A stretch of 64,000 nucleotides of DNA from Candidatus Latescibacterota bacterium (GTDB taxonomy: Bacteria > Latescibacterota > CBDEFO01). Position 1 is the stretch's first letter; each line of letters opens with the position of its first letter. The position numbers were made by a program, and so were the translations under genes. The DNA lies in assembly GCA_965237525.1 (NCBI GenBank), contig CBDEFO010000007.1, positions 1 through 64,000 of the forward strand, read 5' to 3'. The notes under the pieces were generated by a model. The model had not been told where the DNA came from, did no database searches, and saw only the letters and a program-made list of their open reading frames with translations. Positions 1-64,000 of this stretch are shown piece after piece.

Positions 1-203
1 AAAGGAGCGGATGAATCAGAGGTGTGTCGGAAGAATGGAATTAGCCAGTCACAGGCGTATGCTTGGGTGATAGTTTCTTAGAAGGAGGCCAGGAGAGTCT
101 GAAGTCTCGGCGTGGTTGCAAGGACCCGAAGGAGCGGGAGGTTGGTCGGTTGGAGCGCAAGGTAGGGCAGTTGACGCTCCAGTTGGAGGTACGCGAGTGC
201 TGA
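1..203 (+). mobile_element. IS3-family OrfA transposase remnant (truncated at window edge, frameshifted)
   Basis: Manual translation gives EVCRKNGISQSQAYAW, then after a frameshift FLEGGQESL...EVGRLERKVGQLTLQLE, the HTH plus leucine-zipper pattern of IS3 OrfA. Confidence 0.6.
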
Positions 204-573
204 TTGAAAACGGTGAAGGATCAGGGCCCCATGGGAACTAGCGCGTTGCTGGTGCACCTTTTGGTGGGGGGCGCGCGACGTGCCCTCGACGGAAGGGCTG
301 GTTAACGCAGCGTGCATATCATCTATTGGTGGATTTCGGTGCTACTTCTTTGCATGGCAGCTGTAGCTAAGTATCAGATCAAGATTGTCTGGAGGTGACT
401 ATCGAGATCCAAGACGGAAGATAGCACACAGAAAGTGGCAACCTCAAGATAGATCCCTATTCAATTACTTCCGCCAGGTTTTGTCAAGATACTCAGTTAG
501 AGATCGAATGGGAAGTGTGGCAGCTTCTTTCGAGCGCGCATCAAAGCATTTAGAGAGCGCAGCGCTGTCTAAC

Positions 574-2019
574 TTAAAGTCCTCTCGGATACGCGCCGTA
601 TTGGACGATGATTTCTACGTTCTCTACCGTCAATGGCGCTATGAAGTCGGAGGGCTGCTCTTTTAAAACTATCTCCAGCAGGTTCCGGCCTTTCTGAGGG
701 CGCACTCCTTCCAGGTCAAATGCCAGCCACTGGCCCGCGTACCGGTCGGGCAGTTTGGGGAAGGTGCGCTTGCAGAGTTCCTCTGCCAGGGACTGCCCGT
801 TCAAAAACATCTCCAGTTGGTGCACCGCCATCAGGTTGGTTATGTAGATTTTGAGCTGAATACTCTGTACCCGGTCGTTCTGGATATCGTCGGCGATGGA
901 AAAGGGAAGCTGATAGCGTTTGGCCGGATCAGCAGAAGGCATTTCAAGCGGCAGGGGGGCCTCGTAATCCTGCTCGCCGGCCGACTCGCAGTGCCGGCGG
1001 AGGAAGTAGTGTTTGTCAGCTTCTTTTACCAGCTCGGGTTCTCCAAGTTCCGTGAGAGTGCTGCGCTCCACATCCCCCAGGGGCCACGGCATGAACCTGG
1101 TGTAGAGACCGTCCACGTCCAGCTCCCAGAAGTTGGCCGCCGCAGCACGCATCATGGCCGGGGAAGCGTACACAGTCTCAGTGCCTATGCGGTAGTAGTA
1201 GGGCTGCAGCATGGCGTAAACTGATATCTCGTTTTCATGGGCCGCCTGCACCACCCAGTCGATGGGCATGTTGGCGTCGAGGTAGTTGGACACATATAAC
1301 ATAGGAACCACAAAGTCTACCAGCCCCTCGCTCAGCCAGGTGTGAACGTCCAGGCCTACTTTCAGATTCAGCTCCTCTGTGGGATATACACGCGCACCCA
1401 CCAGGCCGGGGTCGCCTGACCGGTTTATGGACCATCTCAGCCACTCGGCGCACAAAGTCGGTCATCACTGATGTGTGTTCCGATGCTTCCTCGGGTCTGA
1501 AGCAGAAGGAATCCCCGCCCGGAGCTCCCGGCAAAGTCCATCTCCACGCCCTCTACCGGATACTGCGTGGTGAGCTCCTCCAGCACGGCGAACTGGTGGT
1601 CGCGCACCTCCTGGTGCACGTACCCCTTCCCCCCTGTCGGCACTGAGTACCCCAGAGGGCATGCCTGGCTGCTCGCCCATACGCAGGCTGGAGAAAAAGT
1701 CCATGCCTTTCTCGTGAGCCCGGTCGATTAGCACCTTCAGTGGATCCAGGCCGCGGTCTATCAGGCTCTGCATATTATGCCATACGCGCCAGTAGGCGGC
1801 CAGATCAAAACCATCCAGGCCTTCACCGAACCTGAGACCCACTTTGGAAGGGTAGAAAAGGCCATCACCCCGCGCTACCCCGTAGATGAAGGTGTCGACG
1901 GATGTGCCGGCAACCTCGTCAATGGGTACCCAAGCATCTTCTAACCGGAACGGCGGGTCGTAAATGAACAGATAGCAATGCCGTGCATCATTGAAGTAGA
2001 TCGTCCTGCGGCGTCTCAT
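574..2019 (-). pseudogene. Glycoside hydrolase-like (GHL10-type TIM barrel) protein, split by frameshifts
   Basis: ORFs 1465-2019, 1437-1643, 1235-1534 and 574-1455 form one consecutive protein (IYFND...AHEKGMDFFSSLRM...GVEMDF...GLDVHTWLSEGLVD). Confidence 0.65.
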
Positions 2020-2377
2020 GGCAAGTAGTCCTCTCTCTTAGAATTATGAATAGGTCCTCGTTTCTATTCTCATCTCAACGCAAATATACCTTTATCCAAA
2101 CAACTTAACAAGAACAATTCTGTGCACACTAACTACGTGTTCAAAGTGGGCAATTTTACAACGATTCTGGACTGATGAATCTTTGTTGACAGCTAATTGC
2201 TTCCATCGCAGTGTCACGCAGCCTGGTGATATGGAAGAGTAACTGGGACAACCTTGGAACTTACGCCTACAAGCACGGTTTCGGCAATCCGTGGAATGAT
2301 TTCGACAGCTATGCTCAGATTCACCTGCTCTGGTCCTAAGAGTGACTTACAGTGTATCTCAATCTGCGCCGCACCTA

Positions 2378-3529
2378 CTATCTATCTAAATCCAAACGGG
2401 CCCAATGAATGTCCATGGACGTTTCCGTTCCCGCGTAGTAGACAACTAACACATCGCCATCAGGAAGGGCCTCTGAATAGGGTAGACCAAAGGTCCAAAG
2501 CGACATATCCGCCAGAAGTGCAGCAGTATCATCGTCAGCCGAATCCTGAGCTGAGGCTGCACTGTGCGAGTAAATCACCACTTCTGTCGCAGGATCAAAG
2601 GGTGCCTCGATGGAGGGGGCCAAACGCGCTCGAATCGAACGGGTACCGAAGCGGTCCACCCACGCAAGGACGACGCGTCCGTCCTGCATTATGGCAGGAT
2701 GTGCTGCCTGGTCGGTAAAACCTAGATCCTCAAGGGGCGCCCAGGTCTGGCCTCCATCCGGGCTGATCCGGCGGTGGATATTGAGGTAAGTATTCGTCTG
2801 GCTGTCGTAGGTCCACAGAAAGGTAGCGATACGGCCGTCCGGGGCTACGCCAGCACGCTGGTCCCAGTAGAAGATGCGGCCCGTCGGATCCTGGCTGGCT
2901 GTGACGGGCTCACCCCAGGTCTGACCCAGATCAGTTGAATGAAACAAGACAACTCGTTGGTGCCACGTGGAACTATCTTCGTAGGGTTTGTTCGTCTCAA
3001 CACTTAACACTAAAGTACCGTCGGGAAGTACCATGATCGGGTTCGTTAAACTCGGCGGGCCAATATCCAGCGGGCATCGGAACCACTCGGCACGGAGTCC
3101 ACGTTTCTCCGAAATCGTGTGAATCGGCCAGCAGAAGCTCTATCGGCAGACAACCCTCGGTCTCGGGGTTGAACAGCGGCTTGCCAGGGTAAGTCTCCCG
3201 ATCGATCCACAAGTAAGCCGCGATTAGGTGGCCCCCGATAGGTTCAATCGGGGGTGAAAGCTCGGTAAGGTAACAGGGACCTGAGTGACCCCTGTAAGCC
3301 TCCAATTTGCGTCCCTTCGAAAGGCCGTTTCGGTGCACTCCAGGTCTGACCGCTATCCTGAGAACGATAAAGCTTCGACTGTTCCATCGGGAGAGTCCTT
3401 GTTCGAGCCAGCGCGGCAGGTGGCCATCAGCGTGCCATTGGAGAGCGCAACTACACTAGAGAAAGTCAATAGCGCTCGTTCGGTCCCCGCTACGCCACTG
3501 GACAGAATGCCTTTCTCAATAATTCTCAT
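2378..3529 (-). pseudogene. Sialidase/BNR (Asp-box) family protein, frameshifted
   Basis: Asp-box motifs SHDFGETW, STDLGQTW and SPDGGQTW across split ORFs; ATG at 3529 (MRIIEKG); contains a palindrome at 3232-3254. Confidence 0.75.
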
Positions 3530-3798
3530 AGAATTCAGCGCAGGAGACTCCCAGTTTAATTAAGTAGGAAGCATACAGGGATAAGAGGCGTTGCCCTGTC
3601 TACCCCCGATTGCATCTATCGGGGGGGTCGGGCGTTACTGTGTACTGCATTTGCGCGGGAGAGAAATGCGCCTTTCCTCCTTTCTATTTGACAAATTATT
3701 CGAACCATGTAAGAATCCCCTTTCGGGTTCCCAAAAAAGTTTTCGATACTTTTTTGGGGGAAGGAGGTCCCGTGACGCTTCTTTGTAAACGTTGTCAA

Positions 3799-4865
3799 TC
3801 ACGCGTAACGTGTGCGGAGCAATTCTGCCGCCTGACACATCGCCTTGAGCTTCAGATACGCTTCGTCCAGGTCCATGGGGTTCTGAACCGACGGTGAGAA
3901 GCCACAGTCCGGATGCAGTGTGATGCGCTCGGCTTCCACATAGCGCATGGCCCTTTCCACTCGTGCGACCACTTCCTCTGGAGTTTCCACCTCTCGGTCG
4001 CAGTGGTCAATGCACCCGAATCCCAACCGCACTTTCTCAGGGAATTGAGCCAGGGACTCCAGGCCACTGGCTACTGGAGTGGCATATTCCATCGAGATCG
4101 TACCGACCCGCAACTTGGCCAGTGCCGGCATGATCAGATCGTAGGGGCCCTCGGTGGCGTGCTTGTGGTCAAAATGAGCGTGGCACAGGTGGATTCCTGT
4201 TTTCACATCTTCGATCCCATCCACCGTCTGATTGATAAGATCGACGCACAGGGTCCATTTCGTACTGCACGTCAGTGACACCATCTTTCTCGCGAAAGCT
4301 GGGATCGACCATTGTAGCCAGCCAAGGCTCATCGAGCTGCACTGTGTCCGCTCCGGCGTCGCGGAGCGCCTCGATTTCCTGTCGGAGGATCGGCACACAA
4401 GCGGCCATCAGTTTCTCGGGGGTGGGGTACGCCGCTTTCGAGTGCTCCGGATGCCACATCCGCCGGCCGATAATGTATGGAGCAGGTAAGGTGGCCTCGA
4501 CGCGTCGCTGGGTTCGCTGCCGGATATAACGAATCTCCTCAACAGCTATGGGACGGTAATACTCGACCGGTGCTACCACAGCCGGGTAGGGTAATCCACC
4601 AGCTGGGATTCAGGTCGGGCTGGAAGCCCCGCACGCGTTCGGCAAAGACCTTGACGTAGCTCTCCCGACGCCATTCGCCATCGGTGATCTCTTCCAGCCC
4701 TGCCCGCTCTTGCAGCAGAAGAACCGATTCGATGGCCCGGTCCAGCACCTCGTCTACTTCTTGCTCAGATATCCTCCCGTCCTTGCGGTCCAAGATGAGC
4801 TCACGCACCCAGGCCGGGCGGGGCAGACTGCCGCTGACAGTAGTAGGGAACAGTGTATTTGTCAT
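3799..4865 (-). pseudogene. Cobalamin-independent methionine synthase II-like protein, frameshifted
   Basis: PTTVSGSLPRP, TDGEWRRES, QLDEP, HLC and HPDCGF motifs spread over three frames. Confidence 0.8.
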
Positions 4866-5444
4866 GACAATTCTCCTCTCTTCAGGTCTTAGCATTTGGA
4901 AGACGACGCGCTAAAGCGCAGCTTGGGAAACTTTGAACATCGGAGCTGTATTTAAGCCGTGAACGCGACCGTTGCAGTATCTGTCTAATATCTTCAGCGA
5001 GCTTTAGCAAGAGTGGCAAGTATGAGAAAACTACAGTTTCTTTGTGACTGCTTAATTATAAAAAAATGACGGCGTAAAATCAAGTACTTACCAAAGCTAT
5101 TTTCAGAAGGAGTTTTACAGATACGTGTGAAAAGTGGGATGTTAGACATCTCCGCCGCAAACGCGCCGCAAATTCGATGTCTGAAGACGCGCGAAGCCTC
5201 ACAGAGCTTGGAGATGCGCCGGCCGGGAAAGTTGAGAAGCTTGTCTCGCCTCAGATTGTGCGAATGTCAGGCACAAGGGCAAAAGCGAAGCTGTTAACGG
5301 TTAGGACTGAGATTTCCATTGACTTCCACTATCTTGTTTTATATGTTCTCATCTACTGCGGCATCTATTACTAAGTATGGGGTCAAAACCCGTGTGATAT
5401 GTTTTGGAAAGGGAGAAAGCTGATCCAAGCTTTGGCACGAACAG

Positions 5445-6303
5445 ATGCAGGGAGGGATGAAAAATGCAGGAGAAGGAACCTATCCGCCTCGCATCCTCGT
5501 CGTAGCTGCCCACCCACACCATTTTACGCACTGCGCCGGTACCTGCGGCATCCACACCTCCCGGGGAGACTCGGTAACGGTAGTATGTGTGACCGACGGT
5601 GTTAACATACATAACGAGCGATTGCACGACGAGCTGATGAGGCCGGAGGAGGATCGGGATGCTAATATAGTCAACCAAACGGCACAAGAGTACGCTGAGA
5701 TGAAAGCTAATGAAGTCCGCGAAGTCTGCGACCTTTTCAGGGTAGCCGACGTACGTATGCTGGCTTTTACTCAGTCTTTCCGTCTGGACAAGGTGCCTGA
5801 GGCGGTCGAGACATCATCTACGATGTGCGCCCCGACTTGTTAATCACGCATAGACCCTACCTCAGCGGACCACACGGAATGGACACTGCCGCTCAGGACG
5901 ATCACAACGAGGTAGCATTTGCTGTCCATGAGGGCGGCAATCCAGGCGGCGACGCCCGACGATGTGACCAAGCATAGGCCGCATAACATAGCGGCCACAT
6001 ATTGTCCGGGCGTCTATTTCATGTCGGATGAGATCGACTTCTATGTGGATATCTCCGAATGGAAGGAGCAGCGGGTTCAGGCGGAGTGCCTTTTCAGCAG
6101 TCAGGGTCACACCGAAGCCTATGCCCGCAAGAGACTTGAGATCGGCGCGGGCAGAATGGGCCGCACGCTAAAAGAGAGTATGCGAGGGGTTCGTGCGCGC
6201 AGCGCCAGAAGTTCTGCCGCGGATAATCGTGCCGGAATTAGCCTTGCAACAGGCCTCGGAGCTCCGAATTAACCACATGAAGGTAGCCATAGGTGAACTG
6301 TAA
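5445..6303 (+). pseudogene. PIG-L/LmbE-family deacetylase, frameshifted
   Basis: ILVVAAHP..F and VCVTDG in ORF 5445-5843; FYVDISEW in ORF 5919-6272. Confidence 0.7.
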
Positions 6304-6442
6304 GAAGATCAATAAAATAAGCCTCTTACAAAAATTACATCTCTTGTATCAATCGATGCCGATAGGTCGGGGACAGGAGCAATTATCAACTTTCCCGCAG
6401 AAGTCTTGAAGAACTCATTAGGGGTACTGAAAGGAGAACGTA

Positions 6443-7306
6443 ATGGCAAAAACGGAGATGAAAGTTGAACGCCCGAAGATTCTCCACATGGCTACTCTGT
6501 GGACTCTGACCGGTTACGGTGGCAAGAAGGGAGAGTGGACCACTGAGCAGAAACTGCGGCGTATCCAGAACGCTGGGTTTGACGGATTCCTGGCACGGGT
6601 GCCGGTGGTGACCCGTGAACAAGTGGACAAGTACGGGCTTACCTTCGCAGCCACTGTGGATATAGGGAGCGCCAAGGACGTAATGCCCCAGCTCAAGGCC
6701 GCCAACGAAGTGGGCGCACGATGCGTCAATGTGCAGATGCTCGACCACGATACACCGACCAGGAAGGCAGTGGCTCTGGCCCGGCGCGTGATGGCCGCGG
6801 CGGACAATCTACAGATGGATGTGGCTATTGAGGTGCACCGGGATACCTGCACCGAGACACCGGAGAAGGCCTACGCTCTGGCCGAAGGGTTTGAAAAGGC
6901 GGAGAAGCGGCTGCTCAAGATGACGTGGGATTTTTCGCATCCTGCCGTTGTCAAGCATCTCTCGCCGCCCTACTGGGATCGACTGGCCGAGCGGGTGGAC
7001 CTGATCCAGTACGCGCAGCAGTTCCATTTCCGGCCCTTCAACGGGCACCACTGCCAGATTCCGGAGCTCGGACGGGGTGGGAAGCTCACTCCGGAGTTTC
7101 TGGACTGGCTGGAATTTGCCGAGAAGGTGATTGAGTGCTGGCTGCAGGCCGCCACGCCGGGACGGGAGATGTTCGTCTGTCCAGAGCAGGGGGCTGCGGG
7201 ATATTTCCTGTCCGTCTTCGGAGACCGATGGAAGGACGTGCAGGCGATTCGAGATGAGGTGGACCGGGCCTGGAAGAGGCAGTTGAGAAATTGGACGAGC
7301 AAATGA
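6443..7306 (+). CDS. Xylose isomerase-like TIM barrel (sugar phosphate isomerase/epimerase family)
   Basis: Intact 287-aa ORF with an AAGGAG RBS; IEVHRD, WDFSH and CPEQG motifs. Confidence 0.7.
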   Translation: MAKTEMKVERPKILHMATLWTLTGYGGKKGEWTTEQKLRRIQNAGFDGFLARVPVVTREQVDKYGLTFAATVDIGSAKDVMPQLKAANEVGARCVNVQMLDHDTPTRKAVALARRVMAAADNLQMDVAIEVHRDTCTETPEKAYALAEGFEKAEKRLLKMTWDFSHPAVVKHLSPPYWDRLAERVDLIQYAQQFHFRPFNGHHCQIPELGRGGKLTPEFLDWLEFAEKVIECWLQAATPGREMFVCPEQGAAGYFLSVFGDRWKDVQAIRDEVDRAWKRQLRNWTSK

Positions 7307-7456
7307 AAACCCTGATCTCCGGCGCGTGAGCACGTAGCCTCCGATTGAATCTATCAAGGGTAAACATGGCTACCACGCGCCTCCCTGTCTGCCGCTTGCT
7401 GTCTATTTGTATATATGGACCGACCCCATTTTCTTCCGTCTCTGACCGGTGGGTCT

Positions 7457-7831
7457 TCAGAGCTCGAGCGGCTCGGGAGTACGTAGAATGAACGTCTTCT
7501 TGATGTAGTTTGGCACATGCCATTTCGTTTTCAGCCCCAGCGGAAAATGGACAAAATCGCCCGCCCGAAAAGTGTGCCGTTCACCACCTTCTTCCTCGAT
7601 GGTCGCTTCGCCCTCGAGCACCATTACGAACTCGTCCCAGCCGTATTCCCAACTGAACTTGCCCGCTGTGCAGTCCCAGACACCCTGCGTCACCTTGAGG
7701 TCGGACGACTGCTCCGAGATCCAAATTCTGGCAACGGGTTCGCCTTCCAGAATCTGTTCCTCAGGGATTGGAAAATCAGTAAGCTGGACTGATGATCCCT
7801 CGTTCACCTTGACTGATAGTGTGCTCATCAT
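7457..7831 (-). CDS. Cupin (DUF861/EutQ-like) protein
   Basis: GVWDCTAGKF, EFVMVLEG and AGDFVHFPLG motifs; AAGGAG RBS. Confidence 0.8.
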   Translation of the reverse strand: MMSTLSVKVNEGSSVQLTDFPIPEEQILEGEPVARIWISEQSSDLKVTQGVWDCTAGKFSWEYGWDEFVMVLEGEATIEEEGGERHTFRAGDFVHFPLGLKTKWHVPNYIKKTFILRTPEPLEL

Positions 7832-8045
7832 CGTCTCCTTTCTGTGGGACTTCTTCCGATCCCCGACCCCCGATTGAATCTATCGGGGGTTCAATCGGGG
7901 ACTGACCTAATCTTTCATCTACAGTGCTGATCTTGTCCTCGCCTCGGAATCTCGTTGTAGATCACAAGTCGTCTGCAAGCTTGTCGAAGATTTGTATCCC
8001 TTCCCGTATTTTCACTGGCGCCCTGCTTCAGCGAAGATCACGACA

Positions 8046-8876
8046 TCATATTGGGGTATGTTGGCGGTACGCCGCCACTGCCTGCGTCGCTGCCGCGCTG
8101 ATCAACGATAACTCGCTGACCAGTTCGAAGAACTGACATCCTTCAGCGATCCACTTAGCCCCTGACTCCGGCCCTGAGGCGGTCGTGCCGAACGGCACTT
8201 TGTGCTTCAAGCACAAGTCAAGTATGTCACGCATCGGTTCCTTGACGCGGGGATGATCGTATTCGCCGGGATAGCCCATCGCTATTGAAAAGTCATAGGG
8301 TCCCACATAGACCATATCCAGATCTGGTGTGGTAATGATCTCCTCCGCGTTCTCGTAGCCCATGGCTGTTTCTATATGGGCCATGATCACGGTGGACTGG
8401 TTTGCCTTCTTCAACCACGCCTTGTCATCCTCGGGGCTGACGTAGTCTACATTTCCAAAGCCCGGGGCTGCAGCACGTGTCCCCGCCGGCGGGAACTTCA
8501 TATAATCGATCAGGGCCATCAGCTCCTCGCGGGATTCGGTGCGGGGTAGCTGGATGCCTACAACACCGGCTTCCAGTAGACGCGCGACCTCGGGCCGGCC
8601 CAGCTCGCCCACCTTGGAAATGACGGGAACCTGATTGTCGCGGGCGCAAAGCACGAAGTCTGTCATCTCGCTGCCGTCAAAGTAAGCGTGTTCTTTTTCG
8701 ATGAAGATGAAATCGAAGCCGGCATAGCGATATTTCTTAACCAGCGATGGGCGGAGGTATTCGGACACTATACCTCCCAGAAGGACATCACCTGCCTTGA
8801 GACGTCTCTTGAAGGCGCGTCCGAGGACGGTGGGATCATGCTTTTGGGGATGTTGTATCTTTCTGGTCCTGGCCAT
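8046..8876 (-). CDS. HpcH/HpaI aldolase family protein
   Basis: GFDFIFIEKEH, HIET and VGPYDFS motifs; start reassigned to the ATG after GGAGG. Confidence 0.8.
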   Translation of the reverse strand: MARTRKIQHPQKHDPTVLGRAFKRRLKAGDVLLGGIVSEYLRPSLVKKYRYAGFDFIFIEKEHAYFDGSEMTDFVLCARDNQVPVISKVGELGRPEVARLLEAGVVGIQLPRTESREELMALIDYMKFPPAGTRAAAPGFGNVDYVSPEDDKAWLKKANQSTVIMAHIETAMGYENAEEIITTPDLDMVYVGPYDFSIAMGYPGEYDHPRVKEPMRDILDLCLKHKVPFGTTASGPESGAKWIAEGCQFFELVSELSLISAAATQAVAAYRQHTPI

Positions 8877-9703
8877 GCTCATCCTCCACTGGGCCCCAAA
8901 AAGTATCGAAGAACTTTTTGGAGGGGGGAAAGTAAGAAGTTCTACATTTATAAAAATTATGGCAGAATACGGCCACTCGTGAGTGGCGGATGAATACCAT
9001 CGGGGAAGGAGGAGGGCATCTCCCAAGGGCGGGGTTTGAAGCCCCGCCCGCGGAGTGCCTAAGTTGAGTTGCGCCGAAGGCGGTGACTCAACGTGGCTTC
9101 ACTGAAACAGTTAGGCACACCGTTGGATCGTCCCCGATTGATTCTATCGGGGACTGGCGGAGCGCGTTGATACCGATCCTCATCCCTTCCTTACACTACC
9201 CATAAGTCGTGGGTAATCACCTCCTCCGAAGTCAAGATATCCGCTCCATCCTCTGTGATTAGTACTACATCCTCAAGGCCGAACTTCTCTTCAGCCTTCC
9301 AGAACGGGTAGACGCCGTTCAATGTGATAAAGGGTTCAACGGACAACACCATGTTCTCCTGTAACACGGCCGTGCTGGTCGCACTTAGACCCGGCTGTTC
9401 ATGCAGGTCCAGTGCGAGACTGTGGCCAATCGCCGACCAGCCAGACTCCAGACACCACTGTGAGAAGGCGCCAAAGCCCGCTGCATCGTTCACCGCGAAC
9501 GCCGCCTGAAGCGGCACATTTAATGGGACACCGGGTTTCATCACTTCGATGGCGGCGAAGAGCCCCTCCCTGGCGAGATCATAGAAGCGTCTCTCTAGGG
9601 GCCGCGGTTCTCCGACGGCAGACATGCGCTTGAAGTCGCACCAGTAGCCCTCGTATACACAGCCGCCGTCAAACTGCACCAGGTCTCCTGACTGGATCAC
9701 ATA

Positions 9704-11009
9704 CTGGTTATTTATCAAATGAAATCGGTGCACTTCTCTTTCGATCTTTGATTGATCTTGAATGATAGGTTTTCGACAATCTTTGGTTTCTGTTCTTTTT
9801 CAAAATGGATGTATAATTGTTCTTCTTTTAGGTTCCATTCAGCCAGGACAAAGTAGTTGGTGTAAGAGGAGGGAAGAGATACTTTCTCATTTAGGACATC
9901 GATAAAGGCTTTATCTGTCTGTTCTGTGTCCTGTTTGACTTGTCTGATAAAATAGGTCTTGGGAATGAAATCTTTCTCGTTTGACTTCTCTTGCTTAGGT
10001 GGACGGTAGCCGGTGTATCTCTGTGATGAAAGATTAAACCATTCTAACTTCTGATCAACTTCTTGTAAGCTTTTGAACTGAATTCTGTTCCAGAACTTCC
10101 TTGAAAATATAGAATTGTTGCCTTCTATAGATGCTTGAGAAAAGGGCCTTCTGGGAACGGCAAATATCGGAATCACTTGATTTTTCAAGAGAAACTGCAT
10201 TGCTTTGCTGACATTCCTTTTACCTGAAACACTGCCAATAGTCGCCGAGCAATTGTCCACCTTAACGAAATCTGGTTTTTCAAACCTGTCAAAGAAAGAC
10301 TGACACTTCTCGATAAAGTTAGTTGCTGTTTGACCGTCAACCCGCCGAAAATACCTTAACTTAGGCTCTTTCTTAAAGGAAAATCCAACGAAGTTGACCG
10401 GCTCAGTTCTGCCGGTAAGATACTTTTTACCAATAAAGTCTGATTCTAGGACTCTGCCTCCTGAAAGATAGTAAATGGTATACTCTGGATAACAAAGATA
10501 ACGAGATGCACCCTTGTTTTTACCTTTCTTCCTTCTCTGGGAAAGTCCTAAATCTGAAAGCATTCTGCCGATAGTCGGCAACGACGGAGGAGGGGTGCTA
10601 GAATATCGATTCCTCCATTCTTGTTCAATAACAGTGGCTCCTGAATAGAACTGATAAGGATCGTCCTCTAAGCTATGGTAAATCTCTTTGATTCTCTGTT
10701 CGTCAACTTTAGCCAATTTTCGCCTTTTTCCTTTTGGCCAACCCCGATTATCCATGGCAAAATCCTGATCCAGAGATTTAGTCCAAGCCGTAACGAAATC
10801 ATTGGAAACTCTCGCTTGTTTGATAACTTCTCGCTTTGACATTTCTTTCTTAAAATACATCTCGTTGACTTCTTGTCTTAATACGGCCAATCTCTCTTTG
10901 TCCATAGGACTCCGTAGATTAAAGTTAAGACAATCAACTCAACTTAATCTACTAATACTCTAAACAAAGATCAAATTAGTTGCACCGATTTCATTTGATA
11001 TTCAACCTG
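9704..11009 (-). mobile_element. 1306-bp IS (copy A) with rve/IS481-like DDE transposase, 27-bp imperfect TIRs and TA flanks
   Basis: TIRs GGTTATTTATCAAATGAAATCGGTGCA and TGCACCGATTTCATTTGATATTCAACC; TA at 9702-9703 and 11010-11011; near-identical second copy at 41164-45515. Confidence 0.85.
9715..10905 (-). CDS. Transposase, integrase-core (rve)-like, 396 aa
   Basis: N-terminal HTH; putative D-D-E triad in ESDFIG, KVDN and PRRPFSQASIEG. Confidence 0.75.
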   Translation of the reverse strand: MDKERLAVLRQEVNEMYFKKEMSKREVIKQARVSNDFVTAWTKSLDQDFAMDNRGWPKGKRRKLAKVDEQRIKEIYHSLEDDPYQFYSGATVIEQEWRNRYSSTPPPSLPTIGRMLSDLGLSQRRKKGKNKGASRYLCYPEYTIYYLSGGRVLESDFIGKKYLTGRTEPVNFVGFSFKKEPKLRYFRRVDGQTATNFIEKCQSFFDRFEKPDFVKVDNCSATIGSVSGKRNVSKAMQFLLKNQVIPIFAVPRRPFSQASIEGNNSIFSRKFWNRIQFKSLQEVDQKLEWFNLSSQRYTGYRPPKQEKSNEKDFIPKTYFIRQVKQDTEQTDKAFIDVLNEKVSLPSSYTNYFVLAEWNLKEEQLYIHFEKEQKPKIVENLSFKINQRSKEKCTDFI

Positions 11010-11823
11010 TAGTCAGTAGGCATACCAGCAGCCCACATGGCTCGTGGCCCGGCGTACAATGCATTGAAACGCTGCTCGCTGGCCCCTCAGCGCACATGAC
11101 TGATGTTATGATGTCTATCACGTAGGCTTCTCTGTCATCCCGGGTATGAGGGCTTCAAACCCGGCCTTGACGCCCTTGGCGGTGATATCTGTGGCTCTGC
11201 GCAGGCTCGCGATCTCAGCGGGAGATTTGATGCTGCGTACCTCCCAGATAGAATCACTGGCATCCACAATCTTGGCATGCGGTAGGCCCTGAAGGATGGA
11301 AGTAAAATGGGTATGCGCCATGTGTGCGTGAATATCTGCGCCAAGCTCCATGCCAATGACACCGGGATCAAGCCGTCTCTCTTTCAATACGTCCAGGACC
11401 AAGGATACGGCGTTCGACTTCTCGGACATGTAAAAGGCCTTTTCCCAGGGCCAGTAGCGCAGATCCTCGATCCAGCACTGCTTCAGCAAGTGATTGAAGC
11501 CGTTGGCGACCAGCAGGATCGGATCACCTGCAGCCGGCAAGATGGTCAGAAAGTAGAAATGATGTGCATCCCAGGCGCCGTCCCGCAGGCCGGCAAAGTA
11601 GCGCAAGTTCTGCCGCTGGGTTAGGAAAAGCGCATCAATGCCATGCTGCCTGAGGCTTTGTTGGGTACGGGCATACCGCGCTGTGTACTCCTCGCGTGGA
11701 AAGTCAGGAAACATGAGCTTTTTCATTTCAATGTGGGCTCCGGGAAACTTCGGCGCTTGATCTCTGGCTCCTTCACGGGGTCTTATCCCCGATGGATTCA
11801 ATCGGGGACCAATGCGACCCGGT

Positions 11824-12714
11824 TCATAGCTCTTTGAAGAAGCCTGCACTCTCCAGAGATTGGCGCAGTTTCGCCGTCTCTTCTTCGGTGAGTGGGCCAT
11901 TGGGCGTTCGCGGTTCGCCGCATTCCAGCCCCATCCAGGCCAGAATCTGCTTGAGGCCGGCGAGGAGATCTATAACCTCCAGGGCGTTAATCAGTTCGTT
12001 GATGCGCGACTGAGTCTTGGTCATAGTCTCCAGATCCTTGGCCTGGATGGCGTTCCAAAGCTGGACGAAGAGTTGCGGCATCATATTGTACGTTGAGCCG
12101 ATACCTCCGCAGGCGCCGGCCAGAAGTCCAGCCAGCAAAACAGTGTCTTCTCCCTCAAAGATAAAGGTCTCTCTTTCCTGGGCTGAGAAAAGACCCAGTG
12201 AATAGATATCGCCGCTGGAGTCCTTCATGCCGACAATGTTCTGCACCTTGAGCAGTCGGTCAAAGAGGTCTTGGGTCATGGTGATGCCTGTGCGCTGGGG
12301 AATGTTGTAAATTAAAAGCGGGACGCCCGACGCCTCGGCTACGGCGGTGTAGTAGAGGACAAGGCCCAGCATGTCTGGCTTATAGAAGTAAGCTGGGGGC
12401 AAGGCAGCAATGGCGTCGGCGCCGACCTCACTGGCGTGCCTGGTCAGAGATAGAGTGTCAGCCGTCTGGAAGGCGCCCACGTGGGCGATGACACCGGCGT
12501 TGCTTTTGACTTCGTCCAAGACAGTTTCGAGCACCGCCCGGCGTTCTTCCTGGGTCAGCAATAGTCCTTCGCCTGTTCCGCCACAGACGTAAAAGCCATC
12601 TACTCCAGCCTTGAGTTGATACTGTACGATCTTGCGCATCGCTTCGGAGTCATAGAGGCCTTTGCTGTCGAGCGGAGTCACGATTGCGGGGTAAATTCCT
12701 TTTAATTCTCTCAG
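11824..12714 (-). CDS. DHDPS/N-acetylneuraminate lyase family aldolase
   Basis: GGTGEG, YNIP and KDSSGD motifs. The frame extends to a CTG after an AAAGGAG RBS (LRELKGIYPAIVTP). Confidence 0.85.
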   Translation of the reverse strand: MRELKGIYPAIVTPLDSKGLYDSEAMRKIVQYQLKAGVDGFYVCGGTGEGLLLTQEERRAVLETVLDEVKSNAGVIAHVGAFQTADTLSLTRHASEVGADAIAALPPAYFYKPDMLGLVLYYTAVAEASGVPLLIYNIPQRTGITMTQDLFDRLLKVQNIVGMKDSSGDIYSLGLFSAQERETFIFEGEDTVLLAGLLAGACGGIGSTYNMMPQLFVQLWNAIQAKDLETMTKTQSRINELINALEVIDLLAGLKQILAWMGLECGEPRTPNGPLTEEETAKLRQSLESAGFFKEL

Positions 12715-12813
12715 GTTCCTCTCCTTTCACATAAGAAGAAAAAGTGAAATAAATCGCTTGTCCCCCCCGATTAAATCGGGGGTTGATTCTATCGGGGAAT
12801 TGACCTTTCCGGT

Positions 12814-13674
12814 TCAGAATTTGGGGTAATTGAGGGCCAGACCTTGTACGCCCGTGTTGTCCAGACGATGGATGCATAAATTGTCGAGCGAGGCGGCGAG
12901 CATGATGTCGCAGTTCGAGCCGGCAAAGGCGATGTCGGTCGGCCCGCGCAAGGCCTCGCCCATCCAGTCGTCGACGAACAACTGGATCCACCGGCTCTCC
13001 AGATCAAAGACGTAGATCGCATCCGGACGGTGGCACGCGATCCACAGCCGGCCGTTTGTATCGAACGCGATGCCATCCGGTATGTGCCGGGGCATGTGGA
13101 CCACACGCTCGAAGGCACCGGCCGATCCATCAGCGTAGATGGCGATGCGGGCGATGGCACTGCCGAAGGTCTCCACAAAGTAGAGGTACTGCTCATCGGC
13201 GTCCAGAGCGATGGCATTGGGGGTATCCACCTGCTCTGGGTACCAGAGCACTGCCTCGCCGCCGCCGGATTTGATCTTGTAGATGTAGCCGTTTATTTCA
13301 CCGGACCAATCGCCACTGTCCGAGAGGTACATATTACCCTGACGATCGAAGGCGGGGTAGTTGGTGCAGGCAAAGGGACTCCCATCTGGACCCGTGGCGT
13401 AGGTGCTGATCTGGCCTTGGGGGTTAATCTTCAACACCTTGCCAGGCACGCATTCGGCACAGTAGAGGTTGCCGTCGGCATCCACGGCCTGACCGAGACA
13501 GCGGTTGTCAGTCCGGGCGAACTGCTCGGCTGTGTTGGTCTCCAAATCGACACGATATACCTGGCAGCCTGTTCCGGTGGTGTAGACTTCGCCTTTGGGG
13601 CCGACGGAGATGGACTCCGGATGGTCGACGCCGCTGATGTGGACGATCTTGTGCTTGTCATAGGGTTCGATCAT
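12814..13674 (-). CDS. SMP-30/gluconolactonase family protein
   Basis: HPESI, PNAIA and PDGIAFD beta-propeller motifs. Confidence 0.85.
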   Translation of the reverse strand: MIEPYDKHKIVHISGVDHPESISVGPKGEVYTTGTGCQVYRVDLETNTAEQFARTDNRCLGQAVDADGNLYCAECVPGKVLKINPQGQISTYATGPDGSPFACTNYPAFDRQGNMYLSDSGDWSGEINGYIYKIKSGGGEAVLWYPEQVDTPNAIALDADEQYLYFVETFGSAIARIAIYADGSAGAFERVVHMPRHIPDGIAFDTNGRLWIACHRPDAIYVFDLESRWIQLFVDDWMGEALRGPTDIAFAGSNCDIMLAASLDNLCIHRLDNTGVQGLALNYPKF

Positions 13675-13676
13675 GG

Positions 13677-14723
13677 TCAGTTTTCTTCCTCAAGTTCGGG
13701 GTAAAGGGGCAGGTCGATAGGCTGGCCGCCGGCCTCGGCCGAGCGGTAGGCTGCTTCCATCATCTCCACACAGCGCAGCCCCTCAACCCAGGTCAGGCAA
13801 GGTGGACGGTCCTCCTGCACCCAGCGCACGAAGTCGCTAGTCTCCAGCCGGTAGGCGTGGTCGAAGCCCAGATCGTCAAAGCGCTCGTGATTGACCTCTT
13901 CTTCGTCCAGACGCTGCCAGTAGAGGTCGATGTGGTCCAGGCGGGGCACCATCTTGAAGCCGCCGTGCCGGCATTCGGCCCATGGGCCCTGAGATTCGCG
14001 GAACTTGTGCAACGGATAGGAGAGCCCGCCGTTGATGGTGGCCAGGGCTCCGGACTCGAACCGAAACGTGGCGTGTAGGATGTCCGGGAATCTGTATCGT
14101 TCGTCGTGTTGCGGCCCGTACATGGCCGTCACCCTGGCGGCGTCCCCGCACATCGCGCGGAACCAGTCGATAACGTGCACGCCGTGCATGTGAAAGAAAC
14201 CGCCTGAGAGTTGGGGGTCCCCCCACCACGTGTCGAAGAAATCGTACGGGCGGTTATCGACGTACTCCGTGACCGTAACAGCCAGGACGTCGCCCAGCAA
14301 AGCCTCGTCGGTCAGATCGATCATGCGAGCCCAGGGTGGACGCAGCCGGCGTTTGTGGCCGATCATCAGCTTGACGTTGTGCTGCTTTATGGCCCGGACC
14401 ATCTCCCAGCACTCGGAAACGGTGCGGGCCATGGCCTTTTCACAAAACACATGCAGACCCGCTCGGGCTGCAGCGACGGTGACTTCTGCATGCGCGAAGT
14501 TGGAAGTGGTGACCGCTACGGCGTCCAACTCGCCTTTTGCGAACATTTCCTGGTAATCAGTAAAGTGCGGCACATCCAGATCCAGCGCTTTGGCCGTCTC
14601 CGCGATGCCGGATCTATTCACATCGCACAGCGCGGTGATGTCGGCCGCCTCCAGGAAATAGTTAGCAAGATGCTTGCCGAAATCACCGCATCCAATAAGT
14701 CCCAGACGGAGTTTCTGACTCAT
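13677..14723 (-). CDS. Gfo/Idh/MocA oxidoreductase
   Basis: GLIGCG, HVFCEKAMA and GVHVID motifs. Confidence 0.9.
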   Translation of the reverse strand: MSQKLRLGLIGCGDFGKHLANYFLEAADITALCDVNRSGIAETAKALDLDVPHFTDYQEMFAKGELDAVAVTTSNFAHAEVTVAAARAGLHVFCEKAMARTVSECWEMVRAIKQHNVKLMIGHKRRLRPPWARMIDLTDEALLGDVLAVTVTEYVDNRPYDFFDTWWGDPQLSGGFFHMHGVHVIDWFRAMCGDAARVTAMYGPQHDERYRFPDILHATFRFESGALATINGGLSYPLHKFRESQGPWAECRHGGFKMVPRLDHIDLYWQRLDEEEVNHERFDDLGFDHAYRLETSDFVRWVQEDRPPCLTWVEGLRCVEMMEAAYRSAEAGGQPIDLPLYPELEEEN

Positions 14724-15021
14724 GGACAGTAACCTTTCGTGTGCTCTCCTACTGCTGAGCTCTGTTGAAGTTCACACAGGACTTTCCGTTCTGGCAATAC
14801 ATTTACACTTTAAGGTTTTACTCTCTACCAAGGTGATCCTTTGATCATAATACTACCGCAGACTAAATGCTTTGTCGTACTCACATAAGAATGCAGCTGA
14901 TACGGTTAGCACAAGGGCAGTGCAATGAGTGAATAAACCAAAATATAGGAATTTCAGATGAATCTTACAGTTGATGATGGGAATCACCTGCACGTCAGGT
15001 TCATTGATCTGTTAGTAAACT

Positions 15022-15781
15022 TTACACATCTAAGATGAATCGAGCCGGGTCGCTCAAGCGCTCGTACGTCTCTGGAAGAATATATTTCCTTTGATCGGTC
15101 TGTTGAGGCTGGTTCCGACGGCAAAAATAGGCGTGCATGGCGCGACGAGGTGCATCACTTTCATTTAGTGTTCCGCCGTGCCAGGTGTGTGAATTAAAGA
15201 TTACAACGGTGCCTGCAGGCGCATTCAATTGGATCTCATCCGGATGAGTGTCCATCGGATCGTCCATTGCATCAATCGGTAGTTTGCCGCTGCGGTGTGA
15301 TCCTGGTACTATGCGCGTCGCTCCATTCTCCGAGGTGAAATCATCCAGTAGCCAGATCGAATTGCATACATAATAATCACCAGAGAGATGCGGCCTTCTT
15401 CCCATCGACATGCAGTGTCTACCTGCCATATCCGGACACTGCAAAACGACTATTTAATGACGAAAGTTTAAAGTGTGTTCCCAAGACATGTGCGATTGCG
15501 GCAAGTACTTGTGAATGAGTAAAGCTTATGTCGAACATCGGATCCTTGTTCACCAGATCGCTCAGCCTGGCCGTTCCGGTTTCTTGTTGAACTTCTTTGC
15601 CCGCCTCGTCTCCTTCGAGTTCTGCTAATTTGTCCAGACGCAAAGCGATTGCCTTAACTTGTTCCTCGGTAAGAATTCCTGAAAGGGGTAGATAACCGTT
15701 TTCGTCCAGGAAGGATTTCTGCTGGAAAGGTAATTTATCTTCGCGGACACCTAATTCGTAAAGTGCTTCTTCCATGTTCAT
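15022..15781 (-). pseudogene. Phytanoyl-CoA dioxygenase (PhyH) family protein, frameshifted
   Basis: FLDENGY in ORF 15419-15781; LLDDFTSENGATRIVPGSH and TWHGG in ORF 15022-15444. Confidence 0.8.
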
Positions 15782-16116
15782 TATTATGACTCCCGTGCAA
15801 TTTCATCAGCAGTAATTGATACTTATAGCTGAAGTCCAATTGCAGAATGCGATTTCAATTTAAATATAGTTCTTTGCCCTCTAAAAGGCAATCACATTAT
15901 CAGACTCGATGGCTATCCAGTTCTCTTCAGAAACATCGTTCGAGCAGAAGCGAAGTGACGCATCGAGACCAGGCAGGACACCTGAGTATCCCAATTGTCT
16001 TGATTTCAATACATTTAACAACTGTACCTTGAAAAGCTCTGAATGGGATTCAAATCAACGCACACTCAACCCCAGACTGAGAACTTAATATAAGATCAGA
16101 ATAGTCTGGACAGATT

Positions 16117-16259
16117 ACCAGATTGCTTCGCTTCCCCACCCCCAAGTGAATCCCCGATAGACTCAATCGGGGACTCGGAATGACGCTTGATCTGTATCTT
16201 TCAACTGCTTGGCTTGGATCCTGGGTCATTGCTAGGGGCGTTAGCCCCGAAGCAATTTC
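16117..16259. repeat. GTCATT...GCAAT-type (CGTC-like) REP doublet, one arm carrying the 21-bp palindrome
   Basis: GATTGCTTCGC...CTCGGAATGAC and GTCATTGCTAGGGGCGTTAGCCCCGAAGCAAT. Confidence 0.65.
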
Positions 16260-16676
16260 ACATATCTTCCGACTTAACATATCCGACAACTCTTGTCAAG
16301 CTACTCAAATGATCCTGTATCTTCCCTGATTCCTATTGACATCGTCTATCTTCTTTTGTATTTTCTCTCACATTGATCTGCGCACGGGATCCTATTTGCC
16401 ATAAGTAATGACAACGGACGAGGGTCTTTGTGGAGAACACATCGCTGCGGATGAGCAATCGTAATTTTAGACGTCATTTCTGGAGACCAAACTTTAGGAG
16501 CCATGGGTACCCGTGAGCTGGAAGGTGGAAATGCAACTTTAGCTATCAGAAGCAGAGCCAGATCGACGGCGTGTGGTAGGAGTGGGGAGAAGGGCACAAG
16601 CGCCCAGGCCGAGCAAGATCATCCCTCTTTACTATGAACGCGCATACGAAGTGAACTACGTTGCCTTCCCGAAGAA

Positions 16677-18821
16677 GTGAACGTCCAAGTACACGGAAAC
16701 GGAGGTGAAGCCGTGCGAATTGATCCCATCGAAATGAGCATTCAAAGCATAGACCGTAACGAGCAAAGATCCTTCCCCATCGGCTCTGTCTCCGGGGCAA
16801 GATTTGCCTCCCGTGACGTCGCGGGCATGCGCAAACGACTGGACGAAACCCTCGAACAGGACGGAAAATTTACCGGTGCGACCCGAACCAACCCATCCAT
16901 TTTCCACGTTGGGCGCTACCTTCTGACTCAGAGTTCAAAGTTCGAAGTGCAGGGACCGCTGACCGGCGGTGAGGCAGAGGCAGTCGCTATCCGAGGAGGT
17001 GATGAGGTGTTTATCTCAGTCGGAAGCGATCAATGTGATCGTGAACTTGGCTCGCTGTTCCCCGACAAGCCCAAGCAGATGTGCCCTCACCCCATTGCTT
17101 CGATTGCCTGGCCGTACAGGGAGGTACGCGATCACTGGGACAGCCTTCGGATCTACAGCCACGTGGTGACTCGCGGACACACCGTACCGATCCAGGACAG
17201 TGCGCTGTCCGAGTTAGTCGATCTCGAATATCTGCTGGCGATTCATGCGGTCACGACGCTGGCCGATCCGATGATTCTGTATTGTGGGGCCGCGCCCTCA
17301 CTGGACTCTGCTGCCCAAGCGGTAAAGCAGTATGGCCTGCCGGAGGAAACGGCTAAGGGAGTTGGTGAGGAATTCTTCGTCCGGTTGCACGACCCCGTAC
17401 TCGATCGCATGATCGAACATCGATACAGCGCCATACCGCTCGATGATGACCTGGCCGAGCGACGTGACCTTCCTGGGGTTTCCAAAGACAGAAAGGGTCC
17501 GAAAAACCGGTCGGAGATAACGATTTTTTGCACAGAGAGGAGTGAACAAATGGAACACAAAGACACGACAGATTCACCGAGCTTGTATGTGGCGCTTAGC
17601 CACGCCCCTGTGCGTGCCGCTGGAAATGATGTCGATCTCTCAATTTACCGGAGCGCCGGTGAGATCAGCTATGGTAAGTTTAAGTACAAGGCTCCCGCCG
17701 AGGGTTTTGTTCAAGTTGGTCTACCCCACGGGACGGAGACCGAATGGACCGACGACTTCGAGATTGCCTACACAAAAGTGGGAGACAAAGGTCCACTCGT
17801 GCTCTTCCTGCACGGTGTCCCCACCAATAGGGCACAATGGGCGGAGATCCAGAGACACGTGGGCAGATTCTGCGAAACCATCGCCATCGACATGCTCGGA
17901 ATGGGTGAGAGCACCCAACCTCGTCAGTACGGCAAGAAAACGGACAAGCGCGACAACGATCTGTGGTACTGGAAACGCGACGTAGACTACATTGAAAAGC
18001 TCATGCAACAAGAGTACCTTGGTCGCAAGTTTATCTTCGTCGCTGATGACTGGGGAAGTGGTATCAACTCTCAGTATGCGGCCAAGCACAACGACCGTCT
18101 GGAGGCTTTCGTTCAACTGGATGCCATCGCGTTCGATGGATACCCGGTCAACGAGATCCAGGCCATCGGCCGCGCTTCACAGATCCCGAACACACCGGAA
18201 GGCGACGAGATGTTTGCCGCGGCATTCGGCGCGTTCGATCAGACTCTCGTGCAGATCTACAAGACGATGGTTTATGATCCCACAGTCTACAACCAATACA
18301 ACCTGCGATGGATCACATTCCCCTATGTGGACGTGGATTACGAAAGGAACCGCGCGGGTGATGGAGTCACGGATGTTGCGAAATCCACTACTCTCAGATT
18401 GAAGATGCACAACATCCGCGTGCTTGCCGATCGTGCTGCAATACTCAGCCCAGCTCTACTTTTGCCCTATGACGCTGAAAAGAACCCAGAGGGTATCAAA
18501 TACGATAATATTACTGTACCTACGCTTATTATGTGGGGAGAGTATGACAATATGATGCCTGCAGCTCAAACCCAACGATTTGCCAACGTTCTCGGTACAG
18601 ACGACGTTCAATTAACGTTAGTGCCCCGTGCTGGCCATTTCGCCGGAACCGATCAACCCAAGTTCGTCGCAGATACCATCGTTAACTTTATCCGCCGTGT
18701 AAAGGGCCGCGAGGCCATGGCTGATATCAATCTTGGTAACGAAGGTATCTGGAAGGGGGATGAACGCCTCATGATCGAGGATCTCCGAGCAATTTATGGG
18801 ATTAAGGCTGAATCCCAATAA
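16677..18821 (+). CDS. DUF2848 (FAH-like) domain fused to an alpha/beta hydrolase
   Basis: N-terminal TGGEAE, VGSDQCDRE, KPKQMCP and DHWD; C-terminal FLHGVP, DMLGMGES, ADDWGSG, WGEYD and AGHF; internal RBS plus ATG at 17550. Confidence 0.7.
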   Translation: MNVQVHGNGGEAVRIDPIEMSIQSIDRNEQRSFPIGSVSGARFASRDVAGMRKRLDETLEQDGKFTGATRTNPSIFHVGRYLLTQSSKFEVQGPLTGGEAEAVAIRGGDEVFISVGSDQCDRELGSLFPDKPKQMCPHPIASIAWPYREVRDHWDSLRIYSHVVTRGHTVPIQDSALSELVDLEYLLAIHAVTTLADPMILYCGAAPSLDSAAQAVKQYGLPEETAKGVGEEFFVRLHDPVLDRMIEHRYSAIPLDDDLAERRDLPGVSKDRKGPKNRSEITIFCTERSEQMEHKDTTDSPSLYVALSHAPVRAAGNDVDLSIYRSAGEISYGKFKYKAPAEGFVQVGLPHGTETEWTDDFEIAYTKVGDKGPLVLFLHGVPTNRAQWAEIQRHVGRFCETIAIDMLGMGESTQPRQYGKKTDKRDNDLWYWKRDVDYIEKLMQQEYLGRKFIFVADDWGSGINSQYAAKHNDRLEAFVQLDAIAFDGYPVNEIQAIGRASQIPNTPEGDEMFAAAFGAFDQTLVQIYKTMVYDPTVYNQYNLRWITFPYVDVDYERNRAGDGVTDVAKSTTLRLKMHNIRVLADRAAILSPALLLPYDAEKNPEGIKYDNITVPTLIMWGEYDNMMPAAQTQRFANVLGTDDVQLTLVPRAGHFAGTDQPKFVADTIVNFIRRVKGREAMADINLGNEGIWKGDERLMIEDLRAIYGIKAESQ

Positions 18822-19510
18822 TAAAGCTCATTGGAGCGGATAATGGAGCCGGTGGCGGGGACGAAAACAGGTTATCAAAGGACCGTTTGCCCCCGGGATC
18901 CTACGAGTGGTGAGACTGGTCATTCAGTAAACCATTCGATTGAATCGCGCATGGTCATGCCGCCAAATGCGTATATGAGTTTGGCAGCTCATACCAAAAG
19001 GAATGGTTTTGGCACAGCCCAAGTTTGCCAGCCCGGCAGGTTAGAACGTGGAACTTGTACACTTTCCTTCTAGCCCAAATTTCCAGCGCTTCACAGTAAA
19101 CCGTTAACTCGCTCTGTCCACCTGTGTTCTTCTATTTCATAGTTGGTGTACTCCTTTCACCCGACCCTCAGGTGGTGACAGAACAAATCTACTCGGCAAT
19201 GCAGGCCAGGATTACGTCTTCCATGAAGATTACGTCTTCCATATTGAGGACCTTATCCCACTGTAATACTCTATTACCAGGTGAAGCAATTGAGACTGTT
19301 TTGAGTGAGCAAGTAGGGTTCAGACTGGGATTTTAAAGCCCCCAGGCAAAGCGTGGGGGCTCTTTACTATCCTACGGAAGCGGTGGACAACAATGCTAAT
19401 GTGGTGGCCCTCAGGGAGCAGTGAAAGGGCGTGGATGATTTTCTGTGTGTTACCCTGGGGACGGACATAGGAGGAGAAGCCATATCTGATACTATTACTT
19501 TTACTCACCA

Positions 19511-20182
19511 CTAGGGGTTGCAAGGATCCATTTGTTCGCCACAAGGAGCGACAGTATTGGCGAACACGTCGATGCCCACTTTGATGTTTTCATCTAACTT
19601 GAGGATTACTATCGTGGGAACTTTGATGTTATAGTCTGAGAGCTTTATGATGAAAGAACCCTCGACCCGCATCAAATCCCCGGGGAGCTTTGCGCGCGTC
19701 GCTTCGCTCTCCTTGAAGTAGGTGACCTTTAAGTCCATCTGCTCTTTACGCTTGACACCGTGGAGGTCAAATGTCCCCTCAGCTACAAGATCTATTGTCT
19801 CCCGATCCGCCAGAGCGTCCTTAGAGGTTGAGATGATCTTGTCAAATGTAAATACAGCCTTGGGAAATTTTTCTGTCTCAAGGTATTTATCCCGCACATG
19901 CTCGTCTCTCAGGTCTATTCCTGTCTTCATGCTTGCTAAATTGACCTCAAACTTGGCGGAAGTCCCATCCTTGATGTTGGTCGGATCGACTCTAATATCC
20001 CCCGTGATCTGATTGGTAATCCCGACGATGGTCTCCAAAGGAGCGTGGGATTCGAATCTCATCACGTTCCGCCCTACCTTGTCCTGAGCGTAGAACGTGG
20101 TGGTACCAGCCAGAACTATTGAGGATAATATCAAATATAGGAGTGCGCTGAAGACGAGAGTCCTAAAGATGATTTTTCTCAT
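19511..20182 (-). CDS. YceI-family protein with signal peptide
   Basis: TGIDLRDEH, FDLHGVK and LSDYNI motifs; GGAGGT RBS before ATG 20182; IS inserted directly upstream of the RBS. Confidence 0.85.
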   Translation of the reverse strand: MRKIIFRTLVFSALLYLILSSIVLAGTTTFYAQDKVGRNVMRFESHAPLETIVGITNQITGDIRVDPTNIKDGTSAKFEVNLASMKTGIDLRDEHVRDKYLETEKFPKAVFTFDKIISTSKDALADRETIDLVAEGTFDLHGVKRKEQMDLKVTYFKESEATRAKLPGDLMRVEGSFIIKLSDYNIKVPTIVILKLDENIKVGIDVFANTVAPCGEQMDPCNP

Positions 20183-20196
20183 ATTTACCTCCTTAG

Positions 20197-21715
20197 AAGC
20201 CTTGTGAAAAACCCTTAGATTCAGAAAGTAGTATAGAACAAGCATTGATAAAGCAGTTCCGATGTATTATATTATGTTATTGATAATATTATACATGGAG
20301 GAAACAATGACCCCACAAAAGCAGGAACAGACAAATCCGATGTTTCACTATTTTCAGATGGAGGATTTAGTTCCCGAGGATCATATCCTTCGTCAGATTG
20401 ATGAGGCAGTTGATTTTTCATTTGTACGAGACGTTGTATCAGATTGTTATTGCCCTGACAATGGCAGACCCGGTATTGATCCTGAATTAGTTGTTCGAAT
20501 GATCCTTATTGGCTATCTGTATAATTTGAGTGAGAATCGGCTCTGTCAGGAAGTGGGGATGCATGCGGCATATCGGTTGTTTTGTCATCAGACATTTGAT
20601 GATGCGGTTCCGGATAGGAGCACGATCAACAAGCTTCGCAATCACAAGTGGGCATCCAGTGGGTTGTTTGAACGGATAATGCGTCAGGTAGTCCAGTGTT
20701 GCATAGATGTCGGTCTTGTGAGCGGTAAACACCTTAGTGTCGACGGCACTCAGATACAAGCTGATGCTTCAGTGAAAAGTATTGAGCCGATAGAACCCCC
20801 TTTTTCTCTTGATGATTATCTCAAGGGAATCGGTTTTGAAGGTGATAAGACAAAGGGTAGGTCCGGGCATCCTCAGGATAAAGACTTTCATGGTGAAAAG
20901 TGGACGAACCAAACACACCGTTCGACTACAGACCCCGACGCGCGCTTATACAGCAAATCGAAGGGCAAAGGGGCTTTTCTCTCGTTTATGGGCCATGATC
21001 TGATCGACACAAAAAGCAGAGTAATCCTTGAGACTCAGGGCACGCAGGCGACAGGGACAGCAGAGCCCGAAAGTGCCCTTAAGATGGTAGATGACCTTGA
21101 AACATACACCATGCCCAAAGACATTCAGACACTTAGTGCCGATACCGGTTACGGTTCTGGTAATTTTATCGCTGATGTACTTGACCGGGGAATCATACCC
21201 CATATTCCTCTGCGAGCCGATGAGAAGATTGAACCGATTCCTACATGGAAAAACAAGACAAATTCAGCACATATTCAGGCCGAACGGGATAGAAAAGTGC
21301 GAGAGGCGAAAGCCAGAAATCATGCACGGTCTATCTCATTAACAGCTGACTACAAACTCTCCCGGAGACTCCGTAAACGCAGTGAACATATCTTTGCTGA
21401 AGCCAGGCAACAACACGGTATGGGACGAGCCCGTTATAGAGGACCAGCCTCACTGAATGAACAGTTGAATCTTGTTGCAACAGTACAGAATCTCAAGAGG
21501 CTTGTATCTTTCATAAGAAGGGGGAAAGCGTCTATGTGTGCCCTGTCTGTCAAAGACAGTGCATCCTGTTCTTCAAACAGCTCCTGTTCCTTGCTGACCA
21601 GAACTCTGATAAGACTATTTTGCTTATTCCACAGCAAAACGATACGATATGCTACTCTTTGACCCATAATCGGCGCTTCAGACGCTGCCTGGGACATAAC
21701 TATTTCACAAGGCTT
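20197..21715 (+). mobile_element. IS1182/IS5-like element copy 1 (1519 bp), TSD TTAG
   Basis: TIRs AAGCCTTGTGAAA and TTTCACAAGGCTT; TTAG on both sides. Confidence 0.95.
20307..21662 (+). CDS. IS1182-family DDE transposase (DUF772 plus DDE)
   Basis: GRPGIDP, SVDGT, STTDPDAR, ADTGYG and RKRSEHIF motifs; GGAGG RBS before MTPQ. Confidence 0.9.
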   Translation: MTPQKQEQTNPMFHYFQMEDLVPEDHILRQIDEAVDFSFVRDVVSDCYCPDNGRPGIDPELVVRMILIGYLYNLSENRLCQEVGMHAAYRLFCHQTFDDAVPDRSTINKLRNHKWASSGLFERIMRQVVQCCIDVGLVSGKHLSVDGTQIQADASVKSIEPIEPPFSLDDYLKGIGFEGDKTKGRSGHPQDKDFHGEKWTNQTHRSTTDPDARLYSKSKGKGAFLSFMGHDLIDTKSRVILETQGTQATGTAEPESALKMVDDLETYTMPKDIQTLSADTGYGSGNFIADVLDRGIIPHIPLRADEKIEPIPTWKNKTNSAHIQAERDRKVREAKARNHARSISLTADYKLSRRLRKRSEHIFAEARQQHGMGRARYRGPASLNEQLNLVATVQNLKRLVSFIRRGKASMCALSVKDSASCSSNSSCSLLTRTLIRLFCLFHSKTIRYATL

Positions 21716-21854
21716 TTAGAGAGTTGATTGTTTTTTACCTATCTTCTTATGGAATCAAGATCTGTGGACAAGAGAGAAAGACCGCCATTTCTAACGAGTT
21801 GTGTATTCGATACTCTGTGAATTTTTGAGAAAAGCGCTAAGGAGTCTATTTCAT

Positions 21855-21896
21855 TAAGATTAGGTCCCTAAGATTAGGTCCATAAGATTAGGTCCC
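21855..21896. repeat. 14-bp tandem repeat, three copies (TAAGATTAGGTCC[C/A])
   Basis: Read directly from the sequence. Confidence 0.9.
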
Positions 21897-22105
21897 TCGT
21901 TTTCACAAATCCATTAGCCTCCATCCGATACAGATACACGCCACTGGCAAGGCTCTTTTGATTGTCATCTTTGCCTTCCCATACAAAAGAGTAGCTACCG
22001 GCTCATCTGTGACCATCCACCAGTGTCGCAGCCTTCTACCCCATCATATTATAGACAGATATATCGACGTGGCTTCCAAAAGGAAGATGGTAATGGATCA
22101 CTATA
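21880..22105 (-). pseudogene. FlgD-Ig/secretion C-terminal sorting-type domain remnant with two in-frame stops
   Basis: Manual translation IHYHLP...ISVYNMMG*KAATLVDGHR*AGSYSFVWEGKDD..SLASGVYLYRM. Confidence 0.7.
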
Positions 22106-22489
22106 TCAGAGTTTATCTTTTAACCCGTTTTCTTCCGCTTTTGCAAGAGATTTTATAATTTCTTCTTTCAGTTCAGTCAGGTTTGAGGATTTAACGATAT
22201 AGGCGTCGGCCGACCAGCTCATAAAATTGTCCTTGTAGTTGGCATACGCCGTATTGAGTATGACCGGCATTTTGTTATCCCCCGCGAGTATTCTCTCCAT
22301 TGCCTCTATACCGTCCATTCGGGGCATAACTATGTCCAGGACCACAAGGTCTGGGCGGCTTTCCTGAACCTTATCGAGGGCTTCCTGTCCGCCTGATGCG
22401 AGGACCACGTTGTAGCCGTTATCTGTGAGCTCCTGCTCGTAGAGGAGCTTCTGATTTAGGTCGTCATCCACCACTAATATAGTCTTCAC
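22106..22489 (-). CDS. Single-domain response regulator
   Basis: ILVVDDD, LDIVMPRMDG and YIVKS motifs; GGAGGTG RBS. Confidence 0.9.
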   Translation of the reverse strand: MKTILVVDDDLNQKLLYEQELTDNGYNVVLASGGQEALDKVQESRPDLVVLDIVMPRMDGIEAMERILAGDNKMPVILNTAYANYKDNFMSWSADAYIVKSSNLTELKEEIIKSLAKAEENGLKDKL

Positions 22490-22491
22490 TT

Positions 22492-22698
22492 TTAATCACC
22501 TCCTTCGGGTTGATCCCCGAAAGAATCCATCGGGGACTGATCCCGCGATTCGGGGTTGATTGCGGGGAGAAGGATAGTCAGAGTCATCCCGATCTCCTCT
22601 GTGCGGTGGACATCTATCTTCTCCCCGTGATCATCTATTTCCAAATTATCTATTCTTTTGATCTTTTCGAAATCTGAGCATACACCACCTTTTGTCAT
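22492..22698 (-). pseudogene. Probable remnant of a histidine kinase C-terminus
   Basis: HGEKIDV...GMTLTILLP resembles the end of an HATPase_c domain; contains a palindrome copy. Confidence 0.4.
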
Positions 22699-22776
22699 TT
22701 TCCCTATCTCGTAAAGTTCTTGTTCAGGTTCGGTTTGAATCCGTCTGTTATAATTTCCATCAGTGATGATGTTAAT

Positions 22777-22793
22777 TGCAAATAGGGTGCCAA
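22777..22793 (-). promoter_or_regulatory. Sigma54 -24/-12 promoter
   Basis: TTGGCACCCTATTTGCA on the minus strand, downstream of a sigma54-activator fragment. Confidence 0.75.
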
Positions 22794-23071
22794 TAAGTTT
22801 ACGATTAAGAAGTAAAGTTGTGTCCTTTAAATAAGTGTTTGTAAATACATGAGCTTGGGGAGTATTATGTCACGATATAAAGATACCGTATAGTATGAAT
22901 GTTGCGCAGAAGTTATAAAATGGAAATGGTCAGGCGTTTCAGTTTGAAATACGACAGGTACCGGACAAGTTAGATCTTGAAGGCTGGGGAGCAAAATCGG
23001 CAGTGGGATATTGTGAGCGGTTATCCAGATAAATTCTCAGTCTCTTTCTGGTTCTGCCGGCGTTGTTCAGG

Positions 23072-23470
23072 TCAGGACTTTTCACCTTCTGTATTGTCGT
23101 AAAGGTCCTGTGGAGATTCTTTTAGAGAGATATTGTACTCCTTCAGCTTTCTCCACAGCGTAGTTGTCGAGATGTCGAGTCTTTCAGAGGCTTTTTTGCG
23201 GTTCCATGAGCACTCCTCCAATATGTCGAGTATGTGGAGCCTTTCAACATCGGATAGCGCCATCCCGCTTCTGTGTCTTCTTTTGGACTCCATCTGGACG
23301 CCGCCTCCGAGGGTCTGCGGAAGGTCCTCAGGGGTGATAGTCTCGCCCGACGCAAGTATTATCGAGCGTTCGATGACGTTTTCTAATTCTCTGACGTTTC
23401 CCGGCCAGTCGCAGCTCATAAAGAGACTCAAGACTCTCTTAGATATAGATTCGATGTCTATCTTGAGCCC
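23072..23470 (-). pseudogene. C-terminal fragment of a sigma54-dependent activator
   Basis: WPGNVRELENVIER and a Fis-type HTH (LDISTTTLWRKL); the AAA+ core is missing. Confidence 0.8.
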
Positions 23471-23731
23471 CCCGGTGATGACCTGGGCGAGCGACGTGAC
23501 CTTACTGGCCCGGATCAAGTGTTAGTAAGAGTCCGATGATGCTCGCAGCAGTGGAGGCCGCACTCTGCGATTCGGTGATGTGCCTTACAGGCTGACCCTC
23601 AAGAGAAACACGACTAATTCCCTTTGGTGTGACCTATCAGATGATCCGAAGAATAAGGAAATTTGATTAGACTTTTTTGTGAACTCAGCTACTTCTTTCA
23701 CCTCCAATACTTTGACTTCTAAACCTTCTTG

Positions 23732-23960
23732 CCCGAATAATTCACAAAAAAAGGCCGTACATTAATTAAGAGATTGTATTATATTATAGTTATGCGGTTT
23801 AACCACCTTCGGTGTCATTGCGAGCCGAAGGAGAAGCAATCTCGATTCTGTGGTAGATGTAATACTCTCCGGCTCTCATAGGAGACCACTATAAAACCTT
23901 GAGATTGCTTCGTCGCTTTGCTCCTCGCAATGACTCCACCAAGTTTATGAATTAATCAGG
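23732..23960 (+). mobile_element. MITE with IS1380-type ends carrying a REP doublet
   Basis: Ends CCCGAATAATT and AAGTTTATGAATTAATCAGG match the IS at 60944-62589; internal GTCATTGCGAG...GCAATCTC and GAGATTGC...CTCGCAATGAC. Confidence 0.75.
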
Positions 23961-24230
23961 TTTGTACCTTTTCTTGATCTTCTGGTTTCAAATTTTGATA
24001 ATGCAGAACGCTGGATTACCTGCAACAGCATCGTCAATCGGTTCCGAATTATGGTCTACTCTGATGAGAGGGGCTAATTCAAAGGCCTTGAGGTGGGAAG
24101 TGAATTACCCCTCTTCAGAAGCCGGTGTAATTCACTATTGACTTGGATGCCGATTTTTTTTATCTTGTCGAAGAGAGTTTTCACGCACGATGAGAAAAGG
24201 TCAATTTTTGTGATCACAAAGGAGGTCTAA

Positions 24231-25028
24231 ATGGCTGAAGGGAACGGAAAAGTCCAGGTTCAGATGATCGGTTTTGCGACACTAAAGCTGACGTCTCCCA
24301 ACGGCAAGGTAATTTTGATCGATCCGTGGCTAACAGCAAACGATTTCTTCCCAGATGGGAATCCCGCGGTGCCGGATAAGTACAAAGAGGACGTGGGTGC
24401 TTTCGGGAAAGTGGATATAATACTTCAGACTCACGCTCACTTCGATCATTTGAATCTAAATGACATCGTCGCTTTGACCGAAAGATTCAATCCCATTATT
24501 CTGACGCCGGTCGAGACAGCAGTCTATATCAGGGAGAAGACGGGTATCGAGAACTTCTGCAACGACGGCTGGGGGATGAATCGCGGTCCGCTTGCTCCCA
24601 TAGACGGAATTCAGGTCTCAGGCGTTCACTGCGAGCACACGTCCTCGGAGATCCAGACCACATCCGAGGGTGGGTTAACGGTGCGCGATGTGGGAGATCC
24701 AATAGGGTTCGTGGTAGAATTCGAGAACGGCTTTAAAGTCTACATCTCTTCTGACACGGGACTCTGCTCAGACCTGAAGCTCGTTATTGGAGACTACTAC
24801 AAGCCAGATCTGACTATCTTGAACATCTGCGGCGGCGGGTTCACGCTGGGAGGAGATAGCGCAGGATACGCAGTGAAGTTGATCTCTCCTAAGTACGTGA
24901 TCCCTGCTCACTACGGGGTCTTTCCGGTAATGGATCAGACACCTGACAATTTCCTGGAAGCTTTGAAAGTGCACGCTCCACACGTGAAGGCGTTTGTGCT
25001 CGAGTCAGATGAGGTGGCAGAATTTTGA
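24231..25028 (+). CDS. Metallo-beta-lactamase-fold hydrolase (UPF0173-like)
   Basis: LIDPWL, THAHFDH, SSDTG and IPAHYG motifs; GGAGG RBS. Confidence 0.85.
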   Translation: MAEGNGKVQVQMIGFATLKLTSPNGKVILIDPWLTANDFFPDGNPAVPDKYKEDVGAFGKVDIILQTHAHFDHLNLNDIVALTERFNPIILTPVETAVYIREKTGIENFCNDGWGMNRGPLAPIDGIQVSGVHCEHTSSEIQTTSEGGLTVRDVGDPIGFVVEFENGFKVYISSDTGLCSDLKLVIGDYYKPDLTILNICGGGFTLGGDSAGYAVKLISPKYVIPAHYGVFPVMDQTPDNFLEALKVHAPHVKAFVLESDEVAEF

Positions 25029-25186
25029 GGACTACAGATCGCGATTGGGGCGGAATGTCTTTCATTTTCCGACCTTTTTCTCTGTCGTTCGCATAGTCAC
25101 CGGCCTCGTGTGACTCTTTGTCTTGACTCGTCTTCTTTGAAGTGTTATCATAGACAGGAAATTAGATAGGCAAAAGCACGTCCAGA

Positions 25187-25402
25187 ATGCAAGGGCAAAA
25201 GGGGGCCATGACAGTGAATGAGAAAGACCTTGAAGAGCTGAGACGGATTCAGTTTAGGTGGCGGGAGACGCGGTCCAGGTTCAACGATCTGAAGACAAAC
25301 ATGCAGTTTCCAAGCAGCATAGGCGATTGGCTTGAGAAATTCATTACAGTTCTGGATAAGCGGCTGGAGATCATAGAGAGGAACCTAATAGAGAAAGATT
25401 AA
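25187..25402 (+). CDS. Small hypothetical protein
   Basis: 71-aa ORF with plausible composition and an upstream TTGACT/TATCAT-like promoter. Confidence 0.45.
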   Translation: MQGQKGAMTVNEKDLEELRRIQFRWRETRSRFNDLKTNMQFPSSIGDWLEKFITVLDKRLEIIERNLIEKD

Positions 25403-25404
25403 GG

Positions 25405-27055
25405 CCTGCATTCCCCATATTAAACCAGAAAAATGCTTTCATAATATGTCTTAAGCATGTTATTATGTGATAAATAACATTAGAAAATATATGGCAAGTA
25501 CTGCCACCCGGAGGGTGAAAGAATGAAAGTAGGTTTTGATGGAGGAATAAAGCTTGAATTTCATGGTGCAAAGGTGACATCAAACGGTGGACTTCTTGCG
25601 TATCGTGACCTTGATTAGGCACTGGGATTATTTGATTCGGTATCAGCGGTTTTTACCGATAAACGCACAGACCGTAATATCCGACATGATATATCTACTC
25701 TCCTGCGTCAATCGATATACAGCCGCCTTGCAGGATATGAAGATGTAAATGACGCCGAGCGATCACCGGAAAGAAGGACAAAGGCAAGCAAGCCGCCAGC
25801 TCCAACACGATAGGACGTTTTGAAACTGAGACACTGACTAAGCATGACAATCTCAGAAGCTTGTCAGATATCAATGGCAAGTGGGTTCAAAAAGCGATGA
25901 GTAAAACACAGCATCAACGAATTGTTCTGGACATGGACAGTTCGGAGAGTCCGGTACATGGCGAGCAGGAAGGATCAGCTTGCAACGCTCATTTCCGGTG
26001 TACCTGTTTTCATCCACTGTTCTGCTTCAATCACTTCGGGGATTGTGAAGGAGTCCTGCTTCGCTCTGGTAATGTTCACAGTGCTGATCTCCCCGATTGA
26101 ATCTATCGGGGACGAATCGTCAAGAGATAGGAGAGCAAAAAGAATAGGAAATACTTTCGAGGCGATGCTGCATTCGCAAAGCCTGAGATTTATGATTATC
26201 TGGAGGAAAACGGCTATTTGTATGCCAATTGGCTTCCCGCAAATGAGATACTTTATGAAAAGATTCGATACCTGCTGACTCGGCCAATTGGACGACCTCC
26301 GAGGAAACCGATTGTCTTGTTATGTGAATTTCAATATAAAGCGGCCAGTTGGGATCAATCGAGGCGAGTGGTCGCCAAGGTTGAATGGCACCAAGGGGAG
26401 CTGTTCCCCCGGGGGGCTTCATCGTCACCAACCTGTCGGCCAGGCCGGAAGGTGTGGTACACTTCTACAATGGCCGAGGCACTGCTGAGCAGTGGATCAA
26501 GGAGGGCAAGTATGCCCTGAGCTGGACCCGGCTGTCCTGCCACAGGTTCGTGGCCAACCAGGTGCGGCTGCACTTGTTCATCCTGGCCTACAATCTGGGG
26601 AACTTCCTGCGCAGGCTCTCCCTACCCAAGACGGTCAAGGACTGGTCGCTGCGAAGCCTCCAGGTCAAGTTCATCAAGATCGGGGGGAGGCGAGTTCGCC
26701 ACGCGCGGCGGTCCGTGTTTCAGCTCGCCGAGGTGGCGGTGCCTCAGGAGGTGTTCCGACAAGTGCTGGAGGGTATCGCCGGGCTCCATCCATCCCCAGG
26801 GTAGCGAGTGTGCTTGATGTCATCACGGGTGATCAAGGGTTGCCAAGGGTGAGGTGCGTGCCTGGGAGAGTGGGAAGGGAGCCAAAGCATGTTGGGAGTG
26901 GTGTTCCCGTGCGATGGATCGCTAACCTGCCGCATCAACAGGTCGTCCAGTGGGGACGATGAGGACTTGACCGCGCTCGAGAGTGCCAGCACCTTTAGCG
27001 TCGTCAACGATGGGGGATTCTTGGGACGCCAGCACTTTCATATGGGAAATGTCGG
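25405..27055 (+). mobile_element. Degenerate, apparently chimeric IS1380-family element
   Basis: TIRs CCTGCATTCCCCATAT and ATATGGGAAATGTCGG; fragments LDMDSSESPVHGEQEG, GNVHSAD, YNGRGTAEQWIKEGK and ANQVRL with stops and frameshifts. Confidence 0.85.
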
Positions 27056-27170
27056 GCTATGGGGCTGAAATGCGAAATCCCGCGTGATGGCTCCGGGGCA
27101 ATGTTGGATCAAGAGCCTTCACGTGCGAATCTCAGCATGGTGCCGACCGCAATAGGGGTAGCCAGTCATT

Positions 27171-28096
27171 ATGACAGAGCATTACCACAAGGAGCCGAGT
27201 AGGGGTGACAGGCGCGGCGAGCCGCGCGGCGGGACCATGCCGCATGTCCTGCGCGAAGCTCTAGACGTCGGCCGCTTGATCGTTGCCCCGGGCTGCTACG
27301 ACTCGCTGGGTGCGCGCCTGGCTGAGCTGCATGGCTTTCCCGCGGTGTACATGTCGGGTCTGGCAGTGACGGCGTCACAGCTCGCCCGGCCGGACATCGA
27401 GTTGCTCACCATGGACGAGATGGTCCGGCCGGCAGGCCTGATGGCGTCGGCGATCGGCATTCCGGTCATTGCCGATGCAGATACCGGCTACGGCGGCTTG
27501 GCTAATGTCGCACGCACCACCCAGGCTTATGCCCAGGCAGGGGTGGCGGCCATCCACCTGGAGGACCAGGCCAGTCCCAAGCGATGCCCCCAGATGGGCG
27601 GTGTGCGTCTGATCGATGAGGGTGCGATGGCGGCGAAGCTTCAGGTGGTGGTTGAGGCCCGCGGCGACACCGGTATGTTGGTCATCGGACGCACCGATGG
27701 CTTAAAGCCGTCGGGCTCGACGAAGCGATCAGACGCGCGAACGTCTACGCTGAAGTCGGCGTGGACTTGATCTTTGTGGATGGCATAACCCGCAGCGAAG
27801 ACTTCCACCAGGTGCGCCAAGACGTCGAAGGTCGGCTCATGGCCAGCATTGTGGAGATCGACGCCCCTGCCCTGACCAGCGCGGCTGAGCTAGAGGCGAT
27901 GGGTTATTCTATTGCGGTTCACGCGCTTTCGGGCATTCTGGCGACCGCCGGAGCCCTAAGCCGGCTCATGGATGACATCAAGGTCCATGGCAATACCGAC
28001 CGAAGTTACGAGCACATGATGACGTACAGCGCCTTGAATGAGACCTTGGGCGTCGAATGCTTCAACGCTCTGTGGGATCGATTCCGTCAGGCGTGA
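27171..28096 (+). pseudogene. Isocitrate lyase/PEP mutase family protein, frameshifted
   Basis: ADADTGYG, IHLEDQ, KRCP and GRTD motifs; continues in ORF 27761-28096. Confidence 0.8.
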
Positions 28097-28263
28097 GAAC
28101 TCGTGGAAAACGGGACTGGCTCCAACACACATCACGCCGGTGACGCGGAAATAGGCTCTGCCGAGGCCCTGTCCCCATGCTGCACACGATCCCTGAGCGA
28201 AGAGAACGGCGACGATGGAGTTGGCACTGTCGTGCTGATACTCGCAAAACAAGGTGGTGCGCT

Positions 28264-29000
28264 ATGACAGTAAAGCTCGAGGGTAAAACGGCACTGGTGA
28301 CCGGTGGGGGGCGCGGCATAGGCCAAGCCATTGCCCGGAAATTCGCCGACGAAGGCGCCCGCGTTGCCGTGGCTGACATCGACAAGGAAACCGCACGCCG
28401 AACCGCAGCAGAGTTGCCCACCGAGGGTTTGGCCCTGGAAATGGACGTGGCCTGTAAGACCTCGGTCCAGGCGGGAATCGCTGACGCCCTCGGCCACTTC
28501 GGCCAGCTCGATATCCTGGTCAACAACGCCGGAATTCTCACCAACACCACCTTCGAGGACTGCACGGAGGAGCTGTGGAACCGCATGATTGACGTCAACC
28601 TCAAGGGCACCTTTCTCTGTTCCCAGGCCGTCCTTCCCCACATGAAAGACCGCCGCCAGGGGGTCATCCTCAACATGACCTCGGTGGCGGCTAAGACCGG
28701 CGGTGTCTGGTCGCCGGCCCGCCTTATGCGGCGGCCAAGGCCGGGATCTACACCCTGACCATCGGCCTTGCGCGAGCCTTGGCGCCCCACCGTGTCCGAG
28801 TCAACGGCATCGCCCCCGGCGTCATCGACACGGCCATGACCCAGTCAGCGGCCCATGAGGACTTGACGACGCTGATTCCGCTGGGTGAAAAGGGCCGCCC
28901 CGAGGATGTCGCCCACTGCGCCCTGTTCCTGGCATCCGATGACGGCCGCCATATCACCGGTGAGATCATCGACGTCAACGGCGGTCTATTCATGGATTGA
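28264..29000 (+). pseudogene. SDR oxidoreductase (FabG-like), frameshifted
   Basis: TGGGRGIG and NNAG; YAAAK falls after a frameshift near 28715; VNGIAPG. Confidence 0.85.
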
Positions 29001-29039
29001 ACTCAGCACCTTCACAATGCACATGCCACCGTCTACACA

Positions 29040-29345
29040 GCCCGCCAGGAAACGCCGCGACTCACTGGTCGCGCCTCGAAGGCGTTGGCCTGCTCGCCGT
29101 CCGCGCGCTGACGGGCAGGGAACTAGAAGGCGCAGTCCGCGGCACGCCCGGCGCTATGAGACGCCCAGGTGTTCCTGGACGTGCACGGCCACGCGACGCC
29201 GCTTCGACGGGCTCAGAAGTTTGGGTGGGACACCTCGTTGAGAATCGCGATGTCCAAAGCCTGGTCTGGCACCAGCCGCTTCAAACAGCGTATTCTCCTT
29301 CTCCAACACCTTCAGTCGCTTGGCCCGACCCACCTTCATGCCGCT
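29040..29345 (-). mobile_element. IS3-family (IS407-like) OrfA/OrfB junction remnant
   Basis: AKRLKVLEKEN...LDIAIL and LSPSKRRR...HLGVS*RRACR; lies at the GC-content boundary. Confidence 0.65.
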
Positions 29346-29367
29346 TAAGGATAAGGTTAAGTTTTCA

Positions 29368-30852
29368 TTATCTTCTTTTGATTATGGCTTCCACTAATCC
29401 TGCGGCTTTGTACATGGTTTCGATATATTCCCTTTCCGGCGAAGAATCGGCGACGATTCCCGCTCCCACTTGCAGGTACGCCTGCCCTCCAGAAAGAACC
29501 AAGGTCCTTATGACGATGTTGAAGTCACAATCGCCGTTGTAGCTGAAGTATCCGACAGATCCTGTATAGATATTTCTGGTTGTGGGCTCCAGCTCGTCTA
29601 TGATCTCCATGCACCTTATCTTTGGACAACCTGTGATGGTCCCTCCGGGGAAGACGGCTCTTATCAGCTCGAAGGAGGTGTATCTGTCCTGCAAAGTTCC
29701 GCAGATATTTGAGACGATGTGCGTGACGTGTGAGTATCTTTCCAGGGTCATAAGTTCATCTACGCTCACTGAACCGTATCGGCATACTCGCCCAATATCG
29801 TTCCTCTCCAAGTCGACGAGCATGATGTGTTCGGCCCGTTCTTTTTGATCTAAAAGGAGTTGGCCGCCGATCTTTTCGTCCTCCTTCTGGTCTTTTCCTC
29901 TCTTTTGGGTACCGGCGATTGGTCTGGTCTGCACCCGATCGTCAAAGAGCTTTACCAATCTTTCCGGGGAGGAACTTGCGATCTTTATGTCCTCAAGCTT
30001 CAAATAGCAGGCAAAAGGAGAGGGGTTTATGTCTCTGAGGGCTCTGTAGAGATGCCAGCTGTCGCCCTCAAATTCGATGGCTAATCTCTGCGATAAATTG
30101 ACTTGATAGACGTCTCCGGCGCGGATGTATTCCTTAACCCGTCGAACGGCTTTTTCGAACTCTGCCCTCTCGAAATTGTACGATATATCTCCTGTCTTGA
30201 AGGACTCACTGTCGTCATAAATGTTGTAATACTTATTCAGCAGAATATCGGCTACTCTGTAAATTCTCTCTTTTGCAGAGTCTATTTCGAGTTTAGTGTC
30301 AGAGGTTAGGTCTATATTGGATATTATGTAAAGGCTGTCGGCAAGGTGGTCGAATACGACTGCGCTGTCGCATACCAAAAAGAAGATGTCCGGCAGCTCA
30401 AGGTCGTCTTGAGCTCTTCGGGAGAGCACCTCAAAGTAGTGACGGGCGTCGTATCCCAAGTAGCCTATGGCTCCGCCTGTAAAGTTGGGGAGTCCCTCCA
30501 ATTTCGGGGAAGAGCGTCTTTTCATCAACTCCTGCAGACCGGATACGGGATTCCCTCTCTGGGAAGATTCCGATTTGCCTTCGGCTATGTGAAAGAGGTC
30601 GCCCTTGCCCTTGAAGATAAGTTCGGGAGTCGCGGCGATGATCGAATATCTCCCAATCTTGGTTCCTACGCGAGCGCTCTCCAGGAGCGCTCCATAGTCT
30701 CCGCGCATAAGCTTTGAGCGCATAAGCTTTGAGAAAGCTCCTATTGGGCAAACAGGAGGACTCTTGATCTGTGCCCACAGCGGATAACGACCGAACCTAT
30801 CGGATAAGTCCTCAAGCTGCTGTGGGCTCAGAGTTAAGGCTATATCTATCAA
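29368..30852 (-). CDS. Anthranilate synthase component I / aminodeoxychorismate synthase (MST family)
   Basis: LLES, YQVNLSQ, SSPERL, PIAGT, EHIMLVDLERND, FPGGTITGCPK and GAGIV motifs. Confidence 0.9.
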   Translation of the reverse strand: MIDIALTLSPQQLEDLSDRFGRYPLWAQIKSPPVCPIGAFSKLMRSKLMRGDYGALLESARVGTKIGRYSIIAATPELIFKGKGDLFHIAEGKSESSQRGNPVSGLQELMKRRSSPKLEGLPNFTGGAIGYLGYDARHYFEVLSRRAQDDLELPDIFFLVCDSAVVFDHLADSLYIISNIDLTSDTKLEIDSAKERIYRVADILLNKYYNIYDDSESFKTGDISYNFERAEFEKAVRRVKEYIRAGDVYQVNLSQRLAIEFEGDSWHLYRALRDINPSPFACYLKLEDIKIASSSPERLVKLFDDRVQTRPIAGTQKRGKDQKEDEKIGGQLLLDQKERAEHIMLVDLERNDIGRVCRYGSVSVDELMTLERYSHVTHIVSNICGTLQDRYTSFELIRAVFPGGTITGCPKIRCMEIIDELEPTTRNIYTGSVGYFSYNGDCDFNIVIRTLVLSGGQAYLQVGAGIVADSSPEREYIETMYKAAGLVEAIIKRR

Positions 30853-31145
30853 TTTAATAGTACCAAGTTAGGGAGATTCTTAATCCATCCATGGTAAATA
30901 GAGTCAGTGTAGTAGCTGTCTACTATCTCCTATGTACGTGTTTATGCCGTCTACTTCTCTAATCCTCGTCTGCCGATTTAATAACCTTGACTTTAGAAAT
31001 CCTTATTATTATCTTTTGTTCTTTCATACTGATAGTATAATACATCCTAACTGAAGAATCAATAAAAAATGGGAAGTTATTTGCTGAAATTGGCTTATCA
31101 CTTTTTCTATGAGAAGGCTCATCTCGGAAACACGGAGGCATTAAA

Positions 31146-32054
31146 ATGGCGGAAAAGTTTGTAAGATTTACGGTTGAATCTGGTCGAGAAGTGTGGGGGA
31201 AAGTAGTGGACGAATCGGATATTTCGAATGTGAAGGCAGTAAGATTAGATGGTGAGGGACTCGAGGGACCTATTCGAAGTTACGAACGTCTATCCGATCA
31301 ATTACATGCGGCAACCCAAAGAGAAGAGATCACAATCACAGAAGGCAGATTCCTTCCTCCCGTAAACCGTCCGCCAGATTTTCTGCCGAATATCTACGCC
31401 GTGGGACTCAATTACTACGAACATGGAGCAGCGACCGGGCAGCTGGAAAAGGGCCAAAGGCCCGGAGCACCTATTCTGTTCCCTAAATGGACTACGTCGG
31501 TCACCTCCCACACTTCTCCGATCATTTTGCCTGCCTCAGCGCCAAACTGTGTGGATTATGAGGTAGAATTAGCCTTAATCATAGGCAAGGAGGGTAAGAA
31601 CATCCCACCGGAAGCGGCGTTAGAATATGTCCTAGGATTTACTATTGGAAACGATGTCAGTGCCCGTGACGTGCAGGGAATGTATCCCCAAATCAAACCA
31701 AATAGTCAATGGGGAAAAGCAAAATCGTTTGACACATTCTGTCCCTTGGGACCTTTCTTAGTTATGGACATAGACCCTCAAGACCAGGATATAATGTTGT
31801 ATGTGGATGGAGACAGGAAACAATTGGGTAACACAGGCGATATGATGTACTCGTTAGCAGAGCTCATCGCCTATATTTCTCTGGATGCCAGGTTGTTGCC
31901 CGGAACGGTACTATTGACCGGGACGCCCAAAGGTACACAGGTAGAAGAGCATCATGCTGGAAGGGGGCCGAGCTATCTGAAAGATGGTCAAGAGGTAGTA
32001 GCTCAAATTGGCGAGGTGGGAACCTTGGTAAACTGTGTCCAAGAATCCAAGTAA
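31146..32054 (+). CDS. Fumarylacetoacetate hydrolase family protein
   Basis: GLNY, DYEVEL, NDVSARD, KSFDTFCPLGP and LTGTP motifs. Confidence 0.9.
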   Translation: MAEKFVRFTVESGREVWGKVVDESDISNVKAVRLDGEGLEGPIRSYERLSDQLHAATQREEITITEGRFLPPVNRPPDFLPNIYAVGLNYYEHGAATGQLEKGQRPGAPILFPKWTTSVTSHTSPIILPASAPNCVDYEVELALIIGKEGKNIPPEAALEYVLGFTIGNDVSARDVQGMYPQIKPNSQWGKAKSFDTFCPLGPFLVMDIDPQDQDIMLYVDGDRKQLGNTGDMMYSLAELIAYISLDARLLPGTVLLTGTPKGTQVEEHHAGRGPSYLKDGQEVVAQIGEVGTLVNCVQESK

Positions 32055-32108
32055 AGCTTCTCCTAACTATTGCTGATCGTTGTGGAATTTCGAACAGGAG
32101 GACTCGAT

Positions 32109-33107
32109 ATGGCGAAAGATAAAATCAGGTGGGGTGTGTTGGGATGTGCCCGCATCGCTCTGAATTCTTTTCTTCCAGCATTAACAAGGTCCGAAACAGG
32201 GAGCCTAGCCGCCATCGCCAGCCGTGACAGATCCAAGGCCGAAGCTGAGGGCGAGAAATTCGGGGCGGAGAGGTTCTACGGAAGCTACGAGGAGCTTTTG
32301 GACTCTGGTGGCATAGATGTCCTCTATATTCCATTGCCCAACAATATGCACAAAGAATACACCCTCAAGGCTGCGCAAAGGGGCATACACGTCCTTTGCG
32401 AAAAGCCGTTTGCTATAAACCAAAAGGAAGCCCTGGAAATGAAGGAAGCCTGCCGAAAAAATAGGGTCCGACTTATGAACGCCTTTATGTGGCACTTGGA
32501 CCCCATGAATCAGCGGGCGCTTGAGATAGTACGTTTGGGAGAGATAGGAAAGATAAAATATATGAACGCTGCCTTTACCTCCAATTTCCCTAGACAGGAC
32601 GATATCCGCCTGCAAAGAAAGATGGGAGGGGGGTCGCTTCTGGACGCCGGGGTCTATTGTGTCAACACCTTTCGACGTTTTATGAGGAAGGAACCGGTCG
32701 AAGTGGTGGGCCTATCTGTTACTCCTACGCTCAAAGCAGACGTGGATGAGACATTTAGCGGCCTACTCCGCTTTGATGAAGATGAGATAGCTGCATTCGT
32801 CGCCAGCTTCAGAATGAGCAGCGAGCACCGATACGAGATAGTAGGCGAAAAGGGGAGAATACGTTCTCCCAGCGGTCCGTGGCACCGTAAAGAACCGAAT
32901 AGGATAGAGGTCATAACAGATGACAACGTCAGGGAGGAGAACTTCGAGGAGAACGATCCGTTCAAAAACGAAATCGAGTATTTTACAGGGTGTATTCAGT
33001 CCGATAAGGAGCCTGACCCAGGCGGAGAGGACGGTTACCTTGAAATGAAAGTGCTGGATACTCTTGTGGAGTCTGCTCTGATGGGAAAGAAGGTTGAGAT
33101 AAAATGA
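32109..33107 (+). CDS. Gfo/Idh/MocA oxidoreductase
   Basis: WGVLGCARIA, HVLCEKP and GGSLLDAGVY motifs. Confidence 0.9.
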   Translation: MAKDKIRWGVLGCARIALNSFLPALTRSETGSLAAIASRDRSKAEAEGEKFGAERFYGSYEELLDSGGIDVLYIPLPNNMHKEYTLKAAQRGIHVLCEKPFAINQKEALEMKEACRKNRVRLMNAFMWHLDPMNQRALEIVRLGEIGKIKYMNAAFTSNFPRQDDIRLQRKMGGGSLLDAGVYCVNTFRRFMRKEPVEVVGLSVTPTLKADVDETFSGLLRFDEDEIAAFVASFRMSSEHRYEIVGEKGRIRSPSGPWHRKEPNRIEVITDDNVREENFEENDPFKNEIEYFTGCIQSDKEPDPGGEDGYLEMKVLDTLVESALMGKKVEIK

Positions 33108-33145
33108 CGTTTACATTGTTGCCCCCGATAGATTCAATCGGGGGT

Positions 33146-36039
33146 TCAATCGTTGTATGTACCTAACTGACGATACTCATTAAGCTTGTTTCTTAAGGTT
33201 CTGACGCTAATCCCGAGAACCTCTGAAGTTTTATCTTTGTGACTGTTTTGTTCTTTTAAGGTCTCCAGTATGAGGGTCTGTTCCACTTCTTTCAGAGTCT
33301 TGCCAGTCAGGTTGAATTTATTCCCGTTATGGGACGCAGGACGTGTCCTTTCGAACCGGAAGTCTTTGGGGGTTAGGATCTCAACTTTGCTCATCACAAC
33401 TGCCCGCTCTATGCTGTTTTCCAATTCCCTGATGTTCCCCGGCCAATCCATCTCTAACAAAAGATCCAACGCCTCATCCGAAAGCCCGTTAATTCTTTTT
33501 CCGTTCTCCTTGCTGTACTTGTTCATAAAGAACTCAGCCAGAAGCGGTATATCCTCTTTCCTCTCTCTTAAAGAAACCGGGAAGAGCGGGATTACGTTAA
33601 GTCTGTAGAAAAGGTCTTCTCGGAACCTTCCTGCCTCTATCTCCTGGTTTAGGTCTCTGTTGGAGGTGGCTATTATCCTCACATCCACGCTTACGCTCTT
33701 TTCCCCTCCGACCCTCTCAAACTCTCTTTCCTGAAGCACGCGCAGGAGCTTCCCCTGAAGCGACGGAGTTATCTCACTGACTTCATCTAAGAGCAGTGTC
33801 CCGCCGTGTGCCATCTCGAACTTCCCCTTAGTCTGACGGATGGCACCTGTGAAGGCACCTTTCTCATGCCCGAACAGTTCGCTTTCCACCAGGCCTTCGG
33901 GCAGGGCAGCACAGTTTATCTTGATGAAGGGGTTGTCTCTCCTGTTGCTGTTGTAGTGGATAGCCTTGGCTATGACCTCCTTGCCTGTCCCGCTCTCCCC
34001 TTGTATGAGGATAGTGGCTCTGGTGGATGCCGCCACCTCTATAGTCTCAAAGACCTCTTGCATCTTTGGGCTCGTTCCGACTATTATGTTGTCGAACCTG
34101 TACTTACCCCTCAGTTCCGATCTAAGGTATCTGTTTTCGTCTATGAGCTTTTTGAGTTCGAATATCTTAGAGACTCTGACTTCTATCTCGTCAGCTGAAA
34201 AGGGCTTGGTAACGTAATTGCGGGCGCCGTCTTTCATCGCCTCGACAGCGTTGTTTATCGTTCCGTAGGCTGTTACTATTATGACATCTGTGGAGGGAGA
34301 AATCTCTTTCGCCGCGTGTAATACTTCCATCCCGTCTGCGCCCGGCATCTTCAAATCTGTCAATATCAGATCGTAGGAACCTGATGTGATCTTGCTAATC
34401 GCTTGTTTTCCATCTGCTGCAAGATCGATCTGGAAACTCTTTCTTTCTAAAAGCCTTGTGAAATAGTTATGTCCCAGGCAGCGTCTGAAGCGCCGATTAT
34501 GGGTCAAAGAGTAGCATATCGTATCGTTTTGCTGTGGAATAAGCAAAATAGTCTTATCAGAGTTCTGGTCAGCAAGGAATAGGAGCTGTTTGAAGAACAG
34601 GATGCACTGTCTTTGGCAGACAGGGCACACATAGACGCTTTCCCCCTTCTTATGAAAGATACAAGCCTCTTGAGATTCTGTACTGTTGCAACAAGATTCA
34701 ACTGTTCATTCAGTGAGGCTGGTCCTCTGTAACGGGCTCGTCCCATACCGTGTTGTTGCCTGGCTTCAGCAAAGATATGTTCACTGCGTTTACGGAGTCT
34801 CCGGGAGAGTTTGTAGTCAGCTGTTAATGAGATAGACCGTGCATGATTTCTGGCTTTCGCCTCTCGCACTTTTCTATCCCGTTCGGCCTGAATATGTGCT
34901 GAATTTGTCTTGTTTTTCCATGTAGGAATCGGTTCAATCTTCTCATCGGCTCGCAGAGGAATATGGGGTATGATTCCCCGGTCAAGTACATCAGCGATAA
35001 AATTACCAGAACCGTAACCGGTATCGGCACTAAGTGTCTGAATGTCTTTGGGCATGGTGTATGTTTCAAGGTCATCTACCATCTTAAGGGCACTTTCGGG
35101 CTCTGCTGTCCCTGTCGCCTGCGTGCCCTGAGTCTCAAGGATTACTCTGCTTTTTGTGTCGATCAGATCATGGCCCATAAACGAGAGAAAAGCCCCTTTG
35201 CCCTTCGATTTGCTGTATAAGCGCGCGTCGGGGTCTGTAGTCGAACGGTGTGTTTGGTTCGTCCACTTTTCACCATGAAAGTCTTTATCCTGAGGATGCC
35301 CGGACCTACCCTTTGTCTTATCACCTTCAAAACCGATTCCCTTGAGATAATCATCAAGAGAAACAGGGGGTTCTATCGGCTCAATACTTTTCACTGAAGC
35401 ATCAGCTTGTATCTGAGTGCCGTCGACACTAAGGTGTTTACCGCTTACAAGACCGACATCTATGCAACACTGGACTACCTGACGCATTATCCGTTCAAAC
35501 AACCCACTGGATGCCCACTTGTGATTGCGAAGCTTGTTGATCGTGCTCCTATCCGGAACCGCATCATCAAATGTCTGATGACAAAACAACCGATATGCCG
35601 CATGCATCCCCACTTCCTGACAGAGCCGATTCTCACTCAAATTATACAGATAGCCAATAAGGATCATTCGAACAACTAATTCAGGATCAATACCGGGTCT
35701 GCCATTGTCAGGGCAATAACAATCTGATACAACGTCTCGTACAAATGAAAAATCAACTGCCTCATCAATCTGACGAAGGATATGATCCTCGGGAACTAAA
35801 TCCTCCATCTGAAAATAGTGAAACATCGGATTTGTCTGTTCCTGCTCTTGTGGGGTCATTGTTTCCTCCATGTATAATATTATCAATAACATAATATAAT
35901 ACATCGGAGCTGCTTTATCAATGCTTGTTCTATACTACTTTCTGAATCTAAGGGTTTTTCACAAGGCTTCTAAGACTTCTTTGAGAAAATCTCTCATTAG
36001 TGGCTCATCATCTACTACGAGGATGCATCCTTCCGACAT
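33146..36039 (-). pseudogene. NtrC/FleR-type sigma54 response regulator interrupted near codon 23 by IS copy 2
   Basis: The true start MSEGCILVVDDE at 36039 rejoins ERKSFQ after the IS is removed; GESGTGKE, GAFTGA and HTH motifs are intact. Confidence 0.9.
34451..35969 (-). mobile_element. IS1182/IS5-like copy 2 (1519 bp), TSD CTAA, intact transposase
   Basis: TIRs, TSD and the ORF at 34504-35904. Confidence 0.95.
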
Positions 36040-36465
36040 GTCTGCTCCTTATTTACGATGGGCCCGATAATTAGTCTTATTATTCTTCTATTTCCCCAAA
36101 GAGTTCCTGAATACTTTTGGGGGACCTTAGCGGCGAGCTAAATGAGAATGCTTTGCTGAACCTTCGGAGATTCTGCACTTGGCTCTGGGCTAAAGGTTCT
36201 GCACTTCGGCTTGTGATGATGCAGCCTGCTCTTGTCTTCAGTCACTGCGAAGTGCCAGACCGCGACCCCTTAAGGAGTTGCCAAGCAGAACCGATCTCAA
36301 AAGCTTTCTCCTGCTGCAAGACAGAGTGATCGTTCGACGTGTTTGGGGGTTGTCCCTCATTACAATGCAGGGCTCAGGACGGTTTCACAGGATCGGGAAA
36401 AATCTTTTCTTATTCTGTAAATGTATCTAAAAATCAGTGTAATTGTCAAGAGCTTTCAAAGGATT

Positions 36466-37674
36466 CTATGCATAACAAGGAAGAGTGACCACCAATGTGG
36501 CTCCCACTCCTGGCTTGCTTTCTACTTCCACCGAGCCGTCATGCGACCGCAGTATCTTTTCGACTATAGCCAATCCCAAACCTGTTCCCTTCTGTTTGGT
36601 GGTGAAGAAGGGGCTGAATATCTGATCTCTGTCCTTGTGCAAGATCCCCGGCCCTGTGTCTGATATTTTCACGCTTGCGAAATCCTGATGCCCGTCGCTG
36701 TGAGATTCTACTTCTACATTTAGCCTTCCGCCCTTAGGCATCGCGTGGAAGGCGTTCTTAAAGAGGTTAGAAAGGGCCTGTAGCATTAGTTCAGGATCGG
36801 CCTCAACATATATTGCTTTTTGAGGGAAATCCCTTATTATCTCAAATTGTTGCAGGGCTTCCTCTGTCTCTGTTTGAACGCTTAAGAGGGCGCTTTCTAC
36901 TGTTGAAGCAATATCTAACTTTTCCTTCTTCGGCTCCAGGGGACTTGTAAAGACTAGAAGATTATGAATGATCCCCTCCAGGCTGGACACACCTTGGATA
37001 ATCTTTCTGGCCATCTTATTTCTGGGGTCATCCCTTCCCAGGTCTCTCTCCAGAAGGCTGGCAAAGCCTCCTATCCCACAGAGCGGATTACGTATTTCGT
37101 GTGCGATCAGCGCAGCCATTTCACCCAAAACAGCAAGCGTCCTTGCCTTTTGGATTCTTTGCTCTAAGTTCCTCAGAACAGCGATGTCCCTTAATATCTC
37201 CACGGCTCCTAAGATCTTTCCGTTGTTGTCAGTTACCAAAGATGTGCTGAATTCTACCGGCAGACTCTCTCCTGTTTTGGTTACGATCAACTTTTCCTGA
37301 CCTGCCGCCAGGTGGTCCGATACTAGGGTATACAAGGGTGTGTCTTTGTAGTCCAGAGAGTCCCCGAAAAGATCAAGGTATTTGGAGTTTAGGGCTTCAT
37401 CCGATGAGTATCCCGTGATTTCCTCAGCCTTCTTGTTAAAAAGAGTGATTTTTCCTTCCAGGTCTACAACCAGCACAGCGGCGTTAATGCTCTCCAGGAT
37501 GCTGTCGAGGTAATCGGTTGCATTTTGGTCATTCTGAGCTGGTCCTTCTTCGTGACTCTTATTGCCTAGTTTGAAATTGACATCTGCCAGTTTCTGGGCC
37601 AGTTCCAGATAGTCGGTCCTTAATTTGTCCATCGTGCTGTTGAAGCTCATGAAAGTTTCTTCAAAGGGCTTCAT
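36466..37674 (-). CDS. PAS sensor histidine kinase (FleS/NtrB-like)
   Basis: PAS region; AHEIRNPL, NLFKNA, DTGPG and FFTTKQKGTGLGL motifs. Confidence 0.9.
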   Translation of the reverse strand: MKPFEETFMSFNSTMDKLRTDYLELAQKLADVNFKLGNKSHEEGPAQNDQNATDYLDSILESINAAVLVVDLEGKITLFNKKAEEITGYSSDEALNSKYLDLFGDSLDYKDTPLYTLVSDHLAAGQEKLIVTKTGESLPVEFSTSLVTDNNGKILGAVEILRDIAVLRNLEQRIQKARTLAVLGEMAALIAHEIRNPLCGIGGFASLLERDLGRDDPRNKMARKIIQGVSSLEGIIHNLLVFTSPLEPKKEKLDIASTVESALLSVQTETEEALQQFEIIRDFPQKAIYVEADPELMLQALSNLFKNAFHAMPKGGRLNVEVESHSDGHQDFASVKISDTGPGILHKDRDQIFSPFFTTKQKGTGLGLAIVEKILRSHDGSVEVESKPGVGATLVVTLPCYA

Positions 37675-37692
37675 CTTAAGTAGCCTTTCCGA

Positions 37693-37890
37693 TTAGATAC
37701 CCGCTAGTACCCGTTCTATTTTCTCCTTCGACACGCAAGCTATAGAAGGTTTGATCACATAGTTGTTCACGCCCGCTTTCATAGCTTCTACTATATACTC
37801 CGGGATGCTCCCTGTGTTGTCATAGGTATAGCTAGATCCTTCAAGTCACCGTCGCCGTTTCGCCGGTCCCTCAGCAAGCTATCAGGCAAT
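37693..37890 (-). pseudogene. CheY-like response regulator C-terminal remnant
   Basis: Manual translation DGDLKDL...IVEAMKAGVNNYVIKP...KEKIERVL. Confidence 0.6.
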
Positions 37891-37895
37891 CTGTT

Positions 37896-38349
37896 TTATA
37901 CTTTCCAGGCGATCCTCGGACGCCTTGAGTTTTTCCAAGTGGATGCGATTTTCCTGAAACTGTATCTTTGTGTTGCCATCTCGTACTGCTTTACAGACCG
38001 CTCCACCGTATGCAACACCTCTGGTATGCCGAACGGCTTCACTATGTAGTCATATGCTCCCTCTCTCAGCGCCTCCACCGCAGAGTTGTAGCTCGGATAG
38101 GCGGTCATTATTATTACGGGGATTTCCTCATCTTTTGCGCCTATGGCCGACGTGACTTCCAGTCCGTCTACTCCCGGCATCTTGAGATCCACTAACGCGG
38201 TGTGAAATGTCTCTTCTTTAATCATCTCGATCGCCTCTTGGCCATTTTTCAGCTAAAAGGACGCTGTAGCCTCGACTGGTCAAAGAGCGACGCAGAAGAT
38301 CTCTTATCAAGAGCTCGTCGTCTACTACCAAAACTGTCGTGATTTCCAC
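37896..38349 (-). pseudogene. Response regulator, frameshifted and truncated
   Basis: VLVVDDE in one frame; DLKMPGVDG and YIVKPF in the next. Confidence 0.75.
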
Positions 38350-38629
38350 AGTCCTCACCTCCTTTCTATAATCTCTGCCAATCCACTATACCTTTGATCG
38401 GAAAAGCTCCGCTTTCAGAAAGGTCTCTAGTGTGTGACATATCTCTTTCAATGCCCTTTGTGTCAGTTGTGCAATGAATTCGAGGTTCGACCAACCTGGG
38501 GTGGTACTTCACATTTGACTTTTCCACTTTCAGGTTTAAGCCTTGCAGACTTAAGCCTGTATGGAATTAAATATCAGCTCAAAATAGTCCGGACAAATTG
38601 TAGAGATACAAAATAGTAAAGAGGTTCAC

Positions 38630-38888
38630 TTAGATAGCTTGGCACACGTCGCTACTTCTTGGCTTGCTGGCAATTATTGCCCCTGAGAAACGAGGTGGCA
38701 GCAGCGCACGGAGTACCCACGGCGCCTGAAAATGAGACTGCTTGGCTTCGTCCCTCTGTTCATTGCAGTAAAGCTTGTGGTCTCTTGCCTGCACTACCCA
38801 GCAGGCGCCGCCGCCCCGACCCCGTCAGGAGTTGCGACCCCGCAGGAGACGCTAATCGGAACGAATCTCAAAGGAGATCCCTGTCTAA
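38630..38888 (-). other. Non-coding element resembling an IS110 non-coding end (putative bridge-RNA locus) with no transposase
   Basis: Terminal inverted repeat TTAGATAG...CTGTCTAA; blocks shared with 40130-40345 and 36260-36305. Family assignment is from recalled motif similarity only. Confidence 0.45.
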
Positions 38889-38933
38889 TTATGTCCGATA
38901 AGTTTTGTCAAGCTACTTAGCTGTCTTGTTGCC

Positions 38934-39308
38934 TCAGTGCAGAAGATCGTCTACTACCTTCTTAACAGTGTCTATGTCGAACGGTTTCTGCAAAAAGCCG
39001 TCAGCTTTACACCTCTTGATTTCCTCGAGGCTCTCTCCAACGCCGAGAGCAGCTATAATAACTACGGGCAGCTCTGGAGATTTCTCCTTGATAGTCCTGA
39101 GGAGGGTAAGTCCATCCATCCTGGGCATGTATATATCCGTGATAACCAGTCCGAACTTTCTGTTTTCCATCGTGTGGAGGGCCTCCTGACCATCGCAGGC
39201 AGTAGCGACCGTGTATCCTGATTCTCCTAACACGGCAGTGAGTACCTCTACTATCCCTTCCTCATCATCGACTACCAAAATATCTTCCATCCTCTTTCCC
39301 TTTATCAC
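38934..39308 (-). CDS. Single-domain response regulator
   Basis: ILVVDDE, TDIYMPRMDG and LQKPF motifs. Confidence 0.85.
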   Translation of the reverse strand: MIKGKRMEDILVVDDEEGIVEVLTAVLGESGYTVATACDGQEALHTMENRKFGLVITDIYMPRMDGLTLLRTIKEKSPELPVVIIAALGVGESLEEIKRCKADGFLQKPFDIDTVKKVVDDLLH

Positions 39309-40000
39309 GATCCAGTCTCGTTCTCACTTTTGTCTTCTCTTTCCTTAGACTCAGACTTTTCTACATCTATCATGGTTACTCCACCGTGATATTCCACTAC
39401 CTCCGCTTTGATAAGCTCAGATAACTTCCATACTACATCGTGTATCTTAAGGCAGGACTCCTGGATAGCCTTCAATCTTGAGACGGTGTTACTCTTTCCG
39501 GAATTCGAGTTTGCCAAAAGGAGCTGGGCGTTTCCCAAAATGACGTTCAGAGGGTTGTTTATCTCGTGATTCAAGGTAACTGCAGTACTGCTGATTGCTT
39601 CTGTTTGTGCTAACTGGATGAGTTCATCTACCGATGTTTTGAAGTTCAATGCTCCCTCTACAGCGGACACTAAGGCCTTCTCTTTAACAAGCTTAGTTAC
39701 GTAACTACAAGCAACGTCTGAAATGACCTGAGCCTCCGTTTCTTCTGCAGTCTTGGGAATAATAGATAAGATGGGTGTTAAGGGACTATTTTTCCTAATT
39801 TGCTTTATGATTTCTCCTTTGCTTTCTGCGTCTGCATCAACCACGAACAGACTAAAGTCATCGCTGTATTGGGTGTTCTGGTCCTCTTCTACACTTGAGA
39901 TCCCAATTACATCGTATTTTCGTTCTTTCAGGAGTCCTTCGATTCGTCTTTGAGTCGAATTCCCCGCTCCGATGACCAATATCTTTGTCTGATGTGACAA
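39305..40000 (-). CDS. Atypical receiver plus HisKA domain protein
   Basis: Degenerate receiver followed by TLNHEINNPL; no ATPase domain. Confidence 0.7.
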   Translation of the reverse strand: MSHQTKILVIGAGNSTQRRIEGLLKERKYDVIGISSVEEDQNTQYSDDFSLFVVDADAESKGEIIKQIRKNSPLTPILSIIPKTAEETEAQVISDVACSYVTKLVKEKALVSAVEGALNFKTSVDELIQLAQTEAISSTAVTLNHEINNPLNVILGNAQLLLANSNSGKSNTVSRLKAIQESCLKIHDVVWKLSELIKAEVVEYHGGVTMIDVEKSESKEREDKSENETGS

Positions 40001-40129
40001 AATTTAACCTTTCTGAACGAACTGAGACACTGCGGTCACCTGAAATCTTTAAAATAAAATGAAACACAGTCGCAAGATGTGGGGTTGAACAAACGATACC
40101 AGATCAAGAAGTGGCACCAAAATTCAGCA

Positions 40130-40345
40130 TTAGATAGTTTACGCACCGGGGCACTTCGTGCTTTGCTGCCTGCTCTCCCCAGCAAAGCACCCACGGCGCT
40201 CAGCCCTTGGGACGACTACTTCGTGGCTTGTTGCTTCCACATCTTAACTATGCCCGCACTGCCACGGAGCCTCGCGCCTACGCGGTGTTCGATCAGTGCT
40301 CGCTTATTTCCAAAACGAAAACTACTTCACCCTGGCACTATACCT
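40130..40345 (-). other. Second related non-coding element (IS110 non-coding-end-like)
   Basis: TTAGATAG end plus ACCCACGGCGC, GACTACTT and TGCCCGCACTGCC in the same order as in 38630-38888; 11-bp hairpin at 40158-40190. Confidence 0.4.
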
Positions 40346-40444
40346 GAATCAGTAGCATTTGACAATGTGATCTCAATAAAACCGGCTCAATTGAATTCTG
40401 GGTTATATACCCAGAGAGAGGGTTGTTTACTAAAACAGTTCAGA

Positions 40445-41127
40445 TCAAGTTGCCAAAAATAACACAACAACGCGCCGGTTTTTCACCTGATTTTCCAGGA
40501 TGGGAGAGCCATCCTCGGCGTTGTGGGGGACTTCGGGTCTCGTATCGGCGTACCCCACTACTCTCAGCCGCTCTGCAGGGACCCCCTTATCTATAAAGAA
40601 TTTGACTACACTGCTGGCTCTGGAGGCTGAAAGTTCCCAATTGGAGGGGAATATAGGCGAAGATATAGGTATGTTATCCGTATGTCCTTCAATAGCGATG
40701 TTGTAGGGGATCTTTTTTATCTCTTCTGCGATCTCTGATAAAATCGGCTTAGCCGTTTGCCGCAGAGTTGCTTTTCCCAACTTAAACAGGACACCCCCCT
40801 AAGGTTCAGGGCAACTCCTCTATTTGTCATCTTGACATCGACCTTATCCTCAAGTCCTTTATCCGCCACCACCTTAGTAATCTTCTGGTGGAGTTCTGGG
40901 AGAGATATTTGGATTTCCGCTTCATCTATCTCCCCCATAGCGCCCGCCATAGACTGAGCTACCTGACCAAATTTCACGGGGTTTATCTCAGACATCGCCA
41001 CAATGATTATGAAAAAGCACAGTACGAGCGTCACCATATCGGCATAGGATATGAGCCAGTCGTCGCCCTCATCCTCTGCTTTCCCCTGCGCTAAAGACAA
41101 ATCCTTGTCTTTGTCTGAATCATTCAT
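40445..41127 (-). pseudogene. motB: Flagellar motor protein MotB, frameshifted
   Basis: WLISYADMVTL transmembrane motif; OmpA-like IEGHTD, SNWELS and NRRV in a second frame; shift at a C6 run near 40795. Confidence 0.85.
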
Positions 41128-42131
41128 AAAGTAATCCTCATCTCAAGTAGATAGTAAGGAGTAGAGGTTATTTATCAAATGAAATCGGTGCACTTCTCTT
41201 TCGATCTTTGATTGATCTTGAATGATAGGTTTTCGACAATCTTTGGTTTCTGTTCTTTTTCAAAATGGATGTATAATTGTTCTTCTTTTAGGTTCCATTC
41301 AGCCAGGACAAAGTAGTTGGTGTAAGAGGAGGGAAGAGATACTTTCTCATTTAGGACATCGATAAAGGCTTTATCTGTCTGTTCTGTGTCCTGTTTGACT
41401 TGTCTGATAAAATAGGTCTTAGGAATGAAATCTTTCTCGTTTGACTTCTCTTGCTTAGGTGGACGGTAGCCGGTGTATCTCTGTGATGAAAGATTAAACC
41501 ATTCTAACTTCTGATCAACTTCTTGTAAGCTTTTGAACTGAATTCTGTTCCAGAACTTCCTTGAAAATACAGAATTGTTGCCTTCTATAGATGCTTGAGA
41601 AAAGGGCCTTCTGGGAACGGCAAATATCGGAATCACTTGATTTTTCAAGAGAAACTGCATTGCTTTGCTGACATTCCTTTTACCTGAAACACTGCCAATA
41701 GTCGCCGAGCAATTGTCCACCTTAACGAAATCTGGTTTTTCAAACCTGTCAAAGAAAGACTGACACTTCTCGATAAAGTTAGTTGCTGTTTGACCGTCAA
41801 CCCGCCGAAAATACCTTAACTTAGGCTCTTTCTTAAAGGAAAATCCAACGAAGTTGACCGGCTCAGTTCTGCCGGTAAGATACTTTTTACCAATAAAGTC
41901 TGATTCTAGGACTCTGCCTCCTAAAAGATAGTAAATGGTATACTCTGGATAACAAAGATAACGAGATGCACCCTTGTTTTTACCTTTCTTCCTTCTCTGG
42001 GAAAGTCCTAAATCTGAAAGCATTCTGCCGATAGTCGGCAACGACGGAGGAGGGGTGCTAGAATATCGATTCCTCCATTCTTGTTCAATAACAGTGGCTC
42101 CTGAATAGAACTGATAAGGATCGTCCTCTAA

Positions 42132-43650
42132 AAGCCTTGTGAAATAGTTATGTCCCAGGCAGCGTCTGAAGCGCCGATTATGGGTCAAAGAGAAGCATAT
42201 CGTATCGTTTTGCTGTGGAATAAGCAAAATAGTCTTATCAGAGTTCTGGTCAGCAAGGAACAGGAGCTGTTTGAAGAACAGGATGCACTGTCTTTGACAG
42301 GCAGGGCACACATAGACGCTTTCCCCCTTCTTATGAAAGATACAAGCCTCTTGAGATTCTGTACTGTTGCAACAAGATTCAACTGTTCATTCAGTGAGGC
42401 TGGTCCTCTATAACGGGCTCGTCCCATACCGTGTTGTTGCCTGGCTTCAGCAAAGATATGTTCACTGCGTTTACGGAGTCTCCGGGAGAGTTTGTAGTCA
42501 GCTGTTAATGAGATAGACCGTGCATGATTTCTGGCTTTCGCCTCTCGCACTTTTCTATCCCGTTCGGCCTGAATATGTGCTGGATTTGTCTTGTTTTTCC
42601 ATGTAGGAATCGGTTCAATCTTCTCATCGGCTCGCAGAGGAATATGGGGTATGATTCCCCGGTCAAGTACATCAGCGATAAAATTACCAGAACCGTAACC
42701 GGTATCGGCACTAAGTGTCTGAATGTCTTTGGGCATGGTCTATGTTTCAAGGTCATCTACCATCTTAAGGGCACTTTCGGGCTCTGCTGTCCCTGTCGCC
42801 TGCGTGCCCTGAGTCTCAAGGATTACTCTGCTTTTTGTGTCGATCAGATCATGGCCCATAAACGAGAGAAAAGCCCCTTTGCCCTTCGATTTGCTGTATA
42901 AGCGCGCGTCGGGGTCTGTAGTCGAACGGTGTGTTTGGTTCGTCCACTTTTCACCATGAAAGTCTTTATCCTGAGGATGCCCGGACCTACCCTTTGTCTT
43001 ATCACCTTCAAAACCGATTCCCTTGAGATAATCATCAAGAGAAACAGGGGGTTCTATCGGCTCAATACTTTTCACTGAAGCATCAGCTTGTATCTGAGTG
43101 CCGTCGACACTAAGGTGTTTACCGCTCACAAGACCGACATCTATGCAACACTGGACTACCTGACGCATTATCCGTTCAAACAACCCACTGGATGCCCACT
43201 TGTGATTGCGAAGCTTGTTGATCGTGCTCCTATCCGGAACCGCATCATCAAATGTCTGATGACAAAACAACCGATATGCCGCATGCATCCCCACTTCCTG
43301 ACAGAGCCGATTCTCACTCAAATTATACAGATAGCCAATAAGGATCATTCGAACAACTAATTCAGGATCAATACCGGGTCTGCCATTGTCAGGGCAATAA
43401 CAATCTGATACAACGTCTCGTACAAATGAAAAATCAACTGCCTCATCAATCTGACGAAGGATATGATCCTCGGGAACTAAATCCTCCATCTGAAAATAGT
43501 GAAACATCGGATTTGTCTGTTCCTGCTTTTGTGGGGTCATTGTTTCCTCCATGTATAATATTATCAATAACATAATATAATACATCGGAGCTGCTTTATC
43601 AATGCTTGTTTTATACTATTTTCTGAATCTAAGGGTTTTTCACAAGGCTT
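42132..43650 (-). mobile_element. IS1182/IS5-like copy 3, TSD CTAA, transposase with in-frame TAG
   Basis: The empty site is visible in copy A (TCGTCCTCTAAGCTATGG); stop at 42740-42742. Confidence 0.95.
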
Positions 43651-43946
43651 CTAAGCTATGGTAAATCTCTTTGATTCTCTGTTCGTCAACTTTAGCCAAT
43701 TTTCGCCTTTTTCCTTTTGGCCAACCCCGATTATCTATGGCAAAATCCTGATCCGGAGATTTAGTCCAAGCCGTAACGAAATCATTGGAAACTCTCGCTT
43801 GTTTGATAACTTCTCGCTTTGACATTTCTTTCTTAAAATACATCTCGTTGACTTCTTGTCTTAATACGGCCAATCTCTCTTTGTCCATAGGACTCCGTAG
43901 ATTAAAGTTAAGACAATCAACTCAACTTAATCTACTAATACTCTAA

Positions 43947-45465
43947 AAGCCTTGTGAAAAACCCTTAGATTCAGAAAATAGTATAAAACAAGCATTGATA
44001 AAGCAGCTCCGATGTATTATATTATGTTATTGATAATATTATACATGGAGGAAACAATGACCCCACAAAAGCAGGAACAGACAAATCCGATGTTTCACTA
44101 TTTTCAGATGGAGGATTTAGTTCCCGAGGATCATATCCTTCGTCAGATTGATGAGGCAGTTGATTTTTCATTTGTACGAGACGTTGTATCAGATTGTTAT
44201 TGCCCTGACAATGGCAGACCCGGTATTGATCCTGAATTAGTTGTTCGAATGATCCTTATTGGCTATCTGTATAATTTGAGTGAGAATCGGCTCTGTCAGG
44301 AAGTGGGGATGCATGCGGCATATCGGTTGTTTTGTCATCAGACATTTGATGATGCGGTTCCGGATAGGAGCACGATCAACAAGCTTCGCAATCACAAGTG
44401 GGCATCCAGTGGGTTGTTTGAACGGATAATGCGTCAGGTAGTCCAGTGTTGCATAGATGTCGGTCTTGTGAGCGGTAAACACCTTAGTGTCGACGGCACT
44501 CAGATACAAGCTGATGCTTCAGTGAAAAGTATTGAGCCGATAGAACCCCCTGTTTCTCTTGATGATTATCTCAAGGGAATCGGTTTTGAAGGTGATAAGA
44601 CAAAGGGTAGGTCCGGGCATCCTCAGGATAAAGACTTTCATGGTGAAAAGTGGACGAACCAAACACACCGTTCGACTACAGACCCCGACGCGCGCTTATA
44701 CAGCAAATCGAAGGGCAAAGGGGCTTTTCTCTCGTTTATGGGCCATGATCTGATCGACACAAAAAGCAGAGTAATCCTTGAGACTCAGGGCACGCAGGCG
44801 ACAGGGACAGCAGAGCCCGAAAGTGCCCTTAAGATGGTAGATGACCTTGAAACATACACCATGCCCAAAGACATTCAGACACTTAGTGCCGATACCGGTT
44901 ACGGTTCTGGTAATTTTATCGCTGATGTACTTGACCGGGGAATCATACCCCATATTCCTCTGCGAGCCGATGAGAAGATTGAACCGATTCCTACATGGAA
45001 AAACAAGACAAATCCAGCACATATTCAGGCCGAACGGGATAGAAAAGTGCGAGAGGCGAAAGCCAGAAATCATGCACGGTCTATCTCATTAACAGCTGAC
45101 TACAAACTCTCCCGGAGACTCCGTAAACGCAGTGAACATATCTTTGCTGAAGCCAGGCAACAACACGGTATGGGACGAGCCCGTTATAGAGGACCAGCCT
45201 CACTGAATGAACAGTTGAATCTTGTTGCAACAGTACAGAATCTCAAGAGGCTTGTATCTTTCATAAGAAGGGGGAAAGCGTCTATGTGTGCCCTGTCTGT
45301 CAAAGACAGTGCATCCTGTTCTTCAAACAGCTCCTGTTCCTTGCTGACCAGAACTCTGATAAGACTATTTTGCTTATTCCACAGCAAAACGATACGATAT
45401 GCTTCTCTTTGACCCATAATCGGCGCTTCAGACGCTGCCTGGGACATAACTATTTCACAAGGTTT
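43947..45465 (+). mobile_element. IS1182/IS5-like copy 4, TSD CTAA, intact transposase
   Basis: Empty site CTCTAAACAAAG in copy A; right TIR variant AAGGTTT. Confidence 0.95.
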
Positions 45466-45527
45466 CTAAACAAAGATCAAATTAGGTGCACCGATTTCAT
45501 TTGATATTCAACCAGTAAACAGTAGAT

Positions 45528-45645
45528 AGGGCACCTCACTTAGAAGGAATTGTCAGACAGGAATGTCTGACCCACCTTTTTATATATGTTGGTAGAACAG
45601 ACATTCTTGTCTGTTCTTATCTGTTCTATTTGGATCTCTATAATC
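45528..45645. repeat. GTAG-type REP doublet, near-duplicate of 51577-51693
   Basis: GTCAGACAGGAATGTCTGACCCAC and GTAGAACAGACATTCTTGTCTGTTC. Confidence 0.75.
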
Positions 45646-45812
45646 CTATTTTACACCGATACTTCACACTCACTCCAAGAACTAAACATAACTCTACAGA
45701 TCGCAAAATCCAAATAGAAAATTGCATTCCTCAATTTTCAGTTGACTTTGCTTCGAGCGTTTCTTAAATTCTTCGAGAACCGAGAAGAGAGAGGACTTAC
45801 GTTCTTTTCTAA

Positions 45813-47331
45813 AAGCCTTGTGAAATAGTTATGTCCCAGGCAGCGTCTGAAGCGGCGATTATGGGTCAAAGAGTAGCATATCGTATCGTTTTGCTGTGGA
45901 ATAAGCAAAATAGTCTTATCAGAGTTCTGGTCAGCAAGGAATAGGAGCTGTTTGAAGAACAGGATGCACTGTCTTTGACAGACAGGGCACACATAGACGC
46001 TTTCCCCCTTCTTATGAAAGATACAAGCCTCTTGAGATTCTGTACTGTTGCAACAAGATTCAACTGTTCATTCAGTGAGGCTGGTCCTCTATAACGGGCT
46101 CGTCCCATACCGTGTTGTTGCCTGGCTTCAGCAAAGATATGTTCACTGCGTTTACGGAGTCTCCGGGAGAGTTTGTAGTCAGCTGTTAATGAGATAGACC
46201 GTGCATGATTTCTGGCTTTCGCCTCTCGCACTTTTCTATCCCGTTCGGCCTGAATATGTGCTGAATTTGTCTTGTTTTTCCATGTAGGAATCGGTTCAAT
46301 CTTCTCATCGGCTCGCAGAGGAATATGGGGTATGATTCCCCGGTCAAGTACATCAGCGATAAAATTACCAGAACCGTAACCGGTATCGGCACTAAGTGTC
46401 TGAATGTCTTTGGGCATGGTGTATGTTTCAAGGTCATCTACCATCTTAAGGGCACTTTCGGGCTCTGCTGTCCCTGTCGCCTGCGTGCCCTGAGTCTCAA
46501 GGATTACTCTGCTTTTTGTGTCGATCAGATCATGGCCCATAAACGAGAGAAAAGCCCCTTTGCCCTTCGATTTGCTGTATAAGCGCGCGTCGGGGTCTGT
46601 AGTCGAACGGTGTGTTTGGTTCGTCCACTTTTCACCATGAAAGTCTTTATCCTGAGGATGCCCGGACCTACCCTTTGTCTTATCACCTTCAAAACCGATT
46701 CCCTTGAGATAATCATCAAGAGAAACAGGGGGTTCTATCGGCTCAATACTTTTCACTGAAGCATCAGCTTGTATCTGAGTGCCGTCGACACTAAGGTGTT
46801 TACCGCTCACAAGACCGACATCTATGCAACACTGGACTACCTGACGCATTATCCGTTCAAACAACCCACTGGATGCCCACTTGTGATTGCGAAGCTTGTT
46901 GATCGTGCTCCTATCCGGAACCGCATCCTCAAATGTCTGATGACAAAACAACCGATATGCCGCATGCATCCCCACTTCCTGACAGAGCCGATTCTCACTC
47001 AAATTATACAGATAGCCAATAAGGATCATTCGAACAACTAATTCAGGATCAATACCGGGTCTGCCATTGTCAGGGCAATAACAATCTGATACAACGTCTC
47101 GTACAAATGAAAAATCAACTGCCTCATCAATCTGACGAAGGATATGATCCTCGGGAACTAAATCCTCCATCTGAAAATAGTGAAACACCGGATTTGTCTG
47201 TTCCTGCTTTTGTGGGGTCATTGTTTCCTCCATGTATAATATTATCAATAACATAATATAATACATCGGAGCTGCTTTATCAATGCTTGTTCTATACTAC
47301 TTTCTGAATCTAAGGGTTTTTCACAAGGCTT
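45813..47331 (-). mobile_element. IS1182/IS5-like copy 5, TSD CTAA, intact transposase
   Basis: TIRs, TSD and the ORF at 45866-47266. Confidence 0.95.
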
Positions 47332-47373
47332 CTAATGCTATCAATCTTTGAGGAAAGAGAGGAGGACATAGAA

Positions 47374-48171
47374 ATGCCTGCAGAAAAAAAGAGGATAGGC
47401 ATAATTGGATATGGACAGATCGGCTCCTACGTTTACGAACAGATCACCCAAAGACCGCAAATGGGGCTTGAGATAGCATTTGTCTATAATCGATCTCCCG
47501 AACGAGTCAAAAATCTTCCTGATGAGGTCATCTTGGATGAGCTGGAAGATTTTGAAAAGACGAATCCCGATCTGGTTGTGGAGTTGGCGCATTCTGACAT
47601 CACCAGAGAGTACGGTCAGATGATATTAGAAAGCACAGATTACTTAATACTCTCGGTAACAGTTATGGCTGACAGAGAACTTGAGGAGCACCTCTTTGAA
47701 GTGTGCCAGAAAAATGGCACTTGCCTTTACATACCACACGGAGGAGTAATCGGATTAGATACGATAAATGAAGGGCGAGAGGTGTGGGATGAAGTCAGGG
47801 GACTGATGAGGAAGAATCCCGAGAATCTGGACTTCAGTAGAACTGATCTTGACCCCGATAGCATTACATCAGCGACAGTCTTGTACGAGGGTCCCGTGAG
47901 GGATATATGTCCCAGGTTTCCCAGAAATGTTAACACTCTAGCTGCGCTTGCGCTGGGAGGGATAGGATTCGATCGGACGCACGCAACTTTGATAGCAGAT
48001 CCCTCTCTGGACGTGGCCATCGTCGAGGTGTACGCTTACAGTGATGAGGTCAACTGCGAGATAAAGCGGATAGAGCCGATCAAGGGTGTCACCGGAACGT
48101 TCATATTGACTTCTACTTTGGAGACGATAAAAAGGGTCGAGGTGGCAAAAAGCGGTATTCAGATCTGTTAG
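47374..48171 (+). CDS. L-aspartate dehydrogenase-like (DUF108) protein
   Basis: GIIGYGQIG, VVELAH and FPRNVN motifs; GGAGG RBS. Confidence 0.75.
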   Translation: MPAEKKRIGIIGYGQIGSYVYEQITQRPQMGLEIAFVYNRSPERVKNLPDEVILDELEDFEKTNPDLVVELAHSDITREYGQMILESTDYLILSVTVMADRELEEHLFEVCQKNGTCLYIPHGGVIGLDTINEGREVWDEVRGLMRKNPENLDFSRTDLDPDSITSATVLYEGPVRDICPRFPRNVNTLAALALGGIGFDRTHATLIADPSLDVAIVEVYAYSDEVNCEIKRIEPIKGVTGTFILTSTLETIKRVEVAKSGIQIC

Positions 48172-49721
48172 AGGATCGGTCCGAGTATCCACGGGTTGAA
48201 TTCCTCTTCACCGACTCCGTTTAGTTCGCTCTTGGTCCTCTTGCCTGATGCGACTTCTATTATCTCGTTGAGTATTATATGTCCTGCGTCTTGAACCTCC
48301 ACTCCTTCGAGTACAACTCCGGCGTTTATGTCCATATCGTCTATCATGTGATTATAGAGTCTTGAGTTGGTAGCTATCTTAATGGACGGTGAGGGCTTAA
48401 ACCCAAAGACAGAGCCTCTTCCCGTCGTAAAGGTCACTATGTTAGCGCCTCCTGCTACCATCCCTGTTACAGAGACAGGATCGTAGCCGGGGGTATCCAT
48501 TACGACGAATCCTTTCTGTGTGACCTGCTCGGCGTAGAGGTAGACTTCGTTCAGAGGAGTGGTGCCGCCCTTTGCTATGGCTCCGAGAGATTTTTCGTAG
48601 ATGGTGGTGATCCCACCTTCTTTATTTCCCGGTGCGGGGTTGTTGTTGATCTCCGCTCCGAGGACGGACGTGTAATGCTCCCACCATTTGATCCTTTCGA
48701 CGAGCTTCCTGCCGACCTTTTCGTTTTTTGCCCTCTTGATCAGCAGGTGTTCTGCACCGTATATCTCCGGCGTTTCCGCAAGAATGACTGTGCCTCTGTA
48801 TCTTACCAGTTCGTCCGCTGCAGCGCCTAAGGCTGGATTTGCGGTGATGCCGGAGTAGGCGTCGCTCCCACCGCACTCTGTGGCGAGCACGAGTTTGGAT
48901 ATAGGCTGCTCTGTTCTTCTTGCGCGGTCGGCTTCGGGAAGGAGTTCAAGTATGGCTTTACTTGCGTTTTCGATAGTCTTTCTAATTCCTCCGCTCTCCT
49001 GAATTGTGATGATTTTGGGGTATCGCTTTTGGGGAGACTCTATCTGTAAGAGTCCCTGGGATTCTACGAGGTCTTTTGCCTGGTTCGATTCGCAGCCGAG
49101 CCCGACTATTATATAGCCTGCGACGTTAGGATGTCTGGCAAATCCGGCAAGTGTCCTTTGAAGCTGTCGATGATCCTCGCCGCCGATTTTCAATGCACAG
49201 CCGTTTTTGTGCGTGATGGGTATCACGCCGTCCACGTTCGGATAATCTTTCAGTATTTCGTCCGTAAAGCGGTCACAGATGTAGCGGGACGTAGAGCTTG
49301 AACAGTTGACTGTAGAGGTGACCGCAAGGTAGTTTCTGGTTCCGACCTTTCCGTCCTCCCTTTTGTAGCCCATGAAGGTCCTCATATCCTCTTGTGGATA
49401 GAAGTCATCCGGAGCGATCTCTGTGGCGTATTCGTAGGATTGGTCAAGCTCCTGGACTTCCAGGTTGTGAGTGTGAACGTGTTCGCCTCTATAGATGTTC
49501 TCTGTCGCAAATCCTATTATCTGTCCGTACTTCCTGACCGGGATGCCTTTGGAGATATCGCAAAGGGCTATCTTGTGTCCGGGCAAAATGTTGACTTTGG
49601 GGACGATATTTTTTCCGTCGTATTTGAGCGTCACTTCAGGGGTGATGACTTCTTTTGCGACAGCTACGTCGTCTCCCTCTTTAAGGATAATGGCTTTTTC
49701 TATAAGATCGTAGGATGGCAT
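48168..49721 (-). CDS. UxaA/GarD-family dehydratase (SAF plus GD_AH)
   Basis: GHKIA, HVHTHN, VGTRN, ECGGSD, EKSLG and FTTGRGS motifs. Confidence 0.9.
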   Translation of the reverse strand: MPSYDLIEKAIILKEGDDVAVAKEVITPEVTLKYDGKNIVPKVNILPGHKIALCDISKGIPVRKYGQIIGFATENIYRGEHVHTHNLEVQELDQSYEYATEIAPDDFYPQEDMRTFMGYKREDGKVGTRNYLAVTSTVNCSSSTSRYICDRFTDEILKDYPNVDGVIPITHKNGCALKIGGEDHRQLQRTLAGFARHPNVAGYIIVGLGCESNQAKDLVESQGLLQIESPQKRYPKIITIQESGGIRKTIENASKAILELLPEADRARRTEQPISKLVLATECGGSDAYSGITANPALGAAADELVRYRGTVILAETPEIYGAEHLLIKRAKNEKVGRKLVERIKWWEHYTSVLGAEINNNPAPGNKEGGITTIYEKSLGAIAKGGTTPLNEVYLYAEQVTQKGFVVMDTPGYDPVSVTGMVAGGANIVTFTTGRGSVFGFKPSPSIKIATNSRLYNHMIDDMDINAGVVLEGVEVQDAGHIILNEIIEVASGKRTKSELNGVGEEEFNPWILGPIL

Positions 49722-49746
49722 TCTTTTTTCTCCTTATGTAAATCTA

Positions 49747-49775
49747 TTGACAAAGGTTTAATAAATCTTTATACT
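49747..49775 (+). promoter_or_regulatory. Sigma70 promoter of MNT-HEPN with a palindromic spacer (possible operator)
   Basis: TTGACA-N17-TATACT; near-palindrome AAAGGTTTAATAAATCTTT. Confidence 0.7.
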
Positions 49776-49828
49776 TCCCCACTATGGGAGGTTGTAGCTT
49801 TTACTACAGACAGCTTGGGAAAAGACAT

Positions 49829-50212
49829 ATGATGAAAGCCCGAAAAACTGAGAAAGTCAACGAAGAGTTGATCCGAAGGGTAACTGAGCGTATCGTCAAG
49901 GAATATGACCCTGATAAGATCATTTTATACGGGTCGTTAGCCTGGGGAAAATCTAACAAAGATTGTGACCTTGATCTTTTCATTATCAAGGATTCTCCTT
50001 TGAGACGAGATCTAAGGTCTACGGAGATATCTAAGCTCTTCTTTCCCCGCCGATTCGGATTGGATGTGCTTGTCTATACTCCAGAGGAGATAGAAAGACG
50101 TTTAAAGTTAGGCGATTTTTTTGTCAAGAGGATTATAGAACACGGAGTAGTCCTGTATGACCGAAAAACATCTGATACTGGTTGGGGAATGGATCTACAA
50201 GGGCAACAATGA
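49829..50212 (+). CDS. Minimal nucleotidyltransferase (MNT)
   Basis: ILYGSLAWG...DLDLFII and DVLVYTPEE motifs. Confidence 0.85.
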   Translation: MMKARKTEKVNEELIRRVTERIVKEYDPDKIILYGSLAWGKSNKDCDLDLFIIKDSPLRRDLRSTEISKLFFPRRFGLDVLVYTPEEIERRLKLGDFFVKRIIEHGVVLYDRKTSDTGWGMDLQGQQ

Positions 50213-50555
50213 CCTGCGAAACGCTCAAATAGTCATACAAGATGACGATCCTCCTACCGATACTGTCTGTTTTCATTGTCAGCAGGCGGTGGAAAAGTAC
50301 CTGAAAGCTTTTCTCATCTCTAACGCCCAGGAACCTCCCAGGCACCACGATCTGATCGAACTTTTGTCTTTGTGCATCGATATTGATAAAGACTTCCACA
50401 AAATACGGGACGAAGCTGAACTCCTCACAAAATATGGACTTATACCGCGTTATCCGTCTGACCCTCCTATCTATTATGCCAAATATGAAGCTGAAGAAGC
50501 AATAGAAAAGGCTAAGATCGCTGTGGATTTTGTAACCTCCAAGATTAAAAGGTAA
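50157..50555 (+). CDS. HEPN domain protein
   Basis: CFHCQQAVEKYLKA, HDL and RYP motifs; overlaps the MNT gene. Confidence 0.85.
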   Translation: MTEKHLILVGEWIYKGNNDLRNAQIVIQDDDPPTDTVCFHCQQAVEKYLKAFLISNAQEPPRHHDLIELLSLCIDIDKDFHKIRDEAELLTKYGLIPRYPSDPPIYYAKYEAEEAIEKAKIAVDFVTSKIKR

Positions 50556-50629
50556 CTATTTGTATCCGAGCACCACGAGGACGGTTTTCTTTTTGTTCTC
50601 CTTATGTAAATCTATTGACAAAGGTCTAA

Positions 50630-51513
50630 TTACCAACGGATATTCTTAATGGCGTCGCGGGCCTGATTTATATAAAGCCACCATTTATCGAGCCAAGGTG
50701 TATGTATCCCCTTGGCATGAGCGGATTCAACCAAGATTGCGCGGATACTCCTTAATTCATGGCTGATTGGATTATCGGATTCTGGCCCTTTGAAACGAAG
50801 ATTGTCGGCTGCGAGGAGATCCAGCATCGTTTCAATTCTAGGAGCTAATAGACTTCCTGTCGGCGTCTGTACAGCCGCATAATGCAGCTACTTCGCATTG
50901 GGATACGGCTTCCCATCGAGGATCATAGCCGCTTTAAGGGCATGGGTTAGGACTTCTGTAAGGGACACAAGGACTGCAACAGCATCCCTGCGCTCCATAG
51001 GATTATCACCGGCTCGATGATAACCACGCATTTCGACATAGTGATAAAAGAAGAATGCAAAGCGAGCCTCATCGCGCATTGGCTTACGAGCACGGGCGAT
51101 CAACTCTTTAACATCGTCTGTGTTATCTATGATGATCTTTGCCTGTTGGAGTTCATAGATCAGCGGCATAACGCCCCTTTTTAGACGATCTGAAAAATCG
51201 TCTACAGACTCAGCATTCAGATGCCCGGGTTTTCCCTCAAGCTCAAAATCGAAAAACCGCGTCTCAGAGATAGAATCGAGTTCAGCAAGGTCTGTATCCG
51301 CTTGGAGAAACAACAGATCGAGGTCCGAAAACGGATCATCGATTCCCCATGTGGTTGAGCTATGAAGAACTACAGCCGCTCTACTATAAAATCTTCCAAG
51401 GACAGAGTGTTCATTAAGGAATTCCGGTAGAAACTTATATAATCTGTCTGTCCAATAACTCTCGGTATCTTTTTCCCGGGTTAGCTCTGTCATTAAGATA
51501 CTCATCTTCTTCA
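50630..51513 (-). pseudogene. Nucleotidyltransferase-like hypothetical protein with a nonsense mutation
   Basis: HSS..WG.DD..SDLDL motif; in-frame TAG at 50888 (YPNAK*L) and the frame continues to 50630. Confidence 0.6.
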
Positions 51514-51576
51514 TTAGAGGATTCGCTATATTCCTTGATCCCAATCGTAAATTACTTTGATGTTGATTTGGAAAAC

Positions 51577-51693
51577 AGGGACACCTCACTTAGAGTGAAT
51601 TGCCAGACAGGAATGTCTGACCCACCTTTTTTTATATGTCGGTAGAACAGACATTCTTGTCTGTTCCTATCTGTCCTAATTTAGTCTATAATC
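51577..51693. repeat. GTAG-type REP doublet
   Basis: Near-identical to 45528-45645. Confidence 0.75.
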
Positions 51694-51741
51694 ACCTCTA
51701 GGCTATTTTGACCCGATACTCAAGATCATTTTGGAAAGTGA

Positions 51742-52497
51742 CTACTTGTACCTCAGCACCACGATCTGCAGCTTTTCTGGCATCTCGTCCTTCGAGATAT
51801 TAAGAGTGTTGCTATCGGCCCTCTTTACGTTGTCCCTTCCCTTTATAAAGGAGTCTATAGTCTCAAGTCCGATCTTCAGGACGTCTGCCTTGTAGTGCAT
51901 GGGGAGTATGACCATTCTGGGTTTAAGTTGGTCTATGACCTGATGCGCTCCTTTGGCGTCTATCGTATAGACTCCGCCTACAGGAATCATAACTACATCG
52001 GGTGTTCCGATAGCTTTGAGGTCTTGATCTCTTAGTAAGTGTCCAAGATCGCCGAGGTGGACGACTTTTAGATCGTCAACTTGAAAGATGAAGATGGAGT
52101 TTTTGCCCCTGTCCTTACCTTCGTTATCGTCGTGATAGACGGGAACATTGTAGATCTTTACGTCTTTGACCTGTGTTTCGATGCCCACCCAGTCCGCTCT
52201 CGTATTGTCCGGTCCTTTGAGCCCGCGCAGGACTCTTGGGTTTCCTCTGGCAAGTTGTACGTTGGTGTGGTCGAAGTGTTCGTGGCTGACCGTGACTGCA
52301 TCAGGTGAAACGCCGGGCAGATCGTATCCCATGCCCTCTGGAATGGGGTCCAAAAGTATCTGTGTGCCCTTGGATGAGGTTATAAGATAGCACGATTGTC
52401 CGAACCATTGGAGGGTTACGCTCTTATCGTCTATCTGGACGGCATAGGCCAAGAATACGATAAGGATTGTGAGACCAACTGCAACGAAGCTTATCAT
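51742..52497 (-). CDS. MBL-fold metallohydrolase with an N-terminal signal or anchor
   Basis: SHEHFDH, HLGDLGH and PMHYK motifs. Confidence 0.85.
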   Translation of the reverse strand: MISFVAVGLTILIVFLAYAVQIDDKSVTLQWFGQSCYLITSSKGTQILLDPIPEGMGYDLPGVSPDAVTVSHEHFDHTNVQLARGNPRVLRGLKGPDNTRADWVGIETQVKDVKIYNVPVYHDDNEGKDRGKNSIFIFQVDDLKVVHLGDLGHLLRDQDLKAIGTPDVVMIPVGGVYTIDAKGAHQVIDQLKPRMVILPMHYKADVLKIGLETIDSFIKGRDNVKRADSNTLNISKDEMPEKLQIVVLRYK

Positions 52498-52655
52498 CTT
52501 TTAAAGCCTCCTTCGCTTCGAGATTGAAACGGTGATCGCGCATAACGCTCCGCCTGTTGCCGACGGTCCGAAGGACTGTCGGCAACAGGCGTCAGCCGAA
52601 GCTGAAGTCTGGCTGTTAGGAGAAGTCCCGTTAATCCCGGAGTCCAGGTTTAATC

Positions 52656-53093
52656 TTACTTTGGTTTGCCAGAGACGGTCAACGGGCCGTTGCGACCAAC
52701 GTTAGCCCACGTGGCGACTGCAATGGTTTCCTGATCGCTTTCGTTTGCTCCTGATATAACCGTACCTGCTGGAATATAAGCAATGTGACCGGAACGTATT
52801 TCGGACTTTTGACCATTGAGCCAAACAGTTAGCTTCCCCGAGTAAACGATCAAACTTTCGTCAAATACTGGATGATGGTGTTCTGTGATTCTTGCTCCCG
52901 GAGATAAACGCAGAGCTTTGGATGCCATATTGTCAGTTTCCCAGAGAACTGTACTGGTTAGCTCTCTCTCCTTTGGTTCAGTGAGCTCCGTAACATCGAA
53001 GAGACTGACCTTAAGTTTGCTTTCTGTTTGAGGTGTAGCTCCTATTAGCAGCGCACATACGCCGATGAAGATGATTTTGATATACATATACAC
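52656..53093 (-). CDS. Secreted cupin-domain protein
   Basis: HHHPVFDE and YIPAG motifs; signal peptide; GGAGGTG RBS. Confidence 0.7.
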   Translation of the reverse strand: MYMYIKIIFIGVCALLIGATPQTESKLKVSLFDVTELTEPKERELTSTVLWETDNMASKALRLSPGARITEHHHPVFDESLIVYSGKLTVWLNGQKSEIRSGHIAYIPAGTVISGANESDQETIAVATWANVGRNGPLTVSGKPK

Positions 53094-53102
53094 CTCCTCT
53101 GT

Positions 53103-53759
53103 TTAGTATTGCCTTGAGGGACAGAGTTCCGCTATATTGCATTCGCGACATTTGGGAGACCTTGCTTGGCAGGTTTTCCTGCCGTGATCTATCAGAAGGT
53201 GCGAAAAGAGGGTCCATTCTTCTTTTGGCACGATTTCCATAAGGTCACCTTCGATCTTGTCAGGATTCTGGTTTTCCGTTATGCCGAGTCTCTGGGAGAT
53301 CCTCTTTACGTGTGTGTCCACCACGACTCCAGGGATGCCGAAGGCGTTGCCAAGGACGACATTAGCGGTCTTTCTGCCGACTCCTCCGAGTTTTGTGAGT
53401 TCCTCCATGGTGGAGGGCACCTCTCCGTTGTGTCTTTCTACAATAGCCCCACAGCACATCTTTATACTTTTGGTTTTGTTCCTGAAGAAGCCTGTGGGAT
53501 GGATTTCCCTTTCAAGTTCCAGGACGTCCACGTCTGCGTAGTCCTGGGCGGTTTTATATTTTTTGAAAAGCTCTACTGTGACCTTGTTGACTCTCTCGTC
53601 CGTGCATTGGGCAGAAAGGATTGTGGCTATCAGCAGTTCTAGAGGATCGGAAAAGTTTAAGGCTGTACCTGAGTCGGGGAATTCGCCGTTGAGCATGGCG
53701 ATGATCTTTTTTGTGCGTTCTTTTTGGGCTTCTTTACTCTCCATTACATTACCCTCCAT
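53103..53759 (-). CDS. nth: Endonuclease III
   Basis: LSAQCTD, HhH motif GVGRKTA, VDTHV and the C-x6-C-x2-C-x5-C cluster. Confidence 0.95.
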   Translation of the reverse strand: MEGNVMESKEAQKERTKKIIAMLNGEFPDSGTALNFSDPLELLIATILSAQCTDERVNKVTVELFKKYKTAQDYADVDVLELEREIHPTGFFRNKTKSIKMCCGAIVERHNGEVPSTMEELTKLGGVGRKTANVVLGNAFGIPGVVVDTHVKRISQRLGITENQNPDKIEGDLMEIVPKEEWTLFSHLLIDHGRKTCQARSPKCRECNIAELCPSRQY

Positions 53760-53789
53760 TAAATTACTCTAATCTACATTTGAGCAGAT

Positions 53790-54190
53790 CTATCTCTCCT
53801 TGAGTTTTTCTGTGTGCAATCTTAAAAGTTCCACTTCTTCTATCAGTTTTCTCTCCCGAAGGACCCTGTCTACTTTAGCTGACATTTCACCCAGACTGAA
53901 GGGCTTGACGATGAAGTCGCTGGATCCCTCACGCATGACGTCCATAAAGGTATATTCTTCTCCCAGAGCTGCCATGATGATCACTTCGACGTGAGCGTTG
54001 TGTTCTTTTACTGTTTTGAGGAGTTCTATGCCGTCCATGCCGGGCATTCTGAGGTCAGTTATAACTATATGGAGTAGTCCCCGTCCCTGATAAGCTGAAA
54101 AGCTGAATTTCCATCTGCAGCCACCTGGGTATCGTGCCCAAGGGCCTCCAGAAAATCACCGACCATATTGAGGACACCTGGGTCTGCCCC
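53790..54190 (-). pseudogene. Response regulator fragment (N-truncated, frameshifted)
   Basis: TDLRMPGMDG and IVKPF motifs; the upstream part is in another frame and is cut at the MFS stop. Confidence 0.65.
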
Positions 54191-55672
54191 CTAATGTCTA
54201 CTGTCTGATGACGAATCTGTGTTGCGCCTTTCTGTCATATTTCCTATGCTCTTTTTTATTGCCTTTCCTCCTTTTATAACTGTTCTGGAGGCTTTGACCA
54301 CGGGTCTGAACCAGAAATGGGCAAACTCCGTAATGCCATCTGCGGGAGTAAAGCCGTCTATGTGTCTCAGGACCCTCATGACGTGTCCTACGGTCTTAAC
54401 CTGTGGCTCGTCTATCCTTCGGAGCAGGATCACGGACAGGGACCGGGTGATAGCTGAGAGTATAAAGAGGAAATGCAGCCCGTAGAGGGTGTAGAAGAAG
54501 AGGGAGATTTTGTATTCGATCAGGACCACGGCCAAGGCTCCGCCTATTATAGGTGATAAAGAGCCGGAGATATTCTGGACGAGCTTGTGACTTGAGATGT
54601 ACATCGCCTTGTTTTCGTCGGGAGAGAGCTTCAGGACAAGGTTGAACGTGGTAAGCTGCTGTCCTGAGTTGAAACAGCGGACTAGGTGTACAAGGAAGAG
54701 GAGTATATAGCTTCCGGGTGAAACGAAGACCCAGAGTACGGGAAATATCGCTTTTACCGTGGCGCAGAAGGTGAGTATCGGCTTGTTGCCGAATTTATCT
54801 GCGAGGCGCCCCCAAAATCCTACTGCGTATAGACTTGCAATCTCTCCTACGGCTGTCAGGACAGCTATCCAGAGGTAAGGGACTTCGAGATATTTGATCA
54901 TATAGACCATAAAGAAGGGACCGGCAAATCCGACGCTCAAGTTCCAGGACATGTCGTACACCAGGAGTCTTCTGAAGGCACTGTTCCGGAAGGGGAGTCT
55001 GAAGGTCTGGAGGAAACTTAATTTCTCACGGCTCTTTACCAGTTTTGGCTCAGGGACAGCCCGTAAGGTTAAAATAGAGGCGAGGCTAAATGCGACGCCC
55101 GCTGCAAAGATGATCTGAAATCCCAGGATCTCACCTGCCGGCCCCGCTGTTCTCCAGTAGTCGATGAACAATCCGGCCAAGATTCCGATGATAATGTCCG
55201 AGGCTCCTAACGCCCTTATCCTGCTCGAAAAATATCTGCCCCTTATGCTTTCAGGAATCAGATCTGAAAGCCATGACACCCTGGAGACAAAGCCTATGGG
55301 GCCTACAAGGCCCGGAAATGCTATAATAATTATAAAGAGCCATATTCTAAGGTTGGGATAAGAACTCGCTACAACCCAGGGGAGGGCAACTATGAAGATC
55401 CTTGGGAGTCTGGAGAGGGTAAAGGAAAGGAGGCAGACTTTTTTTCTGCTTTCTATTCGTTCTATTATGTGATTGCTGAAAATCTGTGTGGAACTGAAGA
55501 GCAAAGGGAGCGAGGACAGGAGTCCTATGTGAAACTCCGATGCTCCTAATGCAAGCGCAAAACCGACTGTAAAGATACTATTGCTTCCCGCTATTGCCGC
55601 CATCGCACCCACCAGCGCGGCCTCGATAAGCAGCAGCTTCATTCCACGTTTTCGTTCCTGCTCTGTAATCAA
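54191..55672 (-). CDS. MFS transporter
   Basis: Multiple hydrophobic segments; WGRLADKFGNK motif. Confidence 0.85.
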   Translation of the reverse strand: MITEQERKRGMKLLLIEAALVGAMAAIAGSNSIFTVGFALALGASEFHIGLLSSLPLLFSSTQIFSNHIIERIESRKKVCLLSFTLSRLPRIFIVALPWVVASSYPNLRIWLFIIIIAFPGLVGPIGFVSRVSWLSDLIPESIRGRYFSSRIRALGASDIIIGILAGLFIDYWRTAGPAGEILGFQIIFAAGVAFSLASILTLRAVPEPKLVKSREKLSFLQTFRLPFRNSAFRRLLVYDMSWNLSVGFAGPFFMVYMIKYLEVPYLWIAVLTAVGEIASLYAVGFWGRLADKFGNKPILTFCATVKAIFPVLWVFVSPGSYILLFLVHLVRCFNSGQQLTTFNLVLKLSPDENKAMYISSHKLVQNISGSLSPIIGGALAVVLIEYKISLFFYTLYGLHFLFILSAITRSLSVILLRRIDEPQVKTVGHVMRVLRHIDGFTPADGITEFAHFWFRPVVKASRTVIKGGKAIKKSIGNMTERRNTDSSSDSRH

Positions 55673-55722
55673 TCCTCAGCCTATCTTCATGAATGTGTAA
55701 CAGTTACCACTGGGTCAGGTTC

Positions 55723-56298
55723 TCAGCCAGAACGCGGTACTGTCCCTCGTGAGCTTGGGGCTGGAGGTGGACTTTCTTCATGTAGTTGAGGGGCCCCGGC
55801 TATGTGTTCAAAGTCCCTGGACAACGCTTCGAGCAAGTGCGCTCCCGGCATGTAGAGCACCCGATTGATCTGGGCAGCGGAAAGATAAGATCTCTTTCCC
55901 TCCACCATATAGAAGTCCAAAATTGACCTTTTCTCCACGTTCTCCCGGAATATGCCTGTCATAAAGAGCGTATAGTCCCTTATGTGTCTCCTTATCTCCC
56001 ACTCCCTGGAGGGATTGAAACTTTCATCTGTGACATCGGAGGACTGAGATGCCTCTATAAGCATTTCCACGACCAGTTCCAGTCTTGTGTCCTCCGAGTG
56101 CTTGATCCGATAGAGCGCGTCGGTGCGGGCAAACCTCGTCAGCATGTCGCAGATATATTCCATTATCTCGGTGTTCCAAATTCTCAACTCCGAGAAGCTC
56201 ATCTGTATGAACCTGGAGAAGAAGCGCCTCAAAGACGGTTGGGGGATGTCATCAGGAGAGCCTGATCCTCCCACGTTGAAAGGATTCTCGACTTTCAT
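55723..56298 (-). CDS. Conserved hypothetical protein (C-terminus possibly frameshifted)
   Basis: AAAGGAG RBS; plausible helical protein (HIRDYTLFMTGIF). Confidence 0.55.
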   Translation of the reverse strand: MKVENPFNVGGSGSPDDIPQPSLRRFFSRFIQMSFSELRIWNTEIMEYICDMLTRFARTDALYRIKHSEDTRLELVVEMLIEASQSSDVTDESFNPSREWEIRRHIRDYTLFMTGIFRENVEKRSILDFYMVEGKRSYLSAAQINRVLYMPGAHLLEALSRDFEHIAGAPQLHEESPPPAPSSRGTVPRSG

Positions 56299-56595
56299 CT
56301 TTCATCCGCTCCTTTCAGCCAAATAATATCATCCTTACTGGGGGGTACTATAAAATGTAATTCCAAAAGGCCCCATCGTCAAGTGTTTTCCTGTCATCTT
56401 CGGGTTGCCTGGCCATAACCGTTGTCATTTGGGCATAGCCCGCAAATTCCGTCGGATCAAGCTGTTGCTTGCCAATTCCTTATGTCGTTGCCAGAAGTGT
56501 CCCTTCGGAGTCTGCTATTTGGGCAAAGTCTTTGAGATCCTCTGAGGTATCCTCTCCTCTGGATTCAAATATTATAGTGATAATATCTTATGTAA

Positions 56596-56653
56596 TATCA
56601 AATGTTTATGATTCAGTATCCTCTTACTTTGGAGGCAACGGCATGTGTTTTGC
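56596..56653 (+). promoter_or_regulatory. IHF site plus sigma54 -24/-12 promoter upstream of groES
   Basis: TATCAAATGTTTA matches WATCAANNNNTTR; CGGCATGTGTTTTGC is GG-N10-GC. Confidence 0.6.
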
Positions 56654-56752
56654 GCTGTGATAATCGTAGCACGTAAGCGAGCCATCAAAGATATAAAGAG
56701 GAATTCCGCCATTGTGGCCATGTCTCAAACAATTTAACAATGGAGGTTAAGT

Positions 56753-57040
56753 ATGAAGGTGAGGCCCCTATCAGACAGAATTTTAGTCAAGCGGATCGAG
56801 GAAGGGGAGGTTCAAAAGGGGGGGATAATCATCCCTGATACTGCCAAAGAGACGCCTCAAGAGGGCGAGGTGATCGCTACTGGTCCCGGAAGGACAGGAG
56901 ACGATGGGAAGCGCATCCCCATGGAACTTAAAGTGGGGAACAGGGTTCTCGTGGGCAAGTATTCCGGCACAGAAGTCAACGTAGACGGTGAGGAGCATTT
57001 AATGATGCGCGAGGACGATGTCCTTGCTGTAATAGAATAG
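56753..57040 (+). CDS. groES: Co-chaperonin GroES
   Basis: [17 protein letters not shown] and REDDVLA motifs. Confidence 0.98.
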
Positions 57041-57057
57041 GGGAAGGAGGAAAATAA

Positions 57058-58689
<1,632 letters not shown>

Positions 58690-58913
58690 GTAAGTAGACA
58701 GTAGCCCCCGATTGAGTTTCTCGGGGGTGGGCAGTAGACAGGGCAAAACCAAGTAGACAGCAAACAGCAAACAGTAGACAGGGAAGGCACTGCCACGTCC
58801 CACCCCATCCAAGTGCTTGTCCCCCTTACCAAGGGGGACCACAGGGGGTCCCAGTAGACGGGGCACAGCCTCTCATCCCTGTATGCTGTCTTAATAGAAT
58901 CAGGGTAGAAGGG

Positions 58914-58950
58914 AAGCCCGGTGTTATCCAAAGCGCCGGGCTTTTTGTTT
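58914..58950 (+). terminator. Rho-independent terminator
   Basis: AAGCCCGGTG...CGCCGGGCTT stem followed by a T-run. Confidence 0.65.
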
Positions 58951-58965
58951 GCCCGCAACTGGACA

Positions 58966-59196
58966 GGACAGACAAGAATGTCCGTCCTACCAACATATTA
59001 ACTCTTGTGGGTCACACATTCCTGTCTGACACCGTTGAGGTCGATAGAATCAGAGATTGCTTCCCCCGGATAGATTCAATCGCAGGCGCTCGCAATGACG
59101 GTGTAGGGGGCTCGCATGAAAGCTATCGGCTTGAAATATGACATTGTCCACGCTGGGGTCATTGCGAGGGGGATGAAATCCCCCGAAGCAATCTCG
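58966..59196. repeat. Adjacent GTAG-type and GTCATT-type REP doublets
   Basis: GGACAGACAAGAATGTCCGTCCTAC, GTGGGTCACACATTCCTGTCTGAC, GAGATTGC...CTCGCAATGAC and GTCATTGCGAG...GCAATCTC. Confidence 0.7.
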
Positions 59197-59249
59197 CTCT
59201 ATTTTGTACGAGAAATACAACCTTCCCGAATCACAAGTTAAAACTCTTG

Positions 59250-59278
59250 TTGACATTTACACTAAAGTTTTATATATT
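59250..59278 (+). promoter_or_regulatory. Sigma70 promoter
   Basis: TTGACA-N17-TATATT. Confidence 0.6.
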
Positions 59279-59402
59279 CACTGCAAATTTGTGCCTTTAG
59301 CGAGTCCCGACTTCTTATGAGCTATGGACAGGAGGATCACAAAAATACTTATTAAGATGTGACCCCTGTCACAAGCAAGATAAAGTTGATTTGGTATATT
59401 AA

Positions 59403-60921
59403 AAGCCTTGTGAAAAACCCTTAGATTCAGAAAGTAGTATAGAACAAGCATTGATAAAGCAGTTCCGATGTATTATATTATGTTATTGATAATATTATAC
59501 ATGGAGGAAACAATGACCCCACAAAAGCAGGAACAGACAAATCCGATGTTTCACTATTTTCAGATGGAGGATTTAGTTCCCGAGGATCATATCCTTCGTC
59601 AGATTGATGAGGCAGTTGATTTTTCATTTGTACGAGACGTTGTATCAGATTGTTATTGCCCTGACAATGGCAGACCCGGTATTGATCCTGAATTAGTTGT
59701 TCGAATGATCCTTATTGGCTATCTGTATAATTTGAGTGAGAATCGGCTCTGTCAGGAAGTGGGGATGCATGCGGCATATCGGTTGTTTTGTCATCAGACA
59801 TTTGATGATGCGGTTCCGGATAGGAGCACGATCAACAAGCTTCGCAATCACAAGTGGGCATCCAGTGGGTTGTTTGAACGGATAATGCGTCAGGTAGTCC
59901 AGTGTTGCATAGATGTCGGTGTTGTGAGCGGTAAACACCTTAGTGTCGACGGCACTCAGATACAAGCTGATGCTTCAGTGAAAAGTATTGAGCCGATAGA
60001 ACCCCCTTTTTCTCTTGATGATTATCTCAAGGGAATCGGTTTTGAAGGTGATAAGACAAAGGGTAGGTCCGGGCATCCTCAGGATAAAGACTTTCATGGT
60101 GAAAAGTGGACGAACCAAACACACCGTTCGACTACAGACCCCGACGCGCGCTTATACAGCAAATCGAAGGGCAAAGGGGCTTTTCTCTCGTTTATGGGCC
60201 ATGATCTGATCGACACAAAAAGCAGAGTAATCCTTGAGACTCAGGGCACGCAGGCGACAGGGACAGCAGAGCCCGAAAGTGCCCTTAAGATGGTAGATGA
60301 CCTTGAAACATAGACCATGCCCAAAGACATTCAGACACTTAGTGCCGATACCGGTTACGGTTCTGGTAATTTTATCGCTGATGTACTTGACCGGGGAATC
60401 ATACCCCATATTCCTCTGCGAGCCGATGAGAAGATTGAACCGATTCCTACATGGAAAAACAAGACAAATTCAGCACATATTCAGGCCGAACGGGATAGAA
60501 AAGTGCGAGAGGCGAAAGCCAGAAATCATGCACGGTCTATCTCATTAACAGCTGACTACAAACTCTCCCGGAGACTCCGTAAACGCAGTGAACATATCTT
60601 TGCTGAAGCCAGGCAACAACACGGTATGGGACGAGCCCGTTATAGAGGACCAGCCTCACTGAATGAACAGTTGAATCTTGTTGCAACAGTACAGAATCTC
60701 AAGAGGCTTGCATCTTTCATAAGAAGGGGGAAAGCGTCTATGTGTGCCCTGTCTGTCAAAGACAGTGCATCCTGTTCTTCAAACAGCTCCTGTTCCTTGC
60801 TGACCAGAACTCTGATAAGACTATTTTACTTATTCCACAGCAAAACGATACGATATGCTACTCTTTGACCCATAATCGGCGCTTCAGACGCTGCCTGGGA
60901 CATAACTATTTCACAAGGCTT
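59403..60921 (+). mobile_element. IS1182/IS5-like copy 6, TSD TTAA, transposase with in-frame TAG
   Basis: TIRs and TSD; stop at 60311-60313. Confidence 0.95.
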
Positions 60922-60943
60922 TTAAGTTGTGCTAATTTCCTAA

Positions 60944-62589
60944 CCCGAATAATTAACGAGAAAAGGCAGGGCATTAATTAAGGGATTGAATTGTATTATA
61001 GTTAGGTAGTATAATTACAAAAACAATCCCGAAAATTAAAGAGGCACTGCCATGAATGAAGATATACAAGTTTCGCTTAAGTTGAAAGACGTTTCTGGCA
61101 AGAAAGTGACTGTAGATTTCACCGGTGGAGATGTGACATCCGATGCTGGAGTCCTTGCTTTGAAAGAAGTTGCAAAGAAAATTGGGATCATAGAACACCT
61201 TGCAGAGGCTATAGGTGATGATCGTCATCAAAGCTATGTACAGCATCATATCGGGGAACTCCTGAATCAACGTATTTTTCAGATTATATGTGGTTATGAA
61301 GATACTAACGATTCAGATTATCTGAGGGCCGATCCTGGGTTCAAGGTCTCCTGCGACAGGCTCCCCTCTGAGGCCCATTTGGCAAGTCAGCCCACTATGA
61401 GTCGTTTTGAAAACTCCATCTGCTCCAAAGACCTCTACAAAATAGAAGAGGTATTCGTAGATCGGTTCATAGATTCATATGAAAAACCACCAAAGGGTAT
61501 CATTCTGGATATTGATGATACTGATGATATTACCCACGGCGCCCAACAGTTGCAATTGTTCAATGCTTACCACAATGACTACTGCTTTATGCCCCTTTTT
61601 ATCTTTGAGGGGAAAAGCGGTAAACTTATAACGAGCATCTTACGTCCTGGCAGACGACCTTGTGGCAGAGAAATTCGTGCGATAATCAAAAGATCATCAA
61701 AAGAATAAGAGCCGCCTGGCCCAAAGTGGGCATCATCATTCGTGGTGATTGTCACTTTGCTTCTTGTGAACTCTACCTGTGGTGCGAAAGCCATAATGTC
61801 CATTATCTCGTGGGTCTTTCAAAGAACGCCGTACTTAAAGTATACCCTGAATCTGCTCTGAAGACAGCACATCAGAGATATTCTGATTCTGGCAAGAAGG
61901 TACGTGTTTTCAAAGAAGTAGGCTATCAGGCTAGGAGCTGGCACAAACCAAGAAGAGTGATAATAATGGCCGAAGTCTCTGATATGGGCGAGAATCTCCG
62001 CTTTGTGGTCACCAGTCTGGAAAGCTCCCAACCATCGTTCCTCTATGAAACGGCCTACTGTGGCCGAGGACAGATGGAGAACTTTATCAAGGAGCACAAA
62101 GTCGCTCTCAAAAGTGGCCGTACATCGTGCCACAGCTTCCTGGCAAACAGTCTTCGCCTTATGCTTCACAGCGCCGCCTATGTTATTCTGCATAGGTTCA
62201 CAGAGAAAGCTCTTGCTGGCACCTCCTTTGCCAATGCTCAATTCGATACCATAAGGCTGCGATTACTCAAGATCGGGGCGGAAGTTCGGGAGCTAAAGAC
62301 TAAAGTGCATTTCATATTGCCCTCTTCCTACCCATTGAAAGATGTCTTTGCAACGATGTGCAATAAAATAGCTTTCATAACATAGAGTAAGACTTATCTG
62401 ATTTAATTACATAGAGATACTCTTTCACGCAAGGAATAAGCATGTCCTTTTCGGCACTATACGCCAAATCTGATCAGTATTCCAAAGATGCTTTGCCACT
62501 TGCTGTCGCCTTGCACCGCTCAAATATCCAGTTACCCTTTATTCTGAGGTCAAATTCATTTTTTAAACGAAGTTTATGAATTAATCGGG
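60944..62589 (+). mobile_element. IS1380-family element (1646 bp), TSD CTAA, transposase 61052-62385 with one frameshift
   Basis: TIRs CCCGAATAATT and AATTAATCGGG; GGDVTSDAG, GYED, LDIDDT, IRGD and RGQMENFIKE motifs; shift near 61690. Confidence 0.9.
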
Positions 62590-62611
62590 CTAAAGACCGT
62601 AAGGAGGCAAA

Positions 62612-63698
62612 ATGGGAGACGAACTGCTGGAAAGTAAACTCGGAGAATGCAGGAAGAAACTGGACAATCTAAGGAGTTATCTTTGACTTAGGTTCTAAGG
62701 AGGAGGAAATATCCCGGTTAGAATCCAAAATGTCAGAGCCGAACTTCTGGAACGACAGAGAGGCAGCTCGAAAGACGATAGACCGCTTCAACGTCCTTAA
62801 GAAGCCCGTTTTGAAGTGGCGGACCTTAAACTCTGAGTACGAAGATCTGGAGGTGCTCTATCAGCTTGATGTTGAAAAGCACGAAGTGGAGGCGGAACTC
62901 GGTAAATTAGAAGATGGCATAGAGGAGTTAGAGCTCCAAAGGATGCTGGGCGGTCAGGACGACCCAAGGGACGCCATACTTACGATCCATCCTGGCGCGG
63001 GAGGGACCGAATCTTCCGACTGGGCCAATATGCTGATGAGGATGTACCTCAAATGGATTGAGAATCACGGCTTTAAAAGCAGCATTTTAGATATTCAGCC
63101 CGGGGACGAGGCAGGCATCAGAAACGCCACTATCGAAGTTAAAGGGGAACACGCCTACGGCTATCTCAAGGCCGAAGCGGGCGTGCATCGGCTCGTAAGG
63201 ATTTCTCCCTTCGACGCCAACAGCAGGAGACATACATCTTTTGCCTCCGTCTTTGTCTATCCCGAAGCCGACAGCGAAATCGAGGTAGACATAAACGACA
63301 AAGATCTTAAGATAGAGACCTTTCGCTCAAGCGGAGCAGGGGGCCAGCACGTCAACAAGACTGACTCTGCAATTAGGATAACTCATCTTCCGACTGGCAT
63401 TACAGTTCAGTGTCAGGCGGAAAGGTCTCAGCACAGGAACAAAAGCACGGCGATGAAGGTACTTATGTCGAGGCTCTATCAGCACTATAAGGAGGAGGAA
63501 AAAAAGAAGATGGAGAAGATAGAAAGCCAAAAAAAGAGCATAGAGTGGGGAAGTCAGATAAGATCTTACGTTTTCCATCCCTACAATATGGTCAAGGATC
63601 ACCGAACAGGGGTCGAGACGAGCAATACTCAATCTGTCATGGACGGAGAAATAGACGAGTTTATAAGGGAATATCTTATTCAGTACCCAAATGAGTAA
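62612..63698 (+). CDS. prfB: Peptide chain release factor 2 (programmed +1 frameshift)
   Basis: AGGAG-TTAT-CTT-TGA-C at 62672-62687 after 24 codons; SPF and GGQ motifs. Confidence 0.97.
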
Positions 63699-63878
63699 AC
63701 TGGTACTCCATACCTTTCACAATATAGATTTTCTAAACGAATCCTTGACTTTGTGTCAAGGTTTTCTTATATTTTATGGGCTTTAAGAGTCCCTAGTACT
63801 TGCACCATTCTGATCCGTCCGCATGGGGGTATCGAAGAACTTTTGGGCGCAAAACGAAGATTTTGACAGGAGACTGGA

Positions 63879-64000
63879 TTGAACGAAGAGAGGCACCTGA
63901 TAAAACAGAGGCTCGAAAAGTTATTGAAGATTAAGGAGAAAGGAGTAAATCCTTATCCGTACAGATTTGAAGTAACACACTTATCCTCTGAAGTTATTAG
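63879..64000 (+). CDS. lysS: Lysine--tRNA ligase N-terminus (runs off the window)
   Basis: TTG start after AGGAG; RLEKLLKIKEKGVNPYPYRF; conserved prfB-lysS gene order. Confidence 0.85.
   Translation, partial: MNEERHLIKQRLEKLLKIKEKGVNPYPYRFEVTHLSSEVI

Follow-up and report, generated by a model that had tools for sequence, protein, structure and literature searches.

A mobile 23-nucleotide DNA hairpin with an informative insertion footprint in the genome of an uncultured Candidatus Latescibacterota bacterium

The window, meaning the whole stretch of 64,000 nucleotides that was analysed, carries a short DNA hairpin that recurs between genes, inside them and inside other repeats. Its 21-mer, allowing three mismatches, gives 19 strand matches in the window, where the chance mean is 0.02. 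The original prediction listed 13 sites, 12 of which match the 21-mer within three mismatches; the 13th, at 12762, is a composite with a 19-nt sibling hairpin. The sites are given below as they stand here and in a congener about 95% identical, 62% of which is covered by the comparison.

3232..3254, minus strand: 23-nt copy of the C..G type, in frame in a BNR/sialidase-like gene; present in the congener too
3603..3625, plus strand: 23-nt copy preceded by a CTGTCTA heptamer; the congener form is further rearranged and 9 nt longer
7338..7360, plus strand: worn copy with 3 mismatches; present in the congener too
7860..7901, plus strand: nested composite, an older T..A copy in which an inner C..G copy (7867-7889) takes the place of 4 nt; the congener site is un-nested, the form here being a net +19
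9131..9153, plus strand: 23-nt copy of the T..A type; present in the congener too
11786..11808, minus strand: simple copy; nested in the congener, +19, with the same four bases replaced
12761..12798, plus strand: composite in which the 19-nt sibling hairpin (12764-12782) replaces bases 3-6 of the 21-mer; the congener has the same
16134..16173, minus strand: copy (16151-16173) with a remnant of another copy, in a REP arm; the congener is nested differently
22514..22536, no strand assigned: worn copy within a longer hairpin; present in the congener too
26090..26112, plus strand: copy in an IS1380 transposase remnant, about 20 nt replaced
33122..33152, minus strand: copy (33122-33144), after which 8 nt of an older copy remain; present in the congener too
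58705..58727, plus strand: variant copy in a TAGACAG heptamer array; the congener alignment ends at the junction
59064..59086, minus strand: worn copy in an arm of a GAGATTGCTTC..CTCGCAATGAC REP; present in the congener too

The hosts originally named for these copies are all borne out, namely a coding sequence (3232), the IS1380 remnant (26091), two REP arms (16152, 59063) and the TAGACAG array (58705). The gene that holds the 3232 copy reads as broken in the window through one extra base at 3067, which is absent from 4/4 read sets; in the congener the orthologous reading frame is whole, at 382 aa. Rfam has no match within the window.

Counted over the whole genome, as had been proposed, the hairpin occupies 561 loci, 465 of them without a neighbour within 200 nt. 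The unit is 23 nt long, written as T-core-A or C-core-G, and not about 21 bp as first described: the end bases of the 23-mer pair in 78% of copies against 46% expected. An extended palindrome of 25 nt was rejected, pairing outside the 23-mer being at or below expectation. The hairpin is predicted to be stable, with a z of about -3. Two flank subtypes, as proposed earlier, do exist (T..A and C..G), but the particular flanks quoted for them hold only for 53/214 T..A copies (T..AC) and 48/150 C..G copies (R-C..G-T).

The 23-nt hairpin is a non-coding mobile element. Among 219 copies that map uniquely, 45 are empty in the congener, or about 42 after inspection, as three of the sites scored empty hold variant or nested copies. 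Conversely, 26 of 191 congener copies are empty here, and the congener (98% complete; 362 matches at one mismatch) has insertions of its own. Empty paralogous sites are also common: of three IS1380 paralogues in the congener one is filled and two are empty, and several protein paralogues lack the hairpin-derived insert. The polarity of these differences is gain: where empty sites lie in unique DNA they hold extra target bases, which loss of the hairpin could not restore, and both the paralogues without the insert and the PheS insert described below agree with this. The reading as an ultra-short mobile element is thus supported by filled and empty sites, and the idea that orthologous loci all carry the motif fails.

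Called genes hold 84 of 558 copies (15%). Within them, insertions are filtered for reading frame: each of the 12 polymorphic coding copies keeps the frame, and the hairpin in coding DNA adds 5-9 residues, as in PheS, where a copy forms a 6-residue insert relative to solved homologues. Copies show no replication-strand bias in this genome (200:184); in the congener there is a weak one by a crude skew measure (127:171, p=0.013).

The filled and empty pairs yield 52 non-redundant events, whose net changes fall into two clusters: +18 (9 events), +19 (9), +20 (8), +21 (4) and +22 (2) on one side, +25 (2), +26 (4) and +27 (9) on the other, with five singletons and none at +23/24. In the cluster from +18 to +21, 3-5 target bases are replaced, whereas the +26/27 cluster reflects either duplication of 3-4 nt or a CCTG tail brought along with the hairpin. 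The earlier statement that no target duplication is evident is therefore partly wrong: direct repeats of 4 nt stand beside 20 of 408 non-heptamer copies, against 3.0 expected. The period of the heptamer array accounts for some 3-nt "duplications". A purine precedes the cut at 40 of 49 clean junctions, and the tetranucleotide YYNR is found at 16 of these 49 against 12.5% expected. The footprint is looser than a fixed stagger, with two clean junctions in only 12 of 46 scorable events, 1-9 unmatched bases in the rest, and replaced tracts of 0 to 18 nt (about 20 in IS1380).

The hairpin also has a target within itself. Under strict scoring, a nested copy takes the place of bases 12-15 (TCTA) of the outer one in 32/33 cases in this genome and 22/23 in the congener, in both orientations, and the 19-nt sibling hairpin lands on the same four bases. 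These nested copies form three to four subfamilies with linked inner variants, and a large number of them have an orthologue in the other genome, so they are not independent events. Invasion of itself and of REPs, as originally described, is real in that the composites exist, but much of it goes back to a small number of original events whose composite products were then copied.

These properties would be accounted for, with a probability we put at about even, if the hairpin were pasted into nicks on the 3' side of a purine, with the second junction a few bases off. A nick would be made just 3' of a purine, preferably in YYNR, and the hairpin pasted in, probably by a dedicated trans-acting enzyme; the second junction would then be resolved a few bases from the first. 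If this second junction lay downstream, 3-5 target bases would be replaced (+18 to +20); if it lay upstream, 3-4 would be duplicated (+26/27). A copy that landed within another repeat, whether REP, heptamer array or older copy, would likely spread onward with its host by amplification or short-homology copying.

The search for such an enzyme agrees with the window, where no mobiliser had been recognised. RAYT/Y1 transposase (PF01797) is found in neither this genome nor the congener, and Cas1 is absent from both, while present in 3/3 others tested. No RT was found in this genome; the congener has two, retron-St85-like and DRT4-like. A four-helix-bundle protein was not found in this genome. Three candidates were set aside: IS110 (a single copy, in this genome only among three tested), DUF559 (two matches within long proteins, in this genome only among four tested), and genes with a copy on both sides (30/3940, housekeeping-like by eye).

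A substantially less probable account, though one to be taken seriously, dispenses with a dedicated nuclease: template switching at short homologies, or gene conversion, would alone spread the hairpin, the donor being copied together with its flanks between short matches. Left and right flanks are indeed co-inherited: 72 of 471 copies share at least six bases on each side with a non-paralogous copy, against 25 of 1413 in permuted data. Likewise the CCTG tail is tied to an RTG loop variant (19/44 versus 10/427 copies, about nine of the 19 sitting in one tandem gene array), and +26/27 insertions with a tail and composite subfamilies occur. However, the donor-flank match of new insertions in unique genes is weak (mean 6.2 nt versus 4.5 at random sites), the shared flank of new events (mean 9.8) barely exceeds that of a swap control (8.7), +23/24 events are absent, and the junctions follow the purine rule.

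Among Latescibacterota the hairpin is found in one genus, and the identical sequence turns up in an unrelated order. At 140 loci in other lineages, neither a particular neighbouring gene nor a long stretch of context recurs. Viral contigs gave no exact-pattern match, and plasmids gave no match to the hairpin. In another class, 9 of 61 genomes have GTCAT-tagged repeats with the same stem and a NTGNNTCTA loop. Such repeats flank Ssn-type GIY-YIG genes, and those at the genes in L371 and L370 differ from the 23-mer at 3-4 of 23 bases. Sequence resemblance makes it likely that the 23-mer is derived from such an Ssn-associated hairpin through loss of the repeat's GTCA tag. Taken further, and held only tentatively, the escaped hairpin may have become a free-standing 23-nt replicator with its own target site, a nick-primed paste with an offset of about four bases, passage between phyla without a carrier gene, and loops in essential proteins. 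If true, the hairpin's way of moving would stand apart from the DDE, HUH and recombinase routes.

That an Ssn-type GIY-YIG single-strand nuclease mobilises a tag-less version of its own repeat in trans is improbable. Besides the near-identical hairpins at such genes in other genomes, the present genome has one Ssn-type gene (C4:479839-480120), 71% identical to one of those so flanked, and Chenal et al. (PMC11893778) liken the arrangement NTS-ssnA-NTS to that of IS200/605 and RAYT. Yet SsnA cuts a few bases upstream of NTS and needs bases upstream of the palindrome (PMC11893778). The published degenerate SRM pattern with its 5' tag matches 0/561 copies here and 0/332 in the congener, and the resident gene is flanked by a different hairpin. 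With the query used, no Ssn-type gene was found in the congener or in a further genome, G041, and none of 10 other GIY-YIG loci has the 21-mer.

Peel-and-paste transposition of the REP/RAYT type by an HUH enzyme, with the CCTG tail as guide, is very unlikely. A join between the target 3' end and the element 5' end would suit HUH chemistry, and three +27 insertions are nearly exact additions of CCTG and the hairpin; but PF01797 is lacking, copies are mostly singlets, and target deletions and duplications are seen that would not be expected of HUH integration. A miniature non-autonomous element moved by resident DDE transposases (IS1182 or IS1380) hardly merits belief: IS1182 is abundant (about 130 copies) and a minority of hairpins have 4-nt direct repeats, but those repeats are YNNR in 21/21 cases and YTAR in 0/21, YTAR being what IS1182 mostly duplicates (first 25 of 130 sites; the comparison covers IS1182 targets). 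This target mismatch refutes the reading in practice, and there is no shared terminal repeat to be seen and most events delete target bases. A fixed operator or terminator whose empty sites are deletions, equally far-fetched, is refuted by the filled and empty pairs and the replaced bases, even if the hairpin is stable and the direct repeats at +26/27 sites could allow a precise deletion. Orientation in tandem spacers is 172:170, divergent spacers hold 62/451 copies (14%, versus 18% of spacer DNA) and convergent ones 47/451 (10% versus 11%), a T-tract stands beside only 39/471, and copies lie inside genes.

The 23-nt hairpin is best described as an SDR-like mobile repeat with an informative insertion footprint. 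SDR1-8 of Nostocaceae, reportedly described by Elhai et al. in 2008, are dispersed hairpins of 21-27 nt; to our knowledge the mechanism of their spread is unresolved and we know of no mobiliser. Both are short dispersed hairpins with filled and empty sites that land in other repeats and in short motifs, but sequence and phylum differ. A repeat of 20-30 nt far above chance and presence/absence differences are found here; the precise, duplication-free insertion ascribed to SDRs is not. SDRs of Nostocaceae are cited in PMC5861425 and PMC4390886, the latter describing insertion of SDR5 as precise, at a fixed position in HIP1, whereas here 3-5 nt of the target are replaced or 3-4 nt duplicated, and the hairpin has a fixed self-target. 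Our literature search, mostly of open-access texts, found no description of this hairpin family, which the supplements of PMC11893778 and PMC3733652 may list. How repeats shorter than 30 nt multiply is an open question. The present family offers filled and empty pairs by the dozen, together with a rule for junctions, a fixed self-target and a candidate Ssn ancestry, and with them specific substrates and candidate enzymes for that question.

NTS/SRM repeats belong to Ssn GIY-YIG nucleases and are related to CGTC-tagged REPs and dRS3 (PMC11893778, PMC3733652); the CGTC REPs have no known transposase according to PMC3733652. One SRM-like subfamily shares the stem and the 9-nt loop, differs at 2-4 of 23 bases and flanks Ssn-type genes, but the 23-nt hairpin has neither GTCA tag nor ATCC tail, flanks no cognate gene and moves bare, and its 15% in called genes compares with 2% for NTS (PMC11893778). 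REP/REPIN sequences (Bertels and Rainey 2011, PMC3116915) are likewise short palindromes in hundreds of mostly intergenic copies; the hairpin differs in forming mostly singlets rather than doublets, in lacking the GTAG tag and a detectable RAYT, and in lying often in frame within genes. In this last respect it resembles the Rickettsia palindromic elements, which insert in frame in unrelated housekeeping proteins and measure about 150 bp (PMC10969869, PMC3733652), coding palindromes of that kind being some 100-150 bp long; here an element of 23 nt adds loops to conserved enzymes such as PheS.

The short palindromic hairpin was originally predicted to be a self-inserting unit of about 21 bp with 13 sites in the window. 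Twelve of these loci match the 21-mer at three or fewer mismatches (0.02 expected), and the thirteenth proved to be composite, joining the 21-mer to a shorter sibling:

Window 12764-12782 and 17 other loci: 19-nt sibling hairpin with a TTAAA loop, which nests in the 21-mer and has 3-4-nt flanking repeats

The proposed genome-wide count yields 561 loci in the same genome (4.58 Mb, 49% GC), of whose contig C7 the window is the start. Matches with one mismatch number 375 there, 362 in the same-genus genome G001, and one in the remaining 166 genomes of the phylum that were searched. Among 471 dereplicated loci, the bases immediately flanking the 21-mer pair in 78% of cases, versus 46% expected, and no excess pairing is found further outside; the unit is therefore 23 nt. 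Two 23-nt types dominate these loci (T..A, n = 214; C..G, n = 150), and the unit is computed to fold into a hairpin on either strand.

This element is real and has been mobile in the recent past. The empty orthologous sites by which the original prediction was to be checked exist in both directions of a comparison with G001, which covered 2.8 of 4.54 Mb at ~95% identity. The 219 uniquely mapped copies comprise 169 that G001 shares, 5 present there as remnants and 45 scored as empty, three of which carry variant copies on inspection; reciprocally, 191 copies of G001 divide into 158 shared, 7 remnants and 26 empty. The copy reported inside an IS1380 remnant (26091) replaced ~20 nt, and its counterparts in G001 are one filled and two empty, while within the genome itself 30 copies of one REP family are filled and 8 are empty. 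Wherever the direction of change can be judged it is gain, because unique sites in the empty state contain bases that a loss of the element would not have restored, the peptide is missing from several protein paralogues, and PheS has six additional residues compared with a solved homologue; the alignment of a MeaB-like protein is ambiguous.

The insertion footprint was defined from 52 non-redundant events with a net change of 10-33 nt. Net lengths peak at +18 to +21 (30 events) and at +26/27 (13 events), with none at +23/24. Junctions were scored in 46 events, six being unscorable, and both were clean in 12, of which seven have 3-5 nt deleted and five have 2-4 nt duplicated. A purine precedes the element at 40 of 49 clean junctions, and YYNR at 16. 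Part of the +26/27 events bear a CCTG tail instead of a duplication, a tail linked to a loop variant of the element. Contrary to the earlier impression that no target duplication is evident, 20 of the 408 copies outside heptamer (TAGACAG-type) arrays have 4-nt direct repeats on their flanks, against 3.0 expected, and 22 have 3-nt ones, against 9.7. All 21 four-mer direct repeats are YNNR and none is YTAR.

No enzyme that moves the element is shown by the present evidence, and the best reading is a proposal to which we give about even chances: a nick would fall 3' of a purine, the hairpin would be pasted or copied by priming at that nick, the second junction would form a few bases away, and secondary spread would proceed through host repeats.

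Self-invasion stands, as strictly nested copies make up 33 of 471 loci and, in G001, 23 of 332; but these sort into three or four subfamilies whose inner variants are linked, and co-inherited flanks occur at 72/471 copies versus 25/1413 in permutations, so that few origins followed by copying are likely. Nested copies replace outer bases 12-15 (TCTA), except for one per genome in which the mirror site is replaced, with T at the centre. The window copy at 7868 has the nested form here and the simple form in G001, and for that at 11787 it is the other way round. The sibling, which resembles the 21-mer minus its four TCTA-site bases, inserts at these same bases. At new insertions into coding DNA the donor-flank match is slight (6.2 versus 4.5 nt). 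We infer that the element takes two routes, inserting afresh into unique DNA and spreading inside host repeats; copying through short homology as the only route is a less likely alternative.

Another alternative is an Ssn GIY-YIG nuclease acting in trans. The genome has a single Ssn-type gene:

C4:479839-480120: solo Ssn-type GIY-YIG gene, 94 aa, with inverted NTS-like repeats on both sides and two duplicated gene fragments around it

Its flanking hairpin differs from the element. No Ssn-type gene was found in G001 or G041, and no copy matches the SRM pattern of Chenal et al. 2025 (PMC11893778). Of 61 genomes from another class, 9 have GTCAT-tagged repeats that share the stem and loop type of the element (54 in genome G191), and six viral contigs have such repeats too; on two contigs of other genomes, L370 and L371, they flank Ssn-type genes, with 4 and 3 mismatches to the 23-mer, respectively, the L371 gene being frameshifted. 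An ancestral link to SRMs is plausible, and the reverse direction could also hold, the element having converted SRM loops. Present-day mobilisation by Ssn is doubtful, and action in trans unlikely. Inside an SRM beside the frameshifted gene (L371, ~410-445) lies a further hairpin that has the CCTG tail but another loop, which suggests a wider class of tailed hairpins.

Copies adjoin other repeats in 92 of 372 cases, twofold the 12% background, and 63 of 471 are close to the heptamer (versus 4%). A simple in-house gene caller places 84 of 558 in genes. Polymorphic genic sites are in frame in 12 of 12 cases versus 11 of 52 elsewhere; the six that were defined by the empty allele form an unbiased subset and are all in frame. 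Orientation in tandem spacers is balanced (172:170), and neither divergent nor convergent spacers have an excess of copies. An HUH enzyme is very improbable, and a DDE transposase or a fixed regulatory site more improbable still.

The exact pattern also occurs, among the matches listed, in Deltaproteobacteria records (GWF2_42_12 type); of 13 genomes from that order, 9 have it. It is likewise present in metagenome contigs of 36-68% GC, where copies again lie within REPs, heptamer arrays and other element copies, with no recurring neighbour gene. One exact copy is on a 3.5-kb contig titled Nanoarchaeia archaeon (L171), possibly misbinned.

Among neighbouring features, one base is missing at window 3067 and 4251 in 4/4 read sets and at 4601 in 3/4; the genes that read as split at 2378-3338 and 3799-4895 probably reflect errors in the assembly. 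An IS1182-like element (window 20262-21662, four further window copies, ~130 full copies genome-wide) has copies >99% identical and a target duplication that is mostly YTAR; its expansion is very recent. Window 1-197 is a MITE-like ~195-nt repeat with ~15 copies in the genome and >40 near-identical ones in G001. A tandem paralogous gene array (C8:737651-748400) has CCTG-tailed element copies at gene ends and in spacers, some being head-to-tail 27-nt dimers. Reverse transcriptases were not found in this genome; G001 has a retron-St85-like one with effector and a DRT4-like one (L017:11484-13370 and L014:17787-19310).

A literature search found no description of this 23-nt family. Its features set it apart from SRMs and REPINs, as described in PMC11893778 and PMC3116915, and from MITEs. 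The element works like the cyanobacterial SDRs (cited in PMC5861425 and PMC4390886, mentioned in PMC2884548), and its genic copies work like RPEs (PMC10969869, PMC3733652).
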